From: a bacterium
GTDB taxonomy: Bacteria; Patescibacteriota; Minisyncoccia; Phycocordibacterales; Phycocordibacteraceae
Assembly: GCA_037200965.1 (NCBI GenBank)
Contig: JBBCGK010000001.1
Span: 1 to 64,000, forward strand
DNA: 64,000 nt
Direction of reading: 5' to 3'
This document shows positions 1-64,000 of the stretch, in pieces. Positions within the stretch are counted from its first letter, which is position 1. The number at the start of each line of letters is the position of its first letter. A program made the position numbers and the translations under genes. The notes under the pieces were generated by a model. The model saw nothing but the letters and a program-made list of their open reading frames with translations, searched no databases and was not told the origin of the DNA.

Positions 1-606
1 ATGTGGCCCGACCTCACGCTTCCCGAGATACAATCGCTCATCGCGCTCTACGGATACCTTCTCCTGTTTCCCATAACCGTCGTCGAGGGACCGATCGTCG
101 GGGTGATCGCCGGGCTCCTGGTCGCGACGGGGCAGCTCAACTGGTTCTGGGTTTTCCTGGTTCTCTTTGCGGGCGACCTTGCGGGCGACGTCGCGTACTA
201 CGCGCTCGGCCGCTACGGACATGGCCCCCTCATGCGGCGCCTGGCCTCGAAGCTCGGACTCACGGAAGCGCGCATGCGTCCCATCGAAGACGAATTTCGG
301 CGCCACGACGCGAAGCTCATCCTCATCGGGAAAACCCAGGCCCTCGGGTCGGTAATCCTCTATCTTGCGGGCGCGGTGCGCATGCCGCTCGGAAGGTTCC
401 TTTGGTGGAATACGGTCGGCACGATACCGAAAGTCGTGCTCTTTGAAGCCGCGGGCTATTTCTTCGGCGCAAGCCTTACGCAAGCCAGCAGATATCTCGA
501 CTATGCGGGCGTCGCGACGTTCGCACTCGCGCTTATCCTCCTCGGCTCGTATCTGTATTTCAGGAAATACCTCGGTGCACAGATGACGCCAGGCGGGAAA
601 GAATGA
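1..606 (+). CDS. DedA/VTT-domain (SNARE-associated) membrane protein
   Basis: ATG at position 1 (may be 5'-truncated by the window edge). Multi-TM hydrophobic profile with a DedA-like core (GDLAGDVAYYALGRYG). TGA stop at 604-606. Confidence 0.7.
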   Translation: MWPDLTLPEIQSLIALYGYLLLFPITVVEGPIVGVIAGLLVATGQLNWFWVFLVLFAGDLAGDVAYYALGRYGHGPLMRRLASKLGLTEARMRPIEDEFRRHDAKLILIGKTQALGSVILYLAGAVRMPLGRFLWWNTVGTIPKVVLFEAAGYFFGASLTQASRYLDYAGVATFALALILLGSYLYFRKYLGAQMTPGGKE

Positions 607-1309
607 GGCATGAGCGTGACGGGGCGGTGCTTTCCATGTGCGAGAGGAAATAGAAATACTGGGAAATGATCTCGAAGGGAGAAAGGACGGTGAATACGTC
701 GATGACCATGCCCGCTTCGGCCTGAAAGCCCCGGCGCCATCCTATCTTTTCGTACATCCGGACATTAAATACGCTCTCCCAATTGACGACCGTGAGGCGC
801 AGGCCTGCCGCCATGATTTGGCGGTTGATGAACGATTCGCACCCGAAGCGCGGGAGTTTCCGCATTCCCTCGAGGTGTCCGGCGACGAGCGCGCGGGGAA
901 TGACGCGCTCTCCGGATACAAAATCGATGCCGACCATCCGGTATATCCAAAGGCTGTTCGCGCGAAGGCTAAGCGATACGTCGCTTCTGCCCTCAAGCAC
1001 GGGCTTCGCGAGGGCGGAAATGTTCGCGGGCGTCACTCCCGCAAGATCGGCGTCGAGGAGCATGAGCAGTTCTCCCTTCGCCGCTTCGATGCCGAGCGTG
1101 AGCGCATGGGTCTTTCCCTTGTTCTGCGGGTATGAAATGAGCTTCAGCTTGTCGCCGTACGAGGAGAGCAGGGCATGCGTCTCGTCGGTCGACCCGTCGT
1201 TTACGACGATCACTTCTGCAAGGAACGGGTGGTCTATGACCGCGGAGAGGATGGTCCGTATCCGGTGTTCCTCGTTGTATGCGCATATGACGCAGGAGAT
1301 CGTCCGCAT
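560..1309 (-). CDS. family 2 glycosyltransferase
   Basis: Minus-strand ORF. Internal ATG at 1309 gives N-terminus MRTISCVICAYNEE, typical of a GT2 start. Contains the VVNDGSTDET and DAD motifs. The track's upstream start at 1345 is less likely. Confidence 0.75.
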   Translation of the reverse strand: MRTISCVICAYNEEHRIRTILSAVIDHPFLAEVIVVNDGSTDETHALLSSYGDKLKLISYPQNKGKTHALTLGIEAAKGELLMLLDADLAGVTPANISALAKPVLEGRSDVSLSLRANSLWIYRMVGIDFVSGERVIPRALVAGHLEGMRKLPRFGCESFINRQIMAAGLRLTVVNWESVFNVRMYEKIGWRRGFQAEAGMVIDVFTVLSPFEIISQYFYFLSHMESTAPSRSCLILSRLASSVHRGIS

Positions 1310-1406
1310 ATGAAGGATTGTCGCTCCTAAGCGCGTGCGCCGCAAGCGCCCCGGCGTACCGGCAGGTTGAGCGCGGAAACCGCGATCCTGCGAACTTCAG
1401 GTGCGT

Positions 1407-1435
1407 TTGATGACACGAACCACTATCCGTAGTAT
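1407..1435 (+). promoter_or_regulatory. sigma70-like promoter: -35 TTGATG, 17-nt spacer, -10 TAGTAT
   Basis: TTGATG at 1407-1412 and TAGTAT at 1430-1435. Followed by a purine-rich RBS (aaggaaggatag) and the ATG at 1496. Confidence 0.45.
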
Positions 1436-1495
1436 GTTGTTATCCGGGTAATTCCCAAACCCGTTCCTCGCATCAAATTAAGGAAGGATAGCGCA

Positions 1496-2275
1496 ATGTC
1501 AAATCGCAGTCTCCGCCGCATGAGCGAGGGCGATGTCCTCGGCATCATGAATGCGCGTTCCGGACAAATTCGGGACGCTACGGCCGAACAACAGGCGCTC
1601 GAAGAGCGCCGGGTCTTCGCGGATCGTGTTCAGAACAATCTGGGCTACACACCTCTCGCTGCCGCCATCCAGCATGAGAGCATCACCGTTCCGGTGGACG
1701 TGGTTCTGATGAGGACCTTGTGGAATCTCGGAATCCGTCCACTTGATCGCGCATCGGTGCTCAAATATCAGCGGCGCGCGATCAAGGCAATGCACAACGT
1801 CCTCCTTACCTTGTTTGGATGGCCTATGCTCATAGTCGGCTTGATCGGCTCGATCTTGGTCATCAGCAATGGTATGAGCGAGGCGATCGGGAGCCATGAT
1901 TCGACGTTCGCTGCCATGAGGCACGGCGGATGGGTCTGGCCTGCTCTGTTCGGTTTCGGTTTTGCGTTCGTTCTGATCGAGCACAGGATCGTGCCGCGCT
2001 CTGTCTGGCGTGTCTTGAACTTGAAGGATCATTCACGCTTCGGCCTGAATGGCACCGCGCTGTTGCCCCGTGCCGCGCTCGAGATCGCGCTCCAAGTACA
2101 AGAGAAAGTCCCGAGCGCGTTGTTTTTCGTGCATTCTCTCACGCACGAATACGGCTCGTGGCGGATTGTCCCGAGCCCGGACCCGTTCCTTGAAGTTCGG
2201 TTCGGCAGCGAAACGTATTTCGTTGCCGTCTGGGATGAGCCGGGATTTGACGGCCGTTTGGCGGCTGTCGAATAA
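1496..2275 (+). CDS. hypothetical protein with central TM segments
   Basis: 259-aa ORF with its own promoter/RBS upstream and a rho-independent terminator downstream. No recognisable family. Confidence 0.5.
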   Translation: MSNRSLRRMSEGDVLGIMNARSGQIRDATAEQQALEERRVFADRVQNNLGYTPLAAAIQHESITVPVDVVLMRTLWNLGIRPLDRASVLKYQRRAIKAMHNVLLTLFGWPMLIVGLIGSILVISNGMSEAIGSHDSTFAAMRHGGWVWPALFGFGFAFVLIEHRIVPRSVWRVLNLKDHSRFGLNGTALLPRAALEIALQVQEKVPSALFFVHSLTHEYGSWRIVPSPDPFLEVRFGSETYFVAVWDEPGFDGRLAAVE

Positions 2276-2305
2276 CGGGAACGATCATGCGTGCACTCCT
2301 TGAAA

Positions 2306-2336
2306 TGCCCCGGCCTGCAAGTCGGGGCATTTTTTG
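2306..2336 (+). terminator. rho-independent terminator
   Basis: Stem TGCCCCG (2306-2312), 10-nt loop, stem CGGGGCA (2323-2329), then TTTTTTG. Sits directly after the stop of the 1496-2275 gene. Confidence 0.7.
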
Positions 2337-2463
2337 TGTTCGCAGGAAACCCCGCGCGTATCCTTCATCCCCGCAAGCGCGGGGATGAATGCGGAGCGGT
2401 CACGCGCAAGCGCCGCAGAAGGAAACCCCGGGCGCAGCGAAGCGGAGCCCGGGGAGGAGGTCA

Positions 2464-4038
2464 TTAGGTTCGCTCCCGCTTCGGCCGTCTTGTTCGAATC
2501 CTGTTCTTCGGGCTCTCAAGCCCGAGCGCCGCGCGGATGTGGCGCCGCGCAAGCGACGTCTTCGCGAAATCGAGCCATTTCGCGGTCGGATGCGTTGACT
2601 CTCGCTTCAGTATCTCGACGCGGTCGCCGTTCTTGAGCGTGGTATCGAACGACACCATCTTCCCGTTCACCTTCGCCCCCTGCATATGGTCGCCCAGGGT
2701 CGAGTGTATCGCGTACGCGAAGTCGACCGGCGTCGAGTCGATCGGCAGATCGATCACGTCTCCCTTCGGAGTGAAGACGAAGACGCGGTGGCTGAAGAAG
2801 TCTTCCTTGAGGCCCGTGATGAATTCCTTCGATTCGGCGATGGAAGCGTGCGCTCCCGCAAGGTCGGCGAGCCACTTTGGCGGGTCGGCCTTTTTCATTT
2901 CCGGCGCCGCTTCGGGAGGCTTTCTCGAAAAGCGCAGAAGCGACGGCATCATTTCCCGTATCCAGCCGAACGAGAGGCGTTGCGAAGCGTCTTTCGATGC
3001 CTCGGCTCCCAGCTGCTTATACGAGAGGTGCGAGGCGATGCCGTATCTCGCTTTCGCATGCATGTCGCTCGTGCGTATCTGTATCTCGACGATGCCCGCT
3101 TCGGCCGTGAGGACGGTCGTGTGGAGGCTTTGATAGCCGTTGGGCTTCGGAAGGGCGATATAGTCCTTGAATTCTCCCGGGAGCGGCTTCCAGCGTGCGT
3201 GGATGACGCCGAGCGCCGTATAGCAGTCGCTTATGGCGGGGACGATGACGCGCAGCGCGGCGATATCGTTGATTTTCGTGATGTCGTCGCCCTTGCGCGC
3301 GAGCTTCTGATGCAGACTCCAGAGTCCTTTGACGCGTATCTCGGTATGGAAATCCTTGACGCCCTTCCTTGCGAGTTCCTTCTGGAGTTCTTTCTGCACT
3401 TTCGCGAGCCCCACTTCGCTTTCCTTGCGGGCGAGCTTGCGGACTTCGGCGGTGTGCGCGTATGCGTCGGGATCGACATACGGGAACGCGAGGTCCTCAA
3501 GCTCCTTCTTCACGCGCCCCATGCCGAGGCGGTCGGCCAGGGGAGCGTATATCTCGAGCGTCTCGAGCGCGATGCGCTTGCGCTTCTCGTCCGGCACATG
3601 CTCGAGGGTCTGCATGTTGTGATAGCGGTCCGTGAGCTTGATGATGAGCACGCGGATGTCGGAGGAGGTCGCGACCAAAAGGCGCCGGAGGCTTTCGGCG
3701 TGCCGTTCGGCACCGCGGTATTTATGCTTGCCGAGTTTGGTCACGCCCTCGACCAGAAACAGCACTTCCTTGCCGAATTCCTTTTCAACTTCTTCGGGGG
3801 TCGCCCGGGCGTCTTCGATGGCGTCGTGAAGGAGCCCCGCCGCGATCGTTCTCGCGTCCATTCCGGCGGCGGCGAGCATCTTGGCGACAGCCGCGGGATG
3901 TATGAAATACGGCTCTCCCGAATAGCGGGTATGGCCCTCATGCGCTTTGGCAGCGAAGTCGTACGCCTTTTTTACGAACGCGATATTCTCGTCCGACGCA
4001 TTCTGCATTTCTGCCAGGATTTCCTTGACGGGCGTCAT
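2464..4038 (-). CDS. rel: bifunctional (p)ppGpp synthetase/hydrolase, RelA/SpoT family (short form, HD + synthetase + TGS, no ACT)
   Basis: 524-aa protein. HD hydrolase motifs (HDAIEDA), the RelA/SpoT synthetase core (IAALRVIVP...DYIALPKPNGYQSLHTTV) and a TGS-like C-terminus. Confidence 0.9.
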   Translation of the reverse strand: MTPVKEILAEMQNASDENIAFVKKAYDFAAKAHEGHTRYSGEPYFIHPAAVAKMLAAAGMDARTIAAGLLHDAIEDARATPEEVEKEFGKEVLFLVEGVTKLGKHKYRGAERHAESLRRLLVATSSDIRVLIIKLTDRYHNMQTLEHVPDEKRKRIALETLEIYAPLADRLGMGRVKKELEDLAFPYVDPDAYAHTAEVRKLARKESEVGLAKVQKELQKELARKGVKDFHTEIRVKGLWSLHQKLARKGDDITKINDIAALRVIVPAISDCYTALGVIHARWKPLPGEFKDYIALPKPNGYQSLHTTVLTAEAGIVEIQIRTSDMHAKARYGIASHLSYKQLGAEASKDASQRLSFGWIREMMPSLLRFSRKPPEAAPEMKKADPPKWLADLAGAHASIAESKEFITGLKEDFFSHRVFVFTPKGDVIDLPIDSTPVDFAYAIHSTLGDHMQGAKVNGKMVSFDTTLKNGDRVEILKRESTHPTAKWLDFAKTSLARRHIRAALGLESPKNRIRTRRPKRERT

Positions 4039-4092
4039 GCCCTCTATGATACCCCTAGCATCGAGTTAGTAAACTAATACACAACTCCTGCT

Positions 4093-5037
4093 TTATTTGG
4101 ATTCTGCAATAGTCTTTGCAAGACTCGCCTTAAGGCTTTCCGATTCCGGCCACCAAAAAAGCTGCTCAAGATCATGATCGATCGCGTACAATGCCAGACG
4201 TGTGCCTAATTTGTTAAACGAAAAGAGTTCAGGGTAAAATTCTCTATACCACTCCATCAGGTCTGCATAATCTTCCGGCCTGATAAGCGGTTCCGCCGCT
4301 TCGGACGCATATTTCATCGGTTCATTGACCATTCGTTGCACGACATCAAGAACATATTCGGCCGATCGAATATCCGTTCTCTCGAAATCAAGCATGCCAA
4401 CTACCTCCATATCTCGAACGATGAAATTGTCGAAATGCACATCATAGTAGGTCAGTGCCGTCTTGCTTTCATCGAGCACTTGCGCGTTCTCTTCTACATA
4501 TTTTCTTATCTCATGTACAAAGCCAGGCTCAATTCCTCCTTTCATAATGGCTTTGGCCGCATGTTCCTCAATATTCGCCATCATTCTGTTGCGCCATAAT
4601 GCAGTGGTGTCGATGCCGAAGTTCGCTGCGAATTCCTGGTAAGGCGTTTCATTTATTATCCTCAAGTAGGAACATATCTGTTTAACAACAGCCTTTCTTT
4701 CATCAACGGAATATTCATGCCATCGCATATAGAGATTGTCTCCCTTGATTTTTTCATATATGACATACCCTCTGTCGAGCGCTAGCTTATTGGTATCCGA
4801 ATATGCGATGACGGGAACTGGCAGCTTGTTCTGAAAGAGTCCGCAGAGATAAATCTCTTTCTTAAGATATATCTCATCTTCCTCGTCTCGTATTGCCTTG
4901 AAAATATACGTGTCGTCTATGGAATAGACATCATTCGAGAAGCCGACACCGAGCTTGCTGATTTGTTTAGGAACGCCAATCTCTGCTGCAATAAATACTT
5001 CCTTAATTTGATTTTCGCTCAATTTCGGAAGCGTCAT
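4093..5037 (-). CDS. phosphotransferase enzyme family protein (APH/choline-kinase-like small-molecule kinase)
   Basis: 314-aa protein with a kinase-like Brenner motif (VHFDNFIV) and a DFE motif (LDFERTD). Markedly lower GC than its flanks. Starts 2 nt after the topA stop on the same strand. Confidence 0.65.
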   Translation of the reverse strand: MTLPKLSENQIKEVFIAAEIGVPKQISKLGVGFSNDVYSIDDTYIFKAIRDEEDEIYLKKEIYLCGLFQNKLPVPVIAYSDTNKLALDRGYVIYEKIKGDNLYMRWHEYSVDERKAVVKQICSYLRIINETPYQEFAANFGIDTTALWRNRMMANIEEHAAKAIMKGGIEPGFVHEIRKYVEENAQVLDESKTALTYYDVHFDNFIVRDMEVVGMLDFERTDIRSAEYVLDVVQRMVNEPMKYASEAAEPLIRPEDYADLMEWYREFYPELFSFNKLGTRLALYAIDHDLEQLFWWPESESLKASLAKTIAESK

Positions 5038-5039
5038 AA

Positions 5040-7442
5040 CTACTTAAGATATTCAGCAGCTTCCTCTGGCGTAAGCGTCGCGGGATCGATCGAATTCGGA
5101 AGATAGATGCGGCGGAGGCCTTTCTTGAGAAAGACTCCCTGCTTCGATTTGAGGAGCGTAATTATTTTCTTGGTCTTTGGATGGGGGCCGACATCGCGAA
5201 CCTTCTCGACGCCCTTCGGAAGCTGCTTGGCGACCGCGAGAAGCGCGAGCGCCTCGGGAAGCGTGATCGTATACGGGTCGCCTTTCTTGATGGAGCGGAA
5301 TTCTCCCTCCGTGCCGACGTAGGGGCCGAAGCGCCCGGTGTTGGCGAAGACATCCTTCCCGGTTTCCGGGTGTGTCCCAAGCACTCTCGGAAGCGACAGG
5401 TATTTCACCGCATCCGCAAGCGTCACGTTCGCGGGAGAAATGCCCGCCGGGATGCTCGCGCGGCGCACATTGGCTTTCGGCTTCGCTTTGGACTTTCGTT
5501 TGCCCTTCGGCTTCTTCGCAGCTTGTTCCTCCTTCGGTTCCTCTTCGGATACAGTCGCCTCAAGCGGCATCTCGACATACGGCCCGTATTTCCCGGTCTT
5601 TATGTATATCGGAGCTCCGGTTTCGGGGTGCATGCCGATCGGCTCGTCGCCCTTGAGTTCGAGGCCGTCTTCGCCGCGGGCACCGAGGCACTCGGGATAG
5701 CGCTTGCAGCTCATGAAAATACCGCCGCGCCCGAGCTTGAATTCCATCGGGCTTTTGCAGATAGGGCAGGGGAACTCGGAAGGCGCATCGCCAAGCGCCG
5801 TGGCTTTCGGAAGACTGTCTTTCTCATGCACTTCCTTGAGGAAGGGGGTATAGAAATCACGGAGCGTGGGCGCGTATCCGCGCTCCCCGCGCGCGATCTC
5901 GTCAAGCTCGTCCTCCATCTCGGCCGTGAAGGAATCGCTGATGTACTTCGCGAAATGATCCTCGAGCCAGCCGGAGACGACCATGCCGGTCGCGGTCGGC
6001 GTAAGTGTCCGCCCGGTCTTCTCGACATATCCGCGGTCTTGGATGGTCTTCATGATCGACGCGTACGTCGACGGGCGCCCGATGCCGCGCTTCTCGAGTT
6101 CCTTTATGAGTCCGGCCTCCGTATAGCGGTTTGGCGGCTCGGTCTGTTTCTCTTCGGCTTCAAGCGAACGGAGCGTGACCATATCTCCCTGCGAGAGTTT
6201 CGGCAGCTCCACGTCTTCTCCGCGCGCCTTCGTATCGCACGCAAGCCATCCCGGAAAGAGAAGACGGGAGCCGTTCGCCGTGAACTGCGGGATATCCGCA
6301 TCCGCATCCACTTTGATGCTCGTGCGCATGATCTTCGCGGCGGTCATCTGCGACGCGAGCGCGCGGGTGCGGATGAGTTCGTACACTTCTTCTTCGTCTC
6401 CCGTCGCTCCCGCCTTCGCTTTCGCCGCGTCGGTGGGGCGGATGGCTTCGTGCGCTTCCTGGGCGTTCTTGCTCTTCGTCTTATACGCCCGTGCCTCGGC
6501 GTATTCCTTTCCGAACTGCTTTTCGACGACCGAAAGCATGGACGCGACCGCGTCCTTCCCGAGATTCACGGAGTCGGTGCGCATATATGTGATGTGTCCG
6601 GCTTCGTACAGCTTCTGGGCGGCTCGCATAGTGCGCGACGGCGAATAGCCAAGCCGGGTCGAGGCGACCTGCTGGAGAGTCGAAGTGGTGAAAGGCGGGC
6701 GGGGCTGACGCTCTTCCGCGCGTTCCGAAACGTCCGCGATCTTCCAGGCCGCCTTCTTTCCGAGCTCTACGATGCGGCCGGCCTCTTCTTTTGTCTTCGG
6801 CTGTTCGCTTGCCGTTGCGGGGAAGTCGCCTGCTTTCGAGCCGAAGAGCGCATTGAGTACGAAATAGGTTTCGGCAATGAATGCCTTGATCTCGCGCTCG
6901 CGCTCGGCAAGTATGCGAAGCGCCGGGGACTGCACGCGTCCGGCCGAAAGCCCGTACCGCACTTTCTTCCAGATAAGTCCTGAGAGGTCGTACCCCACGA
7001 GGCGGTCGAGCACGCGCCGCGCTTCCTGGGCTGCCCGCAAATGCTGGTCGATCTCGCGGGGGTGGGCGAGCGCTTCCTCGATCGCCGCTTTGGTGATCTC
7101 GTGGAAGACGACACGCCTGGGCTTTTTGAGCCCTACGACCTGCTGGATATGCCAGGCGATCGCCTCGCCTTCGCGGTCCGGGTCGGTTGCGAGGTATATC
7201 TCGTCCGCCTTCGCCGCCTCGCGCTTGATGCGCTCGATCACGTCATGCTTGTCGGGAGAGACGACGTAGCGGGGGAGGAAATCCGCCTCGACATCGACCG
7301 CATCCTTGTTGCTTTTGGGGAGGTCGCGCACATGCCCCACCGACGCGATCACCTCGTATTCCTTGCCCAAATATGCGCCGATGGTGCGCGCCTTCGTGGG
7401 CGATTCGACGATGAGAAGCTTCTTTGCCATTACCCCACTCAT
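5040..7442 (-). CDS. topA: DNA topoisomerase I
   Basis: 800-aa protein. TOPRIM N-terminus (KLLIVESPTKARTI), Topo IA core, C-terminal Zn-ribbon-like cysteine clusters and a Lys-rich tail. Confidence 0.95.
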   Translation of the reverse strand: MSGVMAKKLLIVESPTKARTIGAYLGKEYEVIASVGHVRDLPKSNKDAVDVEADFLPRYVVSPDKHDVIERIKREAAKADEIYLATDPDREGEAIAWHIQQVVGLKKPRRVVFHEITKAAIEEALAHPREIDQHLRAAQEARRVLDRLVGYDLSGLIWKKVRYGLSAGRVQSPALRILAEREREIKAFIAETYFVLNALFGSKAGDFPATASEQPKTKEEAGRIVELGKKAAWKIADVSERAEERQPRPPFTTSTLQQVASTRLGYSPSRTMRAAQKLYEAGHITYMRTDSVNLGKDAVASMLSVVEKQFGKEYAEARAYKTKSKNAQEAHEAIRPTDAAKAKAGATGDEEEVYELIRTRALASQMTAAKIMRTSIKVDADADIPQFTANGSRLLFPGWLACDTKARGEDVELPKLSQGDMVTLRSLEAEEKQTEPPNRYTEAGLIKELEKRGIGRPSTYASIMKTIQDRGYVEKTGRTLTPTATGMVVSGWLEDHFAKYISDSFTAEMEDELDEIARGERGYAPTLRDFYTPFLKEVHEKDSLPKATALGDAPSEFPCPICKSPMEFKLGRGGIFMSCKRYPECLGARGEDGLELKGDEPIGMHPETGAPIYIKTGKYGPYVEMPLEATVSEEEPKEEQAAKKPKGKRKSKAKPKANVRRASIPAGISPANVTLADAVKYLSLPRVLGTHPETGKDVFANTGRFGPYVGTEGEFRSIKKGDPYTITLPEALALLAVAKQLPKGVEKVRDVGPHPKTKKIITLLKSKQGVFLKKGLRRIYLPNSIDPATLTPEEAAEYLK

Positions 7443-7564
7443 ACCGCGACCCTATATATATGGTCAAGCGCGGAAGACAGGGTGAAGGATGGAGCCGCTT
7501 CATAATAATCGCGGTTGAATCATTCTTTATCCGGTTATGAAGCGCCTCTCGCTATGAATATCGG

Positions 7565-7849
7565 ATGCAGCGCTTCGTGTCCGCATATGGGGTCGTAACG
7601 CTTACGGAGGAACGAAAGAAACACATCCTCGCGTTTCATCCTGACGTCACGCGCTGCTTCCCGCATTTTGCTCAAACGCTGGCAGAACCCGAGCTTACCC
7701 TGCCTTCCCGGAGCGACCCATCCGTTCTTATTTGCTACCGATTCCTTCCGCGTCGCAGGAAATATCTCGCAATCGTGCTGAAAGTCGGTCTCGAGCCCTT
7801 CGTACTTACCGCATATCTTGCAAAGAAACCGAAACGAATTATCCTATAA
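7565..7849 (+). CDS. small protein, putative DUF4258-like toxin partner of DUF2283
   Basis: 94-aa ORF starting at ATG. Ends 4 nt before the DUF2283 gene. Family assignment is tentative. Confidence 0.4.
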   Translation: MQRFVSAYGVVTLTEERKKHILAFHPDVTRCFPHFAQTLAEPELTLPSRSDPSVLICYRFLPRRRKYLAIVLKVGLEPFVLTAYLAKKPKRIIL

Positions 7850-7853
7850 CCAT

Positions 7854-8078
7854 ATGATTACGTACTACTACGACAAAGAAGCCGACGTTTTTTACTTCTC
7901 GCAGGGTATCCCGCGGGCATCCGACCAGACCGTGGAAACGGGAGACGACGTTCTGTTGCGCGTGAATCCTCGCACGAAGCGGGTGCGCGGTTTTACTATT
8001 CTCAATGCGTCTAAACATTCCCGGAGCACCCGGATTCATGCATCGCTCCCGTTTTCTTTTACTCCGGCGGTCTCGTAA
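7854..8078 (+). CDS. DUF2283-family protein (putative antitoxin)
   Basis: Internal ATG at 7854 gives MITYYYDKEADVFYFS, the hallmark YDxEADxLYI motif of DUF2283. The track's earlier start overlaps the upstream gene. Confidence 0.6.
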   Translation: MITYYYDKEADVFYFSQGIPRASDQTVETGDDVLLRVNPRTKRVRGFTILNASKHSRSTRIHASLPFSFTPAVS

Positions 8079-8079
8079 C

Positions 8080-8937
8080 TTACATACGGCGCCACTTGCC
8101 GAACTCCTTTTTGAGAACGCCGCGAAGCTCGAGCATTACGAGCGCCGCGAGCGCTTCTTTGGCTTCAAGCCGCAGGGCACGGATGATTTCGTCATGCGCT
8201 GCCGGCTCCTCAAGCAGGTCGTATATTTCCCGCTCCGCGCCCTCGAGTTCCGGCGGCGCTTCGCCTGATTCTTCCCGCGGCTTGAGCCGGAGCGCCTCGA
8301 GGATATGCTTCGGGTCCGACACAAGTTCGGCACCAAGGCGAATGAACAGATGCGAACCGAAGCCGTGGGGTGATCCGATCTCGTGCGGAACGCACAGAAG
8401 CTCACGGTTGTATTCGCCGGCAAGACGGGCAGTGATGAGGGTCCCGGAACGCTCTCCGGCTTCGATAACGAGGACTGCATCAGCGATTCCCGCCATGATG
8501 CGGTTCCTCTTTGGGAATCCCCAACGGGTGGCGCGGGAATCGGGAGGGAATTCGCTCATCAATCCTCCGCCGGCTTCAAGTATCCGCTTCGCAAGACCGC
8601 GGTTAGTTGAAGGATAGAGCACGTCGTCCTCGATCCCGGAACCGGGAATGGCGAGCGTGTGGAGACCCGCGTCAAGCGCGGCTTCGTGCGCTGCCGCGTC
8701 CGTGCCGAGCGCGAGCCCTGAGACAATGGAGACCGGGTATCCGGCGAGGCCTCCTATGAGCGTTTTACATGCCTGCCGTCCGTATCCCGTTATCGCTCGT
8801 GAACCCACGACCGCCAGACATTTGTGGCCCGGCGGCGGGAGTTCTCCCCTAAGCCACAGCCGCCCGGGCGGTCCCGGGATTTCCGAGAGGAGCGGAGGGA
8901 ACTCTTGTCTGTCTAATTCTCGAACAGGCCATTTCAT
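8080..8937 (-). CDS. dprA: DNA processing protein DprA (Smf)
   Basis: Rossmann-like DprA core (AVVGSRAITGYG...SGLALGTDAAAHEAAL...GTLITARLAGEYNRE). Start taken at ATG 8937 (MKWPVRELD). Confidence 0.85.
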   Translation of the reverse strand: MKWPVRELDRQEFPPLLSEIPGPPGRLWLRGELPPPGHKCLAVVGSRAITGYGRQACKTLIGGLAGYPVSIVSGLALGTDAAAHEAALDAGLHTLAIPGSGIEDDVLYPSTNRGLAKRILEAGGGLMSEFPPDSRATRWGFPKRNRIMAGIADAVLVIEAGERSGTLITARLAGEYNRELLCVPHEIGSPHGFGSHLFIRLGAELVSDPKHILEALRLKPREESGEAPPELEGAEREIYDLLEEPAAHDEIIRALRLEAKEALAALVMLELRGVLKKEFGKWRRM

Positions 8938-8999
8938 GCCGCGAACTATGCACGGTGTCTGGTGATGAAAAGATAAAAGTGTCGTATAGTATCGAGACA

Positions 9000-10277
9000 A
9001 TGCTCGACATACATTTCATCCGGGAGAACGCGGACCTCATAAAGGCTGGGGCGCGGAAGAAGCGCATCGCGGTCGATATCGACCGCCTTCTTGCCGTCGA
9101 CGAGGAACGCAAGTCGATCAGGCAGCGGATGGACGAAAAGAAGGCGGAGCAGAACCGCATGAGCAATACCATTGCGCTCGCCCAGGGTCCGGAACGCGCT
9201 GCCCTCATCGAGGGCATGCGGCATGTGAAGGAAGGATTCCAGGAGCTCGAGGAGAAATATAAGACGGTGATGGAAGAATGGCAGAAGCTCATGCTCCTCG
9301 TGCCGAATATCCCCGACATGTCGGTGCCGGAAGGAGAGTCGGACGCGGACAATGCGGAAGTGAAGAAATGGGGGGAGATTCCGCAATTCGGTTTCGAGCC
9401 AAAAGGGCACGTAGAGCTTATGGAAGCGCTTGGGATGGCGGACTTCGAGCGGGGCGCGAAGGTGGCGGGGTTCCGCGGATACTTCCTTAAGGGAGACGGC
9501 GTGCTTCTTGCGAATGCGCTGTCCCAGCTCGCGCTCAAGCATTTCCTCGCGAAAGGCTTCGAGCCGATGATCGTGCCGTCCTTGGTCCGCCGCGAAGCAT
9601 TTATGGGAACCGGGTACCTTCCGCAGGGGGAAGAGGATTTATATAAGACGCAGGATGGGGAATTCCTCGCGGGAACCAGCGAAGTCGCCACGATGTCCTA
9701 TTACATGGACGAGACGCTTGATCTCAAGGATTTCCCGAAAAAGTTTCTTTCATACTCGCCGTGCTTCCGCCGTGAAGCGGGGAGCCACAGCAAGGACACA
9801 AAGGGCCTTTTCCGCGTGCACGAGTTTTTCAAATGGGAACAGGTCGTGCTTTGCGAGGCGTCGCACGCGAAGTCGGTAGAACTCCACGAAGAGTTGACGC
9901 GGAATGCCGAGGAATTCATCGAGCTTCTCGGCATCCCGTACCATACGGTGGTGAACTGCGGAGGGGATCTCGGGCTCGGGCAGGTGAAGAAATACGATAT
10001 TGAGGCGTGGATGCCTTCGCAGGCGCGGTACCGCGAGACGCACTCATCTTCGTATTTCCATGATTTTCAAACACGCCGGCTGAATCTTAAATATAAAAAC
10101 GCGGAGGGCAAGATTGAATTTGCGCATTCGCTCAATAACACTGCGGTCGCGATGCCGCGCATATTTTCGATGCTTATCGAGAACTATCAGCAGGCCGACG
10201 GATCCGTAAAGGTGCCGGATGCGCTTGTTCCCTACATGGGGAAGGAAGTTATAACCCATGGCAGCGGAACGAACTAA
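9000..10277 (+). CDS. serS: seryl-tRNA synthetase
   Basis: N-terminal coiled-coil plus class II aaRS core motifs (FRREAGS, GLGQ...). Start at ATG 9000 (MLDIHFIREN), the typical SerS N-terminus. The GTG at 8955 is rejected. Confidence 0.95.
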   Translation: MLDIHFIRENADLIKAGARKKRIAVDIDRLLAVDEERKSIRQRMDEKKAEQNRMSNTIALAQGPERAALIEGMRHVKEGFQELEEKYKTVMEEWQKLMLLVPNIPDMSVPEGESDADNAEVKKWGEIPQFGFEPKGHVELMEALGMADFERGAKVAGFRGYFLKGDGVLLANALSQLALKHFLAKGFEPMIVPSLVRREAFMGTGYLPQGEEDLYKTQDGEFLAGTSEVATMSYYMDETLDLKDFPKKFLSYSPCFRREAGSHSKDTKGLFRVHEFFKWEQVVLCEASHAKSVELHEELTRNAEEFIELLGIPYHTVVNCGGDLGLGQVKKYDIEAWMPSQARYRETHSSSYFHDFQTRRLNLKYKNAEGKIEFAHSLNNTAVAMPRIFSMLIENYQQADGSVKVPDALVPYMGKEVITHGSGTN

Positions 10278-11088
10278 GGGGGAACGTCTTCGGGCGCGTC
10301 GCCGCGCGCGGCGGCGAATGCTTCGGATACTTGGCGCGATTCTTGCGGCGTTTTGCGTCGCCGCGCTCTTCTATCTCCTATGGCAGCCATACCTGCGCAT
10401 TTCGAACGTGGCTGTAAGCAATGGGGATACCTCGATCGAGGCGATCGTGCGAGAACCGCTTGCGGGAACCGTCTGGGGAATCCTTCCGCGCGATTCGTAC
10501 TTCCTCGTACCGGACGAGACCATACGCAATTCGATACTTGCCGCGCATCCGGAACTCGAAGCCGTTTCCATCTCGCACTCTTCGCTCACGTCCCTTGCGG
10601 TCACGGTAACGGGCAGGGTGCCGCTTGCCCGCTGGTGCGGCATGGCCTATGAGCCTGACCTGCCGCGCTGCTACTTCTTCGATACGACAGGCTTCATATA
10701 CGGCGAGGCGGCGTCTTCGACCATGCGCGCAGGATCTCAACTCCTTTCGACACTTCTTGTCTACGCTCCGCTTGCGGACGAAGCACCGGGCATCGAAGCA
10801 GTCGGGCGGACGCTGCGGAATGCCGGGAAGCTTCCCGCCGCGTTTCAGTTCGCGCGCGACATGGCGAAGCTCGGCGCCATAGCCGAAAGCCTCGCCATCC
10901 GAGGCGACGAGGCCGATCTGCATCTTGAAGGCGGTACTCGCGTCACGTATGTGCTTGGGGACGAAGAGAGGGCGTATGCGCTCGTTTCCTCCGCGGCATC
11001 GGAACTCGATTTTCCTGGCGCTTCTCTCGAGTATGTAGACCTGCGCTTCACCGACAGCGGCAAGGTGTATTTGAAACGGAAGGAGTAG
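10258..11088 (+). CDS. FtsQ/DivIB-like cell division protein (N-terminal TM + POTRA-like)
   Basis: Arg-rich cytoplasmic N-terminus, one TM segment, then an ISNVAVSNGDTS POTRA-like beta region. Overlaps the serS end by 20 nt. Confidence 0.5.
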   Translation: MAAERTKGERLRARRRARRRMLRILGAILAAFCVAALFYLLWQPYLRISNVAVSNGDTSIEAIVREPLAGTVWGILPRDSYFLVPDETIRNSILAAHPELEAVSISHSSLTSLAVTVTGRVPLARWCGMAYEPDLPRCYFFDTTGFIYGEAASSTMRAGSQLLSTLLVYAPLADEAPGIEAVGRTLRNAGKLPAAFQFARDMAKLGAIAESLAIRGDEADLHLEGGTRVTYVLGDEERAYALVSSAASELDFPGASLEYVDLRFTDSGKVYLKRKE

Positions 11089-11106
11089 ATAGTGTAAGGT
11101 GCGGAC

Positions 11107-12099
11107 ATGCACTTTTGGGAGAAACTCAGGAAGCCCTTCTTCGCGCTCGCGCCCATGGCGGACGTGACCGACCCCGCGTACCGGAGGCTTATCGCGCAGA
11201 CCGCCAAGCCCGACGTCATGTGGACGGAATTCGTTTCCGCAGACGGCCTCTACCACACCCGTGAAATAAAGAAGATGTCGGACGCGGAGAATCCGCTCAT
11301 GCGGGACCTGCGGTATACGGAAGCCGAGCGGCCCGTTGTGGCGCAGATATTTTCAAGCTCGCCGGAGCGCATCGCGTACGCTTCGGAGCTTGCGGCCAGG
11401 CTCGGCTTTGACGGCGTCGATATCAACATGGGTTGTCCGGACAAGACTATCGAGAAGCAATGCGCGGGCGCGGCGCTCATGAAGGACCCGGTGCGTGCGA
11501 AGGAACTGGTGCGCGCCGCCAAAGACGGCGTAGCGCGCGCCACTCCGGGCGGCATTCCCGTTTCGGTAAAGACGCGCATCGGATACGACCGGGAAGCGCT
11601 CGATACCTGGCTTCCGGCTCTTCTCGAAACGGAGCCCGCCGCAGTCACTCTCCATCTCCGCACCCGCAAGGAGATGTCGCTCGTGCCCGCGCACTGGGAT
11701 CTTATGCCGCGTGCCGTTGAGATCCGCGACAGCCTCGGCTCCAAAGCCCTAATCATTGGTAACGGGGACGTAAAAAGCATGCAGGATGCGGAAGAGAAGG
11801 TGCGCGCGGGCGGGTGCGACGGCGCGATGCTCGCTCGCGCGATATTCGGAAACCCTTGGCTCTTCTCCGAGCGTAGGCCTGAAGATATCACCTCGGCGGA
11901 AAAGCTCGCGGCGCTCGTGCTCCTTGCCCGCTATTTCGAGGAACTCTCGCCTCCCAAGCACTTCGCGATATTGAAAAAGCATTTCAAGGCGTTTGTTTCG
12001 GGTTTTGACGGTGCCGCGGAGCTTCGGATGAAGCTCATGGAAGCGCAGAATGCGGAGCAAGTGGCAAAAATCATCAGGGAAGCCGGACCGTTTTCATAA
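11107..12099 (+). CDS. dus: tRNA-dihydrouridine synthase
   Basis: LAPMADVTD motif and TIM-barrel Dus core (VDINMGCP, IPVSVKTRIG). Confidence 0.85.
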   Translation: MHFWEKLRKPFFALAPMADVTDPAYRRLIAQTAKPDVMWTEFVSADGLYHTREIKKMSDAENPLMRDLRYTEAERPVVAQIFSSSPERIAYASELAARLGFDGVDINMGCPDKTIEKQCAGAALMKDPVRAKELVRAAKDGVARATPGGIPVSVKTRIGYDREALDTWLPALLETEPAAVTLHLRTRKEMSLVPAHWDLMPRAVEIRDSLGSKALIIGNGDVKSMQDAEEKVRAGGCDGAMLARAIFGNPWLFSERRPEDITSAEKLAALVLLARYFEELSPPKHFAILKKHFKAFVSGFDGAAELRMKLMEAQNAEQVAKIIREAGPFS

Positions 12100-12146
12100 G
12101 AAGGGGTTCGTGGTAGAACGGGTCTAGCGAAATAACGGAGGTGCAT

Positions 12147-12764
12147 ATGAGTTCTTTGGCAACCATGCCGCTTGCGTTCGACTACGAAGAACTGCGACGC
12201 GTACTTCAGACTCCGTCAATGTGGGCGTGCAGCGAACGGATTCTTCGATCGCATTTCAAGCCGGAGGCACGCGGATCAGCCGGGAACTACTATACGCTCC
12301 GGCCGACCAGGGACGAATATATCCTCACGCCAAAAGGCGACGAGATACTGCTTCACCTCGAAAGCGACTACGCGCTCGTCCTTGAATGCGACCTGGTACC
12401 GATCGCCTGCATCGGCTTTACCATGGATATTCTCGACACCCGCGTCCTGCACGTTATCCAGATACAAGGGACCAAGACGGAGCGCGCGGTAGCGTGCGTG
12501 CCTCAAGCGACAGCCCGCTTCAGGGCGAACTTGAACCGCCTGAAATGGGACGATGCGCTTGTCGATGTGCTCCTTGAAGTCGCGCGGCGCCTTGCGGTGG
12601 AGTCCGTGCGCATCCGCCCGGCCGAGATGAATCCCGAGTATAAGCGGGGCATGTGCCCTGATGACTTAAGAAACAGGCAACTGGTCACGCGCTATGACCG
12701 GACCGCGATGCGGCTCGGCTTCATGCTCGACCCGCGGGACGGGTGGTATGCGCGGACACCGTGA
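12147..12764 (+). CDS. hypothetical protein
   Basis: ATG at 12147 is preceded by GGAGG 6 nt upstream. The track start at 12141 is a GTG. No recognisable family. Confidence 0.45.
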   Translation: MSSLATMPLAFDYEELRRVLQTPSMWACSERILRSHFKPEARGSAGNYYTLRPTRDEYILTPKGDEILLHLESDYALVLECDLVPIACIGFTMDILDTRVLHVIQIQGTKTERAVACVPQATARFRANLNRLKWDDALVDVLLEVARRLAVESVRIRPAEMNPEYKRGMCPDDLRNRQLVTRYDRTAMRLGFMLDPRDGWYARTP

Positions 12765-12830
12765 ACTGACCGCCAGGCGCGCAAGCGCCTGGCGGTCGAA
12801 TCTTTCGCCTCCCGGCTGTATACTGCTTCA

Positions 12831-13868
12831 ATGGCGCACCAATCCCTGTACCGCACCTATCGCCCCTCCACCTTTGCCGAAGTCGCCGGGCAGCCGCAGG
12901 TAACGCAGCCGCTTGCGGAAGTCGTTGCCTCCAAAAAAGCGGGGCACGCATACCTCTTCGCCGGTTCCCGAGGCCTCGGGAAGACCAGCGCCGCGCGCAT
13001 TTTCGCACGGGAGCTCGGCGTAACCGAGAAGGACCTGTATGAAGTCGACGCGGCCTCGAACAACAGCGTCGAGGATATCCGCGCGCTTACCGAAGGCGTG
13101 TATACGCTCCCGTTCGAATCTCCCTATAAGGTGTATATCCTCGACGAGGTGCACATGCTCTCGAAGGCGGCATGGAACGCGTTTTTAAAGACGCTCGAGG
13201 AGCCGCCTTCGCACGCGATATTCGTCCTCGCCACGACCGACCTTGAGAAAGTGCCGGAAACCGTCCAGTCGCGCTGCCAGGTGTTCGAGTTCAAAAAGCC
13301 CTCACGGAGGGCGCTTGCCGAAGTGGTCGCGGATGTGGCGAAGAAGGAAGGATATGCGCTTGCGCCGGACGCTTCCGAGCTTGTTGCGCTTCTTGGCGAC
13401 GGCTCGTACCGCGATGCGCTTTCGATACTCCAGAAAGTACTTGCGGGTGCGAGCGGAAAAAAACTTTCGCGAGCTGACGTGGAAGGCGCCACGGGCGCGC
13501 CGAGGGGCGAGCGGGTGCATGAGCTCGTCGCCGCGGTCGCGAAAGGCGATCGGGGAAAGGCTTTAGCCGCTATCTCGCATGTTTCCAAAGACGGCGCCGA
13601 TCTGAAGCTTTTTCTTATGCTTGTGCTCGAGGCGCTGCGGTCCATCCTTCTTATCCGCCACGCGCCCGACCTTCGAAAGGAACTGGAAGCGGAGCTTGGC
13701 GCGGACGAATATGCCACGCTCAAGAAGTATGCGGACGAAAGCGGTTCGAATCTTACCCATACCGTTCTCCTCTCCTTCCTCACCGCTTCCGACCGCATTC
13801 GCTTCGCCCCCGTTCCCGAGCTTCCGCTCGAGCTTGCGGTGCTTGATGCCGTTCCCGAGGGGCGGTAG
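12831..13868 (+). CDS. dnaX: DNA polymerase III subunit gamma/tau (short form)
   Basis: AAA+ clamp-loader motifs (GSRGLGKTS Walker A, ILDEVHML Walker B, SRC motif TVQSRCQVFEF). Confidence 0.9.
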   Translation: MAHQSLYRTYRPSTFAEVAGQPQVTQPLAEVVASKKAGHAYLFAGSRGLGKTSAARIFARELGVTEKDLYEVDAASNNSVEDIRALTEGVYTLPFESPYKVYILDEVHMLSKAAWNAFLKTLEEPPSHAIFVLATTDLEKVPETVQSRCQVFEFKKPSRRALAEVVADVAKKEGYALAPDASELVALLGDGSYRDALSILQKVLAGASGKKLSRADVEGATGAPRGERVHELVAAVAKGDRGKALAAISHVSKDGADLKLFLMLVLEALRSILLIRHAPDLRKELEAELGADEYATLKKYADESGSNLTHTVLLSFLTASDRIRFAPVPELPLELAVLDAVPEGR

Positions 13869-13931
13869 AGTATTCGTCAGAGCCCTTTAGTAGTTTTGTG
13901 CAACATCAGGGCTCGCAATGGGAGAGACTTC

Positions 13932-14255
13932 ATGTCTGCATCAAACAGCACTCAGACCGAATCGCGTTCATTCCTGTCCGAGGCGTTTCGCCTTTTCGCT
14001 TCGGATCGACGGGCAGTCGAGCGTCTTTCGCCCGATCATCTGGAAGTCGTTGCCGCCGCGTCGGCGATGGCCTGCGGGAAAGGTTCGCCTTTCGACGACG
14101 ATGAGCTTCTGCGGGTCCTTCGGGCGGCGGTCCAGGATCGTTCGACGGTCGAACAGCTGAGAGGCAAGCTAAGCGCCATCCTCAACCGGGACGCGGCGCA
14201 GCAGCCGCTTTCGCTTGAGGGCGGAGGCCGGGCGCCTCTTCAAGCGAACGCTTGA
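13932..14255 (+). CDS. hypothetical protein
   Basis: ATG at 13932 (MSASNSTQ...) with GGGAGAG upstream. 107 aa, no family. Confidence 0.3.
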   Translation: MSASNSTQTESRSFLSEAFRLFASDRRAVERLSPDHLEVVAAASAMACGKGSPFDDDELLRVLRAAVQDRSTVEQLRGKLSAILNRDAAQQPLSLEGGGRAPLQANA

Positions 14256-14354
14256 TGGTCTTGTGCGCTATGCGCGCTGTCGGAGATGACTCCGGCGGCG
14301 CGCTCGCTTTTTATTTATGGTTAAATCGATCTTTGATGCTAGTGTATTTCGTAT

Positions 14355-14425
14355 TGGGGGATCGTCTAACGGCAGGACAACAGCCTTTGAAGCTGTGTAT
14401 GAAGGTCCGACTCCTTCTCCCCCAG
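14355..14425 (+). tRNA. tRNA-Gln(TTG)
   Basis: Hand-folded cloverleaf. Acceptor TGGGGGA/TCCCCCA (U1-A72 with G73, Gln-like). U8, A14, G18G19 and A21 present. D-stem GTCT/GGAC. Anticodon stem ACAGC/GCTGT with loop CTTTGAA (U33, anticodon TTG, A37). T-stem GAAGG/CCTTC with loop TCCGACT (C at position 55 is atypical). No encoded CCA. Confidence 0.7.
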
Positions 14426-14467
14426 CAGAAAGAGATTGGGCATATCGTTTATTGCTATACTTTCGCT

Positions 14468-14713
14468 ATGCAAGGACTAGCGTCCGGTACGGTACATAAA
14501 ATGCCTGCGGATTTACGAAATGCCCTGGCCGCTTCCGCTCCCGCGCGGACGCTGTGGAACGATATTACGCCGCTCGCCCGCAACGAATGGATATGCTGGA
14601 TCACGTCCGGCAAGAGGGCGGAAACGAGGAACATCCGCATCAAAAAGGCGCTCTCGAAACTCAAGAGCGGGATGCGAAGGCCTTGTTGCTGGGCGGGGTG
14701 TCCTCATCGTTAG
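14468..14713 (+). CDS. YdeI/OmpD-associated family protein
   Basis: Internal ATG at 14468 (MQGLASGTVHKMPADLRNALAAS...RNEWICWITSGKRAETRNIRIKKAL) matches the YdeI family. The longer track ORF overlaps the tRNA-Gln and is rejected. Confidence 0.6.
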   Translation: MQGLASGTVHKMPADLRNALAASAPARTLWNDITPLARNEWICWITSGKRAETRNIRIKKALSKLKSGMRRPCCWAGCPHR

Positions 14714-14798
14714 CAGTTAAAAACTTCAAGGCGCCCTTTGAAGGAAGGTTCTGCGCGGGGCGTTATCTTGATTACGATACTATTCCGTTTCAACCTGC

Positions 14799-15446
14799 AT
14801 GAGCACCCTCATCTCGTTTTTCTCAACCTATATCTTCCTGCTTTCCGCCAGGGAAGTGCAAAAGCAAATCCTGATCCTAGGCGCGCTTTTCGCGCTCATC
14901 ACTCCCTTTATTGAACACGCAAATCTCGCCGACTGGTGGTCGCCGGTATTCGTCTGGGATACGTTTTTCCATATCGAAGACCTGCTCTTCGGTTTCGGGC
15001 TTACCGGCACGGCCCTTGGCACCTACTTTTGGATTTCAAAGGGCGTTCGCGCGAAGATCGAAAAGCAGGCGGTCTTTCCCCGCGCCTCTAAAGTTGTCCT
15101 GACGATTGCCGCGGCATGCCTTATGTTCGGACCCTTTTATCTTATGCATATTCCGTCGTTCTATACCGAAATCACCTGCATGATCGTGCTCTCCGCATGC
15201 GTATGCGCGAGGGTTCCGAGAATGATTCTTCCGGCCATCGCCACCGGAATCATACTTACGCTTATCGTTTTGCCCGGGTATTTTGTCGCGACGCATTTCC
15301 ATCCCGGATGGATACAGGAGTACTGGAAGCTCGCGGGCTGGCCGGGAGAGCTGTTCCTCGGCGTCCCGATAGGCGAGTATGTTTTCTACCTGCTCTCGGG
15401 GTTGTTCATTCCGGCGTTTGCGGAAGCGTTCTTCGCGAAGAAGTAA
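14799..15446 (+). CDS. polytopic membrane protein (lycopene-cyclase-domain-like)
   Basis: 215-aa ORF with ~6 hydrophobic segments. Functional call is tentative. Confidence 0.45.
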   Translation: MSTLISFFSTYIFLLSAREVQKQILILGALFALITPFIEHANLADWWSPVFVWDTFFHIEDLLFGFGLTGTALGTYFWISKGVRAKIEKQAVFPRASKVVLTIAAACLMFGPFYLMHIPSFYTEITCMIVLSACVCARVPRMILPAIATGIILTLIVLPGYFVATHFHPGWIQEYWKLAGWPGELFLGVPIGEYVFYLLSGLFIPAFAEAFFAKK

Positions 15447-15452
15447 GGCGCC

Positions 15453-16034
15453 TCACTTCGCCTGTCCATTCAATTCCGCAGTCCCTGCGCGCCGGAATAG
15501 CAGGGCCGATCCGATCCATACCAGGACGAAGAAAGTGTTCAAGACGAATACCCCAAAGACGCCGGGAGGCTCAAAAAGGAGGGGCTTCCAGAAAACGAGC
15601 GCGATCACGGGAACCAGGGCCTGGGCAAGGGCCGTTATACCCAGTGCGCGCGCCATTCCGCGGGGCCTAAAGCGTGCGATACAGGCGCTCACGAATCCGA
15701 TCGCGAGCACCGCAAAGTACAGCCCGTTGGGGCTGTCCAAGTCCCCGTCCCCGATGATGCCGACGGCCGCGTTTATCCAGACAAGAAGCACCGCTGTCGC
15801 CACCGCAAGGCCGACCGCCGTTCGATATGCGCCATTGTTCCTCGTTTCCGCTACCAGCTCATAGACAAGGCACGCGCCAAAGAGAAGCGCGCCCATGAAA
15901 ACGAAATCGAAGAAGGTCCAGTGCCAGCCGTCCCCGTCGACTCCGCTGCCAAGAAGCGTCAGCGCAAGCGGTATCGCGAGTATAAGCGCGACGACGGCGG
16001 CCCAGACGATCAGTCTGCCTGCGGTGCTTCGCAT
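15453..16034 (-). CDS. hypothetical integral membrane protein
   Basis: 193-aa, highly hydrophobic. Convergent with the upstream gene. Confidence 0.5.
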   Translation of the reverse strand: MRSTAGRLIVWAAVVALILAIPLALTLLGSGVDGDGWHWTFFDFVFMGALLFGACLVYELVAETRNNGAYRTAVGLAVATAVLLVWINAAVGIIGDGDLDSPNGLYFAVLAIGFVSACIARFRPRGMARALGITALAQALVPVIALVFWKPLLFEPPGVFGVFVLNTFFVLVWIGSALLFRRAGTAELNGQAK

Positions 16035-16120
16035 TGTTTTGTGGCTATGATAACCGCCTCAGGGACAGTGAGGTTTCCGTCTGCAAGTCTCGCTCTCGAG
16101 GTCGTATACTTAGAAGTACG

Positions 16121-16522
16121 ATGGACGCATTTCACGAAACTATTCTCAGAATCGTACGCAGCATCCCGCACGGGAGCGTCGCGAGCTACGGCCAGGTAGC
16201 GGAATATGCGGGCGCACCCAAAGCCACGCGGGAAACCGGATGGGCTATGCACGCCCTTGGCGGGACGCCAGATTTCCCCTGGTGGAGGGTGCTGAGTAGT
16301 GCGGGACGGATCAGCCTCCAGGAAAATTCGGGCACAAGCCCTCAGGCGCAGCAGAAGCTCCTTGAGGACGAGGGCATAGAATTTGCAGCTCCTCTTGCGC
16401 TTGATATCGAGCGCTACCGGTACCGGGCCGATACGACCGCGCTCAAGGCTTTCGGGCTCAGTCCGGAGCGCGCCGGGGCCCTGTCTGAAAAATATCGCGC
16501 GAATCAGTTGCCGCTCCTTTAA
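16121..16522 (+). CDS. alkyltransferase-like protein (ATL; MGMT DNA-binding domain with Trp replacing the active-site Cys)
   Basis: Start at ATG 16121 (MDAFHETILRIVRSIPHGSVASYGQVAEYAG). The motif is PWWRV instead of PCHRV. Confidence 0.7.
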   Translation: MDAFHETILRIVRSIPHGSVASYGQVAEYAGAPKATRETGWAMHALGGTPDFPWWRVLSSAGRISLQENSGTSPQAQQKLLEDEGIEFAAPLALDIERYRYRADTTALKAFGLSPERAGALSEKYRANQLPLL

Positions 16523-16620
16523 TTAATAATTATTCCGTGCGGCTCCTTGTTGCCGGGGGCAACGGGCTTTAGTATGGAAGCATACGCGCCCGCGCTGTTT
16601 ATCCTTTAATTTTACGCACC

Positions 16621-17805
16621 ATGATCCGCCATCGACTTCTTTCCGGCATCGGCCTTCTCGCATTGGTAGGTATGTTCGGTGGCATACACGCGCCAAGCGT
16701 ACACGCCGCGGCACTATGCGTATTCGACCGCGACCTCGAGCTCGGGATAGAAGGAACGGACGTGCGCTGCCTCCAGCAGTATCTCAATAGCGCGGGCTTC
16801 ACCGTCTCCCTAAGCGGCGTCGGGTCTCCCGGCCACGAGACAACTCAGTTCAAGGACCTCACTAAAAAAGCGGTAGCGGCATGGCAGGCGGCAAACGGGA
16901 TCAGCGCGACAGGATATTTCGGTCCGGTTTCGCGCGCGAAGTACCTCAGGCTTGCCGGGGGAGCTCCGTCGGCTCCGGCCGCATCGGGCGACGAGGCCCT
17001 CAAGGCCCAGATCGCGTCCCTTCTCGCGCAGGTGAATGCGCTCAAGACATCCGCCCCGGCTGCCGCAAGCGGCAAGGCGCTTGACGCCCAGAATGCGATC
17101 AAGAAGGCGATAACGATGCTAAAGAACGCGGATGACGAGATAGACGACGCGAGCGGCGATATCGGATACGCGGACAAGGAGCTCGACGACGCGCGTGATT
17201 CCCTCTTCAGTGCGGTTAACTGGTACTTCAAGAACGATTTCGCCCAGGCCGTCACGGATGCGGACAAGGCATACGAGAAGGCGACCGACGCGTTTAAGGA
17301 CGCGGGCGGGGAGACGAGCGAGGACAAGACCGACGACTATATCGACAAGATAAGCGACAAGCTCGACGACGCGCGGGACAAGGTCGATGATTCGGACAGC
17401 TCGAACGTAAAGGAAGCGGACAACGATCTCGACGATGCGGAGGACTATCTCGACAAGGCATACGACGCCTTTGACGACGAGAAATACGACGACGCAAAGA
17501 GCTATGCCGCAAAAGCCCGCGACCTCATAGACGACGCGCTCGACGTCCTTGAAAGCAAGGGGGACAAGAACGATGCGAAGGACGCCATAAGCGACGCGGA
17601 AAACGCGATCGACGACGCGCAGGACGCTATCGACAAGGCCGACGACCGGGGGAAGGACGTGGATGACGCGAACGATATGCTCGATGACGCGAAGGCGAAG
17701 CTCAAGAAGGCGAACAGCGTCTATGATGACAAGGACTACGATAAAGCTGTCGACTACGCAAACGATGCGGAGGATCTTGCGAACGACGCGCAGGACGAGG
17801 TGTAG
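16621..17805 (+). CDS. secreted peptidoglycan-binding-domain protein with long acidic Asp/Ala/Lys-rich repeat region
   Basis: Signal-peptide-like N-terminus. PG_binding_1-like segment (...CLQQYLN...GYFGPVSRAKY). About 250 aa of D-rich low-complexity repeats (DDA, DKA motifs). Confidence 0.65.
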   Translation: MIRHRLLSGIGLLALVGMFGGIHAPSVHAAALCVFDRDLELGIEGTDVRCLQQYLNSAGFTVSLSGVGSPGHETTQFKDLTKKAVAAWQAANGISATGYFGPVSRAKYLRLAGGAPSAPAASGDEALKAQIASLLAQVNALKTSAPAAASGKALDAQNAIKKAITMLKNADDEIDDASGDIGYADKELDDARDSLFSAVNWYFKNDFAQAVTDADKAYEKATDAFKDAGGETSEDKTDDYIDKISDKLDDARDKVDDSDSSNVKEADNDLDDAEDYLDKAYDAFDDEKYDDAKSYAAKARDLIDDALDVLESKGDKNDAKDAISDAENAIDDAQDAIDKADDRGKDVDDANDMLDDAKAKLKKANSVYDDKDYDKAVDYANDAEDLANDAQDEV

Positions 17806-17867
17806 ATACGCTGAACTATAAATGATACGATCAGTGCAGTAACTGAAAAACTGCAAGGAGCCTGAGT

Positions 17868-18068
17868 ATGCCGTTAAACGCAGAGACGCTGGCGAAGATG
17901 CCGCCGGGGCCCTATTCCTGGGCGATAAAGGGAAACTTCCTGTACCTTATAGACGGCACCGGGAAAAAGATCGCCACCCTATTGGGAACATCCGAAACGA
18001 GGAACGCGTTGCTTGACTTCATTATCGCAGCCGAGCGACACAAAGACGCACTTCCGGTGCATGACTAA
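17868..18068 (+). CDS. hypothetical small protein
   Basis: 66-aa ORF with ATG start in an intergenic gap. Confidence 0.3.
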   Translation: MPLNAETLAKMPPGPYSWAIKGNFLYLIDGTGKKIATLLGTSETRNALLDFIIAAERHKDALPVHD

Positions 18069-18111
18069 GTGAGGTTCTGAGTTCAGAGCGGCCCGCGGGC
18101 CGCTCTTTGTC

Positions 18112-18549
18112 ATGGCGGGTTATAGTTTCTTCATGACTATGAGCGAGCGGGAATTCGAACATATCGCGGCGGAGGAGTGGAAGCGCATGCCGGAGCGCTT
18201 TTCCGATAAGGTAGCGAATGTCGCGCTGCTCATCGAGAACGAAGTCGATGCCGAAACGCGCCAGCTCGAAGGCCTGGGGGAAGGCGAAACGCTTCTCGGG
18301 CTCTACCGGGGCATCCCGCTCGTCGAACGCGGGAGCGAATACGGGGTCGGCGTGACGCTTCCCGATACCATCACGCTCTACCGCCTGCCGCTTCTTGAAG
18401 AAGCGCACGAAATGGGCGGGGACTTCCCGGAGGCGGTACGGCGCGCGATACGGGAAACGCTGTGGCATGAAGTAGGCCATTATTTCGGCCTTTCCGAACA
18501 GGGCGTGAACGAGCGGGAAGCCGACGGGACGAACCGGTTCGCTCATTGA
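18112..18549 (+). CDS. zinc metallopeptidase family protein (HExxH)
   Basis: WHEVGHYFG zinc-binding motif. The start may instead be the ATG at 18139. Confidence 0.65.
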   Translation: MAGYSFFMTMSEREFEHIAAEEWKRMPERFSDKVANVALLIENEVDAETRQLEGLGEGETLLGLYRGIPLVERGSEYGVGVTLPDTITLYRLPLLEEAHEMGGDFPEAVRRAIRETLWHEVGHYFGLSEQGVNEREADGTNRFAH

Positions 18550-18583
18550 TTTTTCACCAGGGCCGTGTGCTACCATACGGGGT

Positions 18584-19492
18584 ATGAACAAAACCATTAT
18601 CGCAGTTGTAGCGGTCGTCGTTATTATCCTCATCGGCATCGGTGCCTATTTCTTTACTAAAACCGCCCCCGCCCCGGTGACTTCAGGGGAAACGGCATCG
18701 AGTACGGTACCGGTGCCGGAGGCTACGCAGGGAACGGCGCAAAGCGACGGCAAGACTTCGGTCATCGGCACCTCGGCCGGAGGAAATGCCATCACCGCGT
18801 ACCACTACGGCACGGGAGATGCCGAGCTTCTCTTCGTCGGCGGCATCCACGGCGGCTACGAGTGGAACACCGCTCTTGTCGCCTATCAGCTCATGGACTA
18901 TCTCGACGCGCATCCGGATGCGGTACCGAAGAACGAGAAAGTGACGGTCATCCCCGTCCTGAACCCGGACGGCCTTGAGAAAGTCGTCGGCACCACCGGA
19001 CGCTTCAGCGCTTCCGACGTGCCGTCCTCGCAGGCGGCTACCGTCCCCGGCCGCTTCAACGCCAATACCGTCGATCTCAACCGAAACTTCGACTGCGACT
19101 GGCAGGCCGAAGGCACCTGGCAAAGCACGAAGGTGAGCGGGGGCACGAGCGCTTTCTCCGAGCCCGAGAGCCAGGCGGTCAAGTCATACGTGGAAGCGCA
19201 GAAGCCGATGGCGGTCGTCGTCTGGTACAGCTCGGCGGGCGGCGTGTTCTCCTCGAATTGCCACGGCGGCGTCCTTCCGGAAACCGCAACCCTCACGAAG
19301 CTCTTCGCGGACGCGTCCGGCTATCCGGCTCACGCATCGTTCGATTTCTACGCCATTACGGGCGACATGGTGAACTGGCTCGCGAAGCTCAAAGTCCCGG
19401 CCATAAGCGTGCTTCTCACCAACCATACCGATACGGAATGGGATAAGAACTGGAAGGGCATCAGCGCGGTTCTCAACCACTACGCGGAGTAA
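18584..19492 (+). CDS. M14-family zinc carboxypeptidase, membrane-anchored
   Basis: N-terminal TM. M14 motifs (GGIHGGYEWNT, DLNRNFDC, SAFSEPES). Confidence 0.8.
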   Translation: MNKTIIAVVAVVVIILIGIGAYFFTKTAPAPVTSGETASSTVPVPEATQGTAQSDGKTSVIGTSAGGNAITAYHYGTGDAELLFVGGIHGGYEWNTALVAYQLMDYLDAHPDAVPKNEKVTVIPVLNPDGLEKVVGTTGRFSASDVPSSQAATVPGRFNANTVDLNRNFDCDWQAEGTWQSTKVSGGTSAFSEPESQAVKSYVEAQKPMAVVVWYSSAGGVFSSNCHGGVLPETATLTKLFADASGYPAHASFDFYAITGDMVNWLAKLKVPAISVLLTNHTDTEWDKNWKGISAVLNHYAE

Positions 19493-20373
19493 TGGGAGTT
19501 TCGAGAACCTGTCTCGTCATCGGCATTCTCGTTCTCGCGGTACTTGCCGCGGGGGCATGGATGCTTTTCGGCCGGCACGCAAAAGCGCCGGAACCCGCAC
19601 CGGCAGAGCCCCAGAAGGTTTCGGTTCCTGTTCCTTCTGCGAAAGGTATCGGTTCTTCCGTGGAGGGCCGTTCGATCACGGCCTATAGCTACGGAACGGG
19701 TCCGAAGCACCTGTTGTTCGTCGGCGGCATGCACGGCGGCTATGAGTGGAACAGCGTCCTTCTCGCATACCAGTTCATGGATTATCTTGCCGCGCATCCC
19801 GAAACCGTTCCCGCAAGCCTTACTATCGACGTAATACCGTCGATCAATCCGGACGGGGTCTTTAAGGCGGTCGGCAAGGAAGGCCGCTTTAGCGCCGCCG
19901 ATGCCTCGACCGATTCGAAGGTTCTCGCGTCGGCGCGCTTCAACGCGCACGCCGTCGATCTCAACCGCAACTTCGACTGCAAATGGCAGGCTACGAGCAC
20001 GTGGCAGGGGAGGCCCGTGAGCGCCGGAACGAGCGCCTTCTCGGAGCCCGAGAGCCGGGCGGTCAGGACAGTCGTTACGGAACATCACCCTGCCGCCGTC
20101 GTCTTCTGGCACAGCCAGGCAAATGCCGTCTATGCTTCCGAGTGCACGCAGGGAATCCTTCCCGGCACGCTTGCGAGCATGGACGCGTATGCGCATGCGG
20201 CGGGATATCCGGCGGTCAAAACGTTCGACGCATACCCGATCACCGGGGACGCCGAAGGCTGGCTCGCGTCAATCGGCATTCCCGCGATCACGGTTGAACT
20301 CGCGACCCACGAGACGGTCGAATGGGATCGCAACCTTCTCGGCATACAAGCGCTTATCGATCTCTATAAATAG
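19492..20373 (+). CDS. M14-family zinc carboxypeptidase (paralog of the upstream gene)
   Basis: Same motifs (GGMHGGYEWNS, DLNRNFDC, SAFSEPES). Start coincides with the upstream stop. Tandem duplication. Confidence 0.8.
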   Translation: MGVSRTCLVIGILVLAVLAAGAWMLFGRHAKAPEPAPAEPQKVSVPVPSAKGIGSSVEGRSITAYSYGTGPKHLLFVGGMHGGYEWNSVLLAYQFMDYLAAHPETVPASLTIDVIPSINPDGVFKAVGKEGRFSAADASTDSKVLASARFNAHAVDLNRNFDCKWQATSTWQGRPVSAGTSAFSEPESRAVRTVVTEHHPAAVVFWHSQANAVYASECTQGILPGTLASMDAYAHAAGYPAVKTFDAYPITGDAEGWLASIGIPAITVELATHETVEWDRNLLGIQALIDLYK

Positions 20374-20678
20374 CGGATTGCCGCATGCGGGGCATGCGGG
20401 TATACTGAAGAAGTGAGTTTCCCGGACCCGAGGTTCGGGATTGATTTATCTAGTAACACGAACGACATGGACCCAATCACCACCCCCGACGAGACGGCAG
20501 TACCGATGGCCCCGGCAGAAGCGCCAGCAGATGCCCCGATGGCAGCGCCGGAGGAAACTCCCGCAGCGTAACGGTATTGACCGCAAAATCCCGCCACGTT
20601 TCAGTGGCGGGATTTTGCATTTCGGTGGATAAGCGCGCTTCTCAAGTGCGGGGCAGTGCGGCTATAGTATGTACATCC

Positions 20679-21419
20679 ATGTCGCAGCCTTCACCCTACA
20701 TGTTTCGCGATACGCATCTGGTGCTTGATAACCCGGGCAAGCAGTACGTCTACAAGATCCGCGACCTTGCTCCCGCGGACAAGCCGCGCGAGCGGCTCCT
20801 TTCGGCGGGCCCCGGCGCGCTGACGCTTCCGCAGCTTCTCTCCGTGGTGCTCAATGTCGGAACGGTGCGGGAGGGCGTGCTCGAGATGTCTTCGCGCATC
20901 ATGCAGGAATACGGGGAGAAGAGCCTGGCCGCGAGGAACGACGCGAAACGGCTCTCCGAGGACCTCGACATCCCGCTTATAAAAGCGACCCAGATCGTCG
21001 CGTGCATCGAGATAGGCCGCAGGCTCTTCGAGCGCAACCGGCACGGCCAGAGGGTGGTCCGCACCGCGCGCGACGTGTTCGAGTACGCCGCGAATCTGCG
21101 GCTGCTGCCCAAGGAGCACCTGCGCGGCATCTATCTGAACGCGCACTACAAAGTGATCCACGACGAAGTGGTATCGATCGGCACCGTCGACGCGAACATG
21201 ATCCATCCGCGGGAGGTATTCAAGCCCGCGCTTGAGTATTCCGCGGCCGCGGTCATCCTGGTGCATAACCATCCTTCGGGCGAGACGGCGCCCTCCGAAG
21301 CGGACAAGATCGTGACCGCGCAGCTCGTCGCCGCGGGGAAGCTGCTCGGCGTCCACCTCATCGATCATGTGGTGGTCACGGAGTCCGGCTTCGAAAGCGT
21401 TCCGGCCGATTACGAATAA
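20679..21419 (+). CDS. radC: RadC-like JAB/MPN-domain protein
   Basis: LVHNHPSG JAMM motif with the conserved RadC core. Start taken at ATG 20679. Confidence 0.85.
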   Translation: MSQPSPYMFRDTHLVLDNPGKQYVYKIRDLAPADKPRERLLSAGPGALTLPQLLSVVLNVGTVREGVLEMSSRIMQEYGEKSLAARNDAKRLSEDLDIPLIKATQIVACIEIGRRLFERNRHGQRVVRTARDVFEYAANLRLLPKEHLRGIYLNAHYKVIHDEVVSIGTVDANMIHPREVFKPALEYSAAAVILVHNHPSGETAPSEADKIVTAQLVAAGKLLGVHLIDHVVVTESGFESVPADYE

Positions 21420-21437
21420 TTTCAATTACCTGCCTGT

Positions 21438-21713
21438 ATGACTCCTGCCTGTGAAAGAACCTACGGTATCCCGGGCGTGGCAATCGCCTCGCCGTATTGG
21501 GTGCTCAGGGACGGCAATGCCGCGCTGCCCGCATTCATCATGGAAACGCTGCGGCGCGTGAACGAACGCCTTGAGCAGGCAGCCGCCCTGGAGCAGATAC
21601 TCACGCCCGGGGACGAACAGGGCATCAGGGCGCTTACGGAAAAGCTCTTCGAAGCGAAGCGCGTCTGGCAGGAAACGCTCGAAGGCGAGGTCCTCCACCG
21701 GCTGTCGAAATAA
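21438..21713 (+). CDS. hypothetical protein
   Basis: 91-aa ORF. No family recognised. Confidence 0.35.
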   Translation: MTPACERTYGIPGVAIASPYWVLRDGNAALPAFIMETLRRVNERLEQAAALEQILTPGDEQGIRALTEKLFEAKRVWQETLEGEVLHRLSK

Positions 21714-21759
21714 GCGCCGTACCGCAGCTCCGGATTCTGCGGTTTGCTATACTTTCCGT

Positions 21760-21927
21760 ATGCTCGAACGAAAGACATCGCTTGCCCTCGGCCTCATCCT
21801 TGGCGTGGTCATAGGAGCCCTGGTGCCGAGGCTCTGGGGCGAGGAAGTTCTTTCTTCGTCGTCCCTTCTTTGGGGCGGCATCGGGGCCGTGATCGGCCTC
21901 TATGTGTCGCACCGGTTATCGAACTGA
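21760..21927 (+). CDS. small membrane protein (hypothetical)
   Basis: ATG at 21760 gives a 55-aa peptide with one or two TM helices. Weak evidence. Confidence 0.25.
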   Translation: MLERKTSLALGLILGVVIGALVPRLWGEEVLSSSSLLWGGIGAVIGLYVSHRLSN

Positions 21928-22085
21928 GAGAACTTCCGCGGGCGCGATGCCCGGCGCCGTCTGTCCGTCGCTCCCCGTAACCAGCCACCATACGCCGCCG
22001 AGAGCGACAGCGGCCGCGACAATCCAGAGAATCCATTTTTCGGTCGAAGACATGGCTTCAGTATACCGCGTGCTATGCTTTTTTC

Positions 22086-22292
22086 ATGATTGATCCGGAA
22101 CTCGCGGAGCGCCTTTCGGGGCTCGAGGCCAAAATAGACGCGGCCTATGCCTCGACCGAAAAGACACGCGCGTATCTCTGGTGGAGCGGCGTGATCGCGG
22201 TCGTATTGTTCGTTCTCCCGCTTATCGCTCTCCTCTTCGCCATCCCTTCGTTCATTTCTACGTATCCGGCCGGACTCGAAACCATTCAATAG
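22086..22292 (+). CDS. small membrane protein (hypothetical)
   Basis: 68-aa with a C-terminal TM helix. Confidence 0.3.
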   Translation: MIDPELAERLSGLEAKIDAAYASTEKTRAYLWWSGVIAVVLFVLPLIALLFAIPSFISTYPAGLETIQ

Positions 22293-22866
22293 CGACGGGA
22301 ACGAAGGAAATAACAATGATCCCGATGCTTATCGGAAACAGATACTCTTGCAGTACCGGAAAGGCGCTTCCGAGCGTAAAGCCGACGAGGGTGATTCCTG
22401 CCCCCCAGGCGACGGCACCGGCGACGTTGTAGGTGAAGAAGGTGCGATAGGGCATGCGGCCGATACCCGCGAAAAAAGGCGCGAGGGTGCGCACGACGGG
22501 CACGAACCGTGCGATCACGACGGCCCGTGCCCCGTGCTTCTCGTAGAAGCGTTCCGTCCGCGCCACGTATTCCCGTTTAAAGAGCCACGAATCCGGACGG
22601 TTGAAGAGCATCCGTCCGGCTCTCGCTCCTATCCAATAGCCCACGCTGTCGCCGACGATCGCCGCGCCGACACAGAGGACAACGACCAGCCAGATATGGA
22701 GATAGCCTTCGGCGGAAAGAAGGCCCGCGGCGAAAAGAAGGCTGTCGCCGGGAAGAAAGATGCCAAGCAGGATGCCCGATTCGAAGAACACGATGGCGGT
22801 GAAGCCGAGATACCCGGCGGTTTTGAGAAACGTCACCGGATCGATATGAAGGAGGGCGTCGGACAT
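22258..22866 (-). CDS. DedA/VTT-domain membrane protein (second paralog)
   Basis: Start at ATG 22866 (MSDALLHIDPVTFLK...). DedA motifs (GDSVGYWIGARAG). Confidence 0.75.
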   Translation of the reverse strand: MSDALLHIDPVTFLKTAGYLGFTAIVFFESGILLGIFLPGDSLLFAAGLLSAEGYLHIWLVVVLCVGAAIVGDSVGYWIGARAGRMLFNRPDSWLFKREYVARTERFYEKHGARAVVIARFVPVVRTLAPFFAGIGRMPYRTFFTYNVAGAVAWGAGITLVGFTLGSAFPVLQEYLFPISIGIIVISFVPVAIEWFRVRPDT

Positions 22867-22951
22867 GAAGCAGTAATTATACACACCCTGCCGATTTTTC
22901 GTTCATGGTAGGTTCTAAGTCCGGTGAGTTTTATACGCTAACCAGTAACCT

Positions 22952-23527
22952 ATGCCACATATACAGATAATCCTCGGAAGCACGAGAGAAGGCAGGAACG
23001 GAGAGAAGGTCGCGAAGTGGGTTGCGCGCGAGGCGGCATTGAGAAGCGACTTCACTTCGGAAGTCCTCGATGTTAAGGAATTCAACCTGCCCTTTTTCGA
23101 AGGCGCGGGAAGTCCGGGCATGACGGGCATCATAGCGCCTGAGGCGGCAAAGTGGTCGGAAGCGGTCGCGAAGGGCGACGGTTATATCATCGTCACTCCC
23201 GAATACAACCATGGCTATCCGGCCCCGCTTAAGAACGCGCTCGACCATCTCTATAAGGAATGGAACAACAAGCCGGTGGCGTTCGTAAGCTACGGGGGAG
23301 CCGCGGGCGGCGTACGCGCCGCCGAGCAGCTCCGGCAAGTGGCTGCCGAGCTTCGCATGGCTTCGATACGGGATTCGGTCGTGATTCCCGCGGTATGGGC
23401 CGCCTTTACGAGCGATGGCGAGCCTCTCGAGAAGGAGTCGCTTGCAAAGACGCTCGGGGAAGTGTTCGACCAGCTTGCGATGTGGGCTGACGGTCTCAGG
23501 ACGATGAGAGAAAAGGCGGGAAAGTAG
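22952..23527 (+). CDS. NADPH-dependent FMN reductase (flavodoxin-like fold)
   Basis: IIVTPEYNHGYPAPLKNALD motif, typical of the NADPH-dependent FMN reductase family. Confidence 0.8.
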   Translation: MPHIQIILGSTREGRNGEKVAKWVAREAALRSDFTSEVLDVKEFNLPFFEGAGSPGMTGIIAPEAAKWSEAVAKGDGYIIVTPEYNHGYPAPLKNALDHLYKEWNNKPVAFVSYGGAAGGVRAAEQLRQVAAELRMASIRDSVVIPAVWAAFTSDGEPLEKESLAKTLGEVFDQLAMWADGLRTMREKAGK

Positions 23528-23545
23528 AGTACAGATGAAAAGCTT

Positions 23546-23590
23546 CGGGCGCGGCTTGGATAAGCCGCGCCCGTTTCGTTTCACTTTTGC
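23546..23590. terminator. rho-independent terminator (12-bp GC-rich stem + T-run)
   Basis: CGGGCGCGGCTT (23546-23557), loop GGAT, AAGCCGCGCCCG (23562-23573), then TTTCGTTTCACTTTTG. Serves the convergent genes on both sides. Confidence 0.65.
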
Positions 23591-23946
23591 CGGGCGGCCT
23601 CGATCTTCCATGCCGCGGTCAGCTGGCGGCAGTCTTCGGCATAGGAGACTGGCGGTTTAAGCGACTCCTCGCCGTTCAGACCGAATGAGACGGCCTGGTT
23701 AAGCGGAATATCGATATCGGCGAGTCGGTCGAGGAACGATTTGCCGGTGAGATGCGCGACAACGTCGTTTCCGGGGTCGGCGATATTAAGCGTTCTCGAA
23801 TCTATTCGCGCTCTCCATGCTTTGAATCCTTTGTGATCGAAGTGCGCGGCGCAGTTCGCGACGCGTGCAGGCGGGGGAGTTCTCATTGCGTCGTCTCCGC
23901 AAAGGGTATCTGACGAGAACGATACTCTGCCCGCGCGGAAACGCAA
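23581..23946 (-). CDS. hypothetical protein
   Basis: 121-aa minus-strand ORF. The start may be the internal ATG (MRTPPP...). No family. Confidence 0.35.
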   Translation of the reverse strand: MRFRAGRVSFSSDTLCGDDAMRTPPPARVANCAAHFDHKGFKAWRARIDSRTLNIADPGNDVVAHLTGKSFLDRLADIDIPLNQAVSFGLNGEESLKPPVSYAEDCRQLTAAWKIEAARQK

Positions 23947-23989
23947 ATCGGGAACGTATCCCCGATACGAAGGGAAAGACCATGTTCGA

Positions 23990-26776
23990 ATGCTTTATAC
24001 TGTACTCATCATGGAAGGAATCGCGCAGCCGATACAGACGCCGGAAGAAGAGCTCGCCTATCTTCGGGCGCAAGTGGCGGCAAAGGAAAACGAACTTCGG
24101 GGACTTCGCAGAGAAAGCGCGCCTCCGGTAGCGACGGCCGAGATCGTGCATGAGCGCATCATCCATCATAAAGAAACCCCCGCGGAAGAAGTTCTCGCAC
24201 CGGCGTATCAAATGCCCGAGACCGAAGTCAAGGCGCTCGCGCTCAACCTCGACCCGAAGGACGACGATGCGACCATCACCGAACTCATGCAGATCATAGA
24301 AACGAGAGGCATCAGGAATGCGCTTTCGGTTCTCGAAAAGATGGACAACCCGCATATCGAGGACGATTTCCACAGGTTCCTCGTGCAGTACGTCCTTTCG
24401 GGCATGCAGGTCAAGGGACTCGACGAGAAGGCTCCGACCTGGAAAGCGCTCCATATGACGCTTTACGAAGTCGCGCTTCCGGAGCCCGACGCCAAGGGCG
24501 AAGGGCGGGAGAAGCCGCTTAAGGAACTGGTCTCCGCGATGGAACAGTTCTATGCGGGCATGCTTTCGGTGGGAGAGGCGTACGCCGGGGAGCCGCGCTA
24601 TTTTTCGATGGAGCTCGCGGTTCCCGTCGGTCGCGCCGACCTTCTTTTCTATGTCGCGGTTCCAAACGGCAAGCGCGATCTCTTCGAGAAGCAGCTCCTG
24701 GCGATCTTTCCCCATGCGCATATCGCGCCGCAGCCAAACGATTATAACGTCTTCGCCGAAGACGGAACGTCGCTCGTTTCCGTCGCAAAGCTCTCCGAAA
24801 AGCCCATGCTTCCCCTTAAGGACTACGCTGACTTCGACTACGATCCCCTCAACGGGATATTGAACGCGTTCGCGAAGATCGCCGCGGAAGGCGAGGGGGC
24901 GGCGCTGCAGCTCCTTATCGAGCCCGCAGGAGACCGGTATCTCAAGCACTATCGCAAAGTTCTCGATGCGCTCAGGAAGGGCAAGAAGCGAAGCGAAGCC
25001 TTCTCGCTTCCCGAGACCGCGTTTGGGGAGGTAGCAAAGGAGTTCGGCTCCTTCTTCCTTCCGGGAGGAAAGTCCAGGGACGGGCAAAAGCAGCGGGAGG
25101 CCGAACAGCGGCAGATCGAGGCGAATAAGACCGATATCGAAGCGCTCGAAAAGAAGCTCGGGTCTCCCGTCGTCGAAGCGACGATGCGGCTCGTGGTATC
25201 GGGGACCGACGCGGTACGCGCGGGCCAGGTGCAGGGCGAGCTGGAGTCGGCGTTCAACCAGTTCGGCAATACCAGGGGGAATACGCTCGCGTGGGAGCGG
25301 CCGTCCGGAAGTACGGGCAAGAGAGCGATCCGCGATTTTTCGTTCCGTACCGCCGTCGGTTCCGCGCTTCCTCTTTCGCTTAAGGAGGTGACCACGCTCT
25401 ATCACTTCCCGCCAAACGGCATCAAATCCGCGCCGAGCCTCAAGCAGGCGCGGTTTTCGACCGCCGCCGCGCCGCTCACGCTCTCCGGAGAAGGGACGCA
25501 GATCGGCACCAACACGTTCCGCGGCGTCGAGACGAAGGTGTTTATCGCGGACGAAGACCGCCTCAGGCATCTCTATGCGATCGGGCAGACCGGCGCCGGA
25601 AAGACCGGCCTCCTCCGGACGCTCATCGACCAGGATGTCCGGGCCGGAAAGGGCGTCTGCTTCATCGACCCGCACGGAAACGACATTCTCGAGGTGCTTG
25701 CCGGCGTTCCGCCCGAGCGCTATGAGGACGTCATCTATTTCGACCCGGCGGATACGTCGCGGCCGTTCGGGCTGAATCTTCTCGAATACGATCCGTCGCG
25801 CCCCGAACAGAAGACCTTCATCGTGAACGAGATCCTCGCCATTTTCCGCCGCCTCTATGGCGACGTGCCCGAGTCGATGGGTCCCGCCTTCGAGCAGTAC
25901 TTCAGGAACGCGACGCTTCTCGTCATGGAGGATCCCGCAAGCGGTTCGACCATACTCGATATCCCGCGCGTGCTCGCGAACAAGGCGTTCCGCGACCTGA
26001 AGCTTTCGAGAAGCAATAATCCCGTCGTCAATCAGTTCTGGACCGAGATCGCGACCAAGGCCGAAGGCGAAGCGTCGCTTCAGAACATCGTGCCGTATAT
26101 CACGAACAAGTTCGACGACTTCACCGCGAACGACTTCATGCGCCCGATCGTCGGGCAGCAGCAGTCCTCCTTCCATTTCCGGGAAGTGATCGATAACAAG
26201 AAGATACTCCTCGTGAATCTTTCGAAAGGAAGGCTCGGGGAACGAAACGCGAACCTCATCGGACTCATCGTGGTCGGCAAACTTTTCATGGCCGCGCTCT
26301 CACGGGCCGACAATCCCCGGGCAGAGTACAATCCCTTCTATCTCTATATCGACGAGTTCCAGAACATCACGACCGACTCCATCCCCGGCATCCTTTCCGA
26401 AGCCCGGAAATACAAGCTTTCGCTCACCATGGCGCACCAGTTCCTTTCACAGGTTGACGAGAAGATCCGCGACGCCGTATTCGGGAACGTGGGCAACATG
26501 GCCGTGTTTCGGGTGGGCGAGGAGGATGCCGAGTTCTTCGAGAAGCAGTTCGCGCCGGCGTTCTCCGCGACCGATTTCGTGAACCTCGAAAACCGCAACG
26601 CCTATGTCCGCATTCTCGCAGGGGGGGTACCCCAAAAGCCCTTCAACATAAAGACCCTGAACCTCAAACCGGGGAATCCCGACCAGATAGACGACCTCAG
26701 GCAGTTATCCTCCCTGACATATGGCAGGGACCGTGGTATGGTTGAAGGCATGATTAGAAGCCGGTATATTTCGTAA
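23990..26776 (+). CDS. P-loop NTPase of the TraG/VirD4 (T4CP)/HerA-FtsK superfamily with a ~450-aa unknown N-terminal region
   Basis: 928 aa. Walker A GQTGAGKTG, a DPHGN segment, Walker B YLYIDEFQN, and a C-terminal TMAHQFLSQV...NVGNMAVFRVG motif resembling TraD/TraG C-termini. The long minus-strand ORF 23786-26176 is its antisense shadow. Confidence 0.6.
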   Translation: MLYTVLIMEGIAQPIQTPEEELAYLRAQVAAKENELRGLRRESAPPVATAEIVHERIIHHKETPAEEVLAPAYQMPETEVKALALNLDPKDDDATITELMQIIETRGIRNALSVLEKMDNPHIEDDFHRFLVQYVLSGMQVKGLDEKAPTWKALHMTLYEVALPEPDAKGEGREKPLKELVSAMEQFYAGMLSVGEAYAGEPRYFSMELAVPVGRADLLFYVAVPNGKRDLFEKQLLAIFPHAHIAPQPNDYNVFAEDGTSLVSVAKLSEKPMLPLKDYADFDYDPLNGILNAFAKIAAEGEGAALQLLIEPAGDRYLKHYRKVLDALRKGKKRSEAFSLPETAFGEVAKEFGSFFLPGGKSRDGQKQREAEQRQIEANKTDIEALEKKLGSPVVEATMRLVVSGTDAVRAGQVQGELESAFNQFGNTRGNTLAWERPSGSTGKRAIRDFSFRTAVGSALPLSLKEVTTLYHFPPNGIKSAPSLKQARFSTAAAPLTLSGEGTQIGTNTFRGVETKVFIADEDRLRHLYAIGQTGAGKTGLLRTLIDQDVRAGKGVCFIDPHGNDILEVLAGVPPERYEDVIYFDPADTSRPFGLNLLEYDPSRPEQKTFIVNEILAIFRRLYGDVPESMGPAFEQYFRNATLLVMEDPASGSTILDIPRVLANKAFRDLKLSRSNNPVVNQFWTEIATKAEGEASLQNIVPYITNKFDDFTANDFMRPIVGQQQSSFHFREVIDNKKILLVNLSKGRLGERNANLIGLIVVGKLFMAALSRADNPRAEYNPFYLYIDEFQNITTDSIPGILSEARKYKLSLTMAHQFLSQVDEKIRDAVFGNVGNMAVFRVGEEDAEFFEKQFAPAFSATDFVNLENRNAYVRILAGGVPQKPFNIKTLNLKPGNPDQIDDLRQLSSLTYGRDRGMVEGMIRSRYIS

Positions 26777-26779
26777 TCC

Positions 26780-29095
26780 ATGTCTTCATCAGGCGAAAAT
26801 CCTCCGCGCAGATTTACCGCCAGCAGCTTTAAAGGGACTCCACTTAACGAAGAACCGCAAAACATACAGACAGGGGAACCTGCAGCGTTTTCGCAGGCAG
26901 AGGCACCTGCTGTCGTGAATGCGGGCAAAACAGCTGATGCGCCCAGGCAGGAAATTGAAGCTGCTTTGCGTTTTCGTCTCAAGGAGGGAGATTCTCCGGA
27001 CATAAGAGATTTGCGCAAGGATACCTATGAAGAACTCATGGAACTTGCGGATGATATCCGCGGCTCAGGCAGGGAGCCCGGCGATATGGAGGAGTGGCGG
27101 AAAGCATATCGTGAATACGAGAAATTCAACGACATGTGCGACAAATTCACAAAGGCGAATGACGCCGAGGCTGCGCAAATGGGGCCGAATATGCAAAAGC
27201 AATACGATCTCTTCATACGCAGGACAGACGAAGCCTACGATACTCTGACGAAAGCGAACGTACCGAGCGAAGAAGCGCCAACTCCTGCGGTTACCCAAAT
27301 TCCCGGTTCCCCGGGGCCCGGTAGCAAACCGCTTGGCGATGAAGGATATAAATCCATTCCTCCTGAAAAGAAGGATGAAATCCCTCCGGATACAGCCCCG
27401 GTCGAAGAATCAGATATCGATACCGATAAAGGGGTCGGCGATGATATGGGCAGGGACGAAACTGCCGCTCCCCCGGAAGTAGATCCGGTTATTGAAAGAG
27501 AGAAGCTGAAGGAAAACATCGAAGCGCTTAATGCGGCTGAGGCGGCTCGTTGGAAAGCAGAAAATCCGAGCAAAGAAGAAACTGAGTCTAAGGTACCAGA
27601 GGATTCAGGTACGCATGTTGAAGACCGGCCTGCGCCTGAGAAGAGACCTGAGCCGGGGAGTATGGCTGAACATCTGGCGCAAGTCGGATGGCATCGGGAT
27701 AAGACTTTGGATCGTGAAGCTACCGAGAAGCTCGGTTCGGGTTCCAAGGCTTTTAACTGGTGGAAGCAGAACGCGGAAGATTACAACGGATTCCGTTTCC
27801 GCGATAAGCTCGTGCTTGGCGCGGTCATGACCGTGGTCGGCTTCGGGGCCACTGTCGTCATCGGGCTCCCCGGCGCGGTTGCCGCGGCGTTAGCGCTGCC
27901 CTTCAGGCTTTTTACGAGTTCCGCTACCGGTCTTGGCGCTGGCATAGCTACCGATGCTCTCATCCAGCGCTCCGCATACAAAAAGGATGCGGCAGGCAAG
28001 GGACTTGGGTACCTAACGGGCAATACGCGCAACAGGAAGATTGCGGCGGGGGCGATCGGCACGGCCACTGGCGTCGCCACGTTTTTCCTCGGACAGTGGC
28101 TTTCGGGCGTCGTCGGCAACTGGCTCGGTCATGCTCCCGGTGTTGAGGCCGGGGCCGGTACTCCGAACGTAGAACACCATTTCGATCCGAAAGCAATGAT
28201 CGAGGTTCAAAAGGGACATGGCGCGATCAGCATGATCGAAGACCTTAAGGAACATCTGCGGCACCTTTACGAGCATACCGATCCAAGCAAGATTCCGGCC
28301 GGGGCGAAGGCCGTACTTGGTGCCGATCCGACGAAACTTGCGGAACAGCTGCAGGCATATCAGCCGGGAGAATCTCTCAACAGCCAGCTTATTCCGGAGC
28401 ATGCGCATCTCGGTATCGGCCAAGACGGATCACTTATGTACAGCGCTGACGGTGTCAAGAATCCGCTCACGCTTATCGACGGACAAGGTCATCAGGTGGC
28501 TAGCTGGAATGACCATATGATGCGTCCGGGCGCACACCCGGCCCCTTCAACCGAAGCGCAAGCTTCGCAGCCGGGCGACGCCAGCGCTTCCGATCCGAAC
28601 TCGCTCCAATACAGGGAAATGGAGATGTCGAAAGCTTCGCATGGCGATCTGGTGCCGGACGCAAGGGGTGTCGGCCACCCGGCGTCTGAAATGGGCGGCT
28701 CGGAGCGGCTTGCTGCACATTCGGCACCCGCTCCCGCACTTGAGACAGCGTCTTCCAACCTTACTTCCAATGCGCTCCATACATTGCAGGAGGCAGCCCC
28801 GGGTATGCAGCCTGATCCAACGCTGACGCAGGAAATACTCTCCGCAAATGCGAAAGATATCAACGCGTACCTGTTGCACGACGGACGCGTATCCGTATTC
28901 GGCGGTTCGCCCGCCCTCTACGAGCAGTTCGCGAAGAACTTCGCGGGCGCGATGCGTACCGATGTCGTTTTGCCGGTGAACCAGAACGGTACTATACTAG
29001 ATTATATTATTCACCCCGACGGGACTTCGGAGTTAGTAACGCCGAAGAGTCCGACACCGATTGTCGAACAGCTTGTGATGAAACTGGCTAAGTAG
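26780..29095 (+). CDS. large (771 aa) low-complexity protein with central TM helices; hypothetical
   Basis: Starts 4 nt after the ATPase gene. Pro/Glu/Asp-rich disordered N-terminal half. Two hydrophobic segments around aa 330-440 (LVLGAVMTVVGFGATVVIGLPGAV...). Confidence 0.55.
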   Translation: MSSSGENPPRRFTASSFKGTPLNEEPQNIQTGEPAAFSQAEAPAVVNAGKTADAPRQEIEAALRFRLKEGDSPDIRDLRKDTYEELMELADDIRGSGREPGDMEEWRKAYREYEKFNDMCDKFTKANDAEAAQMGPNMQKQYDLFIRRTDEAYDTLTKANVPSEEAPTPAVTQIPGSPGPGSKPLGDEGYKSIPPEKKDEIPPDTAPVEESDIDTDKGVGDDMGRDETAAPPEVDPVIEREKLKENIEALNAAEAARWKAENPSKEETESKVPEDSGTHVEDRPAPEKRPEPGSMAEHLAQVGWHRDKTLDREATEKLGSGSKAFNWWKQNAEDYNGFRFRDKLVLGAVMTVVGFGATVVIGLPGAVAAALALPFRLFTSSATGLGAGIATDALIQRSAYKKDAAGKGLGYLTGNTRNRKIAAGAIGTATGVATFFLGQWLSGVVGNWLGHAPGVEAGAGTPNVEHHFDPKAMIEVQKGHGAISMIEDLKEHLRHLYEHTDPSKIPAGAKAVLGADPTKLAEQLQAYQPGESLNSQLIPEHAHLGIGQDGSLMYSADGVKNPLTLIDGQGHQVASWNDHMMRPGAHPAPSTEAQASQPGDASASDPNSLQYREMEMSKASHGDLVPDARGVGHPASEMGGSERLAAHSAPAPALETASSNLTSNALHTLQEAAPGMQPDPTLTQEILSANAKDINAYLLHDGRVSVFGGSPALYEQFAKNFAGAMRTDVVLPVNQNGTILDYIIHPDGTSELVTPKSPTPIVEQLVMKLAK

Positions 29096-29115
29096 GCGCT
29101 TTATATCATCCAACC

Positions 29116-29424
29116 ATGCAAGACGAAATCCAGCGCGCGGTTGCAGAAGAGCTTGGCATCGAAGGACTCTCGAGCGCAGAGCAGCAGGAGCTTATAGCGC
29201 AGATGACGGGTATTATGCTCAAAGCGGCGACTTTGGCGCTTCTTGAGAAGCTGCGCGAAGATAAGCGCGATGAGTTCGTTATCATTGCAGAGTCCAAGGA
29301 CGAGGAGGCGCTCCGGACATTCCTTGAAAAGGAACTTCCCGGAAGCGAGGAAATCGTCCGTGCGGCGGTCAGCGAGGAGATCCGCCGCTTTAAGGAATAT
29401 CAAAGCGGAATACCAGCCGCATAA
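29116..29424 (+). CDS. hypothetical protein
   Basis: 102-aa acidic helical ORF. Confidence 0.4.
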   Translation: MQDEIQRAVAEELGIEGLSSAEQQELIAQMTGIMLKAATLALLEKLREDKRDEFVIIAESKDEEALRTFLEKELPGSEEIVRAAVSEEIRRFKEYQSGIPAA

Positions 29425-29435
29425 TTCAACCGATC

Positions 29436-29960
29436 ATGAACACCGTCTCTACCGGCATTGCAGTAGCGCTCGCGCTTGCGATTATGGCGTTCTTCTTCCT
29501 TCCCGGCCCCTTTCCGTTCCATGCGGCAACAATGCCTGCCGAGGACGCTTCCGCAGACCTGCGGCTCGCAACCAGTACCGAAGGGAACCCGTCAGATATA
29601 ACCACTAACCAAAACGTCATGACGAATGCGACAGAACTTCAGATCAGGGATATCGCGGTCGGTACGGGCCCTGCGGTCAAGGCGGGCGATGCTATCACCG
29701 TCAACTATGTCGGCATGCTCGCCGACGGCACGGTATTTGACGCTTCCGCAAACCACAGCGCAGGCGGCGTTCCCTTCACTATCGGTGTCGGGCAGGTCAT
29801 TCCGGGCTGGGACCAAGGCCTTATCGGCATGAAGGTCGGCGGCAAGCGCGAGCTCGTGATACCCGCTTCGCTCGCATACGGCAGTCAGGGCGCGGGAAGC
29901 GCCATTCCGCCAAACGCGACGCTCATCTTCGAGATAGAGCTCTTGAAGATCGGAAACTAA
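29436..29960 (+). CDS. FKBP-type peptidyl-prolyl cis-trans isomerase (membrane-anchored/secreted)
   Basis: N-terminal hydrophobic segment. FKBP core (VNYVGMLADGTVFD...IPGWDQGLIGMKVGGKRELVIPASLAYG). Confidence 0.85.
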   Translation: MNTVSTGIAVALALAIMAFFFLPGPFPFHAATMPAEDASADLRLATSTEGNPSDITTNQNVMTNATELQIRDIAVGTGPAVKAGDAITVNYVGMLADGTVFDASANHSAGGVPFTIGVGQVIPGWDQGLIGMKVGGKRELVIPASLAYGSQGAGSAIPPNATLIFEIELLKIGN

Positions 29961-29967
29961 CCACATA

Positions 29968-31209
29968 GTGGGCGCGATTACTTTCAAGATAGAGGCACGG
30001 GCGCCACATGGCGGTGCCCGTGCCGGCGTTATAACCACCGCGCACGGAGCGATACGGACGCCCGCCTTCGTTCCGGTCGGCACCAAGGCCGATGTGAAGG
30101 GAATCCTCCCGGAGCTTCTCGCACGCGAAGGCGCGCAGGTCGTGCTTGCGAACACCTATCATCTCTATCTCCAGCCGGGCGAGGCGGTCGTCAAGGAGGC
30201 CGGAGGGCTTGCGAAGTTCATGAACTGGCGGGGGCCGACCATGACCGACTCCGGCGGGTTCCAGGTATTCTCGCTTGGCGCTGCGTTTGGCAAGAAGGTA
30301 TCGAAGTTTTCCGGTGCGATTGACGGGGAAATGAGCGAAAAGGAAGATCAGATCGCGGTCTTTGATGACTCCCTCGCTTCCCAGCACGGGCAGCTCGCGA
30401 TCGTCGACGACGAGGGTGTCACCTTCACCTCGCATCTTGACGGGTCGCTCCACCGCTTTACGCCCGAGCGCTCCGTCGAGATCCAGCATGCGCTCGGAGC
30501 CGATATCTTCTTCGCGTTTGACGAGTGCACCGCGCCGACCGAGCCGTATGCATACCAGAAGGAAGCGATGGAGCGTACGCACAGATGGGCGGGGAGAAGT
30601 CTAAAGGCCCATCGGCAGAATATCGGGGCGAACAGGATGCAGGCGATATTCGGCATCGCGCAGGGCGGGCAGTTCGACGACCTGCGGCGTATAAGCGCGC
30701 GGGAGATCGGGGACATGGGCTTCGACGGATTCGGACTTGGCGGTTCCTTCAGCAAGAAGTACGGTGAGCATTCGCTCGAATCAGCGCTCAAGATGCTTTC
30801 CGAAATCCCGCCGGAGATGCCGGTGCACGGACTTGGCGTTGGCGAGCCGGGCGATATCCTTCTTGGTATAGCTCACGGGGTCGATCTTTTCGACTGCGTC
30901 GCCGCTACCCGCATCGGCAGGCACGGGAGCATTTATACGAAACGGGGAGTCCTGCATCTTCGGGGAGAGAAGTTCAGGAATGATTTTTCCGTGCTTGATC
31001 CGGAAACGCCGATGGAATCGACCGCGGGATTCACCCGCGCGTACGTCGGGCACCTGATCCGGTCCGGAGAGACGCTCGGCTCCGTCATTTGCTCGCTTCA
31101 TAACCTTGGTTTCATCCTGCGGCTCGTCGACGGGGCGCGGGAGGCTATTACCAAAGGACATTTTGATGAGTACCGTGCCGCTTTCCTTAGCGGCTACTAC
31201 GGCCGTTAA
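29968..31209 (+). CDS. tgt: queuine tRNA-ribosyltransferase
   Basis: Tgt motifs (TPAFVPVGT, DSGGFQV, FAFDEC, C-terminal zinc ligands CxCxxC...H). Confidence 0.9.
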   Translation: MGAITFKIEARAPHGGARAGVITTAHGAIRTPAFVPVGTKADVKGILPELLAREGAQVVLANTYHLYLQPGEAVVKEAGGLAKFMNWRGPTMTDSGGFQVFSLGAAFGKKVSKFSGAIDGEMSEKEDQIAVFDDSLASQHGQLAIVDDEGVTFTSHLDGSLHRFTPERSVEIQHALGADIFFAFDECTAPTEPYAYQKEAMERTHRWAGRSLKAHRQNIGANRMQAIFGIAQGGQFDDLRRISAREIGDMGFDGFGLGGSFSKKYGEHSLESALKMLSEIPPEMPVHGLGVGEPGDILLGIAHGVDLFDCVAATRIGRHGSIYTKRGVLHLRGEKFRNDFSVLDPETPMESTAGFTRAYVGHLIRSGETLGSVICSLHNLGFILRLVDGAREAITKGHFDEYRAAFLSGYYGR

Positions 31210-31239
31210 ATAGAAAAAGAGCGGCCATGACGGCCGCTC
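31208..31239 (-). terminator. rho-independent terminator (mainly for the minus-strand gene)
   Basis: Stem GAGCGGCC/GGCCGCTC (31219-31226 and 31232-31239) with a 5-nt loop. On the minus strand it is followed by TTTTTCTATTT. Confidence 0.55.
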
Positions 31240-31257
31240 GAGTTTCCAGGCTCACAC

Positions 31258-31602
31258 CTAATTGATTTGTACCGGAGGCATCGGCAAGTGATGTGCTATG
31301 ATCGCTGCCGATCCGCCGCATACCGCGTCCAGGCAATCCTTTTGCCTTCGGGAGAGGTTCGGTCGCCGCGGGAGAACTTCCACCAAAATATCCATCAAGT
31401 CCGTCGTGGCCGGCGTCCCGCGGCCCTTCTTCTTGTCGAGAATCTTTAGCTTGTAGAACTTTCGTAGCGCCTCCCCGGAAAGATTCACTTTCGGTTCGTC
31501 ACCATCCGGCTTCGTCCTGGTCACTACGGCGGCGAGGAATGAAAGAACGCCCTTCATTTCCTTATACCCCGTTACCAGGGTCTCGTATCTCTGTGTATCC
31601 AT
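31258..31602 (-). CDS. hypothetical protein
   Basis: 114-aa ORF. Terminator immediately downstream. Confidence 0.4.
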   Translation of the reverse strand: MDTQRYETLVTGYKEMKGVLSFLAAVVTRTKPDGDEPKVNLSGEALRKFYKLKILDKKKGRGTPATTDLMDILVEVLPRRPNLSRRQKDCLDAVCGGSAAIIAHHLPMPPVQIN

Positions 31603-31670
31603 TTCTTCCTCCTGCGGGTAAGGCCTGCTATAACTATACAGTTGAAATAAGTCCCTGGCAACTGTGCTGG

Positions 31671-32675
31671 TTGAATTCTAGCTTGAAACGCAACAACCCG
31701 TATTGAAAAGCGCATACCCGCAGGTACGCTAGGAGTGTTGAATCACCTAAGCACCAACGGGTATGCATACACACAATACGCGCGACATGCGCGTTTCGCT
31801 AGGCGCGCTCCTGCGCGCTGGTGTGAAGAAAGCTGGGATCGCGCGGCAACTGGGCGTCCACCGCTCGACCATCTCAAGGGAGTTGAAACGGAACGCGAAG
31901 AAGAACGGGCGGTATCACGCCACGCACGCGGACGTGCGTGCGAAGGCACGCCGCATGAAGAGCAAGGAGGCGGGACGCCTCCTTGCAAACAATCAGCAGT
32001 TGGCTGACCTTGTCGAGGCACTCCTTGACCCACTCGTCTCTCCAGAGGTGATCGCACACCTTCTCGACATATCGCACGAGACGATATACGCGTGGCTATA
32101 TCGCACCCGTCCTGATCTGTTGGCTCGTCTGCCGCAGCGAGGAAGGAAGCGCCGCCGATATGGCTCAAAGCGTACGCAGAAACAAGGATGGACCAAGAAC
32201 GTGCGTTCCATTGAGGAGCGCACAGAACCTGGCTGGGAGGGCGATACCGTCAAAGGCGCAGGTCGTGAACGCATCCTCACCCACGTGCACCAGAGCTTGT
32301 ATCTCGTTGCCGACCTAATCCCGAACGGCACGGCAGATGTCGTGCATGCGGTACTGAAGTCGCATCAGAAAGTCACCGGGACCATCACGTACGACCGCGG
32401 GAGCGAGTTCGCACTCTGGCAGTTCATTGAACGTGATACCGATGCCACCGTGTACTTCGCACACGCACACCATCCGTGGGAGCGCGGGAAGAACGAGAAT
32501 ACCAATGGCCGCCTGCGGCGACCATTCCCCAAACGGCTGAACCTGGGTACCATATCCAAAGACGACCTTGCGGACGTGGTGGACCTCATGAACCACACGC
32601 CGCGGAAGTCTCTCTCCTGGCAGACCTCGTGCGTGCGCTTTGGGAAGGCGTGTTGCGTTTCAGATTAGAATTCAA
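31671..32675 (+). mobile_element. IS30-family insertion sequence (~1005 bp) with imperfect 24-bp terminal inverted repeats
   Basis: IR-L TTGAATTCTAGCTTGAAACGCAAC (31671-31694). IR-R reverse complement TTGAATTCTAATCTGAAACGCAAC (32652-32675), 21/24 identical. Flanked by the direct repeat GCTGG (31666-31670 and 32676-32680). Confidence 0.75.
31763..32668 (+). CDS. IS30-family transposase
   Basis: 301 aa. N-terminal HTH (GIARQLGVHRSTISRELKRN) and a DDE catalytic region typical of IS30. The stop lies inside IR-R. Confidence 0.85.
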   Translation: MHTHNTRDMRVSLGALLRAGVKKAGIARQLGVHRSTISRELKRNAKKNGRYHATHADVRAKARRMKSKEAGRLLANNQQLADLVEALLDPLVSPEVIAHLLDISHETIYAWLYRTRPDLLARLPQRGRKRRRYGSKRTQKQGWTKNVRSIEERTEPGWEGDTVKGAGRERILTHVHQSLYLVADLIPNGTADVVHAVLKSHQKVTGTITYDRGSEFALWQFIERDTDATVYFAHAHHPWERGKNENTNGRLRRPFPKRLNLGTISKDDLADVVDLMNHTPRKSLSWQTSCVRFGKACCVSD

Positions 32676-32697
32676 GCTGGTATGAGCCTGCTGAATA

Positions 32698-33697
32698 ACC
32701 CCTAAACGCCAAAAGGCGTCCGGTATTCTGGTTGTGTTGGCAACCTAATACTGAACGCCTCGTGGTATGGAAAAGTGTATACCCACATACGCCCGCTTTC
32801 AATGGATCAATCATCCTCTGGTACGTACCGTTCTCGCTCCTTTCTTCCCGTACGCCGGTACCGGAAGGCGCGGATACGACAAGGTCACGCTCTTCCTCTG
32901 GCTCGCATACAAGCAGCTCCATGGCTGCACGTATCGAGACCTCGAAAGCATGAGCGGCATCGACCAGACCACGTTCGTGAAGTTCAGGGGACGACTCAAG
33001 CAGTCCCGTGGATTTGAACACTTGTTCGGGTGCCTGACGCAGCGCGTGCTTGCGCACCTCCCCGCACTCAACCTCATACTCGACTCCTCTTTCGTCAAGA
33101 CATACTCGGGACACGACGAGGAGGGTTCGGCATATTCCGGACACAAGAAAGCCAACGGGTACAAGACCCACGAAATCATTGATCGGGACACCAGACTTCC
33201 GGTATTTCAAAGCGTCACGCCCGGTGCAGTGGCGGACATCACGGAGGGCAGGCGACTCGTGTCGAGAGCGCCCCCTGATCTTCCGGTCGCTTCGTTTGCC
33301 GCCGACAAGGGATACGACAGCGAGTCGTTCGTCTTTGACCTTGCGCGCAAGTGGAGTATCGAACCGGCGATACCACTCCGACGCATGAAGAAAGACGGCA
33401 ACCGAACGAATTGAACCCTTCGGGGAGCCCGTCGTTCGAGCGATCCTGCCGAATATCGCGCCCGAACCGGCGTCGAGCGACATTTCTCCCGCAAGAAAGG
33501 CGTCTTCAATCTTGGTGAAGAACGCACTCGGCATCTCGAGAATTTTCGAGCCAACGCATACTTCGTATCCGGCCTGCAGATTCTCGAGTGGCTGAGCACA
33601 AATGAAACCGTACCGGCCTAGCGGCTGTATGGGAGGGTTTTTCAGCGGGCTCTGGTATAATGTCCAACTCCAATCCCCCTAAGGGAAAAGTGTATCG
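32698..33697 (+). mobile_element. IS5-family element remnant (boundaries approximate)
   Basis: Transposase pseudogene. Short direct repeats CCCCTAA and GGAAAAGTGTAT occur near both ends (32698/32768 and 33676/33683). No clear inverted repeats found. Confidence 0.35.
32767..33621 (+). pseudogene. IS5/IS1182-family transposase interrupted by an in-frame TGA (33412-33414)
   Basis: ORF 32767-33414 (DDE_Tnp_1-like). It continues in the same frame after the TGA with the typical C-terminus ...AEYRARTGVERHFSRKKGVFNLGEERTRHLENFRANAYFVSGLQILEWL. Other genes here stop at TGA, so this is a nonsense mutation or readthrough. Confidence 0.6.
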
Positions 33698-33736
33698 CGC
33701 CTACGTAATAAACGTGAAATTTGGTAAAATGGAAGA

Positions 33737-35797
33737 ATGACGTTTAAGCTTCACTCCCCGTTTCTTCCCGCGGGCGACCAGCCAAAGGCCATCGAGGCGC
33801 TCACCAAGGGCGTCGAGGAGGGGCTGCGCCATCAGACGCTTCTCGGCGTCACCGGCTCCGGAAAGACATTTACGGTCGCGAACGTGATAAGCAGGATAGG
33901 GAAGCCGACCTTAGTGATGGCGCACAACAAGACGCTCGCTGCGCAGCTCGCCCAGGAGTACCGGGAATTCTTCCCGGAGAACGCGGTCCACTACTTCGTC
34001 TCCTACTATGACTATTACCAGCCCGAAGCCTATATCGCGCACTCGGATACCTATATCGAGAAGGAGGCGCAGATAAACGCGGAGATTGACCGGCTTCGCC
34101 ATGCGGCGACCCAGGCCCTCCTTACAAGAAAGGACGTGATCATCGTCGCTTCCGTCTCCGCTATCTACGGCCTCGGCTCTCCCGAAAACTATGAGAAGGT
34201 GCATGTGAAGCTCCAGAAGGGCGCACCGGAGAACCGCTCCGCGCTCATACGGAAGCTCGTCGGCATCTATTTCGAGCGGACGAACGCCGATCTGCTTCCC
34301 GGGCAGCTCCGGGCCGTCGGAAACGCGGTCGAGTTCATGCCGGTCAACGAGCGCGCGATATACCGGATCACGTTCGACGGCGAAAACACCGGGCATATCG
34401 AGCTTCTCGATCCCGTTTCGCGCGCGAAGACCGGAGAGCCCGATTCCGTGTTCGTCTTCCCTGCCAAGCACTTCGTGACGGACGAGGCGGAGCGTAACCG
34501 GGCAGCGGAAGATATCAGGCTCGAACTTGAGGAACGCCTCGCGCAGCTTAAAAGAGAAGAAAAGCCGCTTGAAGCCGAGCGCCTCAAGCGCCGGACGCTC
34601 CACGATCTCGCGCTTATCCGCGAGATGGGATATACGAGCGGCATCGAGAACTATTCGCGGCATTTTGACGGGCGGGCTCCCGGGGAGCCGCCGCACACGC
34701 TCCTTTCATACTTCCCGCACAAGTCGGACGGCTCTCCCGACTTCCTTACGGTCGTCGATGAGTCGCATGTGACGCTTTCCCAGATCGGCGGCATGTATGC
34801 GGGCGATAAATCCCGCAAAGATACGCTTATCGAGTTCGGCTTCCGGCTTCCTTCCGCACGCGACAACCGTCCGCTCCGGTTCGAGGAGTTCGAGGAGCGT
34901 ACGGGACAGATGATCTATACGTCCGCGACGCCGGGGAAATACGAGCAGGAGCATTCGGTCGCGCCTCTTGGCCAGGTGGTCGAGCAGATCATCCGCCCGA
35001 CGGGCCTTGTCGATCCCGAGCTCATCGTCCGTCCGGTCGTCGAAGGCGAAGGGTACAAGGGCCAGATAGCAGATTTCATCGACGAGTCGGAAAAGGTGAT
35101 CAGGGGAGGCGGGCGCGTGCTCGCGACGACCCTTACCAAGCAGATGGCGGAAGACCTCTCGGCGTTTCTTCGCGAGCGCGGCGTGAAGGCCGAATATCTC
35201 CACTCGGACATAAAGACGATCGACCGCATCACCATCCTCACCGAATTCCGCCAGGGAAAGTTCGATATCCTGGTCGGTGTGAACCTGCTTCGCGAGGGTC
35301 TCGACCTGCCGGAAGTGGAGCTGGTCGGCATCCTTGACGCAGACAAGGAAGGGTTTTTGCGCTCCGAAGTTTCCCTTATACAAACCATCGGGCGCGCGGC
35401 GCGAAACATCCTCGGCCGCGTGATTCTCTATGCGGACGTGATGACCGGCTCGCTTACGCGCGCCATAGGCGAGACGAACCGGCGGCGCGCCATCCAGCTT
35501 GCGTACAACGAAAAGCACGGCATCACGCCGCTTTCAATCAAAAAGGAAATCAGGGACATCGCGGAAAGCATGCGGAGCGAGCACCAGAAGACCGTCGATT
35601 CGCTCCTTACGCTCGATGCCCGGCTTTATAAGGAGGATCCGGAGGGATTCATCAAGGAGAAGCGCAGGCAGATGGCCGACGCGGTCGAGGCGCTTGATTT
35701 CGAGACGGCCGCGATCATCCGCGACGAGATTTACACGCTTGAGGGAGTCGAGAATCCCAACAAAGCGAAACCGAACCGCAGGAGGAGGCGCGGATAG
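33737..35797 (+). CDS. uvrB: excinuclease ABC subunit B
   Basis: 686 aa. Helicase motifs (GVTGSGKT), beta-hairpin region, C-terminal UvrB/UvrC-interaction region (DFETAAIIRDE). Confidence 0.95.
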   Translation: MTFKLHSPFLPAGDQPKAIEALTKGVEEGLRHQTLLGVTGSGKTFTVANVISRIGKPTLVMAHNKTLAAQLAQEYREFFPENAVHYFVSYYDYYQPEAYIAHSDTYIEKEAQINAEIDRLRHAATQALLTRKDVIIVASVSAIYGLGSPENYEKVHVKLQKGAPENRSALIRKLVGIYFERTNADLLPGQLRAVGNAVEFMPVNERAIYRITFDGENTGHIELLDPVSRAKTGEPDSVFVFPAKHFVTDEAERNRAAEDIRLELEERLAQLKREEKPLEAERLKRRTLHDLALIREMGYTSGIENYSRHFDGRAPGEPPHTLLSYFPHKSDGSPDFLTVVDESHVTLSQIGGMYAGDKSRKDTLIEFGFRLPSARDNRPLRFEEFEERTGQMIYTSATPGKYEQEHSVAPLGQVVEQIIRPTGLVDPELIVRPVVEGEGYKGQIADFIDESEKVIRGGGRVLATTLTKQMAEDLSAFLRERGVKAEYLHSDIKTIDRITILTEFRQGKFDILVGVNLLREGLDLPEVELVGILDADKEGFLRSEVSLIQTIGRAARNILGRVILYADVMTGSLTRAIGETNRRRAIQLAYNEKHGITPLSIKKEIRDIAESMRSEHQKTVDSLLTLDARLYKEDPEGFIKEKRRQMADAVEALDFETAAIIRDEIYTLEGVENPNKAKPNRRRRRG

Positions 35798-35813
35798 ATG
35801 CTAGTATTACCGC

Positions 35814-36884
35814 ATGAGCCTTCGTTCGCTCCTGGCGTGCGTATTCGTCTTTCTCGTTGCCGCAGGCGCGGGCCTGCTCTGGTTTTTTAACGCCTCGGTG
35901 CTCGCGCAGCTTCCGGACCCCGTTACCCGCGACTTCGTTCTCGTCGCGGCCGCACTGTTCCTCAGTGCCTTCCTGGTCGTTATCGCGCTTGCCCTCTGGT
36001 TTATCGCCGGACGGCTCGCCCGCCCGCTTCGCCACCTTGCCCATGCGCTTGACGTGTTCGCCGAGCGCGGGGAGCGCGCGCCGCTCACGTCTTCCTCGAT
36101 GAGCCCGCGGGAAGTAAGGGTGCTCGAGCATTCTTTTACCGACCTCGCGGACAAGGTCGAGGCGGCGCACGCGCGCGATGCGCAGGTCTCGCGGGTCAAG
36201 TCCGATTTCATCACGACTGCCGCGCATCAGCTCCGTACCCCGCTCACGGGCATCCGCTGGGCGCTCGAGGCGCTCCAGCAGACGAGCCTCGGCGGGGACC
36301 AAAAGCAGCTTGTCGAGAACGCAACCACCAAGAGCAAGGAGCTTGTCGCCATCGTGAAGACCCTGCTTGACATCTCGTCGATCGAGTCCGGCAAATATAA
36401 CTACAAGGTCGAACGGGTTGATCTCGCGGCCCTCGTCGACGAAGTGGTGCGGGATTTCGCGCAGCTTTCCCTGGAGAAGAAGGTGCCGCTCCTGTATGAA
36501 GGGAGCGGGGAACAGGTGCCCCCGGTCGTCGCCGACCGCGAGCGCATCAAATGGGTCCTTACGAACCTCGTCGAGAATGCGATCCGCTACACTCCCGAAG
36601 GAGGAAGCGTGCGGCTCTTAACCGACGAGGTCCCGGGCCTCGTCCGCATTCTCGTGCGCGATACCGGCATCGGCATTCTTCCAAAGGACCGGGAGAATAT
36701 TTTCGAGCGGTTCTTCAGGGGCGGAAACGCGCTTGCCAAGGAAAACGAGGGCAACGGTCTCGGGCTCTATATCGCGCGCACCATCGCGACCGACCACGGC
36801 GGCGACCTCGCGTTTGAGGAGAACAAGGACGGGCCCGGCACCACCTTTATCTTCTCGCTTCCGATTGCGGAGGCTTCTTCATAG
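35814..36884 (+). CDS. sensor histidine kinase (TM sensor + HisKA + HATPase_c)
   Basis: Two N-terminal TM segments. H-box (AAHQLRTPLT). N, G1 and G2 boxes (NLVENAIRYT, DTGIGI, GNGLGL). Confidence 0.8.
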   Translation: MSLRSLLACVFVFLVAAGAGLLWFFNASVLAQLPDPVTRDFVLVAAALFLSAFLVVIALALWFIAGRLARPLRHLAHALDVFAERGERAPLTSSSMSPREVRVLEHSFTDLADKVEAAHARDAQVSRVKSDFITTAAHQLRTPLTGIRWALEALQQTSLGGDQKQLVENATTKSKELVAIVKTLLDISSIESGKYNYKVERVDLAALVDEVVRDFAQLSLEKKVPLLYEGSGEQVPPVVADRERIKWVLTNLVENAIRYTPEGGSVRLLTDEVPGLVRILVRDTGIGILPKDRENIFERFFRGGNALAKENEGNGLGLYIARTIATDHGGDLAFEENKDGPGTTFIFSLPIAEASS

Positions 36885-36899
36885 GCTATACTGAACGTT

Positions 36900-37277
36900 A
36901 TGGCAGATACCAAGCTCGTGCTCGTCGTCGAAGACGACCCGATCCTCAAGAACCTCCTGGGGCATACCTTCGCGGGCAAATACCAGACGCTCTATGCCTC
37001 CGACGGCAACGAAGCGCTTTCGCTTCTCGCAGAGTACAAGCCTTCGCTCATTCTCCTCGATCTTCTCCTTCCCACCATGGGCGGCTTCGAAGTGCTTGAG
37101 AAAATCCGCGCACGGACCGACGAGCTTAAAGGGACCCCGGTTATCGTCGTTTCGAACCTCGGGCAGGAAAAGGACAAGGAGCGGGCCAGGGAACTCGGTG
37201 CGAACGATTATCTCGTAAAGGCGGAGGTGTCGGTCGAAGAGATCATAGGGAAGGTCGAGGGAGTGCTGGGGAAGTAA
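36900..37277 (+). CDS. single-domain response regulator (CheY-like receiver)
   Basis: 125 aa. Receiver motifs (LVVEDD, LILLDLLLP with the phospho-acceptor Asp, conserved Lys in NDYLVK). Confidence 0.8.
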   Translation: MADTKLVLVVEDDPILKNLLGHTFAGKYQTLYASDGNEALSLLAEYKPSLILLDLLLPTMGGFEVLEKIRARTDELKGTPVIVVSNLGQEKDKERARELGANDYLVKAEVSVEEIIGKVEGVLGK

Positions 37278-37384
37278 ATTTCAAACGCACGACAGGGTGG
37301 GGTACTTGACAACGAATCAAGTCCGTTTATAGTCTGCGCAGGCCACAGCATGTATCGCGCCCCAGGCAAAGAAAGGAGCTCTCC

Positions 37385-37516
37385 CATGAGTCATGACCGG
37401 ATTATCGCACTCTTGGCTATATTTATCTCGGTCGTGAGTATAGCACTCACGTGCTATACCGCCGTGTACGAGTACTGCAGCGAGAATTCCTGTCCATGGA
37501 ATCTGCAGCACAAGTA
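37385..37516 (+). CDS. candidate 43-aa hydrophobic small protein
   Basis: ATG at 37385 preceded by AAAGGAG 6-8 nt upstream. Single TM helix with a Cys-rich tail (CSENSCPW). Below the ORF-track length cutoff. Confidence 0.25.
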
Positions 37517-37635
37517 AATACAGCCCAGTCTGCTTTTCTGACTTCACTGCAGACGAGAGAAAGGTCCGCCTCATCAGCGGACCTTTTATGCTATACTGAT
37601 CCCGTACCTGCCCCGCCTCGGGCGGGGACTCACCT

Positions 37636-40320
37636 ATGGCCACCAACCCAAAAAAGAAGCACGCGCAATTCGAAGGAGCTGACAAGCTCGTGGTGAAAGG
37701 CGCACGCACGCATAACCTCAAGGACATCGACGTGACGATGCCGCGCGGTGCGATGACGGTTATCACGGGCCTCTCGGGCTCCGGAAAGTCCTCGCTCGCT
37801 TTCGATACAATTTTCGCCGAAGGGCAGCGCCGCTATGTGGAAAGCCTTTCCGCCTATGCCCGCCAATTCCTCAACCAGATGCAGAAGCCGGACGTGGACG
37901 AGATAACCGGCCTCTCGCCCGCCATCTCCATAGACCAGAAGAGCCGTTCCAATAACCCGCGTTCGACGGTCGCGACCGTGACCGAAATATACGACTACCT
38001 GCGCGTCCTCTATGCCCGCGCGGGGCAGCCGTACTGCATCCATCACGACGTACCTATCTCGAAGCTTTCCAAGGAGGAGATGATCAAACTTATCCTTTCC
38101 CGCGCCGAAGCGCGCTCGGGATCCGCAAAAGAGGGCAAAGGAAGCGAAGTGCTCGGGGTCGCGGTTGATAAGCGGGCGATCACGATCTATGCGCCCGTCG
38201 TCGTCGGCCGCAAGGGCGAATACTATCAGCTCCTCTACGATCTTCTCGGGAAGGGATACGAGAAGGCGGTGATCGACGGCAAGACGCATTCGCTCCGGGA
38301 AAAGGTGGTGCTCGACCGCAATAAGCGCCACGACGTCGATGCGCTCGTCGACAGCATCTTCCTTACGGAGTTCATGCGAAACGGGACGGCAGCCCGCGAG
38401 CGCCTCTCCGAGGCCCTCGAGCTCGCGCTTAAGGAGAGCGACGGGCTCGTGAAGATAAAACATGCGGACGGGACGATAGAGACGCTTTCCTCGAAGTTCA
38501 TCTGTCCCGAGGACGGCGCGTCCTTCCCCGAGGTCGAGCCGCGCCTCTTCTCGTTCAACAGCCCGTATGGCGCATGTCCGAATTGTAACGGGCTGGGTAC
38601 GGCCTCGCTCTTCTCCGAAGAGCTTTGTCCGGTCTGCGAAGGGAAGCGGCTTCGTCCCGAAGCGCTTCGCGTCTATCTCTCGGGCAGGAAGAATCCGAAG
38701 ATAAACAACGGGCTCGGCATGAATGTCGTCGACTTCACGAACTTTTCGATACGCGAAGCCAAGGAATTCATGGACCACCTCGAGCTTTCCGAGATGCGCA
38801 TGGAGATCGCGCGGCCAATTATCCGCGAGATCACGAGCCGCCTCGAATTCATGTTGAACGTGGGGCTCGACTACCTTACTTTGAACCGCTCCGCGGCAAC
38901 GCTCTCGGGAGGGGAGGCCCAGCGCATCCGCCTGGCTTCCCAGCTTGGTACGGGGCTCGTGGGCGCGCTTTACGTGCTTGACGAACCCACCATCGGCCTT
39001 CACCAGCGAGATAACGACCGGCTTATTTCGACTCTGATATCGCTCAAGGAGCTCGGCAACACCATTCTTGTGGTCGAGCACGACGAAGATACGATCTTCG
39101 CTGCCGACTATATCGTCGATATCGGCCCGGGCGCCGGAGTCCATGGAGGCGACGTGGTCGTCTCCGGCTGGCTCGAGGACCTGCTTACGGCCAAGGACAA
39201 CCCGAGCGGTTCCCTGACCCTCGCCTATCTTCGCGGGGAGAAGGAGGTCGCCGTGCCCGAGGAGCGCCGCACGTCGGAGAAAGGCAAGCTCCAGATACGC
39301 GGGGCGACGCTCCATAATCTCGTGAACCAGAACGTGGACATCCCGCTCGGGAAGCTCGTCTGCATCACGGGAGTGTCCGGTTCCGGAAAGTCGACCTTCC
39401 TGTACGACATCCTTCATAAGAATCTTGCAGCGCGGCAGGCAAAGCGCGAAGCGAAGCTTTCGCATATTTCCTCGATGGCCGGAACCGAATATGTCGGCCG
39501 CACGGTTTTGATCGACCAGTCGCCGATCGGCCGGACGCCAAGAAGCAATCCGGCCACCTATACCGGCGCCTTCACCCATATCCGCGACCTCTTCTCGGCG
39601 ACCTCGGAAGCGAGGGCCAGGGGCTGGAAGCCCGGCCGCTTCTCTTTTAACGTCGCGGGCGGGCGCTGCGAGGCCTGCCAGGGGAACGGCATGATCGCGG
39701 TCGAGATGCACTTCCTTCCTACCGTATACGTCGTCTGCGACGTGTGCGAAGGGAAGCGCTTTATGAAAGAGACGCTTGAAGTGACATTCCGGGGAAAGAA
39801 TATCTACGAAGTCCTCCAGCTCACGGTCGAAGAAGCCGAAAAGTTCTTTAACGATATCCCCGCTATCGCCGACCGACTCGCTTCGCTCAATTCGACGGGG
39901 CTCGAATATCTCACGCTCGGCCAAAGCGCGACCACGCTCTCGGGGGGAGAAGCCCAGCGCGTGAAGATCGCCTCCGAGCTCTACCGGCCGATCACGATGA
40001 AGACCATCTATCTTCTCGACGAGCCCACCGTCGGCCTCCACTATGAAGACGTTCGCAAACTGATTGAAATACTCCAGGAACTCGTCCGGAGGGGGAATAC
40101 GGTGGTCGTGATCGAGCACAATCTCGATGTCATAAAATCCGCAGATTACATCATCGACTTCGGGCCGGAAGGAGGGACGGGAGGGGGGAAAGTGGTGGCG
40201 AAGGGGACGCCGGAGGAAGTCGCGGAGGCGAAGGGCTCGCATACCGGGCACTATCTTGCGAGGCTTCTGGAGAGGCATAGGAAGCAAAAGAAGAAAGACC
40301 AGGGTTCATTCCTAGTCTAA
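37636..40320 (+). CDS. uvrA: excinuclease ABC subunit A
   Basis: 894 aa. Two ABC ATPase modules (GLSGSGKSS and GVSGSGKST), ABC signatures (LSGGEAQR twice) and Zn-finger cysteines. The minus ORF 37630-40287 is its antisense shadow. Confidence 0.95.
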
Positions 40321-40335
40321 TGAAAACTAACGGGC

Positions 40336-40373
40336 GGGGAGGAAGCGTCTGCTTCCTCCCCGTTACCTTTATT
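40336..40373 (+). terminator. rho-independent terminator after uvrA
   Basis: 11-bp stem GGGGAGGAAGC (40336-40346), loop GTCT, stem GCTTCCTCCCC (40351-40361), then GTTACCTTTATTT. Confidence 0.7.
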
Positions 40374-40615
40374 TGAAGGGGCCGTACAGAATGACGTATC
40401 CCAGGCTAAGCAGCCCGAGTATAGTGATAATAGGAGGCGCGAAGATAAGCGTAGCTCCAAATCTTGCACGCTCCTTCTTGTGGCGTAGATCCCTCTCCCT
40501 CTCAGGAGTTACTCCTGGTTTCATGGCACTATCCGGCGTTACCGCCGGCTCCCTATTTCACCCGACGCTTTCGGGCTCCGAAATTTATATACTATAGTAT
40601 GATACAATAGTCAAT

Positions 40616-41875
40616 ATGCAGCGCGAAGACCTGAAAAAATACGAGCTTCCCGACGTCCCCGGCGTCTATCTCTTCACCCGCGGCAAGGGCAGGTCGAAGA
40701 AGATACTCTATGTCGGCAAGGCCTCGTCGCTACGCGACCGCGTACGCTCCTATTTCGACGACGACCTGATCGCGACCAGAGGCCCCAAGCTCGTCGATAT
40801 GATTACGAGGGCCGACGGGCTCATGCACGAACCCACCCCCACGGTTCTCGAGGCGCTCGTCCGCGAGGCTGCCCTCATCCGCCACTATGATCCGCCCGCG
40901 AACACCGAAGGCAAGGACGGCAAGTCCTTCCTCTATGCCGTCATCACGGACGAGGAAACTCCCCGCGTGCTTGCGGTCCGCGGGAAGGATATCGACTTCG
41001 AAAAGCTTGTCGCGAACGGCCAGAAGCTCCGCGAGGCATACGGCCCGTTCCCATCGGGAGCACAACTTCGGGAAGCGCTCCGGCTCATCGGCCGCATCTT
41101 CCCGTTTTTCGATACCGAGCGGCCTGTTACCAGCACGGGGAAGCAGACAAGGGCGAATATCGAATTCAATACGCAGATCGGGCGCTATCCGCGCGGCATG
41201 GACCGCGCGAGCTATCTGCGCTCCATCAGGAACGTCTGCCTCTTCCTTTCGGGACGCGTGAAAACACTCAAGAAGACGCTTGAGAAGGATATGCGGCAGG
41301 CGGCGAAAGAAGAGCGGTTCGAAGATGCGGCCGTGATGCGCGGCCAGCTCTACGCGATCGATCATGTGCAGGATGTCTCGCTCATAAAGCCCGGGACCGA
41401 ATGGGTGCCGGGAACGACGAAAGCGGTCGATTCGGGACCGCGCATCGAAGCGTACGATACGGCGCATATCTCGGGGACGAACGCGATCGGCGTCCTTGTC
41501 GCGGTCGAGGGGGGTCTTCCGATAAAGAAGGACTATCGCACCTTCAAGATACGCACGGCGCGAAACGACGATATCGCCTCGCTTAAGGAAGTGCTCGGAA
41601 GGAGGCTCGGGCACCCCGAGTGGCCGCTTCCGCGGGCGATCGTGGTTGACGGCGGAAAGACGCACAAGAAAGCGGCGGAGGAGCTTTTAAAGGAAGTCGG
41701 AGTCATGATTCCGGTCGTGGCAGTGGTGAAGGACGAGAAGCACCGTCCGCGGGAGGTGCTCGGGGCGCTTCGCGCGGGCATTTCGGAAGCCGATGCGGTG
41801 CTTGCGAATTCCGAAGCGCACCGCTTTTCGCTCAACCGGCACCGGAGAGCGCGTTCCGCCGCGATGCGGAGATAG
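40616..41875 (+). CDS. uvrC: excinuclease ABC subunit C (short form lacking the C-terminal HhH domain)
   Basis: 419 aa. GIY-YIG N-terminus (PGVYLFT...LYVGKA), UvrBC-interaction region (AAVMRGQLYAID), RNase H-like C-terminal endonuclease domain (AYDTAHISGTNAIGVLVAV). Confidence 0.85.
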   Translation: MQREDLKKYELPDVPGVYLFTRGKGRSKKILYVGKASSLRDRVRSYFDDDLIATRGPKLVDMITRADGLMHEPTPTVLEALVREAALIRHYDPPANTEGKDGKSFLYAVITDEETPRVLAVRGKDIDFEKLVANGQKLREAYGPFPSGAQLREALRLIGRIFPFFDTERPVTSTGKQTRANIEFNTQIGRYPRGMDRASYLRSIRNVCLFLSGRVKTLKKTLEKDMRQAAKEERFEDAAVMRGQLYAIDHVQDVSLIKPGTEWVPGTTKAVDSGPRIEAYDTAHISGTNAIGVLVAVEGGLPIKKDYRTFKIRTARNDDIASLKEVLGRRLGHPEWPLPRAIVVDGGKTHKKAAEELLKEVGVMIPVVAVVKDEKHRPREVLGALRAGISEADAVLANSEAHRFSLNRHRRARSAAMRR

Positions 41876-41919
41876 CCCTCGCATCTTTTTGCGGCCCGCA
41901 GCTGCTATACTTTCCCCAT

Positions 41920-42888
41920 ATGCAAGGCACAGTCGTCGGAGTGCTCCGGGGAGGGCCATCAAGGGAGCATCACGTATCCCTTCGCACGGGGCACACGCTC
42001 CTTTCGAGCCTTCCTTCCGCCCGCTTTTCGGTACGCGATATCTATATCGATGTGAAGGGAGTGTGGCATGAACGAGGACGGGCCATTTCTCCCGCGGACG
42101 CGCTTCGTACGCTCGATGTTGCGCTCATAGGGCTCCACGGCGAATACGGAGAGGACGGGGAAGTGCAGCGGCTTCTCGAGCGCGCGGGCGTCCCGTATAC
42201 GGGCTCCGACGCGCTTTCTTCATTCACGGCCATGCACAAGGCGCTTTCCAAGGAGCGCGCGAAAGACATGGGGCTGCGCACTCCCGACTATCGCTATATC
42301 GAGCGGATGGAAGATATCGAGCCTATGGCGAAGGATGCCGTGCGCACGTTCATGCAGCCGGTCGTCATAAAGCCGGTGCGGTGGGGTTCGTCGATCGGCG
42401 TTTCCCTCGCGAGCGGGTATCAGGAGATTCATACGGCCGCGTCCGAGCTCTTCGGTCTCGGGGCCGACGGCGTGCTTATCGAGGAATACATCCGCGGAAC
42501 CGAAGCGACCGCGGGCGTTCTCGAAGGGCTTCGGGGCGAGCCGCTCTATGCGCTTCCTCCGGTCGAGGTCGTTCTCCCGCGCCCCGAAAGGCTCTTTTCG
42601 TTCAATACGAAATACTCCGGGGCGGCGCAGGAAACGGTTCCGGCGCGCTTCTCCAAAGCGGTTAGGGACGCGCTCGGGGACGCGGCCCGCACGGCGCACC
42701 GGGCGCTCGGGCTCCGGCATTATTCCCGCTCCGATTTCATCGTTACGCCCCGCAACATCTACTACCTCGAGACCAATTCGCTTCCCGCGATAGCGGAGGA
42801 ATCGCTCTTCGCGAAGTCGCTCAAGGCGGTCGGGGTTTCGCTTTCGGAGTTCGCGTCGCACCTGGTCGGGCTTGCTCTGAAGCGTTAG
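41920..42888 (+). CDS. ddl: D-alanine--D-alanine ligase
   Basis: 322 aa. ATP-grasp core (FMQPVVIKPVRWGSSIGVS, EEYIRGTEATAGVL). Typical Ddl N-terminus. Confidence 0.9.
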   Translation: MQGTVVGVLRGGPSREHHVSLRTGHTLLSSLPSARFSVRDIYIDVKGVWHERGRAISPADALRTLDVALIGLHGEYGEDGEVQRLLERAGVPYTGSDALSSFTAMHKALSKERAKDMGLRTPDYRYIERMEDIEPMAKDAVRTFMQPVVIKPVRWGSSIGVSLASGYQEIHTAASELFGLGADGVLIEEYIRGTEATAGVLEGLRGEPLYALPPVEVVLPRPERLFSFNTKYSGAAQETVPARFSKAVRDALGDAARTAHRALGLRHYSRSDFIVTPRNIYYLETNSLPAIAEESLFAKSLKAVGVSLSEFASHLVGLALKR

Positions 42889-42908
42889 AAACGGTACAGT
42901 CTTTCGAC

Positions 42909-42984
42909 GGGCCGTTAGCTCAGTTGGTAGAGCACCTCATTTGCAATGAGGGGGTCGCAGGTTCGAATCCTGTACGGTCCACCA
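42909..42984 (+). tRNA. tRNA-Ala(TGC) with encoded CCA
   Basis: Acceptor GGGCCGT/ACGGTCC with G3-U70 (Ala identity). D-arm GCTC-AGTTGGTAGAGC. Anticodon stem CCTCA/TGAGG with loop TTTGCAA (anticodon TGC). T-arm GCAGG-TTCGAAT-CCTGT. Discriminator A then CCA. Confidence 0.9.
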
Positions 42985-44515
42985 AATCTGATTTTTCAGC
43001 AACAACCTGCTGATTTATCTCGTAAATCCAACCTAATTTCGCGGTTCCAAAACCTGTATTTTTATCGTATCTAATTCCTTCGGGAAGGACGAGTTTTTGG
43101 AACCGCTTTTGGGCGTCTACCCCGATGCTGCTCCATGTGCGGGGCAGGTCTGAAATAAACGTGGTAGCGTAGGCTATTGCTGCTTCTATGTCGAGCTTAT
43201 CGAGGTTGTTTTCTCGAATGGTGATTTGCTTTGCGGCAATCTCATTGTCGGTCTTCTCGATAATCTCCTTGCCGAAGTCCTCGCTGACCGTGCCTTTGCG
43301 AATCATCTCTGCGTACTCGAACTTCTTTTGGCGCAGCTCCTCAAGTTCGGTTTGCTGCTGCTTGATAATATCGTCGAGTAATGAGGCATTGCTGCGCCAT
43401 ACTTCTACGACAATCTCGCTGAACAGCGCGAGGAACCCTTGCTTTGGAGTGATAGTGCCAAGCCATGCAAGAAAGTCTGTGTGCATCTTTTCTTGCGAAA
43501 TGTTCTTGGCATACATGGGGCACTGCTTATTGTGGCAATGGTAGTAAGAATAAACGCCGCCGTTGCCGCGCGGATGACTGCCACTCAACCCGATACTGCA
43601 AGCGGCGCAGCGTACGTCCCTTGTGAGCGGGAAATCGGGGTGATTCTTGAGCTTCTTGATGACCTTCGGAACCTTTCCTTTGCGGATAAGCTGTACCTGG
43701 ATAAACTCCTCGGGCGTAATCATCGCCTGGTGCTTACCCTCGACTTCTTTGCCCGTGAACGGATTGAGGATGATGCCCGCATAGAACTTATTGGAAAGAA
43801 TCTCGTCAATCTTCTGCGGATAGATTTTGCGGCCTCGCAGCGTCGTGAGACCCCATTGGTTTGCGAGCTTTGCCAGCTCGACGTTGCCACTCACTTTCTT
43901 CTCAAGACAGGCACGGAAAAGCGCCTGAATTATCGGGAAGCGCTTTGGGTCTGGGTCATCGGCTTCCGTCTTTTTCATGCCGCGCCTCTTGAATTGCTTG
44001 CAGGTATAGCCAAGCGGCGACTTCCAGGGATAGATACCCTGATTTATCTTCTCGCTCATACCATCAGAGCACTGCTGCTTCCTGATAGCGTTCTCATAGT
44101 CCGCTGATGCGGCCGCAACCGTCTCGACTAGTTTCTCAATCGGCTTATTGCCGATAGGTTCGGTAACGGAAAGAAGTGTCGTCCCATAACCGGACAACTT
44201 CTTTCTTATAAAGAAATGGTCTTCTGTGCTGCGAGAAAATCTGTTGACACGAAGCACTAGGAACGCATGAATCTGGCCGTTGTGCTTGCGGCAGAACTCG
44301 ATGGCTCTCAAGAACTCTTTTCGATTATTGAGCGATAGGTCTTTTGCTGATTGCCCTTCCTCTCGGAATACTTCGACGACTTCATAGCTGTTGCGCTCGC
44401 AATACCTCCTGCACTCTGCCTCCTGAAACTCCAAGCTCGTACCGTCAACCTGCTCGTCGGATGAGACGCGCACGTAGATGATTGCTTTTCTTGTTGTGGA
44501 AGTTTTCATGCTCAT
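42920..44515 (-). CDS. large serine recombinase (integrase)
   Basis: 531 aa. N-terminal resolvase catalytic domain (AIIYVRVSSDEQ), recombinase domain, Zn-ribbon (CAACS...CHNKQC) and a coiled-coil. The last ~19 codons (GFEPATPSLQMRCSTN) are read from tRNA-Ala sequence. Confidence 0.8.
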   Translation of the reverse strand: MSMKTSTTRKAIIYVRVSSDEQVDGTSLEFQEAECRRYCERNSYEVVEVFREEGQSAKDLSLNNRKEFLRAIEFCRKHNGQIHAFLVLRVNRFSRSTEDHFFIRKKLSGYGTTLLSVTEPIGNKPIEKLVETVAAASADYENAIRKQQCSDGMSEKINQGIYPWKSPLGYTCKQFKRRGMKKTEADDPDPKRFPIIQALFRACLEKKVSGNVELAKLANQWGLTTLRGRKIYPQKIDEILSNKFYAGIILNPFTGKEVEGKHQAMITPEEFIQVQLIRKGKVPKVIKKLKNHPDFPLTRDVRCAACSIGLSGSHPRGNGGVYSYYHCHNKQCPMYAKNISQEKMHTDFLAWLGTITPKQGFLALFSEIVVEVWRSNASLLDDIIKQQQTELEELRQKKFEYAEMIRKGTVSEDFGKEIIEKTDNEIAAKQITIRENNLDKLDIEAAIAYATTFISDLPRTWSSIGVDAQKRFQKLVLPEGIRYDKNTGFGTAKLGWIYEINQQVVAEKSDLVDRTGFEPATPSLQMRCSTN

Positions 44516-44520
44516 GTGTT

Positions 44521-45417
44521 TTATGTTAGGCGGTTCACTGCATCGCGGAGACCAGCATCGCTGACGTGCAGATAGCGGCTCGTGGTCTCCAGCTTTGAGT
44601 GGCCGAGAAGATTCTTGATAGCAAAGAGGTCAACACCGTTGGTCAAAAGCGAAACACTGAACGTATGACGCAGCGAGTGAACACCTACGTGCTCCTTCTT
44701 GATACCTGCTTTCTTGATGTAGTGCTTGATAAGGTGGTATACGCTGCCGGTGCTCAATCCATTGCCAAGCCGACTGATAAAGAGATATGGCACATCGGTC
44801 TCCGGCCGCTTTTCGAGATGCTTGCGCAATACCTCGACTACCACGCAGTTGAGCGGGATAGTGCGTTCTTTATCTCCCTTACCGCGCACCTTGATGGTGG
44901 GCTGCGCCGAATCAAGACTGACGCTGGTGAGCTTGAGCCCTACCAACTCGGAGAGACGGACACCCGTATTGAGGAATGTGATGACAATGGCGAGGTCGCG
45001 TGCAAGGTAAAACGGTGTTGCGGTGCGCTTTACGGCAGCAATCAGCGCTTCGTATTCTTCTTTGGTCAAATAGCTCGGCTCCTTGTGCGGTAGCTTCGGA
45101 GTCTCAACTTCGGCGGCAGGATTTATCGTAAGAGCATCAAACTGCACCAGGTATTTGAAAAAGGATTTTATTGAGGAGAGCTTGCGGGCGCGGGTTACGG
45201 CGCTGTTCGGCTTCTTGATGCCGTTATGCGTGAGTTCCGAGAGGAAGGCGCGGACATCATCACGCGATACTTTCTTGATATTGCTTTTGCCGCGCGACTC
45301 CAAAAACTCGGTGAACTTTTCCAAGTCAAGTCGATATGCAGCCATCGTACGCACCGATGCGTTTTTGTCGCTGTGAAGGTAATTGATGAATTGTGAGATA
45401 TAATTCTGCATAATCAT
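44521..45417 (-). CDS. tyrosine recombinase (XerC/XerD-like phage integrase family)
   Basis: 298 aa. N-terminal SAM-like domain. Catalytic R...HxxR...Y (HSLRHTF, LGHSKLETTSRYLH). Confidence 0.85.
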   Translation of the reverse strand: MIMQNYISQFINYLHSDKNASVRTMAAYRLDLEKFTEFLESRGKSNIKKVSRDDVRAFLSELTHNGIKKPNSAVTRARKLSSIKSFFKYLVQFDALTINPAAEVETPKLPHKEPSYLTKEEYEALIAAVKRTATPFYLARDLAIVITFLNTGVRLSELVGLKLTSVSLDSAQPTIKVRGKGDKERTIPLNCVVVEVLRKHLEKRPETDVPYLFISRLGNGLSTGSVYHLIKHYIKKAGIKKEHVGVHSLRHTFSVSLLTNGVDLFAIKNLLGHSKLETTSRYLHVSDAGLRDAVNRLT

Positions 45418-45737
45418 TTTTGAGGCGGAAACTGCTCGACAAGAGCTGCGGGCAAGCGTTCGACCAACTCCTTCCGTACCAAAAGCGCATCTTCATCACC
45501 GCGCGAATCAACGCCAAGCGTAATGCTCGTGCCGAAGCAGTGCACGCCACGCTGATTTATGCAGACGAATCCTGCGGCGAGCGCTAATGCTGGCGACTCG
45601 ACCACGCTGCTGTGCAATATTTCACTGTCGAACACGAGAGCTTTCCCTGCGGTAGTGACGACGTACTTCATGGGGATGCGTCCAGCGATGAAGTCCTCCC
45701 ATTCTTTTGTTTTTGATGTGTCGTATTCCATAGTCAT
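45414..45737 (-). CDS. hypothetical protein
   Basis: 107-aa ORF overlapping the tyrosine recombinase start by 4 nt (operon). Confidence 0.4.
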   Translation of the reverse strand: MTMEYDTSKTKEWEDFIAGRIPMKYVVTTAGKALVFDSEILHSSVVESPALALAAGFVCINQRGVHCFGTSITLGVDSRGDEDALLVRKELVERLPAALVEQFPPQK

Positions 45738-46000
45738 TTCTTGGGTAGCTTGCTATCGAGGTACAAGCCGGTGAGTCCTACGAGAGCAATGATGAGCGCC
45801 GCAAGCCATTCTTGGTCGAATCCCGATAGAAGCTCATCGAGATGCAGCCAGAGGAAGACAATCGCTCCGATGATGAACAGTGCTTTGCCCGTGTTCCAAA
45901 CTTCTCGCCAGGTTATCTTCGACCTTGTAGGGATACCGGCATCGGCCGTATTTTCCGCTAGCTTTTGCGTCCGTTTTCCAATGTGATTTTCGTTGCTCAT
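45734..46000 (-). CDS. small membrane protein (hypothetical)
   Basis: 88 aa with two TM helices. 4-nt overlaps on both sides. Confidence 0.4.
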   Translation of the reverse strand: MSNENHIGKRTQKLAENTADAGIPTRSKITWREVWNTGKALFIIGAIVFLWLHLDELLSGFDQEWLAALIIALVGLTGLYLDSKLPKK

Positions 46001-46188
46001 AAAATATTTTTGCTATTGCTGATAAATGCTTCGTACTCCTCACGTCGAATGAGCCATTTATTTCCAATGCGAAAGAAGCCTGGGATTTTTCCGGCTTCAA
46101 TCCATCGAAGTACCGTTGCGCGCGATACGTTCAAATCGGCAGCGACTTCAGATACATTTATCGTTTTACTTTGGATTTCTTCGCTCAT
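45997..46188 (-). CDS. excisionase/MerR-like helix-turn-helix DNA-binding protein
   Basis: 63 aa. HTH (VSEVAADLNVSRATVLRWIEAGKIPGFRIGNKWLI) typical of excisionase-family HTH proteins. First gene of the recombinase operon. Confidence 0.6.
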   Translation of the reverse strand: MSEEIQSKTINVSEVAADLNVSRATVLRWIEAGKIPGFFRIGNKWLIRREEYEAFISNSKNIL

Positions 46189-46593
46189 AACATTTAGTAG
46201 ATATTTACTTCGATACGATGATTCGTTTGTACGTGTTTGTTATCCACTTGACCTGCAACACGCACTTGGTATGATTTACTTGTAGTCGGATGCTGCTATT
46301 TGCATCATTTGAACGGCTGCTAATATCTATTTAGTGCCATTGCCCCGTGAGGGGTCTTTTTCGTTCTAGGCTTTCCATGTTGCTGCTCTGTTTCTTTCCA
46401 CGGGTATGGCACCTCACTTCCTCTCAATGACCTCTGCAAGTGGTGCATGGGTATGCAAGTGTCATAAAGAATGAACTCGCAGGGGTGTCATCTACTCCAT
46501 GCCCGCCGGATTCTGTGAAAACAAAAATCCGGTGGTGGTAGTTGTCGGTTTGTCCCTCGCACTGTGGGCGGGGACACCCTCACCATGTGGAAG

Positions 46594-46857
46594 TTATTTT
46601 GTCGAAACTTCCTTCTTGGGATTCAGGTAGCCCTCGACAATTTCATCAAGCAGCTCTGACATTGCCATTTCTTCTTCTGCTGCTCGCAGCTTCAACTTTT
46701 GTGCGTTTGATACTGACATACGAACTTGCCGTGTAATGCGCTTTTTACGTGCTTGCCAGCCACGCTTCATCGCATTACTCATCTGCTGCTGATAGTGCTG
46801 GTGCATTGCATCCTCTATTTGCTTCGTGAAATCTATTTTTTGTACCTTTGTCGACAT
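46594..46857 (-). CDS. hypothetical protein (possibly ribbon-helix-helix)
   Basis: 87-aa basic/acidic helical ORF in the island. Confidence 0.3.
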   Translation of the reverse strand: MSTKVQKIDFTKQIEDAMHQHYQQQMSNAMKRGWQARKKRITRQVRMSVSNAQKLKLRAAEEEMAMSELLDEIVEGYLNPKKEVSTK

Positions 46858-47177
46858 AGATTAGTTATTACGACTCTTATATCCTTCATCTCCCCGAAGA
46901 TGCCGGAATCTGAAACCTAGTAATGAACTCATAGCATCCGTCCAAACCTTCAATCAGTCGGGCTTTCACCTTCAGCATCGCCTCATCACGGCGACACTTT
47001 CCCGAACGTTTGTCTGACAAGGCTAGACGGCCAGTTATCGTTTGATGTGCAGGTGAAGTCCCCCGTCGCAGAGTCGTCAGGCGGAGCGGGGACTGGTATC
47101 TGCACACCAATCCGATTATTCGGCCGGTTTTTTATCGAGGACTCGCCGACGACCTCGTGCTTTGAGCTTGTAGAGAG

Positions 47178-47390
47178 CTACGCCTGCATTTCGGCTGGCG
47201 CGGGCAGCGTACTCACAAAGGGTGATGGCATTGCCTTGTCCTTTGCAGATACGAGACCTTTCTTTTGCCAACTATCAAATGCGAGATTTGCAGCGATGTA
47301 GAGTTCATCACGGACAGCCTCAACAGCCTCATCGGAGAGGAGGTTTGCTTCGTTGCCTAGAACTTTTTTGCATTGCGCGATGCTCAACAT
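47178..47390 (-). CDS. hypothetical protein
   Basis: 70-aa ORF in the island. Confidence 0.3.
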   Translation of the reverse strand: MLSIAQCKKVLGNEANLLSDEAVEAVRDELYIAANLAFDSWQKKGLVSAKDKAMPSPFVSTLPAPAEMQA

Positions 47391-47678
47391 AAGGGTTGGC
47401 GTCGGCGCGTTGTGAGCAGTTTCTAATTTGTGGAGCTGTTCAAAAGAAAAGACCCGCAGAAGAATCAGAAAACCACTGTGTAAACAGTGTCTTACTAGTT
47501 CCTATGCGGGGCGGAGTTGGTGCCTGGCTATCGAGAAGTCTCGATGTGCTCTGCGGCTAAAAAATTTGCCCTTGCCGTATTAGTTGACGTTGATATGCAA
47601 CGTGCTGACTGGGTACAGTTTAGTGCTGTAGACAATGAGACGCAAGCGTTTTTCAACAATGCTTGTGGAGAGCGACCA

Positions 47679-47709
47679 TGTCAATATGACAGTTTAGTCA
47701 ATTTTGTCA
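47679..47709 (+). promoter_or_regulatory. candidate operator: perfect palindrome TGTCAATATGACA plus a third TGTCA half-site
   Basis: TGTCA-ATA-TGACA at 47679-47691. A further inverted TGTCA sits at 47705-47709. Located ~60-90 bp upstream of the HTH gene that precedes the Type III R-M operon. Confidence 0.4.
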
Positions 47710-47767
47710 TAGTTTGATATACTATGACCATCGGCGTGAGGGATTATTATTAGACCGCCGCTTCAAT

Positions 47768-47968
47768 ATGGCTTCAAAGGACAAAAACTACCTGACGATT
47801 CAAGAAGTCGCCAAAAAATTGGAGGAGCGGCACTTCGACATCACCGAGCGAACGGTGTATCGCTATGTCCAAAAAGGAAAGATACGGGCAATCAAAATCG
47901 GCGGCTGGCGTATCGAGAAAAAAGATTTTGAAAAGTTCCTCGAAGAAAGCTCAAACACCAAGAAATAA
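47768..47968 (+). CDS. excisionase-family HTH DNA-binding protein (candidate controller of the R-M operon)
   Basis: ATG at 47768 (MASKDKNYLTIQEVAKKLE...RTVYRYVQKGKIRAIKIGGWRI). Stop is 4 nt before the mod start. Confidence 0.55.
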   Translation: MASKDKNYLTIQEVAKKLEERHFDITERTVYRYVQKGKIRAIKIGGWRIEKKDFEKFLEESSNTKK

Positions 47969-47972
47969 TTTT

Positions 47973-49769
47973 ATGAAGAACCAGCCAACAAAAGTAAATC
48001 TCGCCTCCGCAAATCTCTCCGAGGAGAAGCTGTTTGAGTTGCGGCGTATCCTTCCCGAAGCGTTCAGCGAAAACAAAATTGACTGGGAGAAGCTCCGCAC
48101 GGTTCTTGGCGACGCGGTGGATGCTCATATCGAGAAGTTCGGCTTTACCTGGGCGGGCAAGGGCAACGCCATCAAGAATGTTTTGATACCGAGCAAGGCC
48201 ACGCTCAACCCCGCTCCCGACGAGAGTGTGATGTTCGACGAGAGCCAGAATCTTTTTATCGAGGGCGACAACCTCGAAGTCTTGAAGCTTTTGCAAAAGG
48301 CGTACTTTGAGAAGGTGAAGATGATTTATATAGACCCGCCGTACAACACCGGCGGCGACTTCGTGTACAAGGACAACTTTACCGCACCGCTTGATAACTA
48401 CCTCCATCAGACCGGCCAGAAGAACGGCAACGGCGAGCATCTCACGACAAACAAGGAAACCAACGGCCGCTTCCACAGCGATTGGCTCTCAATGATGTAT
48501 CCGCGTCTCAAGCTCGCGTGGAATCTTTTGCGCGACGACGGCGTTATCTTCATCAGCATTGATGATAACGAGGTGCATCATCTCCGCATATTGCTAAATG
48601 AAGTGTTTGGCGAAGAAAACTTTATTGGTGAGTTTATCGTCGTACGTGCAGAAGGGGGTGGTTTAGCACATCAGTATGTGAAAGGACATGATTATCTGCT
48701 TGCATACGCAAAGTCTATTACAGACTTTGAACCACTCCGTCGCCCGAAAGATATTAGAGGCAAAATTATTGAGAAAGACGGCAAGGAATACTGGATAGAA
48801 GAAGACTGGCTCCGCCGAGAGTTCGGTAAGTACGGCACTCTCCTATACGAAGACATTGAGGAAGTGAAGGGGGCTAACAAGAAAGCGGAAATTGACGCTG
48901 GTTTGCAGAGCGGAGAGTATCAACTGATAAAGAAAAATGGCGGCCATATTGTTGGTCGACTTCGCCTAATTGAAGAAGATGGCTCCAAGTTCTACAGCAT
49001 CCTCAAACATCTTTCTGCGAGGGGAAACGATGATTTGCAGGAATTGGAAATGGGCAAACTCTTTGACTTTCCAAAGCCGGTATCTTTGCTGCGCGAACTC
49101 ATTTTGGGAGCCACGTTCTTTAGTAAGAATGACGGCGATATTATTCTCGACTTTTTCGCTGGCTCTGGTACCACGGCTCATGCTGTAATGGCACAAAATG
49201 CGGAAGATGGAGGCAATCGAAAGTGGATTGCTGTTCAACTACCGGAGAAGACCGAGAGCGATAGCGAAGCGTTCAAAGCCGGATACAAAACTATTGCCGA
49301 CCTTACTAAAGAACGTATACGCCGCGCCGCAAAGAAGCTAGAAAATACTGATGGCTTCAAAATCTTCAAGCTCGCAGCATCAAACTACCCCGAGAACGCT
49401 TTTGAGTTCGACCCAGATAAAACAGAAGACGAGAACAAAGCCGCCTTCGAGGACTACTTGAAGCACGCAAAGCGCGCCAAGCTTATTGACGACCTAGACG
49501 AGACGAGCGTCATCTACGAAAACATCGTCAAGGAAGGATTCTCGCTCAACTCCAAGATTCAGGAAGGCGTGCCAGGAAACAACAAGGTCTACACCATCAC
49601 CGACGGCGACCGGCAGTTTTCTATCTGCCTCGACCGTTCGATTGATGACACGACCGTAAAGAACATCACGGAGTGGGCTAAAGGAGCGACCTTTATCTGC
49701 TTCGATAATGCGCTCTCTGACAGCCAGAAAGCAAACCTCGGCCTCCACGTGGAGCTGAAAACGATATAA
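47973..49769 (+). CDS. mod: Type III restriction-modification system methyltransferase (Mod, N6-adenine)
   Basis: ATG at 47973 (MKNQPTKVNL). SAM motif and catalytic DPPY (IYIDPPYNTGGDF). Central variable (target-recognition) region. Motif I (FFAGSGTTAHA) after it, as in Mod enzymes. Confidence 0.85.
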   Translation: MKNQPTKVNLASANLSEEKLFELRRILPEAFSENKIDWEKLRTVLGDAVDAHIEKFGFTWAGKGNAIKNVLIPSKATLNPAPDESVMFDESQNLFIEGDNLEVLKLLQKAYFEKVKMIYIDPPYNTGGDFVYKDNFTAPLDNYLHQTGQKNGNGEHLTTNKETNGRFHSDWLSMMYPRLKLAWNLLRDDGVIFISIDDNEVHHLRILLNEVFGEENFIGEFIVVRAEGGGLAHQYVKGHDYLLAYAKSITDFEPLRRPKDIRGKIIEKDGKEYWIEEDWLRREFGKYGTLLYEDIEEVKGANKKAEIDAGLQSGEYQLIKKNGGHIVGRLRLIEEDGSKFYSILKHLSARGNDDLQELEMGKLFDFPKPVSLLRELILGATFFSKNDGDIILDFFAGSGTTAHAVMAQNAEDGGNRKWIAVQLPEKTESDSEAFKAGYKTIADLTKERIRRAAKKLENTDGFKIFKLAASNYPENAFEFDPDKTEDENKAAFEDYLKHAKRAKLIDDLDETSVIYENIVKEGFSLNSKIQEGVPGNNKVYTITDGDRQFSICLDRSIDDTTVKNITEWAKGATFICFDNALSDSQKANLGLHVELKTI

Positions 49770-49771
49770 CT

Positions 49772-52402
49772 ATGAAGTTCAAGTTTGACGCAAACCAAGA
49801 TTTTCAAATAAACGCAGTCAACGCCATCGTTGGCGTCTTTGAAGGTCAGCCGAAGCGTCAAAGTGTGGTAGTAAATGTGCCCGCACTTTCCGTTTCCGGC
49901 TCATTGCCGCTCCAAACTACATACGGCATCTATCCGAACGAGCTGACGCTTTCCGACGAGGAGGTGTTTGCCAACGTCTGGAAGATTCAAGAGCAAAACA
50001 AAATCGGCAATGGCGGCACGGTTGAGGAGTACGACTTTTCTATCGAGATGGAGACGGGTACGGGTAAGACGTATGTGTACCTTCGTACCGTCTTTGAACT
50101 CAACAAGCAATACGGATGGAAGAAGTTTATCGTTCTCGTGCCGTCCGTCGCCATCCGCGAGGGCGTCATCAAGACGCTCCAAATCACCAAAGACCACTTC
50201 GCCGAGCTGTACGACAACGTGCCGTACCGCTTCTACGAGTACCAGTCCAAGAACATCTCGCAGGTGAAGCGCTTTGCGGAATCCAGCAACCTGGAGATTA
50301 TGGTGATGACGGTAGGTGCGTTCAACAAGGACGCGAACGTGCTCTATGCCGCCCGCGACCAGATGCAGGGCGAGCAGCCTATCAGCTACATCCAGCGCAG
50401 CAACCCCGTCCTCATCCTCGACGAGCCGCAGAATATGGAAGGTGAAGCGACGAAGGAGGCGCTCAAGAACTTCAACGCGCTTGCACGCCTGCGATACTCC
50501 GCGACGCATCGCAATCCGTACAACCTCATGTACCAGCTCACGCCGTTCGATGCGTATCAGCTCGGCCTCGTAAAGAAGATTGAGGTGTATTCCGTTACGG
50601 ATGACGACACCGGCATCTCGCGCCCGTCGCTCAACCTCATCTCCGTTGAATCCGGCAAGGCGCTCAAGGCAAAGTTAGAGGCCATCGTGAAAGATGCCGA
50701 CGGCGCATTGAAGCGCAAGAAGCTCACCGTCAAACAGAACGACGACCTCGCGCAGAAGACCGGCAACGACGTATACGCCGGCTATATCGTGGACGAGCTT
50801 GACGCCGATGCGCCAGACCTCGGGCAGATTGGTAGGATTCGCTTTCGCAACAACGTGGAGATTCGCCAGGGTGAAGGCGTAGCAAACAACAACGAGCAAG
50901 TGATGCGCGAGCAGATTGAGCAGACCATCCGCCGCCACTTCGAGAAACGCAACCAGCTCCGCGATATGGGCATCAAGGTGCTCTCCCTCTTTTTCATAGA
51001 CAAGGTAGACAACTACGTTCAATCAGACGGGTTTATCCGCTCTGCGTTCATAGCCGAGTTCAATCGCCTCAAGAAAGACTATGGCGCTGACGGCATGGAC
51101 GTGGATACCGTCCACAAGGGATATTTCGCCAAGCGCGGCGAGGAGTATTTGGAGCGAGAGTCCAGCATCGCCGAGAACCAGGAAGCATACGAGCTGATTA
51201 TGAAGGACAAGGAGCGCCTGCTTTCCTTCGATGAGCCGACGGAGTTCATCTTCTCGCACTCCGCACTCAAGGAAGGATGGGACAACCCAAACATTTTCAA
51301 TATCTGCACCCTGCGCGAGACCGTTTCAGTCATCCGCAAGCGCCAGGAGATTGGCCGAGGTATGCGCCTCTGCGTCAATCAGGACGGAGAGCGTATTTTC
51401 TTGCGCAGCGTCAACCTGCTCTCCGTGATTGCAAACGAGAGCTATACGGAATACGTCTCATCGCTCCAGGGCGAATACGAGGAGGACGGTATCTACAAGT
51501 CTGCGCCGTTGCCGAACAATGCCAAGCGAAAGACCACGGTGAAGCTCAAGAAAGATTTTGATAAGGACACGGACTTTGCTGGTATCTGGGAACGCATCTC
51601 GAAGAAGACCCGCTATGTCGTGCAGGTTGATAGCGAGCGCGTCATCGAAGCGTCCGCAAAGCAGATTGCGAAGCTCCATCTCGCAAAGCCCAAGATGCGC
51701 GTCGAGCGCGCGGGCGTGAACATCGCGGCCGAAGGCATCACCGCAAACATCGTAGGCACCCGTGCCGAGGATTTGAGCCAGACCAAACGCACCATTGACC
51801 CTATCGAACTCATCAAAAACGAGACCAAGCTGACGCGCCACACGGTCGCGGAGATTTTGGCGAAAGCGGACAATACCGACTCCTTCCTCAAGAATCCCGA
51901 ACGCTTCTGCTTCGAGGCAACGCGCATCATCAAGGCCGAGCTGGTGAAGGATTACGTTTCCCAGATTCGCTATGAGGTACTGCCGGAGCAGTATGACCTC
52001 AAGCAGTTCGAGGACATCCCGAGCTACAAGGACGCGACGCACAAGGTGAACAACTCCATCTACGACGCCATCGTGTATGACTCCGACGTGGAGAAGAACT
52101 TTGCCGTCGCCCTCGATGCCGACGAGCGCGTGAAGCTCTTTATCAAGATGCCCAACTGGTTCAAGGTGAACACGCCTATCGGCGGCTACAATCCCGACTG
52201 GGCAATCGTAACGGCCAAGCGAGACCTCCAGGGCAACGAGGAGAAGGAGCGCGTGTATTTCGTGATTGAGACGAAGGGCGACATCTCCAACCTGCGCGAG
52301 AGCGAGGGACAAAAAATTGCTTCCGCGAAGAAGCACTTTGAAGTCATCGAGGTGAACTACAAGGAGGTCGAGAACTACGGGCAATTTGCTGAACAACTAT
52401 GA
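49772..52402 (+). CDS. res: Type III restriction enzyme Res subunit (SF2 helicase + endonuclease)
   Basis: 876 aa. Helicase motif I (ETGTGKTYVY), DEAH-like LILDEPQNM, C-terminal PD-(D/E)xK-like region. Starts 2 nt after mod. Confidence 0.85.
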   Translation: MKFKFDANQDFQINAVNAIVGVFEGQPKRQSVVVNVPALSVSGSLPLQTTYGIYPNELTLSDEEVFANVWKIQEQNKIGNGGTVEEYDFSIEMETGTGKTYVYLRTVFELNKQYGWKKFIVLVPSVAIREGVIKTLQITKDHFAELYDNVPYRFYEYQSKNISQVKRFAESSNLEIMVMTVGAFNKDANVLYAARDQMQGEQPISYIQRSNPVLILDEPQNMEGEATKEALKNFNALARLRYSATHRNPYNLMYQLTPFDAYQLGLVKKIEVYSVTDDDTGISRPSLNLISVESGKALKAKLEAIVKDADGALKRKKLTVKQNDDLAQKTGNDVYAGYIVDELDADAPDLGQIGRIRFRNNVEIRQGEGVANNNEQVMREQIEQTIRRHFEKRNQLRDMGIKVLSLFFIDKVDNYVQSDGFIRSAFIAEFNRLKKDYGADGMDVDTVHKGYFAKRGEEYLERESSIAENQEAYELIMKDKERLLSFDEPTEFIFSHSALKEGWDNPNIFNICTLRETVSVIRKRQEIGRGMRLCVNQDGERIFLRSVNLLSVIANESYTEYVSSLQGEYEEDGIYKSAPLPNNAKRKTTVKLKKDFDKDTDFAGIWERISKKTRYVVQVDSERVIEASAKQIAKLHLAKPKMRVERAGVNIAAEGITANIVGTRAEDLSQTKRTIDPIELIKNETKLTRHTVAEILAKADNTDSFLKNPERFCFEATRIIKAELVKDYVSQIRYEVLPEQYDLKQFEDIPSYKDATHKVNNSIYDAIVYDSDVEKNFAVALDADERVKLFIKMPNWFKVNTPIGGYNPDWAIVTAKRDLQGNEEKERVYFVIETKGDISNLRESEGQKIASAKKHFEVIEVNYKEVENYGQFAEQL

Positions 52403-55400
52403 ACTTCTATGGACTCTTTATCGGGATAGACAGATATGCCTCTCCAAGTATCAACTGGTTGAGTTGTGCAAAGCGTGATGCAGTAGCACTTCATGCGCTC
52501 TTTACTGACACACTTGGCGGCAGCACGAAACTACTTACAGATGAACAAGCCACGCGCCCTACCATTGAAGCGGAGTTTGCAGAACTGGCTAAATGCAAAG
52601 AGGATGACGTGGTAGTCATAACCTTCTCTGGACACGGTACTACTACGCACGAGTTAGTTGTCCATGATGCGGACAGAAGTAATTTGCCAGGCATGTGCAT
52701 CCCGCTTTCAGTTGTAAGCGAGTGGGTTGCAAAAATACCAGCAAAAAAGTTGCTGTTTATCTTGGATTGCTGCTTTTCTGGCGGCATGGGTGCGAAAGCT
52801 CTCCAGGTTGATGTTGTCTCACGTGATATAACTTCAGCCGATGATTTGCTCAAACAACTTTCTGGAGATGGACGGTTGATTTTGACCGCATCGCTTGCCA
52901 CAGAACCTGCTTGGGAGAACCAAAAGCTCGGCCACGGCTTTCTCACATATCATCTGCTGACAGCAATGCAGGGTACCGAAGAAGTGAAAAAGGCAGGTAA
53001 GATTACTGCGTACCGCTTACTTGAATACGTAACGGAAAGAGTGGTAGATGACGCAAAAAAGATTGGTAAAGAGCAACATCCAACTCTCCGCGGCACGATG
53101 GACGGCTCGTTGACGTTTCCTGTATTTACTCCTGGCACGCTATACGCCGCCGCGTTTCCAGAGAGAACAAAAGCAAAAGTTAGTGCAGATATTCAATCGC
53201 TTGAACCCTATGGATTCCCCGAGACCATACTAAAAGCATGGGCGGGTGCGATACCATCGCTCAACCAGTTGCAGATAGACGCTATCAACGACTTCGGGCT
53301 ACTTGATAGTGAGCACTTGGTTGTTTCCGCACCAACATCCTCTGGTAAGACAATGGTTGGTGAACTTGCTGCCATCAGTGGCGCACTGAAACGTCGGAGA
53401 GCACTTTTCTTATTTCCTTTGAAGGCGCTTGTAAATGACAAGCTGCGCCATTTCAATAGCACATACGGTGCGTTTGGTCTGAAAACCATCAAAGCAACTG
53501 GCGAGAGTACAAGCGATGACATGCTCCCTTTGATGCGTGGCCAGTATGATATTTGCTTGATGACGTATGAGAAGTTTTCTGCGCTCGTTCTAGGCTACCC
53601 GCATATCCTTGAGCAAATCGGAACCATTGTAGTTGATGAGGTGCAGATGATTGCCGATGAATCACGTGGAGTGAATCTTGAGTTTATCCTTACACTATTG
53701 AGGATGCGACGTAGAGAAGGAGCTGAACCGCAGCTCATTGCTCTTTCTGCCGTAATTGGTGATACCAACGGACTGGAGCGATGGCTTGGCGGCCGACTGC
53801 TGCGCAGAACAGAGCGTCCCGTGCCACTTGATGAAGGAATTATCAAAGCCGACGGCAGCTTCCGCTATATCGAGTCTGACACTGGAACGGAGAAGACCGA
53901 TACGTCTTATATTATCCCTGAATCACGCAAAGGTTCGAGCCAAGACTTGATTATCCCTCTAGTGCGAAAATTGGTCGGTGAAGGTAAAAGCGTGATTGTA
54001 TTCCGTGAGACACGGGGTGAAGCGCGCGGCTGCGCCCTCTACCTCGCAAGCTCTCTTGGATTGCCGGCCGCACAAGTTGCCCTCGATACATTGCCGAATA
54101 GCGACCCGTCCATCTCATCCAACAAGTTGCGAGAGGCACTTGGAGGCGGTATCGCTTTTCATATATCGGATTTGGATACCGAGGAGCGTCTTGTTGTAGA
54201 GGAACAATTTAGAGCCAGACCTACAGCGCTCAAAGTGATAGCCGCGACCACGACTCTTGCAATGGGAGTGAACACCCCTGCGGAGGCGGTTATCATTGCC
54301 GGTCTCACACATCCAGGAGACCATCCGTATTCAGTTGCAGAGTACAAAAACATCATCGGTCGTGCTGGACGACTTGGCTTCTCGCAGCGTGGCACTTCCT
54401 ACGTTGTCGCAATGAATGGTAGCGATGAACACCACATTTGGAATAGCTACGTTCTTGCATCCCCAGAAGACCTGAACTCCCGCTTTTTGGCAGACCATAC
54501 AGACCCGCGCACATTGATTGTGAGAGTTTTGATAGCTGCTGGTCGTGCGGGTTTGCCAGCACAGCAGATAGTTGAGTTCTTGGAGGAGAGCTTTGGCGTG
54601 TTCCAGCAGAAAGCAATAAACGCTAGCTGGAAATGGGATGAGCAACAGCTTCTGCAAGCTCTCGCTGACTTGAATGCGCACGGATTGGTTGAGAAGGATA
54701 AGGATGATGTATACCACCTCACAGAACTCGGAAAGCTGGCGGGTGTTTCTGGCGTTGAGGTGGAGTCAGTCATTCGAGCTGTGAACGCTTTAAGCGGTCT
54801 GCCGACCACAGACATCAACGACCCTGCACTCATTACGCTCTCGCAAGCAACCGCGGAGCTTGACCAGGTATTATTCCCGATGAATAAGAAAAGCACGCAA
54901 AAAGAACCGCAGGCATGGGCTACTGAAATACGAAATCAAAATGTCCCTACTCAAATAACACAGGAACTTGGGCGCAACACCTCGGATACAACGCAACAAA
55001 CATTGCGCGCTAAAAAAGCAGTAGCAAGTCTACTTTGGATAACTGACCGGCCGCTGAATGAAGTAGAGACAACTATGACACAGTTTGGCGGTGGGCTAGA
55101 TGGTGCCGCTGGTGCAATTCGTGGTGTTGCTGCACGAACGTGTGATGTGCTGCCTACGATTGCTCGCATTGCCGAACTGCTGAATCCTGGTTTTGATTTG
55201 AGCAATCGAGTATCACGACTGTTGATACGGCTTGAGATTGGCGTACCGGCCGCTGGTGTTGAACTCGGCTCTCGCATCGGCAGAATACTTACTCGTGGTG
55301 ATTATCTCAACCTTCTCAAAGCAGGCATCTCTACTGCTGAACAATTTGAGACAGCAGACGAGAAAGTCCTTTTGTCGTGCCTCGGAGACAGCACCGATAA

Positions 55401-55491
55401 ACTTGAACAAGCAAAGCTCGCATTAGAAAACACCTCACAGGAAGAACCTGCTCCGATGATGCCACCGATTTTACCAGCCTATGAAGGATAA
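52399..55491 (+). CDS. fusion protein: N-terminal caspase-like (peptidase C14/CHAT-like) domain + Ski2/Hel308/Lhr-like SF2 helicase + C-terminal helical region
   Basis: 1030 aa. Caspase-like dyad: GIDRY, catalytic His in FSGHG, catalytic Cys in LDCCFSGG. Helicase motifs I APTSSGKT, II VVDEVQMI, III SAV, VI IIGRAGRLG. Overlaps the res stop by 4 nt (ATGA). Confidence 0.7.
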   Translation: MNFYGLFIGIDRYASPSINWLSCAKRDAVALHALFTDTLGGSTKLLTDEQATRPTIEAEFAELAKCKEDDVVVITFSGHGTTTHELVVHDADRSNLPGMCIPLSVVSEWVAKIPAKKLLFILDCCFSGGMGAKALQVDVVSRDITSADDLLKQLSGDGRLILTASLATEPAWENQKLGHGFLTYHLLTAMQGTEEVKKAGKITAYRLLEYVTERVVDDAKKIGKEQHPTLRGTMDGSLTFPVFTPGTLYAAAFPERTKAKVSADIQSLEPYGFPETILKAWAGAIPSLNQLQIDAINDFGLLDSEHLVVSAPTSSGKTMVGELAAISGALKRRRALFLFPLKALVNDKLRHFNSTYGAFGLKTIKATGESTSDDMLPLMRGQYDICLMTYEKFSALVLGYPHILEQIGTIVVDEVQMIADESRGVNLEFILTLLRMRRREGAEPQLIALSAVIGDTNGLERWLGGRLLRRTERPVPLDEGIIKADGSFRYIESDTGTEKTDTSYIIPESRKGSSQDLIIPLVRKLVGEGKSVIVFRETRGEARGCALYLASSLGLPAAQVALDTLPNSDPSISSNKLREALGGGIAFHISDLDTEERLVVEEQFRARPTALKVIAATTTLAMGVNTPAEAVIIAGLTHPGDHPYSVAEYKNIIGRAGRLGFSQRGTSYVVAMNGSDEHHIWNSYVLASPEDLNSRFLADHTDPRTLIVRVLIAAGRAGLPAQQIVEFLEESFGVFQQKAINASWKWDEQQLLQALADLNAHGLVEKDKDDVYHLTELGKLAGVSGVEVESVIRAVNALSGLPTTDINDPALITLSQATAELDQVLFPMNKKSTQKEPQAWATEIRNQNVPTQITQELGRNTSDTTQQTLRAKKAVASLLWITDRPLNEVETTMTQFGGGLDGAAGAIRGVAARTCDVLPTIARIAELLNPGFDLSNRVSRLLIRLEIGVPAAGVELGSRIGRILTRGDYLNLLKAGISTAEQFETADEKVLLSCLGDSTDKLEQAKLALENTSQEEPAPMMPPILPAYEG

Positions 55492-56320
55492 AAATATGAT
55501 GAAAAAACGAACAGCAGTAATACTCATCGTCGTCGCTATCGTGGCAACATACGCTGTCATCATGTGGGCGTATTACGGAGACCCTTCATGGTCTAGCAGC
55601 AGCGACACCGCAAGCAGCACCGAGATACCGGCAGACTGCAACGTGCTCGCGTTCAACCTCAACGGAGAGATAGCAACATACCTGCCGCAAGATAGTATCA
55701 GTGAGACCGATTCCGTCTCATCGGCCGATATTCTCGATGGTCTCAAGCTGGCGAAGGAGAACCCGCAAATAAAGGCGGTGCTGCTTTCGGTTGATTCCGG
55801 CGGCGGGAGCGTCGTAGCCGGTGAGGAGATAGCCAACGGCTTCAAGGCGCTCGGCAAGCCCTCTGCGGCGGTTATCCGCGACCTGGGAGCTTCTGCCGCA
55901 TACTGGGCGGCTACCGGCGCAGGCAGGATATTTGCCTCGAAGGTGTCGGATGTGGGTAGTATCGGCATCACCGCCTCATACCTCGACAATACCGTTGCGA
56001 ACGCAAAGGACGGTCTCACGCCCGTGGCAATCGTCTCTGCGCCGTATAAGAACGAGGGCGACCCCGACTTTCCGCTCACGGCAGCAGGCAAGGCGGACAT
56101 ACTCGCATCTATCAAGAAAGACCATGAGGTTTTCGTGGACGAAGTTGCAGCAAACCGGAAGCTCGACCGCAGCAAGGTAGCAGCGCTTGCAGATGGCCGA
56201 ACGTATGTTGGCACCGACGCCGTGGACAACGGACTGATTGACGGCATCGGCAGCATTCCCGAAGCGACCGACTATCTTACTCAACAGATTGGTGAGTCTG
56301 CGCAGGTGTGCTGGTACTAA
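55481..56320 (+). CDS. SppA/S49-family serine peptidase (signal-peptide-peptidase-like), membrane-anchored
   Basis: 279 aa. N-terminal TM. S49 core with Ser in GASAAYW and downstream Lys. Start overlaps the upstream gene's end by 11 nt. Confidence 0.65.
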   Translation: MKDKNMMKKRTAVILIVVAIVATYAVIMWAYYGDPSWSSSSDTASSTEIPADCNVLAFNLNGEIATYLPQDSISETDSVSSADILDGLKLAKENPQIKAVLLSVDSGGGSVVAGEEIANGFKALGKPSAAVIRDLGASAAYWAATGAGRIFASKVSDVGSIGITASYLDNTVANAKDGLTPVAIVSAPYKNEGDPDFPLTAAGKADILASIKKDHEVFVDEVAANRKLDRSKVAALADGRTYVGTDAVDNGLIDGIGSIPEATDYLTQQIGESAQVCWY

Positions 56321-56972
56321 CCGACGCGCGCAGCATCGTCATATCTTTCTCGCTCATTTTTCCGGCCATCGCCCGATTGAGAATGTTCATCATAAAAGTT
56401 GCCGTCTCGCGCTTGTCGGCGTTTGATTTGATATTCAGAGACTCCTTGCTGTGCGCAGCGCGCATCACATAGTTGAACACGTTTAGCACGTAGTTGCGGC
56501 GCTTCACGATGATGTCATCGTCGTAGCTGCTTTCATCGTCCTGGTCGCGCTTGAGAATATCCATCGCATCGTTGAGCAGCTCGCCTGCAAGGGTGCTCGC
56601 GCCCATCTCTAGCGTCTGCGCATCCGGCACGATGGCGGCATTTTGCTCATCCCGCACCTTGATGATTTGCCGCAGCTCCCGCTGCTCCTGCTTGTAGCCC
56701 TGCTCGGCGAGCAGCTCCGCGTCCCACTTCTTGCGCCACAGGCGATATTGCTTCTCCCAGGGAAAGAAGGTAAACGGGGCGATGGACTTGTTGAAATCGT
56801 TGATGATACGGATGGCGCTGCGGTCTGGTTCCTTGCGGCGCTCGGCCAGGTAGAAGGCGCGGAAGGACGGGAGAAGCTCCCGAAGCTCACCGACCCTCTG
56901 GTATTTGCCGTCAAAGCCCTCGTAGAAGGAGAAGATGGGCTTGGTATCGTTTTGTGGTGTTGATGTGTCCAT
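56277..56972 (-). CDS. hypothetical protein
   Basis: Start taken at the internal ATG 56972 (MDTSTPQND...) to avoid overlapping the recombinase remnant. Acidic helical protein, no family. Confidence 0.4.
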   Translation of the reverse strand: MDTSTPQNDTKPIFSFYEGFDGKYQRVGELRELLPSFRAFYLAERRKEPDRSAIRIINDFNKSIAPFTFFPWEKQYRLWRKKWDAELLAEQGYKQEQRELRQIIKVRDEQNAAIVPDAQTLEMGASTLAGELLNDAMDILKRDQDDESSYDDDIIVKRRNYVLNVFNYVMRAAHSKESLNIKSNADKRETATFMMNILNRAMAGKMSEKDMTMLRASVSTSTPAQTHQSVE

Positions 56973-56988
56973 AGGGGCTATAATGAGG

Positions 56989-58554
56989 CTATATCGCAGC
57001 GTGCTGGGGCTGGAGAATGGCTTGCCACTCCTGCAATCCTTCAAGGACTTGGTTCCAGTTCGCGCGGATGTAGTCCACATCGTCGGAGTTGGTGGTAGCT
57101 AACTCCTCAAACAGCCTGGTTTTACTTAGCTTATTTCCGGTTCTATAACCCTCATTTTTGGCATACTCCAATTTGCGCTCAAAGAGGAAGAAAAAGAGCC
57201 GGTGCTGACCATGCACATCGAACAAATCCCAAGTAGATACGGGGCTTTTTAGCATTCCCATACTCTTATCAAGGGCGGTTCTATAAGGTATTCCTAAGTC
57301 CTTGCTGATGAGGGTCGTGCCCTCCATTTTCTCAAGCTCGCGTGCGCTGTCTTCTATCTGAGCTTCATACGTGCGCACTACAGCCTCAGAATTGGCCTTA
57401 CGCGCCATCTCTGACAGCTCCTTGAGCTTCTTCTTCAACTCCTCCTTTCGCTGCTCCTGAAGGTAATCCTGCCATTCAAATATTCTTGACTCCTGTGCCC
57501 ATATTTTATCGAACACGCTAGAAGCAACACCAGTAACGGCAGGCTTGAGTCGGTTGCGTGCGAGCACCTTCTTGAAATCATCCTCGACATCCTTCTTCCG
57601 AAGGGTCTTGAAGTAGAGCTCACACTTCCTGTTCTGGCAGAAGTAGTATTCGTACTTCTTCTTGCTGCGGCTCGTTGATGGAGCTGCTGAAAGATGGCCA
57701 TCACATAGGGCGCAGGTAATGAGGCCACGCAGTGGGAATTGGTCTGAGGTGTCTTTGCGAGGCTTGGCCTTTGCTTCGTCCTTTCCAAGCCGTGCCTGAA
57801 TGCGAAGGAAGGTGTCAGGTTTAATAAGACCTGTGTGCTGTCCGTCTCTTCGAGACACGCCCCAGGGGAGGTATTCAATGAATCCTGCAAAGAAAGGGTC
57901 TTCAAGCATTCCTGAAACATGGTCTAAGCATCGAACAGGCTCCTTACCAGCCCACATACCTCGCTCCACCATAAAGTTGGCGACATCAATCTTTCTTGGC
58001 AAATTGCCGCTCGCGAATCCTTCAAGAGCAGGCTTGATTACCTCGTAGCCAAGCTTATTCGGCTGCGCAACCTTTCCACGGCCAAGAATGAACACCATGT
58101 CATACCCGCGCTTCTTACTGAATGGCCAGTAGCCTGCGAGCAGCCGAGCTTCCATCTTGTTGATTACCTGTTCCGCGTTCTGCTCACGGTCGAGTTCAGC
58201 CTGCGCTGCGAGTACACGCTCAACGAATCTTCCCGAAGGGGAGTCCTCGAAGTTGAAGTTAAGGCAGAGCGGAATAATGTCGCACTCAGTGAACGCTTCC
58301 ATCAGCGCCATATGAAACTTCAGGTCGCGTGCAAAGCGTTTGAGGTCGTCGAAGACAACAACGAACTTCTTATCGCGGTTTGCACGAACATACGCCAATA
58401 ACTCTCGCATGCTTGGACGGCGCATGAAGTCGCCACCTCCTGTGTACGTGTCTATGAAGGACCGGTCATAGGGTATACCAAGCTCTGTAAGTCGAATCTT
58501 GCATCGCGTCTCCTGACTTGATTGGCCACTGCCATTCAGCTCCTGGCTCGAGTT
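56989..58554 (-). pseudogene. large serine recombinase remnant lacking the N-terminal catalytic region
   Basis: ORF 56989-58425 begins mid-resolvase domain (…RPSMRELLAYVRANRDKKFVVVFDDLKRFARDL). The frame continues upstream to 58554 (…IDTYTGGDF) with no YxRVS catalytic-serine motif, then hits a stop and an AT-rich junction. C-terminal recombinase and Zn-ribbon regions are intact. Confidence 0.6.
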
Positions 58555-58894
58555 TTAAATATTTTAAGGATCTAGACGCCTTTAGAAAATATGCACGGAA
58601 TATTGAAAGCATTGATCGTATTGATAAAGAACTTGAGGATAAAGTAGAAAAAGTAACCAAAGAGATAAAAGCTCGAGTTAAGCAGCAGCATCCTGATATG
58701 TAATTGAATCTTGATATGAATTTTTACGACAAATACATCCTCCCTAAATACCTCAATTGGACGATGAGAAAGAAGGATTTCGCGGTGATGTGATTCACCA
58801 CAATAAACCGTCCAGGGCTGGCACGAAGACGAGCAATCGTCCGAATGCCAGCCCTTTCCCATTTCTGATAGAATATCACTCAACCAACTCCAAT

Positions 58895-59311
58895 ATGACA
58901 ATTGTTGAAAAAGTTAAAGAACTTAACTTGCCGTTCGGACAATACGTCGTTATCGGGAGCGGCCTCTTGGAAGCTCTCGGTATCCGCAAAGCGCAGGATA
59001 TCGATGTTGCCGTCCTGCCCAACCTGTATGACCGGTTGCGCGCGAGCGGGGAATGGGGAGAGGAAGAGAAATACGGCAAGATCTTTCTCGTGCGGGAAGG
59101 CATCGAGATAAGTCCGAAGACTTCCTGGGATGAATACACGACCACTACGGAGGAAGCCATAGCTTCGGCGATGATAATCGACGGCGTTCCCTTTATGAGC
59201 CCTAAGGAGCTTATAAAATTTAAGACGGCTATGGGGCGCGAGCTGGATTTCAGGGATATCGATTTATTGAACGAGTATCTCGAGAAGCATAGGGATCAGG
59301 AGCCTTCATAG
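58895..59311 (+). CDS. nucleotidyltransferase-fold protein (ANT(2'')/Lnu-like small-molecule nucleotidyltransferase candidate)
   Basis: ATG at 58895. YVVIGSGLLEALGIRKAQDIDVAV matches the G[SG]...DxD pol-beta-type nucleotidyltransferase signature. 138 aa. Confidence 0.5.
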   Translation: MTIVEKVKELNLPFGQYVVIGSGLLEALGIRKAQDIDVAVLPNLYDRLRASGEWGEEEKYGKIFLVREGIEISPKTSWDEYTTTTEEAIASAMIIDGVPFMSPKELIKFKTAMGRELDFRDIDLLNEYLEKHRDQEPS

Positions 59312-59384
59312 GCGGTCTTTCTCCGAGGAAGAATATGCGGTAGTATTGCCATAGGCAGCAGCGTATTGTGCCAAGGAGGCGCAC

Positions 59385-59627
59385 ATGACTCGTCAAGAAA
59401 CTTCGGAGGCTGAACATGCTCAAGCAAAGAAGGCGAGACGCGAATTCTATCTATACAGCGTCCTGCCGTGCTTGGCGGTATTTGCTCTCTCAACGCTCTT
59501 CGCGCACGTGAACTTGTTTGGCGGACGCGATCTGTGGGGAGTCCTCTCGGTCCTTTCGGGCGCCCTGGGATTGGCGTGGGCGACGTTTCCGCTTTGGTTT
59601 CGTGCCGCATCAGGCATGAGCCGGTAG
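59385..59627 (+). CDS. small membrane protein (hypothetical)
   Basis: 80 aa with two TM helices. Confidence 0.35.
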   Translation: MTRQETSEAEHAQAKKARREFYLYSVLPCLAVFALSTLFAHVNLFGGRDLWGVLSVLSGALGLAWATFPLWFRAASGMSR

Positions 59628-59682
59628 AAAAGCAGGGCCGTGCGGGATATTCCCCGCACGGCCTATCGCGTTCGAGCTCCAC

Positions 59683-60738
59683 TTATTTCCCCTGCCCGTA
59701 ATACTTCTTCAAAAGCGCCACGTGCTCGGCATAGGTGGCGCTGCAGTGGAAGTCCCCGTACTTGTCGTGGAAATAAAAGAGGCACGGCGTATTCACGGGA
59801 TTGAGCGCCGCAAGCACCGCCGCGACCGAAGGGCTCGCGATCGGCGTCGGAGGAAGGCCCCGATTCGCATACGTGTTGTACGGTGATTTTATGTATTTAT
59901 CCTTCGGCACGACCGTCGGCCACCAGCTATTCGCGGTTTTTGCCTTCGCATACTGGAGCGTGGCGTCGATCTGGAGGTTCATGCCGGTAAAGAGGCGGTT
60001 CCAGATGATGCCCGAGATAAGGCGCATATCGTCGAGCCCGCCGGTCTCGCGCTCGATGAGCGAGGCGATTGTGAGCGCCTGGTCAAGCGGGACGATCTCG
60101 GCGGTCGTTGTGCCGTAGCGGGAGACGATATCCTTGTTGAATTTCTCGTTGACGAGCGCCTGGGCCATGGACGGGGTGGCTGCGGCGTCGACGAGATAGA
60201 TGCCCGGCGCGAAGGATCCTTCGGGGAGCGGGAGATTCGAATATTTTCGCGCGGTCATGAATTCGCTCCGCCCGGCTGCGGTCCATCCGAGCGCCTTCCC
60301 GAAACTTGCAGCCACCTGCTCCTTGCGGAGCCCGGGCGTAATGGTGACGAAGCGGGTATCCGCGGCGGCGATGCTCTGATACCAAGGGGTATCGGAAATC
60401 GCGATAGCAACCGCCTGGAAAAGGTGTTCGAAGATATCCGCCGCGCCTCCCGCAGCGGCTTCGGCCCGGAGCGGGGAATCGGGGTTTTCGAACAAGGCAT
60501 TCACCTGCGCGTTTTCGACGATGCTCTTGCTTCGGGGATTGACCGTAACGGGAAACTGCTCGGGTATCGAAGGCGAGTGCGCCTCTTGCTGCCGTATGGA
60601 AACTTCGAGGATGGAAGGCAGGGACAGCACGATTCCTCCGGCAAGAACGGCTCCGGCCGCGAGAACCACTAAGATCGGCGAGACGTACGGTATCCAGCGG
60701 CCCTTCTTCGGCCGCGCTGCATAGGGGATGAGCTTCAC
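59683..60738 (-). CDS. mltG: endolytic murein transglycosylase MltG (YceG family)
   Basis: N-terminal TM anchor, YceG-like core (FYFHDKYGDFHCSATYAEH C-terminus). Start set at GTG 60738 because the first ATG (60801) overlaps tRNA-Pro. TTG 60756 is an alternative. Confidence 0.75.
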   Translation of the reverse strand: MKLIPYAARPKKGRWIPYVSPILVVLAAGAVLAGGIVLSLPSILEVSIRQQEAHSPSIPEQFPVTVNPRSKSIVENAQVNALFENPDSPLRAEAAAGGAADIFEHLFQAVAIAISDTPWYQSIAAADTRFVTITPGLRKEQVAASFGKALGWTAAGRSEFMTARKYSNLPLPEGSFAPGIYLVDAAATPSMAQALVNEKFNKDIVSRYGTTTAEIVPLDQALTIASLIERETGGLDDMRLISGIIWNRLFTGMNLQIDATLQYAKAKTANSWWPTVVPKDKYIKSPYNTYANRGLPPTPIASPSVAAVLAALNPVNTPCLFYFHDKYGDFHCSATYAEHVALLKKYYGQGK

Positions 60739-60800
60739 GAAGATATTGTAGCGCAAAACGGCCGCACGGGCGGCCGTTTTGCTCGAACAGTTTGCCCCCA

Positions 60801-60871
60801 TCGGGCCGCCGGGAATCGAACCCGGTCTACATCCACCCCATGGACGCGTACTACCGGTATACTACGGCCCG
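60801..60871 (-). tRNA. tRNA-Pro(GGG)
   Basis: Minus-strand cloverleaf. Acceptor CGGGCCG/CGGCCCG. D-arm GTAT-ACCGGTA-GTAC. Anticodon stem CGTCC/GGATG with loop ATGGGGT (anticodon GGG). T-arm CCGGG-TTCGATT-CCCGG. Discriminator A, no CCA. Confidence 0.8.
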
Positions 60872-60896
60872 TTTCGTTCGCTGGTCCTGTGTCCTG

Positions 60897-60967
60897 TCGG
60901 GCCGCCGGGAATCGAACCCGGTCTTTACGCACCCGAAGCGCACGTACTACCGGTATACTACGGCCCG
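60897..60967 (-). tRNA. tRNA-Pro(CGG)
   Basis: Same acceptor, D and T arms as the neighbouring tRNA-Pro. Anticodon stem TGCGC/GCGTA with loop TTCGGGT (anticodon CGG). Confidence 0.8.
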
Positions 60968-60984
60968 ACACGACACACGACCTG

Positions 60985-61057
60985 TGGACCCTAGGGAATT
61001 CGAATCCCTGACCTCGTCAATGCGAATGACGCGCTCTACCAGCTGAGCTAAGGGCCC
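60985..61057 (-). tRNA. tRNA-Ala(CGC)
   Basis: Acceptor GGGCCCT/AGGGTCC with G3-U70. D-arm GCTC-AGCTGGTAGAGC. Anticodon stem CGTCA/TGACG with loop TTCGCAT (anticodon CGC). T-arm AGGGA-TTCGAAT-TCCCT. Confidence 0.8.
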
Positions 61058-61086
61058 GTTCGGAAGAATATAGCACGAGGAACCGG

Positions 61087-61299
61087 CTATTTGGAGTCTT
61101 CTTCCCGCTTCCTGAAGAGGCCATAGAGGCGCTCATAGTATGCGAGGGCTTTCCCTTGGAGAAGAAGGCGCGCGCCGACCATCTCGGCGCCGACGAACAC
61201 GAGCCAGGAGCCGGGCGTGAACGGGGTTACGAGCGCGAGAAGGCCGATGACGATCAGCGCTACCCCGATGATTTTCTTCCATGGCAGGTTCATAGGCAT
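61087..61299 (-). CDS. small membrane protein (hypothetical)
   Basis: 70 aa with two TM helices. Confidence 0.35.
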   Translation of the reverse strand: MPMNLPWKKIIGVALIVIGLLALVTPFTPGSWLVFVGAEMVGARLLLQGKALAYYERLYGLFRKREEDSK

Positions 61300-61348
61300 T
61301 CATCATAGCCTTTTCGAGCTCCCTTTGATATCGTGAGCGGGCAATCGA

Positions 61349-61422
61349 GGGCGATTAGCTCAGTTGGTTAGAGCGTCCGCCTCACACGCGGAAGGTCACA
61401 AGTTCGAGTCTTGTATCGCCCA
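61349..61422 (+). tRNA. tRNA-Val(CAC)
   Basis: Acceptor GGGCGAT/ATCGCCC. D-arm GCTC-AGTTGGTTAGAGC. Anticodon stem TCCGC/GCGGA with loop CTCACAC (anticodon CAC). T-arm ACAAG-TTCGAGT-CTTGT. Discriminator A, no CCA. Confidence 0.8.
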
Positions 61423-61476
61423 CTTTCAACTAAGGCCAGTCAGCATACTGCCCTCATGCGCAGCTACTCGAGGAAG

Positions 61477-61504
61477 TTGACAAACTTTATAGTTTCGATA
61501 TAAA
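61477..61504 (+). promoter_or_regulatory. sigma70-like promoter: -35 TTGACA, 16-nt spacer, -10 TATAAA
   Basis: TTGACA at 61477-61482 and TATAAA at 61499-61504. Followed by AGGAGG and the ATG at 61575. Confidence 0.5.
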
Positions 61505-61574
61505 GTCACCACAACGGACGCATTGAGTCCGTTTGTACATCTCACCCAGCTCGGCTCTAGGAGGGCCTACGGAA

Positions 61575-62192
61575 ATGCTTACCAGCAATCTGTTCTACCG
61601 GACCAAGGAAGGTCGTGGGGGGATTCGCTTCGCGAGCCCTTTCTCCATCCTACTTTCTGGCCTATACACCTGGGTCCCGCTCGCCAGTGCCGTCGGCTAC
61701 TTTCTCGTCGAGAAGGGCCATTTCGGAGCGGATTTCACCATCCTAGCTCCGGCCTCGGTCTGTGTCGGCGATCACCACGCGCTGATGTGCGCTGGGCCCT
61801 TACAGTTCAACACCTTCGTTCTCGCCGAGTTCGTGGCGGCCGGGGTGATGGCTTCCTATATCGTGAAGACGGCGCTGCGGTTCATCGGCAACATCGAATA
61901 TGCGCCGTCGACCCGCAACAACGAGCGGCTCTCGCCGCTGCTGTTCATCGTCCTGGCGATCATCGTCGGAGTCGTGGGCGGAATGAACCAAGCCGTTCCT
62001 TTCGCCGCCGTTTCGGTCGCATCAATCGTGCTGGCGAAAGCTCTGATCAGGCAGCCCATCCTGTATCTCGCGAAGAGCTTGGCCTATCTGAACGTCGCGG
62101 GCGCCAAAGCCTTCCTCGAGATCGTGGATTGGAACACCAATGTGTGGCCGCTGCGGAGCAGCATCGAACCGCAGCTGGAAGAAGTGGGCTGA
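61575..62192 (+). CDS. hypothetical integral membrane protein
   Basis: Start at ATG 61575 (MLTSNLF...) with AGGAGG ~11 nt upstream. About 6 TM segments. The overlapping Arg-rich ORF 61523-62764 in another frame is rejected. Confidence 0.5.
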   Translation: MLTSNLFYRTKEGRGGIRFASPFSILLSGLYTWVPLASAVGYFLVEKGHFGADFTILAPASVCVGDHHALMCAGPLQFNTFVLAEFVAAGVMASYIVKTALRFIGNIEYAPSTRNNERLSPLLFIVLAIIVGVVGGMNQAVPFAAVSVASIVLAKALIRQPILYLAKSLAYLNVAGAKAFLEIVDWNTNVWPLRSSIEPQLEEVG

Positions 62193-62287
62193 CCGCTTCC
62201 TCACAATCTAGTACGCAGCGCCGGAGCCTTTCCGGCGCTGTTCATTTTCCCTGGCGCCCTCTTTTTCTTTCTGCCATACTCGGTCAT

Positions 62288-62764
62288 ATGAGTCCGAAGC
62301 CAAGAAAAGAACCCGAGATATTCGAGCACGTCACGACCTGGATCGGCTCGACGCTTTCCTTTACGCTCCACACACTCGCTTTCCTCTGTGCATTCCTCAT
62401 CGGCCTTTCCGGCATCGCATCCTGGAACACCGTCCTCCTCGTCCTTACGACCGTCGTCTCGCTCGAGGCGATCTATCTTTCCATTTTCATCCAGATGACG
62501 GTAAACCGGCAATCGGAGGAGCTTGCGGAGGTGAGCGAGGACGTCGAGGATATCCAGGAAGACATCGACGAAATCCAGGAGGATATGGATGAAGTCCAGA
62601 AGGATGTGGACGAAATACAAGGAGACATCGGCGAAATCCAGGAAGACGTCGAAGACTTTACCGAAGAAAAGGCTCCCGCACCGGAAGTCGTGACCCTCGA
62701 ACAGCTTACGATCGACGTCCGGCGCGTCCTTGCCGATCTTGAGGCACTAAAGGAAGGGCGATAA
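62288..62764 (+). CDS. DUF1003-like membrane protein with acidic C-terminal repeat (EDIQEDIDEIQED...)
   Basis: ATG at 62288 (MSPKPRKEPEIFEHVTTWIGS...). Two TM helices with the LSLEAIYLSIFIQMTVNRQSEE segment typical of DUF1003. D/E/I/Q repeat tail. Confidence 0.55.
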   Translation: MSPKPRKEPEIFEHVTTWIGSTLSFTLHTLAFLCAFLIGLSGIASWNTVLLVLTTVVSLEAIYLSIFIQMTVNRQSEELAEVSEDVEDIQEDIDEIQEDMDEVQKDVDEIQGDIGEIQEDVEDFTEEKAPAPEVVTLEQLTIDVRRVLADLEALKEGR

Positions 62765-62834
62765 CAGACTGCGTGTCTTTACTTTTAAATTGAGGGTGAT
62801 ATAATAAGGCCAGGCTATTGAGGAGGACATTCCA

Positions 62835-63611
62835 ATGCCAAAACAGGAACTCGTACGGTTTGGCGAGCTGCTAACCCGCGCGCGCGAGAATCAAAAACCG
62901 CGCATGAACCAGACGCAGGCGGCGTCGAGGCTAACTGCTTTGACCGGAAAAACCTTCACTCAGAGCCGGGTGGCTCTGCTTGAAGGCGGGAAGATAACCG
63001 ATCCGAAACCGGAACTCATCCGGGCGCTCGTTACCGTGTATGGAATTCCGTTCCGGGATTTCATCAAGATTCTCGCCGAGGAGAAGTACGGTCTTACGCC
63101 CGGGCAGGCGCAGATCGCCGCGATGTCGAGACTTGACGCCGAAGGCCTTTCCGCATGGATGAAGCAGTTGCCTGACGGGCAATCCGTCTGGTTTACCGCT
63201 CCGCGGCTGCTCCGTTCGGCATACGACTCAGTACTCGCTGGCATCAGCTCCGTTCTCGAGCGGGGCGGCGAGGTCGTCGTCTGGGTCAGTGAGTCCGATT
63301 CGGGCGCGAAAAGCAATACCCACCGCTTCCTGCTCATGCTTCGGTACCGCCATAAATATGACGGGACTGTGCTCCGCACGGCGCTCATCGACGACTTGGA
63401 GGTGGCGCTTCTGACCGACTACGTCATAGCGAACCCGCTTGGCGTTTTGACCGGCACGGGAAACTCGGAGGGGTGGCTCGCGTTTGTGCGGCAGGAAGGT
63501 CTGCTGTGCCTTGAAATGCCCAAGGATATGCTCGAAGAACAAGTGATAAAGACCGAGGCACTGGTCAGGACACGCGCGAAGCCGGTGGATATCTCGCTCA
63601 TACCGAGATAA
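62835..63611 (+). CDS. XRE-type HTH domain protein with uncharacterised C-terminal domain
   Basis: N-terminal HTH (FGELLTRARENQKPRMNQTQAASRL...). 258 aa. Confidence 0.45.
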   Translation: MPKQELVRFGELLTRARENQKPRMNQTQAASRLTALTGKTFTQSRVALLEGGKITDPKPELIRALVTVYGIPFRDFIKILAEEKYGLTPGQAQIAAMSRLDAEGLSAWMKQLPDGQSVWFTAPRLLRSAYDSVLAGISSVLERGGEVVVWVSESDSGAKSNTHRFLLMLRYRHKYDGTVLRTALIDDLEVALLTDYVIANPLGVLTGTGNSEGWLAFVRQEGLLCLEMPKDMLEEQVIKTEALVRTRAKPVDISLIPR

Positions 63612-63738
63612 GCATCAGATCAACTTACCGAAGGGCCCGGAGAAGTCTCCGGGCCCTTTTCTTTATTTACCGCAAACGTAAAGGCGCATTTTACTCTTGA
63701 GACGTTTAAGGAAAGACGATAAGATTTCACCCACACAA

Positions 63739-63811
63739 GGGCCCGTAGCTCACTTGGTAGAGCGCCGCGATGGCATTGCGGAGGTAAGGGGTTCGATCCC
63801 CCTCGGGTCCA
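63739..63811 (+). tRNA. tRNA-Ala(GGC)
   Basis: Acceptor GGGCCCG/CGGGTCC with G3-U70. D-arm GCTC-ACTTGGTAGAGC. Anticodon stem CCGCG/TGCGG with loop ATGGCAT (anticodon GGC). T-arm AGGGG-TTCGATC-CCCCT. Discriminator A, no CCA. Confidence 0.8.
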
Positions 63812-63923
63812 CAAAATTAGGCATCGCTTTACAAGGTCTACCATCTGTCGTACGTTTATCCTGGATTCATTCGAGTCCGCGCATCCTTGCGGATGCCTTG
63901 ACACTATAAAGGGATAATAAGCG

Positions 63924-64000
63924 ATGAAATCGAGAACCATTGAACGGGGCGCCCTGACATCGGGCGACCTGCTTTCGGTGACTGCCGGAGGCCGCAACTA
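63924..64000 (+). CDS. partial CDS (5' end only, runs off the window)
   Basis: ATG at 63924 (MKSRTIERGALTSGDLLSVTAGGRN...), open to the window end. Confidence 0.3.
   Translation, partial: MKSRTIERGALTSGDLLSVTAGGRN

Follow-up and report, generated by a model that had tools for sequence, protein, structure and literature searches.

Patescibacteria are host-dependent, and the T4SS that they encode is, to our knowledge, the first that has been shown to be essential to the growth of a bacterium. This essential system has been reviewed (PMC12857230). Among the closest described systems to the locus analysed here are the orphan VirD4-type genes of the same phylum. Quinonero-Coronel et al. 2025 (PMC12102498) report 5,713 VirD4-type homologues from 2,918 Patescibacteria genomes, just 148 of them near virB4, a set that does not necessarily include the family described below. 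That study describes t4cp genes as commonly distant from virB4 and T4SSs as widespread in Paceibacteria, and exaptation of the orphan VirD4-type genes is considered possible and not excluded. The authors also report that, in the sole genetically tested patescibacterium, T4SS genes were required for epibiotic growth and a T4CP homologue, not necessarily an orthologue of the ATPase studied here, was dispensable.

A T4CP-type ATPase gene in a packed chromosomal block

We analysed a stretch of 64,000 nt (the 64-kb window) from a CPR bacterium of the Paceibacteria/Parcubacteria type; the original prediction, which was made from the letters alone, had spoken of reduced-genome, CPR-like bacteria. The block of interest contains the following features:

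23546-23573, + strand: terminator-like hairpin upstream of the block (hairpin scan)
23990..26776, + strand: soluble ATPase of T4CP type, product of 928 aa (open reading frame listing)
26780..29095, + strand: gene for a fast-evolving membrane protein of 771 aa, the partner (open reading frame, positional family, orthologue in the nearest relative)
29116..29424, + strand: small DUF5663 gene (Pfam DUF5663, E 1.2e-5)
29436-29960, + strand: FKBP-type PPIase with an N-terminal membrane anchor (Pfam FKBP_C, 1.2e-32)
29968-31209, + strand: tRNA-guanine transglycosylase, tgt (TGT annotated in homologous loci)
31239-31219, - strand: terminator-like hairpin directly after tgt (hairpin scan)

As first described, the large second protein begins 4 nt downstream of the 928-aa ATPase, with its ATG 4 nt past the last base of the stop codon, leaving a spacer of 3 nt (tcc). 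The later gaps measure 20, 11 and 7 nt. The partner is probably co-transcribed with the ATPase, and the genes from the ATPase through tgt probably form one tightly packed, co-transcribed block. Both ORFs are real genes and not chance reading frames, given that the ATPase has homologues, that the partner has an orthologue and belongs to a BLASTP family, and that the identical locus is present in four independent assemblies. NCBI annotates the ATPase from a different start codon, at 24011, as a product of 921 aa, and the 928-aa start is the one used by gene callers in the protein collection. An antisense ORF of 796 aa (23786..26176, - strand) was rejected as a gene, being a GC-rich shadow ORF.

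Among the other large ORFs of the 64-kb window, Pfam scans revealed neither a relaxase nor a VirB4 or pilus gene, which bears out the earlier remark that none lies nearby, and no relaxase or T4SS gene was found within 10 kb on either side of the ATPase in the homologous loci L002-L004. The rest of the window holds housekeeping genes and one unrelated island; the neighbours include uvrB, uvrA, uvrC, radC and topA. The actual defence island of the window lies at 42.9-58.4 kb, away from the ATPase. A dprA homologue is present in the locus of the closest relative.

Domain architecture and family of the ATPase

The ATPase consists of two parts:

24011..25450, + strand: N-terminal region, Pfam PF26449 (DUF8128) (precomputed PF26449 annotation of the identical product and of homologues)
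25475..26773, + strand: C-terminal NTPase domain of VirD4/VirB4/HerA type (motifs and model)

The N-terminal region, of about 450 aa, had been called unknown; it is in fact a catalogued Pfam family, for which precomputed hits cover the identical 928-aa product and almost all of the 120 homologues among the matches listed. PF26449 is carried by 932 clusters at 50% identity, and its position is N-terminal in the near-full-length members among those listed. We found DUF8128 named in no paper. The predicted structure comprises a helical segment (approximately model residues 11-129) and an alpha/beta domain (approximately 142-463), the latter confidently modelled, with pLDDT 83-92 across residues 170-460. 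A hydropathy scan of the whole protein predicted no transmembrane segment, the maximum (KD19 = 1.59 at residue 753) falling within helix H744-767 of the modelled NTPase domain. DUF8128, which is soluble, family-specific and about 480 aa long, occupies the place of the classical T4CP transmembrane domain.

All four ATPase motifs quoted in the original prediction are present: Walker A (GQTGAGKT, residue 532, nt 25583-25606), DPHGN (residue 560), Walker B (YLYIDE, residue 784, nt 26339-26356) and TMAHQ (residue 813), with Walker A and Walker B both intact. Model residues 599-728 of the NTPase domain form an all-helical insert, a region of helices only between the strands at 574-577 and 732-736.

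By its sequence signatures, the family is a T4CP-type (VirD4/TrwB/TraD) P-loop NTPase. Pfam TraG-D_C matches the ATPase with 25.1 bits against a cut-off of 22, the NCBIfam matches are TraD and CD1115 VirD4-like, and the top sequence matches in the PDB are TrwB and DotL. TrwB_AAD_bind stays below its cut-off on the window ATPase itself (13.3 bits), with a best E of 2.1e-8 in the family, and both it and TraG-D_C match 20 of 24 diverse family members. Across those 24 members, Pfam returned nothing beyond T4CP, HerA and generic P-loop families. In hhalign, the ATPase aligned to TrwB with a probability of 93% (E 2.5e-7); with TrwK as a single sequence, the probability was 9-12%. It is neither FtsK/SpoIIIE nor YjgR-type, either of which would have spoken against the first description: Pfam FtsK_SpoIIIE reaches 11.6 bits, below the cut-off of 24, and the ATPase does not combine the FtsK motor signature with an N-terminal membrane domain and a gamma domain. 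A HerA identity was likewise rejected, as the DUF87 match covers the P-loop only and, at 19.8 bits, stays below the cut-off of 23.2.

The VirB4-type C-terminal NTPase fold is present, and the best Foldseek matches are to full-length TrwK over approximately 916 alignment columns (E 2.7e-11), with TM-scores of 0.24-0.34 that are compatible with a one-domain fit. The VirB4 NCBIfam model TIGR00929 gives 16.2 bits against a cut-off of 643, and profile-profile comparison of the two N-terminal domains returned a probability of 0.1% (E 0.56) with no sequence similarity. Neither single-sequence nor 11-sequence VirB4 profiles revealed similarity in the N-terminal domain, and the sole hint of a VirB4-like N-terminal domain comes from the long Foldseek alignments.

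Phage proteins are also related to the ATPase. PHROG phrog_5156 matches residues 201-922 (E 1e-67), a span that takes in the NTPase and some of the N-terminal domain. This group contains phage proteins of unassigned function (gp156 of Bacillus phage G, TP-84, and the 'ATPase domain protein' of YungSlug) and differs in its approximately 20% identity to the ATPase and its Firmicutes-phage hosts. The phage relatives adjoin membrane proteins and a peptidoglycan hydrolase. Relatives of the C-terminal domain only lie beside serine recombinases on IMG/VR contigs, which is consistent with a mobile-element origin.

The downstream membrane protein

Four regions can be distinguished in the partner:

26780..27805, + strand: residues 1-342, acidic, mostly disordered N-terminal region (charge count, pLDDT)
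27806..28114, + strand: residues 343-445, hydrophobic Gly/Ala-rich membrane region (hydropathy, AF2 helices)
28175..28537, + strand: residues 466-586, post-membrane module HHFDP...KGHGAISM...HMMRPGAH (conservation)
28796..29092, + strand: residues 673-771, C-terminal alpha/beta module MQPDP...YLLHDGRV..FGG...TDVV...HPDGT...VMKL (conserved)

In the nearest relative, the corresponding position is occupied by a 45%-identical orthologue (E 1.5e-125), and 52 of the 55 large ORFs found at the downstream position, the partner included, fall into a single BLASTP component (E<1e-5). The family is highly divergent, with identities of 13-25%. As a single query against a database of 5.8 billion proteins the partner retrieved only itself, and a profile of 47 positional partners added just two sequences (P0122 and P0123); so few homologues were retrieved because the family is too divergent and of too low complexity for a word-seeded search. 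The partner is largely disordered, membrane-embedded and unannotatable, much as it was first described. Searches of Pfam, NCBIfam, PADLOC and PHROGs gave no match, in line with the lack of detectable domains first noted, yet three modules are conserved within its own family. The Pro/Glu/Asp richness attributed to it amounts to a moderate compositional bias (P 8%, E 8%, D 6%, besides A 12%).

The N-terminal region (net charge -27) has a pLDDT below 50 with helices H53-159, H236-261 and H295-335, is 20% identical to the nearest orthologue and shows no readable signal peptide-like N-terminus. Where two central transmembrane helices had been counted, there are probably three hydrophobic helices (approximately 343-362, 363-385 and 421-445), with hydropathy peaking at residues 344 (2.24) and 421 (1.28), and AF2 places helices at H340-361, H365-404 and H417-445. 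Between them lies a K/R-rich loop (397-420, net +6), which presumably faces the cytoplasm. Most members of the partner family have a central hydrophobic segment. Between the partner and its nearest orthologue, the post-membrane module is 66% identical and the linkers on either side 20-27%; the module is a near-invariant block in A3 and a weak motif family-wide, with pLDDT 58-76. We infer a topology in which the acidic, disordered N-terminus would be cytoplasmic, followed by about three transmembrane helices and two extracytoplasmic conserved modules carried on Pro-rich linkers.

Distribution and synteny

More than 3,128 homologues of the ATPase were found, mostly in Paceibacteria/Parcubacteria. 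The median identity of the ATPase (66%) is about that of Tgt (67%), with FKBP at 54% and UvrB at 81%, and in its clade the ATPase behaves as a core gene at a fixed chromosomal position. The syntenic order is ATPase-partner-(DUF5663)-FKBP-tgt-uvrB-HK-RR-uvrA, with gene gaps of 3-20 nt; the DUF5663 gene is present in a subset of the syntenic loci (14 including the window) and also in L002 and L104. A more distant ATPase clade (51-54% identity) has other neighbours. The sole recurrent genes there, ndk (in 6 of 20 loci) and one for an MBL-fold protein (in 5), provide no functional lead.

A partner family member lies 3' of the ATPase in nearly all sampled species with an ATPase at least 61% identical. 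This arrangement is confined to the clade that shares the whole syntenic block. The partner has been lost in one subclade of seven species and truncated in locus L032, with the ATPase kept in both cases, and it is absent from the 51-54% clade. The ATPase does not strictly require the partner, which some species dispense with. Since synteny and uniformly tight packing extend over the entire block as far as uvrA, adjacency offers little evidence of cooperation between the two proteins, and the dedicated pair that had been proposed loses much of its force. Conserved unrelated neighbours, which the original prediction had named as evidence against such a pair, do occur; absence of the partner from homologous loci, which it had named as well, is confined to the distant clade and the loss subclade.

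Possible functions

Our best explanation, held tentatively, is that the ATPase is an exapted member of the orphan VirD4-type T4CP homologues of Patescibacteria, with DUF8128 in place of the anchor, acting as a translocase motor for which the partner is perhaps the membrane dock. By analogy with TrwB, VirD4 and HerA, it would most likely assemble into a ring and, on the cytoplasmic side of the membrane, spend ATP on threading a polymer (DNA or unfolded protein) or passing it on. The partner may hold the ATPase, which has no anchor of its own, at the membrane and tie it to the cell surface, and the ATPase might cooperate with an MPF-FATA-like T4SS encoded elsewhere in Patescibacteria. That the pair mediates DNA uptake, DNA export or host attachment, as first suggested, is speculation.

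An ATPase with housekeeping-level conservation and a fixed chromosomal position, which has no membrane anchor and outlives the loss of its partner, might instead be a housekeeping DNA motor independent of any T4SS, exapted for a transaction on chromosomal DNA (such as repair, segregation or the processing of incoming DNA) and acting in the cytoplasm much as HerA or FtsK does, with the partner as an unrelated surface protein sharing the operon. The nearby uvrB, uvrA, uvrC, radC and topA genes, the dprA homologue of the closest relative and the dispensability in epibiosis of the T4CP homologue described in PMC12102498 point in this direction. We consider it somewhat unlikely, however, as linkage to uvr genes breaks down in the 51-54% clade and so probably reflects synteny by descent, no NurA, Sir2 or similar nuclease partner is adjacent, and the signatures (TraG-D_C, TrwB_AAD_bind) are specific to T4CPs and not to FtsK or HerA. 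The same T4CP-type domain agrees with a role as coupling protein dedicated to the MPF-FATA-like T4SS, the essential system of Patescibacteria whose genes lie elsewhere and often near dnaA. The ATPase would then deliver effectors or nucleic acids in one direction or the other between the cell and its host, with the partner as a membrane receptor or adaptor bearing a host-facing, diversifying ectodomain. Distance of t4cp from virB4 and the spread of T4SSs in Paceibacteria, as given in PMC12102498, would accommodate this, as would the phage relatives beside membrane proteins and a peptidoglycan hydrolase; the ectodomain linkers of the partner change very rapidly and its folded modules stay conserved, as expected of a surface-exposed protein. 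Yet such a role is unlikely in view of the 64 kb examined in this genome, which contain no T4SS gene, relaxase or known effector signal, of an N-terminal domain unlike that of every characterised T4CP, of the species that dispense with the partner and of the non-essential T4CP homologue reported in PMC12102498 where T4SS genes are essential.

That the ATPase might serve in defence against phages or plasmids, within a system of the HerA/DptH/MADS type, was suggested by a PADLOC mad8 match (E 1.6e-12) over the NTPase domain and by the remote homologues in Bacillus/Geobacillus phages (phrog_5156). The similarities are limited to the shared NTPase fold, however, and the ATPase is a syntenic core gene among housekeeping genes, of normal GC, outside the island and at a conservation level atypical of defence genes; no other mad, dnd or effector gene is adjacent, and the partner matches no defence model. 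This highly improbable reading was rejected on genomic context, and the literature on MADS gave no useful lead for the ATPase. Finally, the DUF8128 ATPase and the partner could together constitute a minimal, self-contained translocation device of Paceibacteria, in which a T4CP-type motor with a VirB4-like two-domain plan is docked to a diversifying surface-exposed partner and moves DNA or protein between cell and host without a canonical T4SS. We regard this as very unlikely; if true, the N-terminal domain would be a form between VirB4 and the T4CPs. For the exapted, orphan VirD4-type motor that we favour, the locus offers a specific candidate pair for membrane docking, substrate translocation and host interaction, and if the motor works without a T4SS this would be a new use of the coupling-protein fold.

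Comparison with known systems

Compared with translocases of the HerA/FtsK type, including the defence HerA and DptH, the ATPase lacks a HAS-barrel, and beside it lie an FMN reductase, the membrane protein, DUF5663 and FKBP instead of the nuclease or effector partner of HerA systems. Like VirB4 proteins (TrwK, ConE/PrgJ-type), it joins a soluble N-terminal domain of about 400-480 aa to a C-terminal NTPase; unlike virB4, its gene has no VirB3, VirB6 or VirB8 neighbours.

With the T4CPs (VirD4/TrwB/TraD/TraG/DotL) it shares the TraG-D_C and TrwB_AAD_bind signatures and an all-helical insert inside the nucleotide-binding domain; with TrwB, the P-loop context RHLxxxGxTGxGKT...DPxG aligns (93% hhalign probability). 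The ATPase differs from them in having the soluble DUF8128 of about 480 aa instead of an N-terminal transmembrane anchor, an N-terminal domain unlike that of every characterised T4CP, in the lack of a relaxase or T4SS (VirB4) gene in its 64-kb window, and in being encoded by a syntenic chromosomal core gene outside mobile elements.

The orphan VirD4-type genes of PMC12102498 share the phylum, the position of a t4cp-like gene apart from virB4 and the question of exaptation. The original prediction had called such pairs largely uncharacterised, which is true of their function; the existence of orphan VirD4-type genes in Patescibacteria had been reported in that study. The parts of that paper available to us do not mention the DUF8128 N-terminal domain, the missing anchor, the constant position among housekeeping genes in this clade or the rapidly evolving membrane protein encoded 3' of the ATPase, and a paper on archaeal-parasite Paceibacteria leaves the DUF8128 ATPase gene unmentioned. 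DUF8128 ATPase genes should not be read by annotators as evidence of conjugation. What was known, then, are orphan VirD4-type ATPases in Patescibacteria, mostly encoded apart from the T4SS; the present locus concretely defines one such family, anchorless, carrying DUF8128 and fixed in its chromosomal position.

The two genes and their setting

Both ORFs were found as the original prediction gave them, with all the motifs it quoted (GQTGAGKT at residue 532, DPHGN at 560, YLYIDE at 784 and TMAHQ at 813):

23990..26776, +, ATPase, 928 aa
26780..29095, +, partner membrane protein, 771 aa

They are separated by 3 nt, and the GC content of their region (~0.55–0.61) is the norm of the window. Given more than 3,128 ATPase homologues in the database search, a 45% identical partner orthologue at the corresponding site of the nearest relative and a locus that is identical in four independent assemblies, both are genuine genes. 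An antisense 796-aa ORF over the ATPase gene (23786–26176, −), lacking gene support, was dismissed as the kind of shadow ORF that GC-rich DNA typically yields. Another ORF (23581–23946, −), up to 121 aa long (101 aa according to gene callers), separates the FMN reductase terminator from the ATPase gene; it has no Pfam match and is called in three other assemblies of the same organism.

Housekeeping genes in the 64-kb window include relA/spoT, topA, serS, dus, dnaX, radC, tgt, uvrB, uvrA, uvrC and ddl. No T4SS, relaxase or pilus genes were found in it, as anticipated for an ATPase outside any conjugation cluster. Among 80 species-representative loci, the order ATPase, [partner], (DUF5663), FKBP, tgt, uvrB, histidine kinase, response regulator, uvrA was kept in every locus with an ATPase at least 61% identical and enough downstream sequence. 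Median identities to the window proteins of 66% for the ATPase, 67% for Tgt, 81% for UvrB and 54% for FKBP indicate that the ATPase evolves at the rate of a housekeeping enzyme. Its context differs in a more distant clade (51–54% ATPase identity), where the only recurrent neighbours are ndk, which comes next in 6 of 20 loci, and an MBL-fold protein, seen in 5 of them. In the window, an IS30-family transposase (31763–32668) and an IS5-like transposase ORF (32767–33414) lie between tgt and uvrB (31763–33414); uvrB directly follows tgt in the nearest relative, and the distance is shorter in the other syntenic loci than in the window.

Other features of the window are a peptidoglycan-binding protein upstream of two tandem paralogous M14 zinc-carboxypeptidase genes (18584–20373), which overlap start to stop and both encode N-terminal membrane anchors, and an unrelated integrated island beside tRNA-Ala(tgc) (42909–58425; GC down to 46–52%). 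The caspase–helicase fusion of the island looks like an unusual defence gene.

16621–17805, peptidoglycan-binding protein
18584–19492, M14 zinc-carboxypeptidase
19492–20373, M14 zinc-carboxypeptidase
42920–44515, −, serine recombinase
44521–45417, −, tyrosine integrase
47865–49769, Mod, and 49772–52402, Res, type III restriction-modification pair
52399–55491, caspase (Peptidase_C14) domain fused to a HamB-like DEAD-box helicase, 1,030 aa
55481–56320, S49 peptidase
56989–58425, −, second serine recombinase

Classification and structure of the ATPase

Library scans class the C-terminal ~430 residues with type IV coupling proteins (T4CPs), in agreement with the VirD4/TraG-like assignment first proposed: Pfam TraG-D_C passes its cut-off of 22 with 25.1 bits, the NCBIfam matches are to TraD and CD1115 VirD4-like models, and the ATPase profile matches R388 TrwB with 93% probability (E 2.5e-7), spanning RHLxxxGxTGxGKT...DPxG. 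On the window ATPase, T4SS-DNA_transf, TrwB_AAD_bind, DUF87 and FtsK_SpoIIIE fall under their own Pfam cut-offs, the NCBIfam VirB4 model reaches only 16 bits (cut-off 643), and comparison with TrwK/VirB4 as a single sequence gives 9–12% probability. Recurrent families in 24 diverse members are DUF87 (21), TrwB_AAD_bind (20) and TraG-D_C (20), and none beyond T4CP, HerA or generic P-loop types was matched. The N-terminal region, originally called unknown, is in fact catalogued as Pfam PF26449 (DUF8128), which an exhaustive search located in 932 clusters at 50% identity and which is N-terminal among the listed near-full-length members (about 800–1,120 aa). The ATPase has no TM segment.

The AlphaFold2 model (mean pLDDT 75) opens with a less confidently predicted helical segment at the N-terminus, followed by an alpha/beta domain modelled with confidence (~residues 142–463), a linker and an NTPase with an all-helical insert (599–728).

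Structural comparison of the ATPase model
VirB4 C-terminal domain, 25.1
DptH C-domain, 23.9
TrwB, 22.2
HerA, 21.9
DotL, 21.8
Cag-beta, 18.8
FtsK, 12.7

The top Foldseek matches are full-length TrwK/VirB4 (~916 alignment columns, E 2.7e-11), which hints at a VirB4-like overall plan of N-domain plus NTPase; since profile–profile comparison with the VirB4 N-domain was negative (probability 0.1%), this modelled resemblance is treated as unproven.

Remote relatives of the whole ATPase occur in Firmicutes phages (phrog_5156, E 1e-67 across residues 201–922), among them Bacillus phage YungSlug (L086, 2249–6301) and Geobacillus phage TP-84 (L085, 4008–6272). The YungSlug gene is preceded by two small membrane proteins and a peptidoglycan metallopeptidase, a layout that recalls a minimal envelope-crossing module. 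IMG/VR contigs L088–L093 carry stand-alone T4CP-like ATPases (412–446 aa; for example L088, 7836–9176 and 9363–10904) that adjoin large serine recombinases, are 31–38% identical to the window C-terminal domain and lack DUF8128; one contig has two copies. They may be mobile-element ancestors of the chromosomal family.

Architecture of the partner

Database searches returned almost no partner homologues, and the absence of detectable domains held in Pfam, NCBIfam, PADLOC and PHROG. A large ORF (422–1,267 aa) directly follows the ATPase stop in 55 loci, window included, mostly beginning within ~14 nt; 52 of the 55 form one BLASTP component at E<1e-5, at only 13–25% identity to the window partner. 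The family has a long, acidic, disordered N-terminus with some long helices, a Gly/Ala-rich hydrophobic centre, a conserved post-membrane module (residues 466–586), a Pro/Ser/Ala-rich linker and a conserved C-terminal alpha/beta module (673–771). In the window partner this hydrophobic centre probably has about three helices (343–362, 363–385 and 421–445) instead of two. The lack of a signal peptide and the K/R-rich segments flanking TM1 and ahead of TM3 suggest an N-in, C-out topology. Compared with its orthologue in the nearest relative (87% ATPase identity), the partner is 20% identical in the N-terminal region, 50% in the TM region, 66% in the post-TM module, 27% in the linker and 52% in the C-terminal module.

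Possible roles of the ATPase and its partner

The evidence on the proposed pairing points both ways. ATPase–partner adjacency is kept in almost every species sampled in the clade at near-zero spacing, and a T4CP-type motor that lacks an anchor complements a membrane protein whose predicted cytoplasmic part is large. However, the whole block is syntenic in this clade with every gene gap at 3–20 nt, the partner is missing from a coherent subclade (L021, L026, L040, L050–52 and L055), where FKBP directly follows the ATPase, and the distant clade lacks it too. At a further locus (L032) only a 128-aa ORF (12748–13134) occupies the partner position; its C-terminus (IDSRGQLVLTTGG...) resembles the D..G.L.F motif of the partner family, and it may be a decayed remnant. 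Because the ATPase clearly works without the partner in some species, functional coupling is plausible but unproven.

Our tentative preference is for a ring-forming, ATP-driven T4CP-type motor that would have lost its own membrane anchor, acquired a private N-terminal domain and would handle DNA or protein at the membrane; the cytoplasmic region of the partner may dock it in this clade, with the partner ectodomain exposed on the cell surface. A T4SS-independent housekeeping DNA motor beside an unrelated membrane protein is rather doubtful. That the ATPase is the dedicated coupling protein of a distant T4SS would match its class and place that system beyond the 64-kb window, and is unlikelier still. 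A defence component is very improbable; the PADLOC match, mad8, is confined to the NTPase domain.

Comparison with known patescibacterial systems

Quinonero-Coronel et al. 2025 report 5,713 VirD4-type T4CP homologues across 2,918 Patescibacteria genomes, only 148 of them near virB4, with relaxases nearly absent; in Ca. Southlakia epibionticum the T4CP homologue is dispensable for epibiotic growth and other T4SS genes are essential, and the authors cannot rule out T4CP exaptation (PMC12102498). A 2025 review again calls the patescibacterial T4SS essential (PMC12857230). On this literature, an orphan VirD4-like ATPase in CPR bacteria is already known in outline. Our literature search found the term DUF8128 in no paper, and no published description of the DUF8128 architecture, the fixed housekeeping locus or the fast-evolving downstream membrane protein. 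After the 2025 paper the ATPase locus will hold little surprise for a T4SS or CPR specialist, yet it is a well-defined, testable candidate.

Follow-up and report, generated by a model that had tools for sequence, protein, structure and literature searches.

Swapped integrase tails point to two successive serine-integrase insertions at a tRNA-Ala gene in a patescibacterium

How did a block of DNA carrying both serine and tyrosine recombinases come to lie immediately beside a tRNA gene, and how many insertions does it record? The window analyzed here is a 64,000-nucleotide stretch (positions 1 to 64,000 of contig JBBCGK010000001.1, assembly GCA_037200965.1) from a member of the Patescibacteriota, for which a preliminary description had suggested a composite or tandem element that grew through successive insertions at one tRNA. 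The junction sequences now resolve these insertions to the base, and we consider it very probable that the block is a tandem array resulting from two serine-integrase insertions, one after the other, at the 3' end of tRNA-Ala(TGC).

A foreign island beside tRNA-Ala(TGC)

The lower GC content of the block was borne out by computation. From 42,983 to 59,350 the GC content is 0.45 to 0.51, compared with 0.576 to 0.592 in all 14-kb windows of host DNA; by segment, it is 0.586 in the left flank, 0.510 at 42983 to 57072, 0.506 at 57079 to 58548, 0.451 at 58549 to 59350, and 0.576 beyond, with values of 0.58 to 0.62 in the right flank from 59385 onward. The AT-rich junction noticed by eye has a GC content of 0.38 to 0.39 at 58450 to 58900. 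The tetranucleotide distance between the element and the host is 0.031, 4.3 times the host maximum of 0.0072.

The setting was likewise as first described, on the combined evidence of ARAGORN/Rfam, Pfam, and synteny. On the left lie ddl, encoding D-Ala-D-Ala ligase (41920 to 42888, forward strand; Pfam Dala_Dala_lig_N/C), and an intact tRNA-Ala(TGC) gene (42909 to 42984, forward strand; ARAGORN; Rfam tRNA, 72.6 bits), with the attL core in its 3' acceptor end; on the right lie an 80-aa membrane ORF (59385 to 59627, forward strand) and mltG/YceG (59683 to 60801, reverse strand; Pfam YceG), beyond which is a tRNA cluster. The order uvrC-ddl-tRNA-Ala(TGC) is kept in about 80 relatives, and in relatives mltG follows ddl/tRNA-Ala after a gap of about 0.6 to more than 9 kb, the shortest gaps being 0.6 to 1 kb. 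Alignment to related genomes, proposed as a way to find the empty site, thus recovered the ddl-tRNA-Ala-mltG synteny with short gaps but not a clean isogenic empty site, as Ddl identity is no more than about 60 to 65% in the closest relatives whose site is uninterrupted.

Both junctions of the integrated DNA are defined, relatives lack the element at the same site, and, in a distant host, the same tRNA holds a homologous element (L107/L111). The block is a genuine foreign island in a patescibacterial host of tiny genome size. It is also composite, comprising a 14.1-kb element whose integrase we call SR1 (42,983 to 57,072, with a GTCCAC core at each end), a 1.47-kb relic of the gene for a second serine recombinase, SR2, and a 0.8-kb remnant.

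Junctions and swapped integrase tails

SR1 (531 aa; 42920 to 44515, reverse strand; Pfam Resolvase and Recombinase) is an intact large serine recombinase, with a resolvase catalytic domain that includes the serine nucleophile (PF00239, 1.2e-25, residues 11 to 160; motif YVRVSSDEQ), a recombinase domain (PF07508), a zinc ribbon (PF13408, present in SR1 homologues), and a coiled coil; the AF2 model of the SR1-family member P0019 has a beta-ribbon at 304 to 330 and a long helical hairpin at 362 to 439. The body of the gene occupies 42977 to 44515, and its final 18 codons (42920 to 42976) are tRNA antisense, so that the protein ends in SDLVD followed by RTGFEPATPSLQMRCSTN. The second serine recombinase gene, reported as truncated, is indeed a relic of an older SR2-type integrase gene (57079 to 58548, reverse strand; Pfam Zn_ribbon_recom and Resolvase, the latter over profile positions 48 to 143 only). 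Its ORF runs from 56989 to 58425 on the reverse strand, native tail of SR1 included, and the gene is cut off at about 58550, without some 32 N-terminal residues, the catalytic serine among them; alignment with P0122, an intact and 83% identical SR2 homologue, begins at VSDK/SQELNG.

The attL core, GTCCAC, lies at 42977 to 42982 in the tRNA 3' end (3' strand of the acceptor stem, discriminator, and C74), and the attR core, located by junction alignment, lies at 57073 to 57078, exactly where the homology of SR2 to all relatives stops (residue 451, "VD", codons GTGGAC). This hexamer is the only sequence common to the two window junctions, and it recurs as the core of both att sites in L111/L107 (within GTCCACCAA), L015, and L101. 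The window attL reads CCTGTACG GTCCAC CAAATCTGATTTTTCAGC and matches attL of L111, the SR1 of which is 75% identical. The window attR reads GCGCGGATGTA GTCCAC ATCGTCGGAGTTGGTGGTAGCTAACTCCTCAAA; its left half matches attR of L107, where host AT-rich DNA follows the core, and its right half, and with it the 3' flank of the SR2 relic, agrees with the P' arm at attL of the intact SR2-type element L101. The SR1 attP reconstructed from these halves is GGATGTA GTCCAC CAAATCTGA, with a dyad symmetry centered on CC that is not significant (p about 0.15). A search for att-like repeats with the 3' half of the tRNA, suggested earlier, gave no tRNA-derived repeat beyond the 6- to 9-bp core, a result to be expected of a serine recombinase acting as integrase on a short core; a suspected tRNA relic at the distal end scored at background (8 versus a mean of 8.1).

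The native tail of SR1 (YIRANWNQVLEGLQEWQAILQPQHAAI; 56989 to 57072, reverse strand) forms the P arm of attR, displaced from its own gene and in frame with the SR2 stump, and is the sole segment in the region that codes for a tail of this type (YIRANWNQ..., here the WNQ tail). From VD to the end, it shares 24 of 29 residues with the orphan tail that lies beside host DNA in L107, with just three synonymous and three nonsynonymous differences in codons 3 to 24. In that element (L107/L111), an independent one of the SR1 type, the tail and the terminal gene recur next to host DNA. Among the best 120 homologues of SR1, 72 end in a tRNA-antisense tail and 37 in the native WNQ tail, with W and L invariant in all 37; in the SR2 family, the tRNA-antisense tail is found in 93/120 proteins and a different native tail, of the KTLN...YQSSP type, in 10. 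The latter tail is also orphaned, at the attR of L015. On six metagenome contigs with SR1 homologues, five of the integrase genes end antisense in a tRNA gene (four in tRNA-Ala, one in a tRNA of unassigned type), and the sixth contig is cut off before the integrase 3' end is reached.

Judging from these alignments, both integrase families hold the crossover in the 3' end of their own coding sequence, so that tails are exchanged upon integration, a conserved 27-residue native tail giving way to residues encoded antisense by the tRNA. SR1 here has the tRNA-encoded tail, and its native tail sits on the SR2 stump. It is the truncated SR2 and the swapped C-terminal tails that show the block to be composite.

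The same junction might be read differently, as SR2 with its own unrecombined attP, in which case the WNQ tail and the terminal gene beside it (p231) would belong to SR2, or the whole 16 kb would be one element with two serine recombinase genes, and the attR of SR1 would have been lost. In favor of this reading, the tail continues the SR2 frame, a nearly identical tail ends P0156, itself 47% identical to SR2, and native-tail integrases are found inside element gene neighborhoods. However, the SR1-type elements in L107 to L110 end, on the side away from the integrase, in the WNQ tail and p231, which there border directly on host DNA, the orphan tail preceding p231 as terminal gene; p231 shares contigs with homologues of SR1 and not of SR2; the native tail of SR2-type integrases is of the other kind in the 10 proteins and at the L015 attR; and the intact SR2-type element L101 lacks p231. 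The contig of P0156 runs into the start of a p231-like gene and is most simply explained as another tandem array. This alternative is already largely refuted, and we regard it as very unlikely.

A recombination backbone with two recombinases

Upstream of SR1, and reading with it toward the tRNA, are the genes expected from the preliminary description, which ORF, Pfam, and NCBIfam analyses support. A tyrosine recombinase (YR; 298 aa; 44521 to 45417, reverse strand; Pfam Phage_integrase and SAM_1) is XerC/XerD-like and falls below equivalog cutoffs (237 bits against TIGR02224 XerC, for which the cutoff is 335). It is followed by two small ORFs of 107/105 and 88 aa (the latter p88; 45414 to 46000, reverse strand), whose starts and stops overlap those of the neighboring recombinase and excisionase-like genes and which have no significant family match in Pfam, NCBIfam, or PHROG profiles; in L109/L110, an 88-aa product is called at the position corresponding to p88. 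The operon is headed by an excisionase-like HTH_17 gene, xis (63 aa; 45997 to 46188, reverse strand; Pfam HTH_17, 2.5e-13; TIGR01764 excise domain), kept in L091, L109, and L111, the product of which is a candidate directionality factor or regulator. A region of regulatory and small genes (46594 to 47390, reverse strand) contains a weak ribbon-helix-helix (RHH) ORF (46594 to 46857; RHH_10 at E = 7.7e-4, below cutoff) and a conserved 70-aa ORF, p70 (47178 to 47390), kept in L091, L107, L109, and L111.

The xis-YR-SR1 genes are a conserved module of one element type, YR being kept beside SR1 homologues in L091 (53%) and L111 (68%), so the pairing of a serine with a tyrosine recombinase does not indicate a composite; of the two signs on which the composite reading originally relied, only the remnant, in the form of the truncated SR2, holds. 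YR is part of the SR1-type backbone and is not a sign of a second element. SR1-type elements have a fixed recombination backbone of about 5 kb, comprising the xis-like gene, the two small ORFs, YR, and the integrase on one side, with p231 closing the opposite end. They also appear to move horizontally: SR1, YR, and p231 of L111/L107 are 68 to 75% identical to those in the window, and the host ddl and uvrC are 37% and 46% identical, respectively.

In a classical tyrosine-integrase tRNA island, it would be the Xer-like YR that integrated the block, with the serine recombinases as passengers or resolvases. YR has both SAM-like and catalytic domains and is complete, its gene is 1.5 kb away from the tRNA and shares an operon with the excisionase-like gene, and tRNA sites are usually used by tyrosine integrases (PMC7192596). 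Nevertheless, neither a displaced tRNA fragment nor a direct repeat of more than 6 bp is present, independent elements cease to be homologous in sequence precisely at the VD codons of the serine integrases, and YR is Xer-like and below the equivalog cutoffs. Further, the distant SR1-family elements L093, L096, L097, and L098 lack a tyrosine recombinase, although a tRNA lies at the 3' end of the integrase in L093 only, L096 being cut before that point and L097 and L098 having the native tail. We therefore consider this explanation even less likely than a separate SR2 attP, and the integrase at work is probably SR1 rather than YR.

Defense cargo and the terminal gene

The restriction-modification (R-M)/defense operon was confirmed at 47768 to 56320 on the forward strand. 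At its head is a second HTH_17 gene (66 aa; 47768 to 47968; TIGR01764; MAD1-like HTH), which heads different R-M cargo operons in L107/L111 and L109/L110 and is present in L091 too, there without a cargo ORF after it. Next is a type III R-M system (47973 to 52402; PADLOC, Pfam), consisting of Mod (to 49769; MTase_III, 2.3e-164; N6_N4_Mtase) and an adjacent Res (49772 to 52402; REase_III, 2.5e-240; ResIII, RE_endonuc). The following gene (1,030 aa; 52399 to 55491) encodes a fusion of an EACC1-type caspase and a Hel308/Ski2-like helicase (Pfam Peptidase_C14, DEAD, and Helicase_C; NCBIfam), with dozens of full-length relatives and PADLOC matches to HamB and PDC-M23B, and is a candidate defense effector. 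Assignment to Hachiman was rejected, because a Hel308-like profile (7.7e-81) matches better than the HamB profiles (1e-34); the HamA (DUF1837) nuclease is absent from the island, and the N terminus of the helicase carries the caspase domain instead. The operon ends with an SppA-like S49 peptidase gene (279 aa; 55481 to 56320; Pfam Peptidase_S49), which adjoins p231 in L107 as well.

The terminal gene of SR1-type elements, p231 (56277 to 56972, reverse strand), is conserved, with 95 homologues of 34 to 83% identity in Patescibacteria; its predicted fold is all-helical, and structure comparison gave no informative match. Because it lies 17 nt downstream of the native integrase tail, only circularization would bring it into the integrase operon. 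The SR1-type element is thus a fixed backbone with swappable defense cargo, represented here by the type III R-M system, the caspase-helicase, and the S49 peptidase.

A degraded prophage or integrative and conjugative element (ICE) is the least likely origin: temperate phages commonly carry a large serine integrase with an excisionase-like gene, and there are PHROG integrase matches, but PHROG matches are confined to integrase, excisionase, and HTH genes, no ORF at 42.9 to 59.4 kb belongs to a capsid, terminase, tail, relaxase, coupling protein, or type IV secretion family, IMG/VR yielded no relative of SR1, and the backbone of three independent elements is limited to recombination genes, p231, and defense cargo.

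Proposed history of the tandem array

The tandem array very probably arose in two steps. An SR2-type element would first have inserted at the GTCCAC core; an intact element of this kind, with Prim-Pol and Type I R-M genes, occupies the same ddl/tRNA-Ala site in a relative (L101). The 14.1-kb SR1-type element then recombined with the same core, as the junction sequences show, and for that reason sits between the tRNA and the SR2 gene. As a result, SR1 has come to end in 18 tRNA-antisense residues, and its native 27-residue helical tail, brought in with p231, is fused to the SR2 body. A deletion, with no set place in this order, would have removed the first 32 or so codons of SR2, including the catalytic serine, together with the rest of its element, joining the 1.47-kb stump to the AT-rich remnant. 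The tRNA would keep its function, since the crossover cuts off no more than its final bases and CCA is restored by the element. Use of another element's attL as attB by SR1 is unconventional, because the B' half-site has been replaced; L100 is an independent case of the same arrangement.

The remnant (58549 to 59350, forward strand) holds the C-terminal fragment of a gene (to 58703) and a 138-aa ORF (58895 to 59311) and has no homologues in any compared locus. The ORF had been called a nucleotidyltransferase, an assignment that found no backing: it has a GSG...DIDV motif, no Pfam, NCBIfam, PADLOC, or PDB match, and a sole match to phrog_12854, a PHROG with no assigned function. The check for an excised circle, also proposed at the start, returned no excision product from the databases; at strain level, neither an empty site nor a polymorphism was found, the island being present in 5/5 assemblies with identical flanking proteins, and a collection of 15 billion proteins contains neither of the two proteins predicted for the excision products.

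Relation to known integrases and implications

SR1 has the domain architecture of phiC31, Bxb1, A118, SCCmec Ccr, and TnpX (resolvase with Ser, recombinase, zinc ribbon, and coiled coil) and, like them, adjoins an att site with a short core and no long direct repeats; excision probably needs a separate small factor here as well. Unlike these integrases, it targets the 3' acceptor end of a tRNA, and its crossover lies in its own coding sequence, so that the C terminus is altered on integration. In lambda sib retroregulation and in circularization-dependent ICE operons, integration at attP parts int from downstream sequence that affects it, and in lambda sib the effect is on RNA stability. By analogy, only the circle would unite the SR1 tail and p231 with the integrase operon, and the effect would be on protein sequence and cotranscription.

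The closest parallel for an att site inside an integrase ORF with a tRNA target is offered by the SSV-type "suicidal" tyrosine integrases of archaeal viruses and plasmids, in which integration alters the integrase gene and could be a built-in control of directionality, an arrangement reported to be exclusive to archaea (PMC8371274). Those tyrosine recombinases are split into inactive halves, whereas SR1, a bacterial serine integrase, is not split and loses its last 27 residues while keeping all domains; an att site within a bacterial integrase gene contradicts the reported restriction to archaea. P4-like/Islander-type tyrosine islands share with the present locus an intact tRNA, an adjacent integrase, defense cargo, repeated tRNA use, tandem arrays, and relics; unlike in those islands, no displaced tRNA fragment stands as a distal direct repeat, the core is 6 to 9 bp, and the recombinase is of another family. 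The tycheposons of Prochlorococcus are also cargo-carrying, tRNA-targeting, variable islands with tandem junctions in streamlined genomes, but their hosts are cyanobacterial, a large serine recombinase is present in 27/937 and tyrosine recombinases in 910/937, many with replication genes, and the SR1-type backbone (xis, Xer-like YR, serine recombinase, p231) is not described there (bioRxiv 10.1101/2020.12.28.424599). In a survey of 2,168 genomes, serine integrases at tRNA genes, called previously unreported, made up only 14/297 (PMC7192596). Serine integrases that systematically target tRNAs, and bacterial integrase genes with an internal att site, appear to be essentially unreported.

We tentatively raise the possibility, which we hold to be rather doubtful at present, that two sizable clades of bacterial serine integrases systematically target the 3' acceptor/T-arm end of tRNAs with a crossover in their own gene and that integration acts as a state switch, replacing the C-terminal helix and disconnecting p231. 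If so, free and integrated elements would give rise to different integrase proteins and transcripts, which could control directionality, a mechanism that is directly testable, and the clades would be to bacteria and the serine family what the "suicidal" integrases are to archaea, besides providing a counterexample to the idea that tRNA genes are avoided by serine integrases (PMC7192596). Serine integrases are prized for genome engineering because short sites suffice, and a clade that uses the near-universal tRNA 3' end and is apparently tolerant in the other half-site would be a natural integrase family of wide host range. The ultra-small genomes of Patescibacteria gain and exchange defense genes on a 5-kb backbone, with Type I, Type III, and other R-M and defense cassettes passing through one ddl-side hotspot. 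Tail swaps in tandem arrays would be a readable record of insertion order, and swapped tails offer annotators a simple sequence rule for setting the limits of elements and the order in which they were inserted. The SR1- and SR2-type clades are common in Patescibacteria and are also found on contigs labeled Omnitrophota or Ignavibacteriales by their sources.

Composite structure of the island at tRNA-Ala(TGC)

The interval between ddl and mltG contains a genuine genomic island, and its composite nature, proposed in a preliminary description as the outcome of successive insertions, is borne out by the integrase tails and junction sequences, which place an SR1-type element beside the relic of an SR2-type one. 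GC content is 0.586 across the 42.9 kb to the left of the intact tRNA-Ala(TGC) (42909 to 42984; ARAGORN and Rfam), falls to 0.510 (42983 to 57072), 0.506 (57079 to 58548) and 0.451 (58549 to 59350), and then returns to 0.576. All 14-kb windows of host DNA have GC contents of 0.576 to 0.592, and the tetranucleotide distance between element and host is 0.031, versus a host maximum of 0.0072, so that computation confirms the low-GC island first noticed by eye. Relatives with the same gene order, no indel at the tRNA and no break in composition were not encountered. By exact protein identity, the window lies on a 960-kb contig of MAG GCA_037975565.1, and the island is present in all four further assemblies with identical flanking proteins.

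From left to right, the island comprises an attL core (42977 to 42982), an SR1-type element of 14,090 bp (42983 to 57072), an attR core (57073 to 57078), the SR2 relic (57079 to about 58548) and a remnant (58549 to about 59350). Downstream of ddl, SR1, an intact 531-aa large serine recombinase (42920 to 44515, minus strand), reads towards and into the tRNA. It is followed in gene order by a XerC/D-like tyrosine recombinase (YR), two small open reading frames (ORFs) and an excisionase-like HTH_17 protein (Xis), then by a second HTH_17 gene and the cargo (Type III Mod/Res, a caspase-helicase fusion and an S49 peptidase). The right part holds a 231-aa ORF (p231) and the second serine recombinase, SR2, and the right end an AT-rich junction, a 138-aa ORF, an 80-aa membrane ORF and mltG, in this order. 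Pfam, PADLOC and NCBIfam supported almost all of the genes listed initially; the label "nucleotidyltransferase" for the 138-aa ORF has a motif in its favor but no database support.

A defense-carrying genomic island is a familiar kind of object. What is new here is the mode of integration, by a serine integrase that acts at the tip of a tRNA and whose attachment site lies within the integrase gene, together with a tandem insertion leading to swapped tails.

Integrase tails and an attachment site inside the gene

The SR1 ORF crosses the tRNA in antisense, such that its last 18 residues (RTGFEPATPSLQMRCSTN), following ...SDLVD, are the tRNA read backwards. SR2, only 22% identical to SR1, has ...SDDVD at the matching point and then YIRANWNQVLEGLQEWQAILQPQHAAI, and its homology to relatives ends at residue 451 (the D of VD) in every comparison. 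Hundreds of proteins from both families came up in database searches, and tails were classified for the best 120 homologues of each. In the SR1 family, 72 of these 120 end in tRNA antisense (...G[FLI]EPxT..., the T-loop backwards) and 37 share a conserved native "WNQ" tail (xxRxxWNQ[IV][IL]xELxxWQxL). In the SR2 family, antisense tails occur in 93/120, a different conserved tail (KTLNxLKxYLxxFWxxYQSSPxLQKAL) in 10/120 and the WNQ tail in 4/120. The antisense tails among the 240 family proteins (P0001 to P0240) fall into several distinct classes, e.g., RTGFEPATPSLQMRCSTN, PARIELAPLQCECSVLPLNYGP, LRGIEPRxxPCHGxVLPLYYxP and VEMGGIEPPCK, which implies that several tRNA (or tRNA-like) genes serve as targets of the SR1 and SR2 clades.

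When the 37 native-tail SR1-family proteins are aligned, a tryptophan and a leucine of the tail are invariant, and the AlphaFold model of one native-tail protein has the standard serine-integrase architecture with a flexible linker and an 18-residue tail helix. In well-diverged tails (a small sample), nonsynonymous differences are 2- to 4-fold rarer than synonymous ones, also beyond the first 30 nt, which suggests selection on the tail peptide as well as on the DNA site.

SR1 homologues occur on six metagenome contigs; five of them run at their end in antisense into a tRNA gene, and the sixth contig stops before the integrase 3' end. The five tRNAs are four tRNA-Ala (three TGC and one CGC) and one without a type call. 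One of the six contigs (L091) carries the same xis-YR-serine recombinase module. Native-tail members on long contigs have mobile-element genes on both sides, and no tRNA was detected at their tails of the kind found in L111, a relative's locus described below. In another relative (L015), the tRNA is followed by the 3' fragment of an SR2-type gene (attL) and, about 2.3 kb on, by an orphan tail (...SSVD followed by IAYKSLNSLKSYLTRFWDYYQSSPALQNAL and a stop codon), GTCCAC and a terminator hairpin (attR), the pattern expected if the integrase gene spans attP.

Junctions and order of insertion

The only segment coding for a WNQ tail in the region (56989 to 57072) is fused to SR2. A separate orphan tail marking another SR1 attR is thereby ruled out, and the single segment favors tandem insertion over a lost attR. 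In principle, the tail beside SR2, being fused to the SR2 body, could be SR2's own unrecombined attP rather than the right end of the SR1-type element, but this is unlikely. The neighboring gene speaks against this. p231 starts 17 nt after the tail stop codon and has 95 homologues in Patescibacteria, several of them on the same contigs as SR1-family members; it is the last gene of SR1-type elements, lying directly beside host genes and preceded by an orphan tail (VDYIRVNWNQILEGLQEWQAILQPQYAVV and a stop codon in the relatives' loci L107/L108, VDYVFANWNKVIESLQIWQGLLQP... in L109/L110).

The comparison with L107 likewise concerns the right end of an SR1-type element. From the GTGGAC codons of the VD anchor on, 24 of 29 residues are equal between L107 and the window up to the tail end, with only six differences in tail codons 3 to 24, and tail plus p231 have 72% protein identity; upstream of the tail lies AT-rich host DNA in L107 and the SR2 body in the window. 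The other end of the L107 element (L111) carries xis, YR (68%) and SR1 (74 to 75%), followed by tRNA-Ala(TGC), giving an element of about 13.7 kb.

Junctions were compared in tRNA-sense orientation. The attL of the window reads ...CCTGTACG GTCCAC CAAATCTGATTTTTCAGC and that of L111 ...GGTAGG GTCCAC CAAATCTGATTTTTCAGC; the attR of the window reads ...GCGCGGATGTA GTCCAC ATCGTCGGAGTTGGTGGTAGCTAACTCCTCAAA and that of L107 ...CACGCGGATGTA GTCCAC CAAGGTATTGCC, the last being host DNA. The attL of L101, an intact SR2-type element whose integrase is 83% identical to SR2, reads ...CCTTGG GTCCAC ATCGTTAGAGTTGGTAGCAGCCAACTCCTCAAA. The attR of the window therefore combines a P arm of SR1 type with a P' arm of SR2 type, and by these junction sequences the site present before the SR1-type insertion would have been an SR2-type attL like that of L101. 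In a relative, this L101 element lies at the corresponding ddl/tRNA-Ala site; it encodes Prim-Pol and Type I R-M but lacks p231. In an independent case (protein P0156 on locus L100), an SR2-type body is likewise followed by a tail of SR1 type and by the first part of a p231-like gene.

From this geometry we infer that the SR2-type element would have inserted first and the SR1-type element second, the latter insertion presumably being catalyzed by SR1 with crossover within GTCCAC. The main recognition half-site would be the tRNA T-arm/acceptor; the window, L107, L109 and L100 have entirely different sequences in the other half-site. In the circular form, the native tail and p231 may matter functionally. 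Dyad symmetry of the SR1 attP was best at a CC center (13/25) but was not significant (P about 0.15), and none was found in the SR2-type attP or in the attBs.

Searches for repeats and excised forms

Repeat finding and sensitive local alignment detected no tRNA-derived direct or inverted repeats in the island. The suggested search for att repeats using the tRNA 3' half was run and found none, the GTCCAC core alone being common to both junctions. This lack of a tRNA copy argues against a tyrosine integrase with a duplicated tRNA segment. A decayed tRNA-Ala pseudogene in the SR2 tail, suggested by a visual resemblance, was considered and discarded (score of 8 versus a background mean of 8.1).

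The predicted attP junction is ...TTCGCGCGGATGTA-GTCCAC-CAAATCTGATTTTTCAGC... and the predicted postexcision site is ...CCTGTACG-GTCCAC-ATCGTCGGAGTTGG.... The former was not found in IMG/VR, and the corresponding predicted proteins (SR1 with the native tail, 540 aa; SR2 with the tRNA tail, 469 aa) were absent from the collection of 15 billion proteins searched. In one sample, contigs break inside the tRNA (L003/L090); these look like low-coverage breaks.

SR2 relic and remnant

Alignment to intact homologues places the start of the SR2 relic at VSDK/SQELNG, and the catalytic serine is therefore gone. In GenBank, the product of this truncated gene (MEJ0053161.1, 516 aa) bears the ordinary label "recombinase family protein". 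A 9-bp direct repeat, GCTCGAGTT, occurs exactly at the truncation point (58546 to 58554) and 125 bp downstream (58671 to 58679), flanking the most AT-rich stretch; it may be a trace of the event, deletion or insertion, by which SR2 was inactivated. The remnant at 58549 to 59350 has no homologue in any of the 111 fetched loci.

Conserved backbone, cargo and tyrosine recombinase

The integrase, YR, the Xis-like HTH protein, a 70-aa ORF, the second HTH_17 gene and p231 are conserved in the window, L091, L107/L111 and L109/L110. The variable cargo that separates the second HTH gene from p231 consists of Type III R-M, caspase-helicase and S49 in the window, Type I R-M and S49 in L107, and a Type I/IIG-like system and a KAP NTPase in L109. 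Element proteins of the window and L111/L107 are 68 to 75% identical, versus 37% for host Ddl and 46% for host UvrC, direct evidence that this type of element has moved horizontally.

YR is Xer-like (237 bits versus a cutoff of 335) and is missing from the more distant SR1-family elements L093, L096, L097 and L098; at least one of these, L093, still has a tRNA at its end. YR is therefore an accessory of a subfamily, apparently not the integrase, and may serve in multimer resolution or cassette exchange.

Directly downstream of the Type III R-M genes (52399 to 56320) lie a 1,030-aa fusion of an EACC1-type caspase to a Hel308/Ski2-like helicase and an SppA-like S49 peptidase. PADLOC matches the fusion only to the HamB and PDC-M23B helicase profiles, without HamA. 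Dozens of full-length relatives (~1,000 aa) among 50%-identity cluster representatives make it a recurrent, apparently uncharacterized defense-like architecture. A promoter and terminator scan of 45.9 to 48.1 kb gave no informative signal.

A recurrent insertion hotspot

A Ddl scan of species-representative genomes yielded 80 Parcubacteria/Paceibacterota loci (45 to 65% identity), almost all of which keep the order uvrC-ddl-tRNA-Ala(TGC). In closer relatives, mltG comes next, at a distance of 0.6 to 1.1 kb (L027 and L013) up to >9 kb, and serine-recombinase genes or fragments adjoin the tRNA in L012, L014, L015, L017, L023, L063 and L079; the interval is therefore a recurrent insertion hotspot. 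Many relatives (L020, L054, L068 and others) have a tRNA cluster directly after tRNA-Ala(TGC), comprising Val(CAC), Pro(CGG), Pro(GGG), Ala(CGC) and Ala(GGC). In the lineage of the window (60801 to 63812), mltG and further genes separate the cluster from tRNA-Ala(TGC), and some of the cluster is inverted; the hotspot has therefore also been rearranged.

Two Parcubacteria MAGs, C7867-008 (L012) and C7867-007 (L014), retain beside ddl only the 5' half of tRNA-Ala(TGC) (11024 to 11064; nt 1 to 41), with the break just past the anticodon loop and unlike downstream sequences. At the break in L012, the tRNA half runs into an SR2-like gene that is cut about 50 codons short of its VD anchor. The 3' half is absent from the whole ddl-mltG interval in L012 and was not found within 10 kb downstream of ddl in L014.

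Seven loci without an adjacent integrase (L009, L024, L030, L043, L045, L052 and L053) have a terminator-like hairpin after tRNA-Ala(TGC) and then, about 50 to 60 nt past the tRNA, an inverted copy of the tRNA 3' end (e.g., GTAGGGCCGTACAGG, the reverse complement of CCTGTACGGTCCAC), which could form a long palindrome around attB or be a relic. L049 (~20590 to 20690, minus strand) has an orphan WNQ-type tail (VVDLNEADWNQIINEIRLLAGLAGQF and a stop codon), with another stop codon in front of it, about 1.4 kb past tRNA-Ala(GGC); this tail is probably what remains of the attR of an SR1-family element that once sat at this different tRNA-Ala and has since been lost.

Comparison with known systems

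The authors of a 2,168-genome survey counted 297 serine integrases, just 14 of which used a t(m)RNA, and wrote that such use "has not been reported previously" (PMC7192596). Our literature search on serine integrases and tRNA in CPR/Patescibacteria found nothing relevant. The nearest ecological analogue is the tycheposons, tRNA-targeting cargo elements in streamlined genomes, of which 27/937 have a large serine recombinase.

Other loci in the window

A single low-GC gene (0.44 versus 0.59 around it; 4093 to 5037, minus strand) lies between a RelA/SpoT-like gene and topA and may be a separate small acquisition; by eye, it has a motif recalling aminoglycoside/choline-kinase-type phosphotransferases (...YYDVHFDNFIV...DFE...). 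Upstream of uvrB (~31920 to 33414, plus strand), the source assembly calls an IS-like ORF pair, an HTH_23/HTH_38 protein and a DDE_Tnp_1 transposase.

Follow-up and report, generated by a model that had tools for sequence, protein, structure and literature searches.

The window analysed here, 64,000 nucleotides long, contains five co-directional genes on the + strand, lying head to tail and encoding an HTH_17 DNA-binding protein, the Type III restriction-modification (R-M) subunits Mod and Res, a caspase-helicase fusion protein (CH) and an S49 peptidase. An earlier note on this DNA took them for one composite anti-phage system, and the question is whether they act together as such. Our reading, to which we assign a probability of roughly 0.6, is that the operon is a mosaic of independently moving modules (regulator, Type III R-M, autonomous CH and element-borne S49), the cargo of a ~16 kb integrative element in a small-genome CPR/Patescibacteria-like bacterium. 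Its defence content would be Type III restriction together with CH, a candidate single-protein abortive-infection module that senses DNA and has a protease as effector.

Gene content and setting of the operon

The leader gene (47768..47968) encodes a 66-aa HTH_17/excisionase-type DNA-binding protein (Pfam HTH_17, 1.8e-14), with further matches to TIGR01764 and, weakly, to MAD1. The operon had been taken to start with this gene at 47679, which is wrong, as the frame opened by the ATG at 47678 closes after three codons; the true ATG is at 47768. A promoter-like site, TAGTCA-17-TATACT with TG (47695..47728, + strand, consensus match only), is overlapped at its -10 by an inverted repeat, GTCATAGT-7-ACTATGAC; the two are a candidate promoter and operator, and the leader protein would probably regulate the operon through the repeat. 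The leader is followed by mod (47973..49769, 598 aa; Pfam N6_N4_Mtase; PADLOC MTase_III, 1.9e-164, residues 6-593), whose translation shows DPPY and FAGSG motifs, and by res (49772..52402, 876 aa; ResIII/DEAD and a C-terminal RE_endonuc domain; PADLOC REase_III, 2.5e-240). Both PADLOC matches, recovered in a defence-model check of the island, are full-length, and with the Pfam domains they bear out the presence of a complete, classical Type III system. It resembles the EcoP15I type in its mod-res order, in the N6_N4_Mtase domain and motifs of Mod, and in a Res that joins an SF2 motor to a C-terminal endonuclease domain. The R-M itself is ordinary, and only its place between the HTH_17 leader and CH is unusual.

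CH (52399..55491, 1030 aa) and the S49 gene (55496..56320, 274 aa, or 279 aa from 55481; Pfam Peptidase_S49, 2.2e-28) complete the operon. The profile search found HTH_17, N6_N4_Mtase, ResIII with RE_endonuc, Peptidase_C14 with DEAD and Helicase_C, and Peptidase_S49, all above the Pfam cut-offs that were applied to the five proteins. The genes are as tightly packed as first described, and no gap or overlap exceeds 11 nt: 4 nt from the HTH_17 stop to the mod start, 2 nt between mod and res, and an ATGA overlap of res and CH. The 11-nt overlap given for CH and S49 holds if the latter starts at ATG 55481; the more likely start is ATG 55496, with a 4-nt gap after CH, because an AAGGA Shine-Dalgarno sequence lies 7-8 nt 5' of it and public gene calls start there. 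These junctions support co-transcription of the five genes, which we infer, but say little on shared function, because close spacing is the norm in this genome: by a crude ORF call, 12 of the 30 adjacent co-directional pairs beyond the operon likewise have gaps of ≤10 nt. In the PADLOC search no named defence system fitted the whole five-gene combination, in line with the earlier note.

The Ser/Lys nature of the S49 peptidase, claimed before, is upheld by Pfam and by alignment of its Ser (GASAAYW) and Lys (APYKNEGDP) with GMAASGGYW and GTYKSAVEP of E. coli SppA, residues which we take to be S409 and K209. With B. subtilis SppA and E. coli SppA (protease IV) it shares the S49 fold, the conserved Ser/Lys and a single N-terminal membrane anchor, and in size it resembles the short Gram-positive form. 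It differs in falling under the NCBIfam SppA domain cut-off (135 vs 155 bits) and in being found on CPR mobile elements beside defence cargo, not in an obvious housekeeping context. Its homologues are nearly all CPR proteins, and PADLOC gave no match to it. The anchor has its positive charges on the cytoplasmic side; by the positive-inside rule and homology to the B. subtilis and E. coli enzymes, the catalytic domain probably lies on the outer side of the membrane, like that of B. subtilis SppA, which makes a two-protease cascade topologically unlikely.

That the operon sits in an integrated low-GC island proved real: GC is 0.45-0.56 against ~0.59 in the flanks, and a tRNA-Ala and recombinases lie at its sides. 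At the left edge, from which GC falls, a + strand tRNA-Ala(UGC) (42909..42984, ARAGORN) overlaps the 3' end of the minus-strand gene of a large serine recombinase (42920..44515, 531 aa; Pfam Resolvase and Recombinase), which has a homologue in the sister element L083. Beside it lies a tyrosine recombinase gene (44521..45417, minus strand, 298 aa; Pfam Phage_integrase) whose product is 56% identical in L083, and both belong to the element backbone. The right arm carries a second large serine recombinase (56989..58425, minus strand, 478 aa; Pfam Resolvase and Zn_ribbon_recom). Two further minus-strand backbone genes flank the operon. One, of 70 aa (47178..47390), is divergent from it and has same-position homologues in L083, L085 and L086; the other, of 231 aa (56277..56972, or 267 aa with an end at 57080 from an alternative upstream ATG), is convergent with S49, and homologues 67-75% identical to it occupy this position in L083, L168 and L170, irrespective of cargo.

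The caspase-Hel308 fusion protein and its relatives

CH does join a caspase-like Cys/His domain to an SF2 helicase, as described earlier. An N-terminal metacaspase-like domain (~aa 1-245, 52399..53133; Pfam Peptidase_C14, 1.6e-13) has a catalytic dyad of His79 (SGHG) and Cys125 (DCCFSGG), which align with His86 and Cys139 of Arabidopsis metacaspase-4. In the AlphaFold2 model (mean pLDDT 78.6) the loop 127-145 after Cys125 is disordered (pLDDT 26-49). The remainder (~aa 286-1030, 53254..55491) is a Hel308-like helicase with RecA1, RecA2, winged-helix, ratchet and C-terminal helical domains. PDB profiles of Hel308/Hjm match it at 1e-59 to 1e-65, Foldseek aligns ~760 columns to 2zj8, 9b15, 2va8 and 2p6r with target TM-scores of 0.77-0.85, and the NCBIfam Hel308-type model spans residues 284-1001. 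CH sequences do not vary in helicase motifs I, II, III and VI, and all catalytic motifs, His79/Cys125 included, are invariant in 95 of 95 distinct sequences.

Set beside archaeal Hel308/Hjm and the helicase domain of DNA polymerase theta, the helicase region fits full-length Hel308, yet CH scores far under the NCBIfam Hel308 equivalog cut-off (272 vs 887 bits), has DEVQ as motif II where Hel308 has DExH, and is bacterial and mobile, with a caspase added at the N-terminus. The likeness to Hachiman (HamA nuclease with HamB) lies in an SF2 Ski2/Hel308-like helicase, the presumed sensor of DNA state, that controls a toxic effector, and the best PADLOC matches of CH are HamB models (1.6e-34). However, the HamA/DUF1837 partner is absent, the effector is fused rather than separate, the caspase takes the place of the HamA-binding N-terminal helical domain, and by PDB profiles the helicase is far nearer to archaeal Hel308 (1e-65) than to HamB (1e-28). 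Some Hachiman systems, the protease-bearing HamMAB variants, include a protease step (PMC12799240); CH differs from these in having a C14 caspase instead of a trypsin-like enzyme and no linked pro-nuclease substrate gene.

As a Cys/His immune effector of the C14 clan, CH resembles the Type IV Thoeris caspase, Canu CanABC, gasdermin-activating caspases and CHAT proteases, and it matches the PADLOC 'caspase' model (1.5e-14) and NCBIfam 'caspase, EACC1-associated type' (2.8e-25). Unlike them it has no linked TIR, nuclease, gasdermin or CRISPR partner, and its activation would come via the fused helicase, not via a nucleotide signal or partner protein. Nhi and Hna also combine a helicase/ATPase sensor and a toxic catalytic domain in one polypeptide, encoded by a stand-alone gene in defence islands; they have nuclease effectors and SF1-type helicases, whereas CH has a protease effector and an SF2 Hel308-like motor. 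Hna defence is the subject of a separate study (PMC13381803). In the literature we found no paper that assigns CH a function.

Distribution of CH and exchange of cargo between elements

CH is present in 290 of 185,579 species genomes from many phyla and on 19 plasmids, and in none of 50,697 phage genomes. Its spread is uneven and bears the mark of horizontal transfer: copies from different phyla are 50-89% identical. The neighbourhood survey, for which a crude ORF picker supplied the genes beside CH, speaks against CH, Type III R-M and S49 forming one composite system: no conserved neighbour is common to the 123 distinct CH loci, and no Pfam family is common to >5 CH neighbours. A Type III Res was found in 3 of 93 upstream neighbours scanned and an S49 in 2 of 89 downstream ones, all from a single CPR element lineage that includes the window. 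Of 101 loci, 27 look monocistronic (opposite-strand genes or gaps >150 nt on both sides), but some subclades have a tightly linked small upstream gene (78 aa in 17 loci, ~205 aa in several), so that the single-gene status may not hold everywhere. Neighbours include other caspases, Type IV and Mrr-type nucleases, E1-E2 proteins, a CBASS cyclase, ThsB-like TIR proteins, HamA, MkoC, Avs2 and WYL proteins, as well as PADLOC candidate (PDC) families, resolvases, transposases and, upstream, LexA-like proteins and ribonucleotide reductases (two each). On a conjugative Rhodopseudomonas plasmid CH adjoins TIR-TIR-caspase and PLD+AAA genes. CH is an autonomous, usually stand-alone gene of defence islands. 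CH and S49 are not housekeeping neighbours, as the earlier note had allowed they might be; both are mobile-element or defence-island cargo.

R-M and S49 are exchangeable between elements that share one backbone. The same HTH_17 leader precedes different cargos in L083, L085, L086, L066, L176 and L179. L085 and L089 carry Type III, CH and S49 in the five-gene order of the window; L083 and L001 carry Type III, CH and a 229-aa protein, which in L083 is an unrelated fifth gene; L086 has Type IIG and CH, L066 HTH-CH, and L179, whose CH is the closest homologue of ours (89% identity), HTH-S49-CH; in L168 and L170 S49 directly follows a Type I hsdR, and CH is absent. The restriction system is thus not a fixed partner of CH, being Type IIG in L086 and absent from L066 and L179, nor is S49, which is missing from L083, L086 and L066 and occurs without CH in L168 and L170. 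The window S49 is 80% identical to the L168 copy and 59% to that of its five-gene relative L085. As part of the mosaic reading, and at the same strength, we count S49 among the accessory genes of this family of elements, tied neither to CH nor to R-M. The five-gene order is kept in L085/L089 despite substantial divergence (Mod 56%, S49 59% and CH 75-76% identity); inheritance alone may not explain this, and the combination could be under selection. S49 adjoins CH in three distinct contexts and two orders, after it in the window and L085/L089 and before it in L179, and this exceeds a purely random association.

Alternative explanations and a proposed mode of action

Functional coupling between the Type III R-M and CH is possible. 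A two-layered defence without S49, which we regard as rather doubtful, would have Type III cuts leave ends or stalled complexes that load the CH motor, the caspase firing as a backup once restriction is overwhelmed and the ATGA coupling fixing the proportion of Res to CH. This would agree with the res/CH overlap itself, with the conservation of HTH-Mod-Res-CH across L083, L085 and L089, three sister lineages that have diverged, and with CH directly following another R-M type in L086. Overlapping junctions are frequent in this genome, however; nearly all sampled CH loci lack an adjacent R-M gene, as do the operons of L179 and L066; and two independent R-M/CH juxtapositions among ~seven element contexts are unremarkable, because no other defence cargo is as common as R-M systems. 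The reaction of Hachiman-type helicases to DNA damage is a further point in favour of such coupling (PMC12278908).

It is improbable that CH is not anti-phage and acts instead as a responder to DNA damage or replication stress, with regulated proteolysis or programmed death tied to DNA repair, or as an addiction or maintenance module of mobile elements. The Hel308 family consists of DNA-repair helicases (PMC12278908), the few LexA-like and ribonucleotide reductase neighbours point the same way, and plasmids and integrative elements carry CH, but its patchy, horizontal spread at such identities across phyla argues against this role, known defence genes repeatedly adjoin it, and conserved repair genes were not found near CH loci. 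An integrated five-gene system, in which Type III restriction is followed by joint action of caspase and S49 (as dual effectors or in a cascade), is very improbable: the identical order in L085 and L089, the reversed adjacency in L179 and the tight CH-S49 junction are outweighed by the absence of S49 from three sister elements, its adjacency to CH in one lineage among ~120 distinct CH loci, its CH-free copy after hsdR that is nearer to ours than the L085 one, its lack of a PADLOC match and a predicted N-in/C-out topology that would place its catalysis outside the cell and CH in the cytoplasm.

Under the preferred mosaic reading, Mod and Res would provide first-line restriction. The Hel308-like 3'-5' DNA motor of CH would sense aberrant DNA (3'-tailed, branched or broken) arising from phage replication or DNA damage, and its ATP-dependent loading or oligomerisation would turn on the N-terminal metacaspase-like protease. 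Cleavage of cellular and/or phage proteins by this protease, probably C-terminal to Arg/Lys, would then bring growth to a stop (abortive infection). HamB, a related Ski2-like helicase that its authors call functionally similar to Hel308, senses DNA damage and frees an effector (PMC12278908), and protease effectors under the control of a defence ATPase or helicase are established (PMC12799240). CH is a widespread, uncharacterised caspase-Hel308 helicase fusion, and it is the one part of this operon worth testing.

Gene layout, restriction genes and the S49 peptidase

The first ORF of the operon encodes the 66-aa excisionase-type leader HTH_17 (47768-47968, + strand); the earlier note had set its left coordinate wrongly, since the ATG at 47678 reaches a stop after three codons. 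It is followed, head to tail on the same strand, by mod (47973-49769) after a gap of 4 nt, by res (49772-52402) after 2 nt, by the gene of the 1030-aa caspase-helicase fusion CH (52399-55491), which overlaps res by ATGA, and by the gene of an SppA-like S49 peptidase, which ends at 56320. These junctions had been described correctly, except for an 11-nt overlap between the CH and S49 genes. A peptidase start at 55496 is preferred because of an AAGGA ribosome-binding site and the same start in public gene calls, and it makes a 4-nt gap after CH the likelier arrangement. Close gene spacing is nothing special in the window, where about 40% of the co-directional neighbour pairs elsewhere are also no more than 10 nt apart. 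Scans for promoters and terminators within the operon returned counts close to shuffle expectation and are hence uninformative. A promoter-like site precedes the HTH gene; its -10 is overlapped by a perfect 8-nt inverted repeat (GTCATAGT-7-ACTATGAC, 47706-47728), which is, from its sequence, a candidate operator for autoregulation.

Every domain predicted in the earlier note was borne out by Pfam, PADLOC and NCBIfam. Mod matches N6_N4_Mtase (Pfam, 5.1e-30) and MTase_III (PADLOC, 1.9e-164, residues 6-593), and its translation holds the motifs of a Type III N6-adenine methyltransferase, DPPY (in IDPPYNTG) and the AdoMet-binding FxGxG (in FFAGSGTT). Res, encoded directly after it, has the expected SF2 ATPase motor and C-terminal endonuclease (ResIII and DEAD matches; RE_endonuc, 7.8e-34; PADLOC REase_III, 2.5e-240). 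Cleavage by such enzymes is ATP-dependent and requires two inversely oriented unmethylated sites. The Type III restriction-modification (R-M) genes of the window are an ordinary pair.

The S49 peptidase scores 99.6 bits in Pfam against a cut-off of 24.9, and falls below the NCBIfam SppA domain equivalog cut-off (135.1 vs 155.45 bits). It keeps both the Ser nucleophile and the Lys general base of the SppA dyad: in an alignment with E. coli SppA, the motif GASAAYW with the Ser falls on GMAASGGYW (S409), and APYKNEGDP with the Lys on GTYKSAVEP (K209). The N-terminus comprises MMKKR, 22 hydrophobic residues and an acidic, Ser-rich segment, and by the positive-inside rule its charges would fit an N-in/C-out anchor with the catalytic domain facing outward. 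On these topological grounds a direct interplay with a cytoplasmic caspase appears unlikely. Nearly all proteins homologous to it are short and from CPR, and are annotated as SppA. One of them (locus L172) is encoded near a terminase in phage-like surroundings; a prohead protease was ruled out for the window copy by its membrane anchor and a weak head-maturation match (1.2e-6, below cut-off).

CH combines a caspase domain with a Hel308-type helicase

The N-terminal ~245 residues of CH form a C14 caspase/metacaspase domain (Pfam, 51.3 bits vs a cut-off of 21.4), in which His79 (SGHG) and Cys125 (DCCFSGG) align to His86 and Cys139, the catalytic residues of Arabidopsis metacaspase-4. Asp123, two residues ahead of the catalytic Cys, is invariant; compared with metacaspases it presumably points to a basic P1 preference. 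The remainder of the protein is a full Hel308-type helicase, more than a generic DEAD/Helicase_C pair, with the NCBIfam Hel308-type model spanning residues 284-1001. The dyad H79/C125 and helicase motifs I, II (DExQ), III and VI are all invariant in 95 distinct full-length relatives, which indicates that both activities are under selection.

An AlphaFold2 model of CH (mean pLDDT 78.6) was superposed by Foldseek on the Hel308/Hjm structures 2zj8, 9b15, 2va8 and 2p6r with target TM-scores of 0.77-0.85 over ~760 columns, and all five Hel308/Hjm domains (RecA1, RecA2, winged helix, ratchet and C-terminal helical domain) are present. In the model a disordered loop (127-145) directly follows the catalytic Cys, at the site matching the inter-subunit linker of caspases. 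CH is nevertheless no orthologue of archaeal Hel308, as it scores far under the equivalog cut-offs (PRK02362, 272.5 bits vs 887; helicase_Hel308, 217 vs 1200).

The Ski2-like SF2 helicase core of Hachiman is also present in CH (PADLOC HamB models, 1.6e-34 at best), but a profile of the CH family matched archaeal Hel308/Hjm in the PDB far better (1e-59 to 1e-65) than HamB (1e-28), and HamB 8vx9 aligns over the helicase core alone (residues 303-665). Where HamB has an N-terminal helical HamA-binding domain, CH has Peptidase_C14. Pfam found no HamA (DUF1837) gene in the operon, and HamA adjoins CH in only one of 89 downstream neighbours across loci. Lacking both the partner and the domain that binds it, CH lies outside Hachiman, and HamB orthology was ruled out. 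Genes for a TIR signal generator, a pro-nuclease or a gasdermin substrate are absent from the operon and not conserved across CH loci, which likewise places CH outside Type IV Thoeris, Canu and gasdermin systems.

We found no description of a caspase-helicase or caspase-Hel308 defence in open-access papers and bioRxiv, and one may exist elsewhere. Metacaspase-helicase proteins were counted in a census of domain architectures (12 of 671 proteins; PMC3501461), and three cyanobacterial ones have been listed (PMC8283722), in both cases with no function given. The Ski2-like helicase of Hachiman behaves like Hel308, senses DNA damage and unleashes an effector (PMC12278908), and helicase- or ATPase-gated proteases act in immunity (PMC12799240); bacteria have been said to lack a Hel308-like motor of the DNA-repair type (PMC12278908). 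We rate CH as a probable variant on a known theme, in which a toxic effector is fused to a helicase that acts as sensor.

Integrative elements with swappable cargo

The low-GC island that had been noted around the operon is real in the GC profile. Its left edge carries a tRNA-Ala gene, a serine recombinase and a tyrosine recombinase, and its right edge a second serine recombinase. The predicted tRNA-Ala gene (42909-42984) covers the final ~21 codons of the opposite-strand serine recombinase gene (42920-44515), at the point where GC falls, and is the likely integration site. No convincing att-type direct repeats were found at the island ends, as is expected if serine recombinases were responsible. 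Elsewhere in the window, a second low-GC patch (0.44, 4001-5000) surrounds a 314-aa ORF (4093-5037, - strand), AT skew is unusually high (0.37) at 17001-18000, and a tRNA cluster (Pro, Pro, Ala, Val; 60801-61423) lies just right of the island, its first predicted tRNA-Pro abutting the start of the YceG gene.

The nearest relatives of CH, 67-89% identical to it, are carried by integrative elements of CPR/Patescibacteria that are related to that of the window. Their common backbone, shared with the window, consists of recombinases, a 70-aa gene, the HTH_17 leader and a 231-aa gene convergent with that of S49 (56277-56972, - strand, in the window); the sister elements also have a small gene of ~60-80 aa, which the window lacks. 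The cargo behind HTH_17 differs from element to element. Type III R-M, CH and S49 follow it in the window and in the metagenomic loci L085 and L089, and Type III R-M, CH and an unrelated 229-aa protein in L001 and L083. In the sister element L086 the cargo is a Type IIG enzyme, a methyltransferase and CH, in L066 it is CH alone, and L179 (3-4036), which has the closest CH (89% identity), reads HTH_17, S49, CH without R-M, its S49-CH adjacency being in the reverse order to that of the window. The genome scan gave a single locus, L001, where CH adjoins homologues of the Mod and Res found in the window.

S49 adjoins CH in none of the genome-scan loci; outside the window the adjacency is confined to three metagenomic contigs, L085, L089 and L179. 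Two further elements (L168, L170) carry Type I R-M followed directly by S49, without CH. Both contigs start inside hsdM, so that the HTH_17 leader lies outside the captured sequence, and it was their copy of the 231-aa backbone gene that placed them in the family. The window peptidase is 80% identical to that of L168 and 59% to that of the five-gene relative L085, indicating that S49 does not co-evolve with CH. All six distinct S49 contexts that we sampled look like mobile-element or defence regions (twice after a Type I hsdR; after a Type III-like Mod/Res block with RNase H and HNH; in another HTH_17-led operon; beside a large AAA_11/12 helicase with WYL; in the phage-like region with a terminase), and we accordingly class S49 as accessory to the elements.

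The 229-aa protein (L083, 11129-11818; also L001, L084, L120 and L134) fills the S49 slot of the window and has an N-terminal CxxC...CxxC zinc-ribbon-like motif; Pfam and NCBIfam gave no match, and PADLOC only marginal ones (E about 0.007-0.009). The Type I R-M operons of L168 and L170 have extra genes between hsdM, hsdS and hsdR, namely a 181-aa ClpP-like protease (L168, 1220-1765), a DUF4145 protein (L170, 168-800) and a conserved 268-aa protein (L168, 3005-3811; L170, 2028-2834; 89% identical). Protease genes inside R-M operons could relate to restriction control.

Distribution, neighbours and meaning of CH

CH belongs to a large family that has been spread by horizontal transfer. The best 120 database matches are all ~1030 aa long, 59-89% identical and drawn from many phyla. 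A relative is encoded in 290 of 185,579 species genomes and on 19 plasmids; none was found in phage genomes, and one of 2.9 million viral contigs carries one. The caspase-Hel308 architecture is retained down to ~31% identity, distant relatives either keeping the caspase (18 of the 24 long ones) or having no N-terminal domain at all. Swapped effectors on the same helicase (nuclease, TIR) were not seen among the distant representatives. A set of Hel308-like proteins of ~900 aa (P0324-P0387; 30-35% identical) is without a caspase and has, besides archaeal helicase domain 4, a further ~200 aa at the C-terminus; three of these proteins contain a Trans_reg_C DNA-binding domain.

Partners were sought by clustering the ORFs of 80 genome loci by all-against-all BLAST, and by Pfam and PADLOC scans of the immediate neighbours at 123 distinct CH loci, which were drawn from genome, metagenome and look-up sets. 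No conserved or universal partner emerged among the 123 loci: the commonest Pfam family accounted for at most five of 93 upstream and four of 89 downstream neighbours (DUF2158, four of the 93 upstream), and CH is apparently monocistronic in 27 of 101 loci. The neighbours include other caspases, Mrr-type and Type IV nucleases, E1-E2 proteins, a CBASS cyclase, TIR proteins, HamA, MkoC, Avs2, WYL proteins, PADLOC candidate families, resolvases and transposases, and a conjugative Rhodopseudomonas plasmid has TIR-TIR-caspase and PLD+AAA genes next to its CH gene. These are neighbours typical of defence islands and mobile elements, and beside them we regard a non-immune role of CH, in the DNA-damage response or in element maintenance, as very unlikely. 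The earlier note had read the five genes as one composite anti-phage system; their arrangement is real, but a joint system that includes S49 is hardly credible given that no neighbour of CH is conserved and that the cargo is swapped in sister elements, and the five genes are best seen as a mosaic.

A separate second caspase-family gene often adjoins CH (four upstream and two downstream neighbours, at six loci besides L180); in L180 (Rhodopseudomonas plasmid pBAL398.3, 3167-5059) it belongs to a TIR-TIR-caspase block resembling Type IV Thoeris. Some CH subclades (loci L018, L025-L039, L050 and L058, about 9750-9990, and L041, L048 and L180) have an upstream gene of their own close to CH, a 78-aa gene 11 nt away in 17 loci and a ~205-aa gene 5-6 nt away in several others. 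Such tightly linked genes may be lineage-specific partners or regulators.

We favour, with a probability of roughly 60%, an operon that is a compact defence-cargo unit of independent modules, in which CH unites sensor and effector in one protein. On the model of Hachiman, DNA with 3' tails or branches, arising from phage replication or DNA damage, would be bound by the Hel308-like motor, loading or oligomerisation would switch on the caspase domain, and the cleavage of proteins would then arrest the cell. The main rival to this reading, a genuine coupling of R-M and CH in which restriction products trigger CH, we consider unlikely. A bolder version, which we hold to be quite unlikely, makes CH a new class of sensor, a Hel308 homologue that would read genome integrity or foreign replication intermediates and answer with caspase proteolysis and suicide; in CPR elements it would be triggered by the products or failure of exchangeable R-M systems, with the surface S49 as a third, extracellular layer.

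The value of these observations rests on the uncharacterised caspase-Hel308 family and the swappable-cargo elements of CPR, not on the five-gene combination. Public records label the family merely 'DEAD/DEAH box helicase', and current HMM sets for finding defence genes do not identify it as a system. If CH is a defence protein, it would add a direct helicase-to-caspase link to bacterial immunity, joining a motor of the DNA-repair type to the protease family that executes eukaryotic cell death in one easily tested polypeptide. Immunity in the ultra-small CPR/Patescibacteria is little known, and the elements outlined here form a family in which the defence cargo behind a common HTH_17 is exchangeable (R-M of Types I, IIG and III, and CH), often with a membrane S49.
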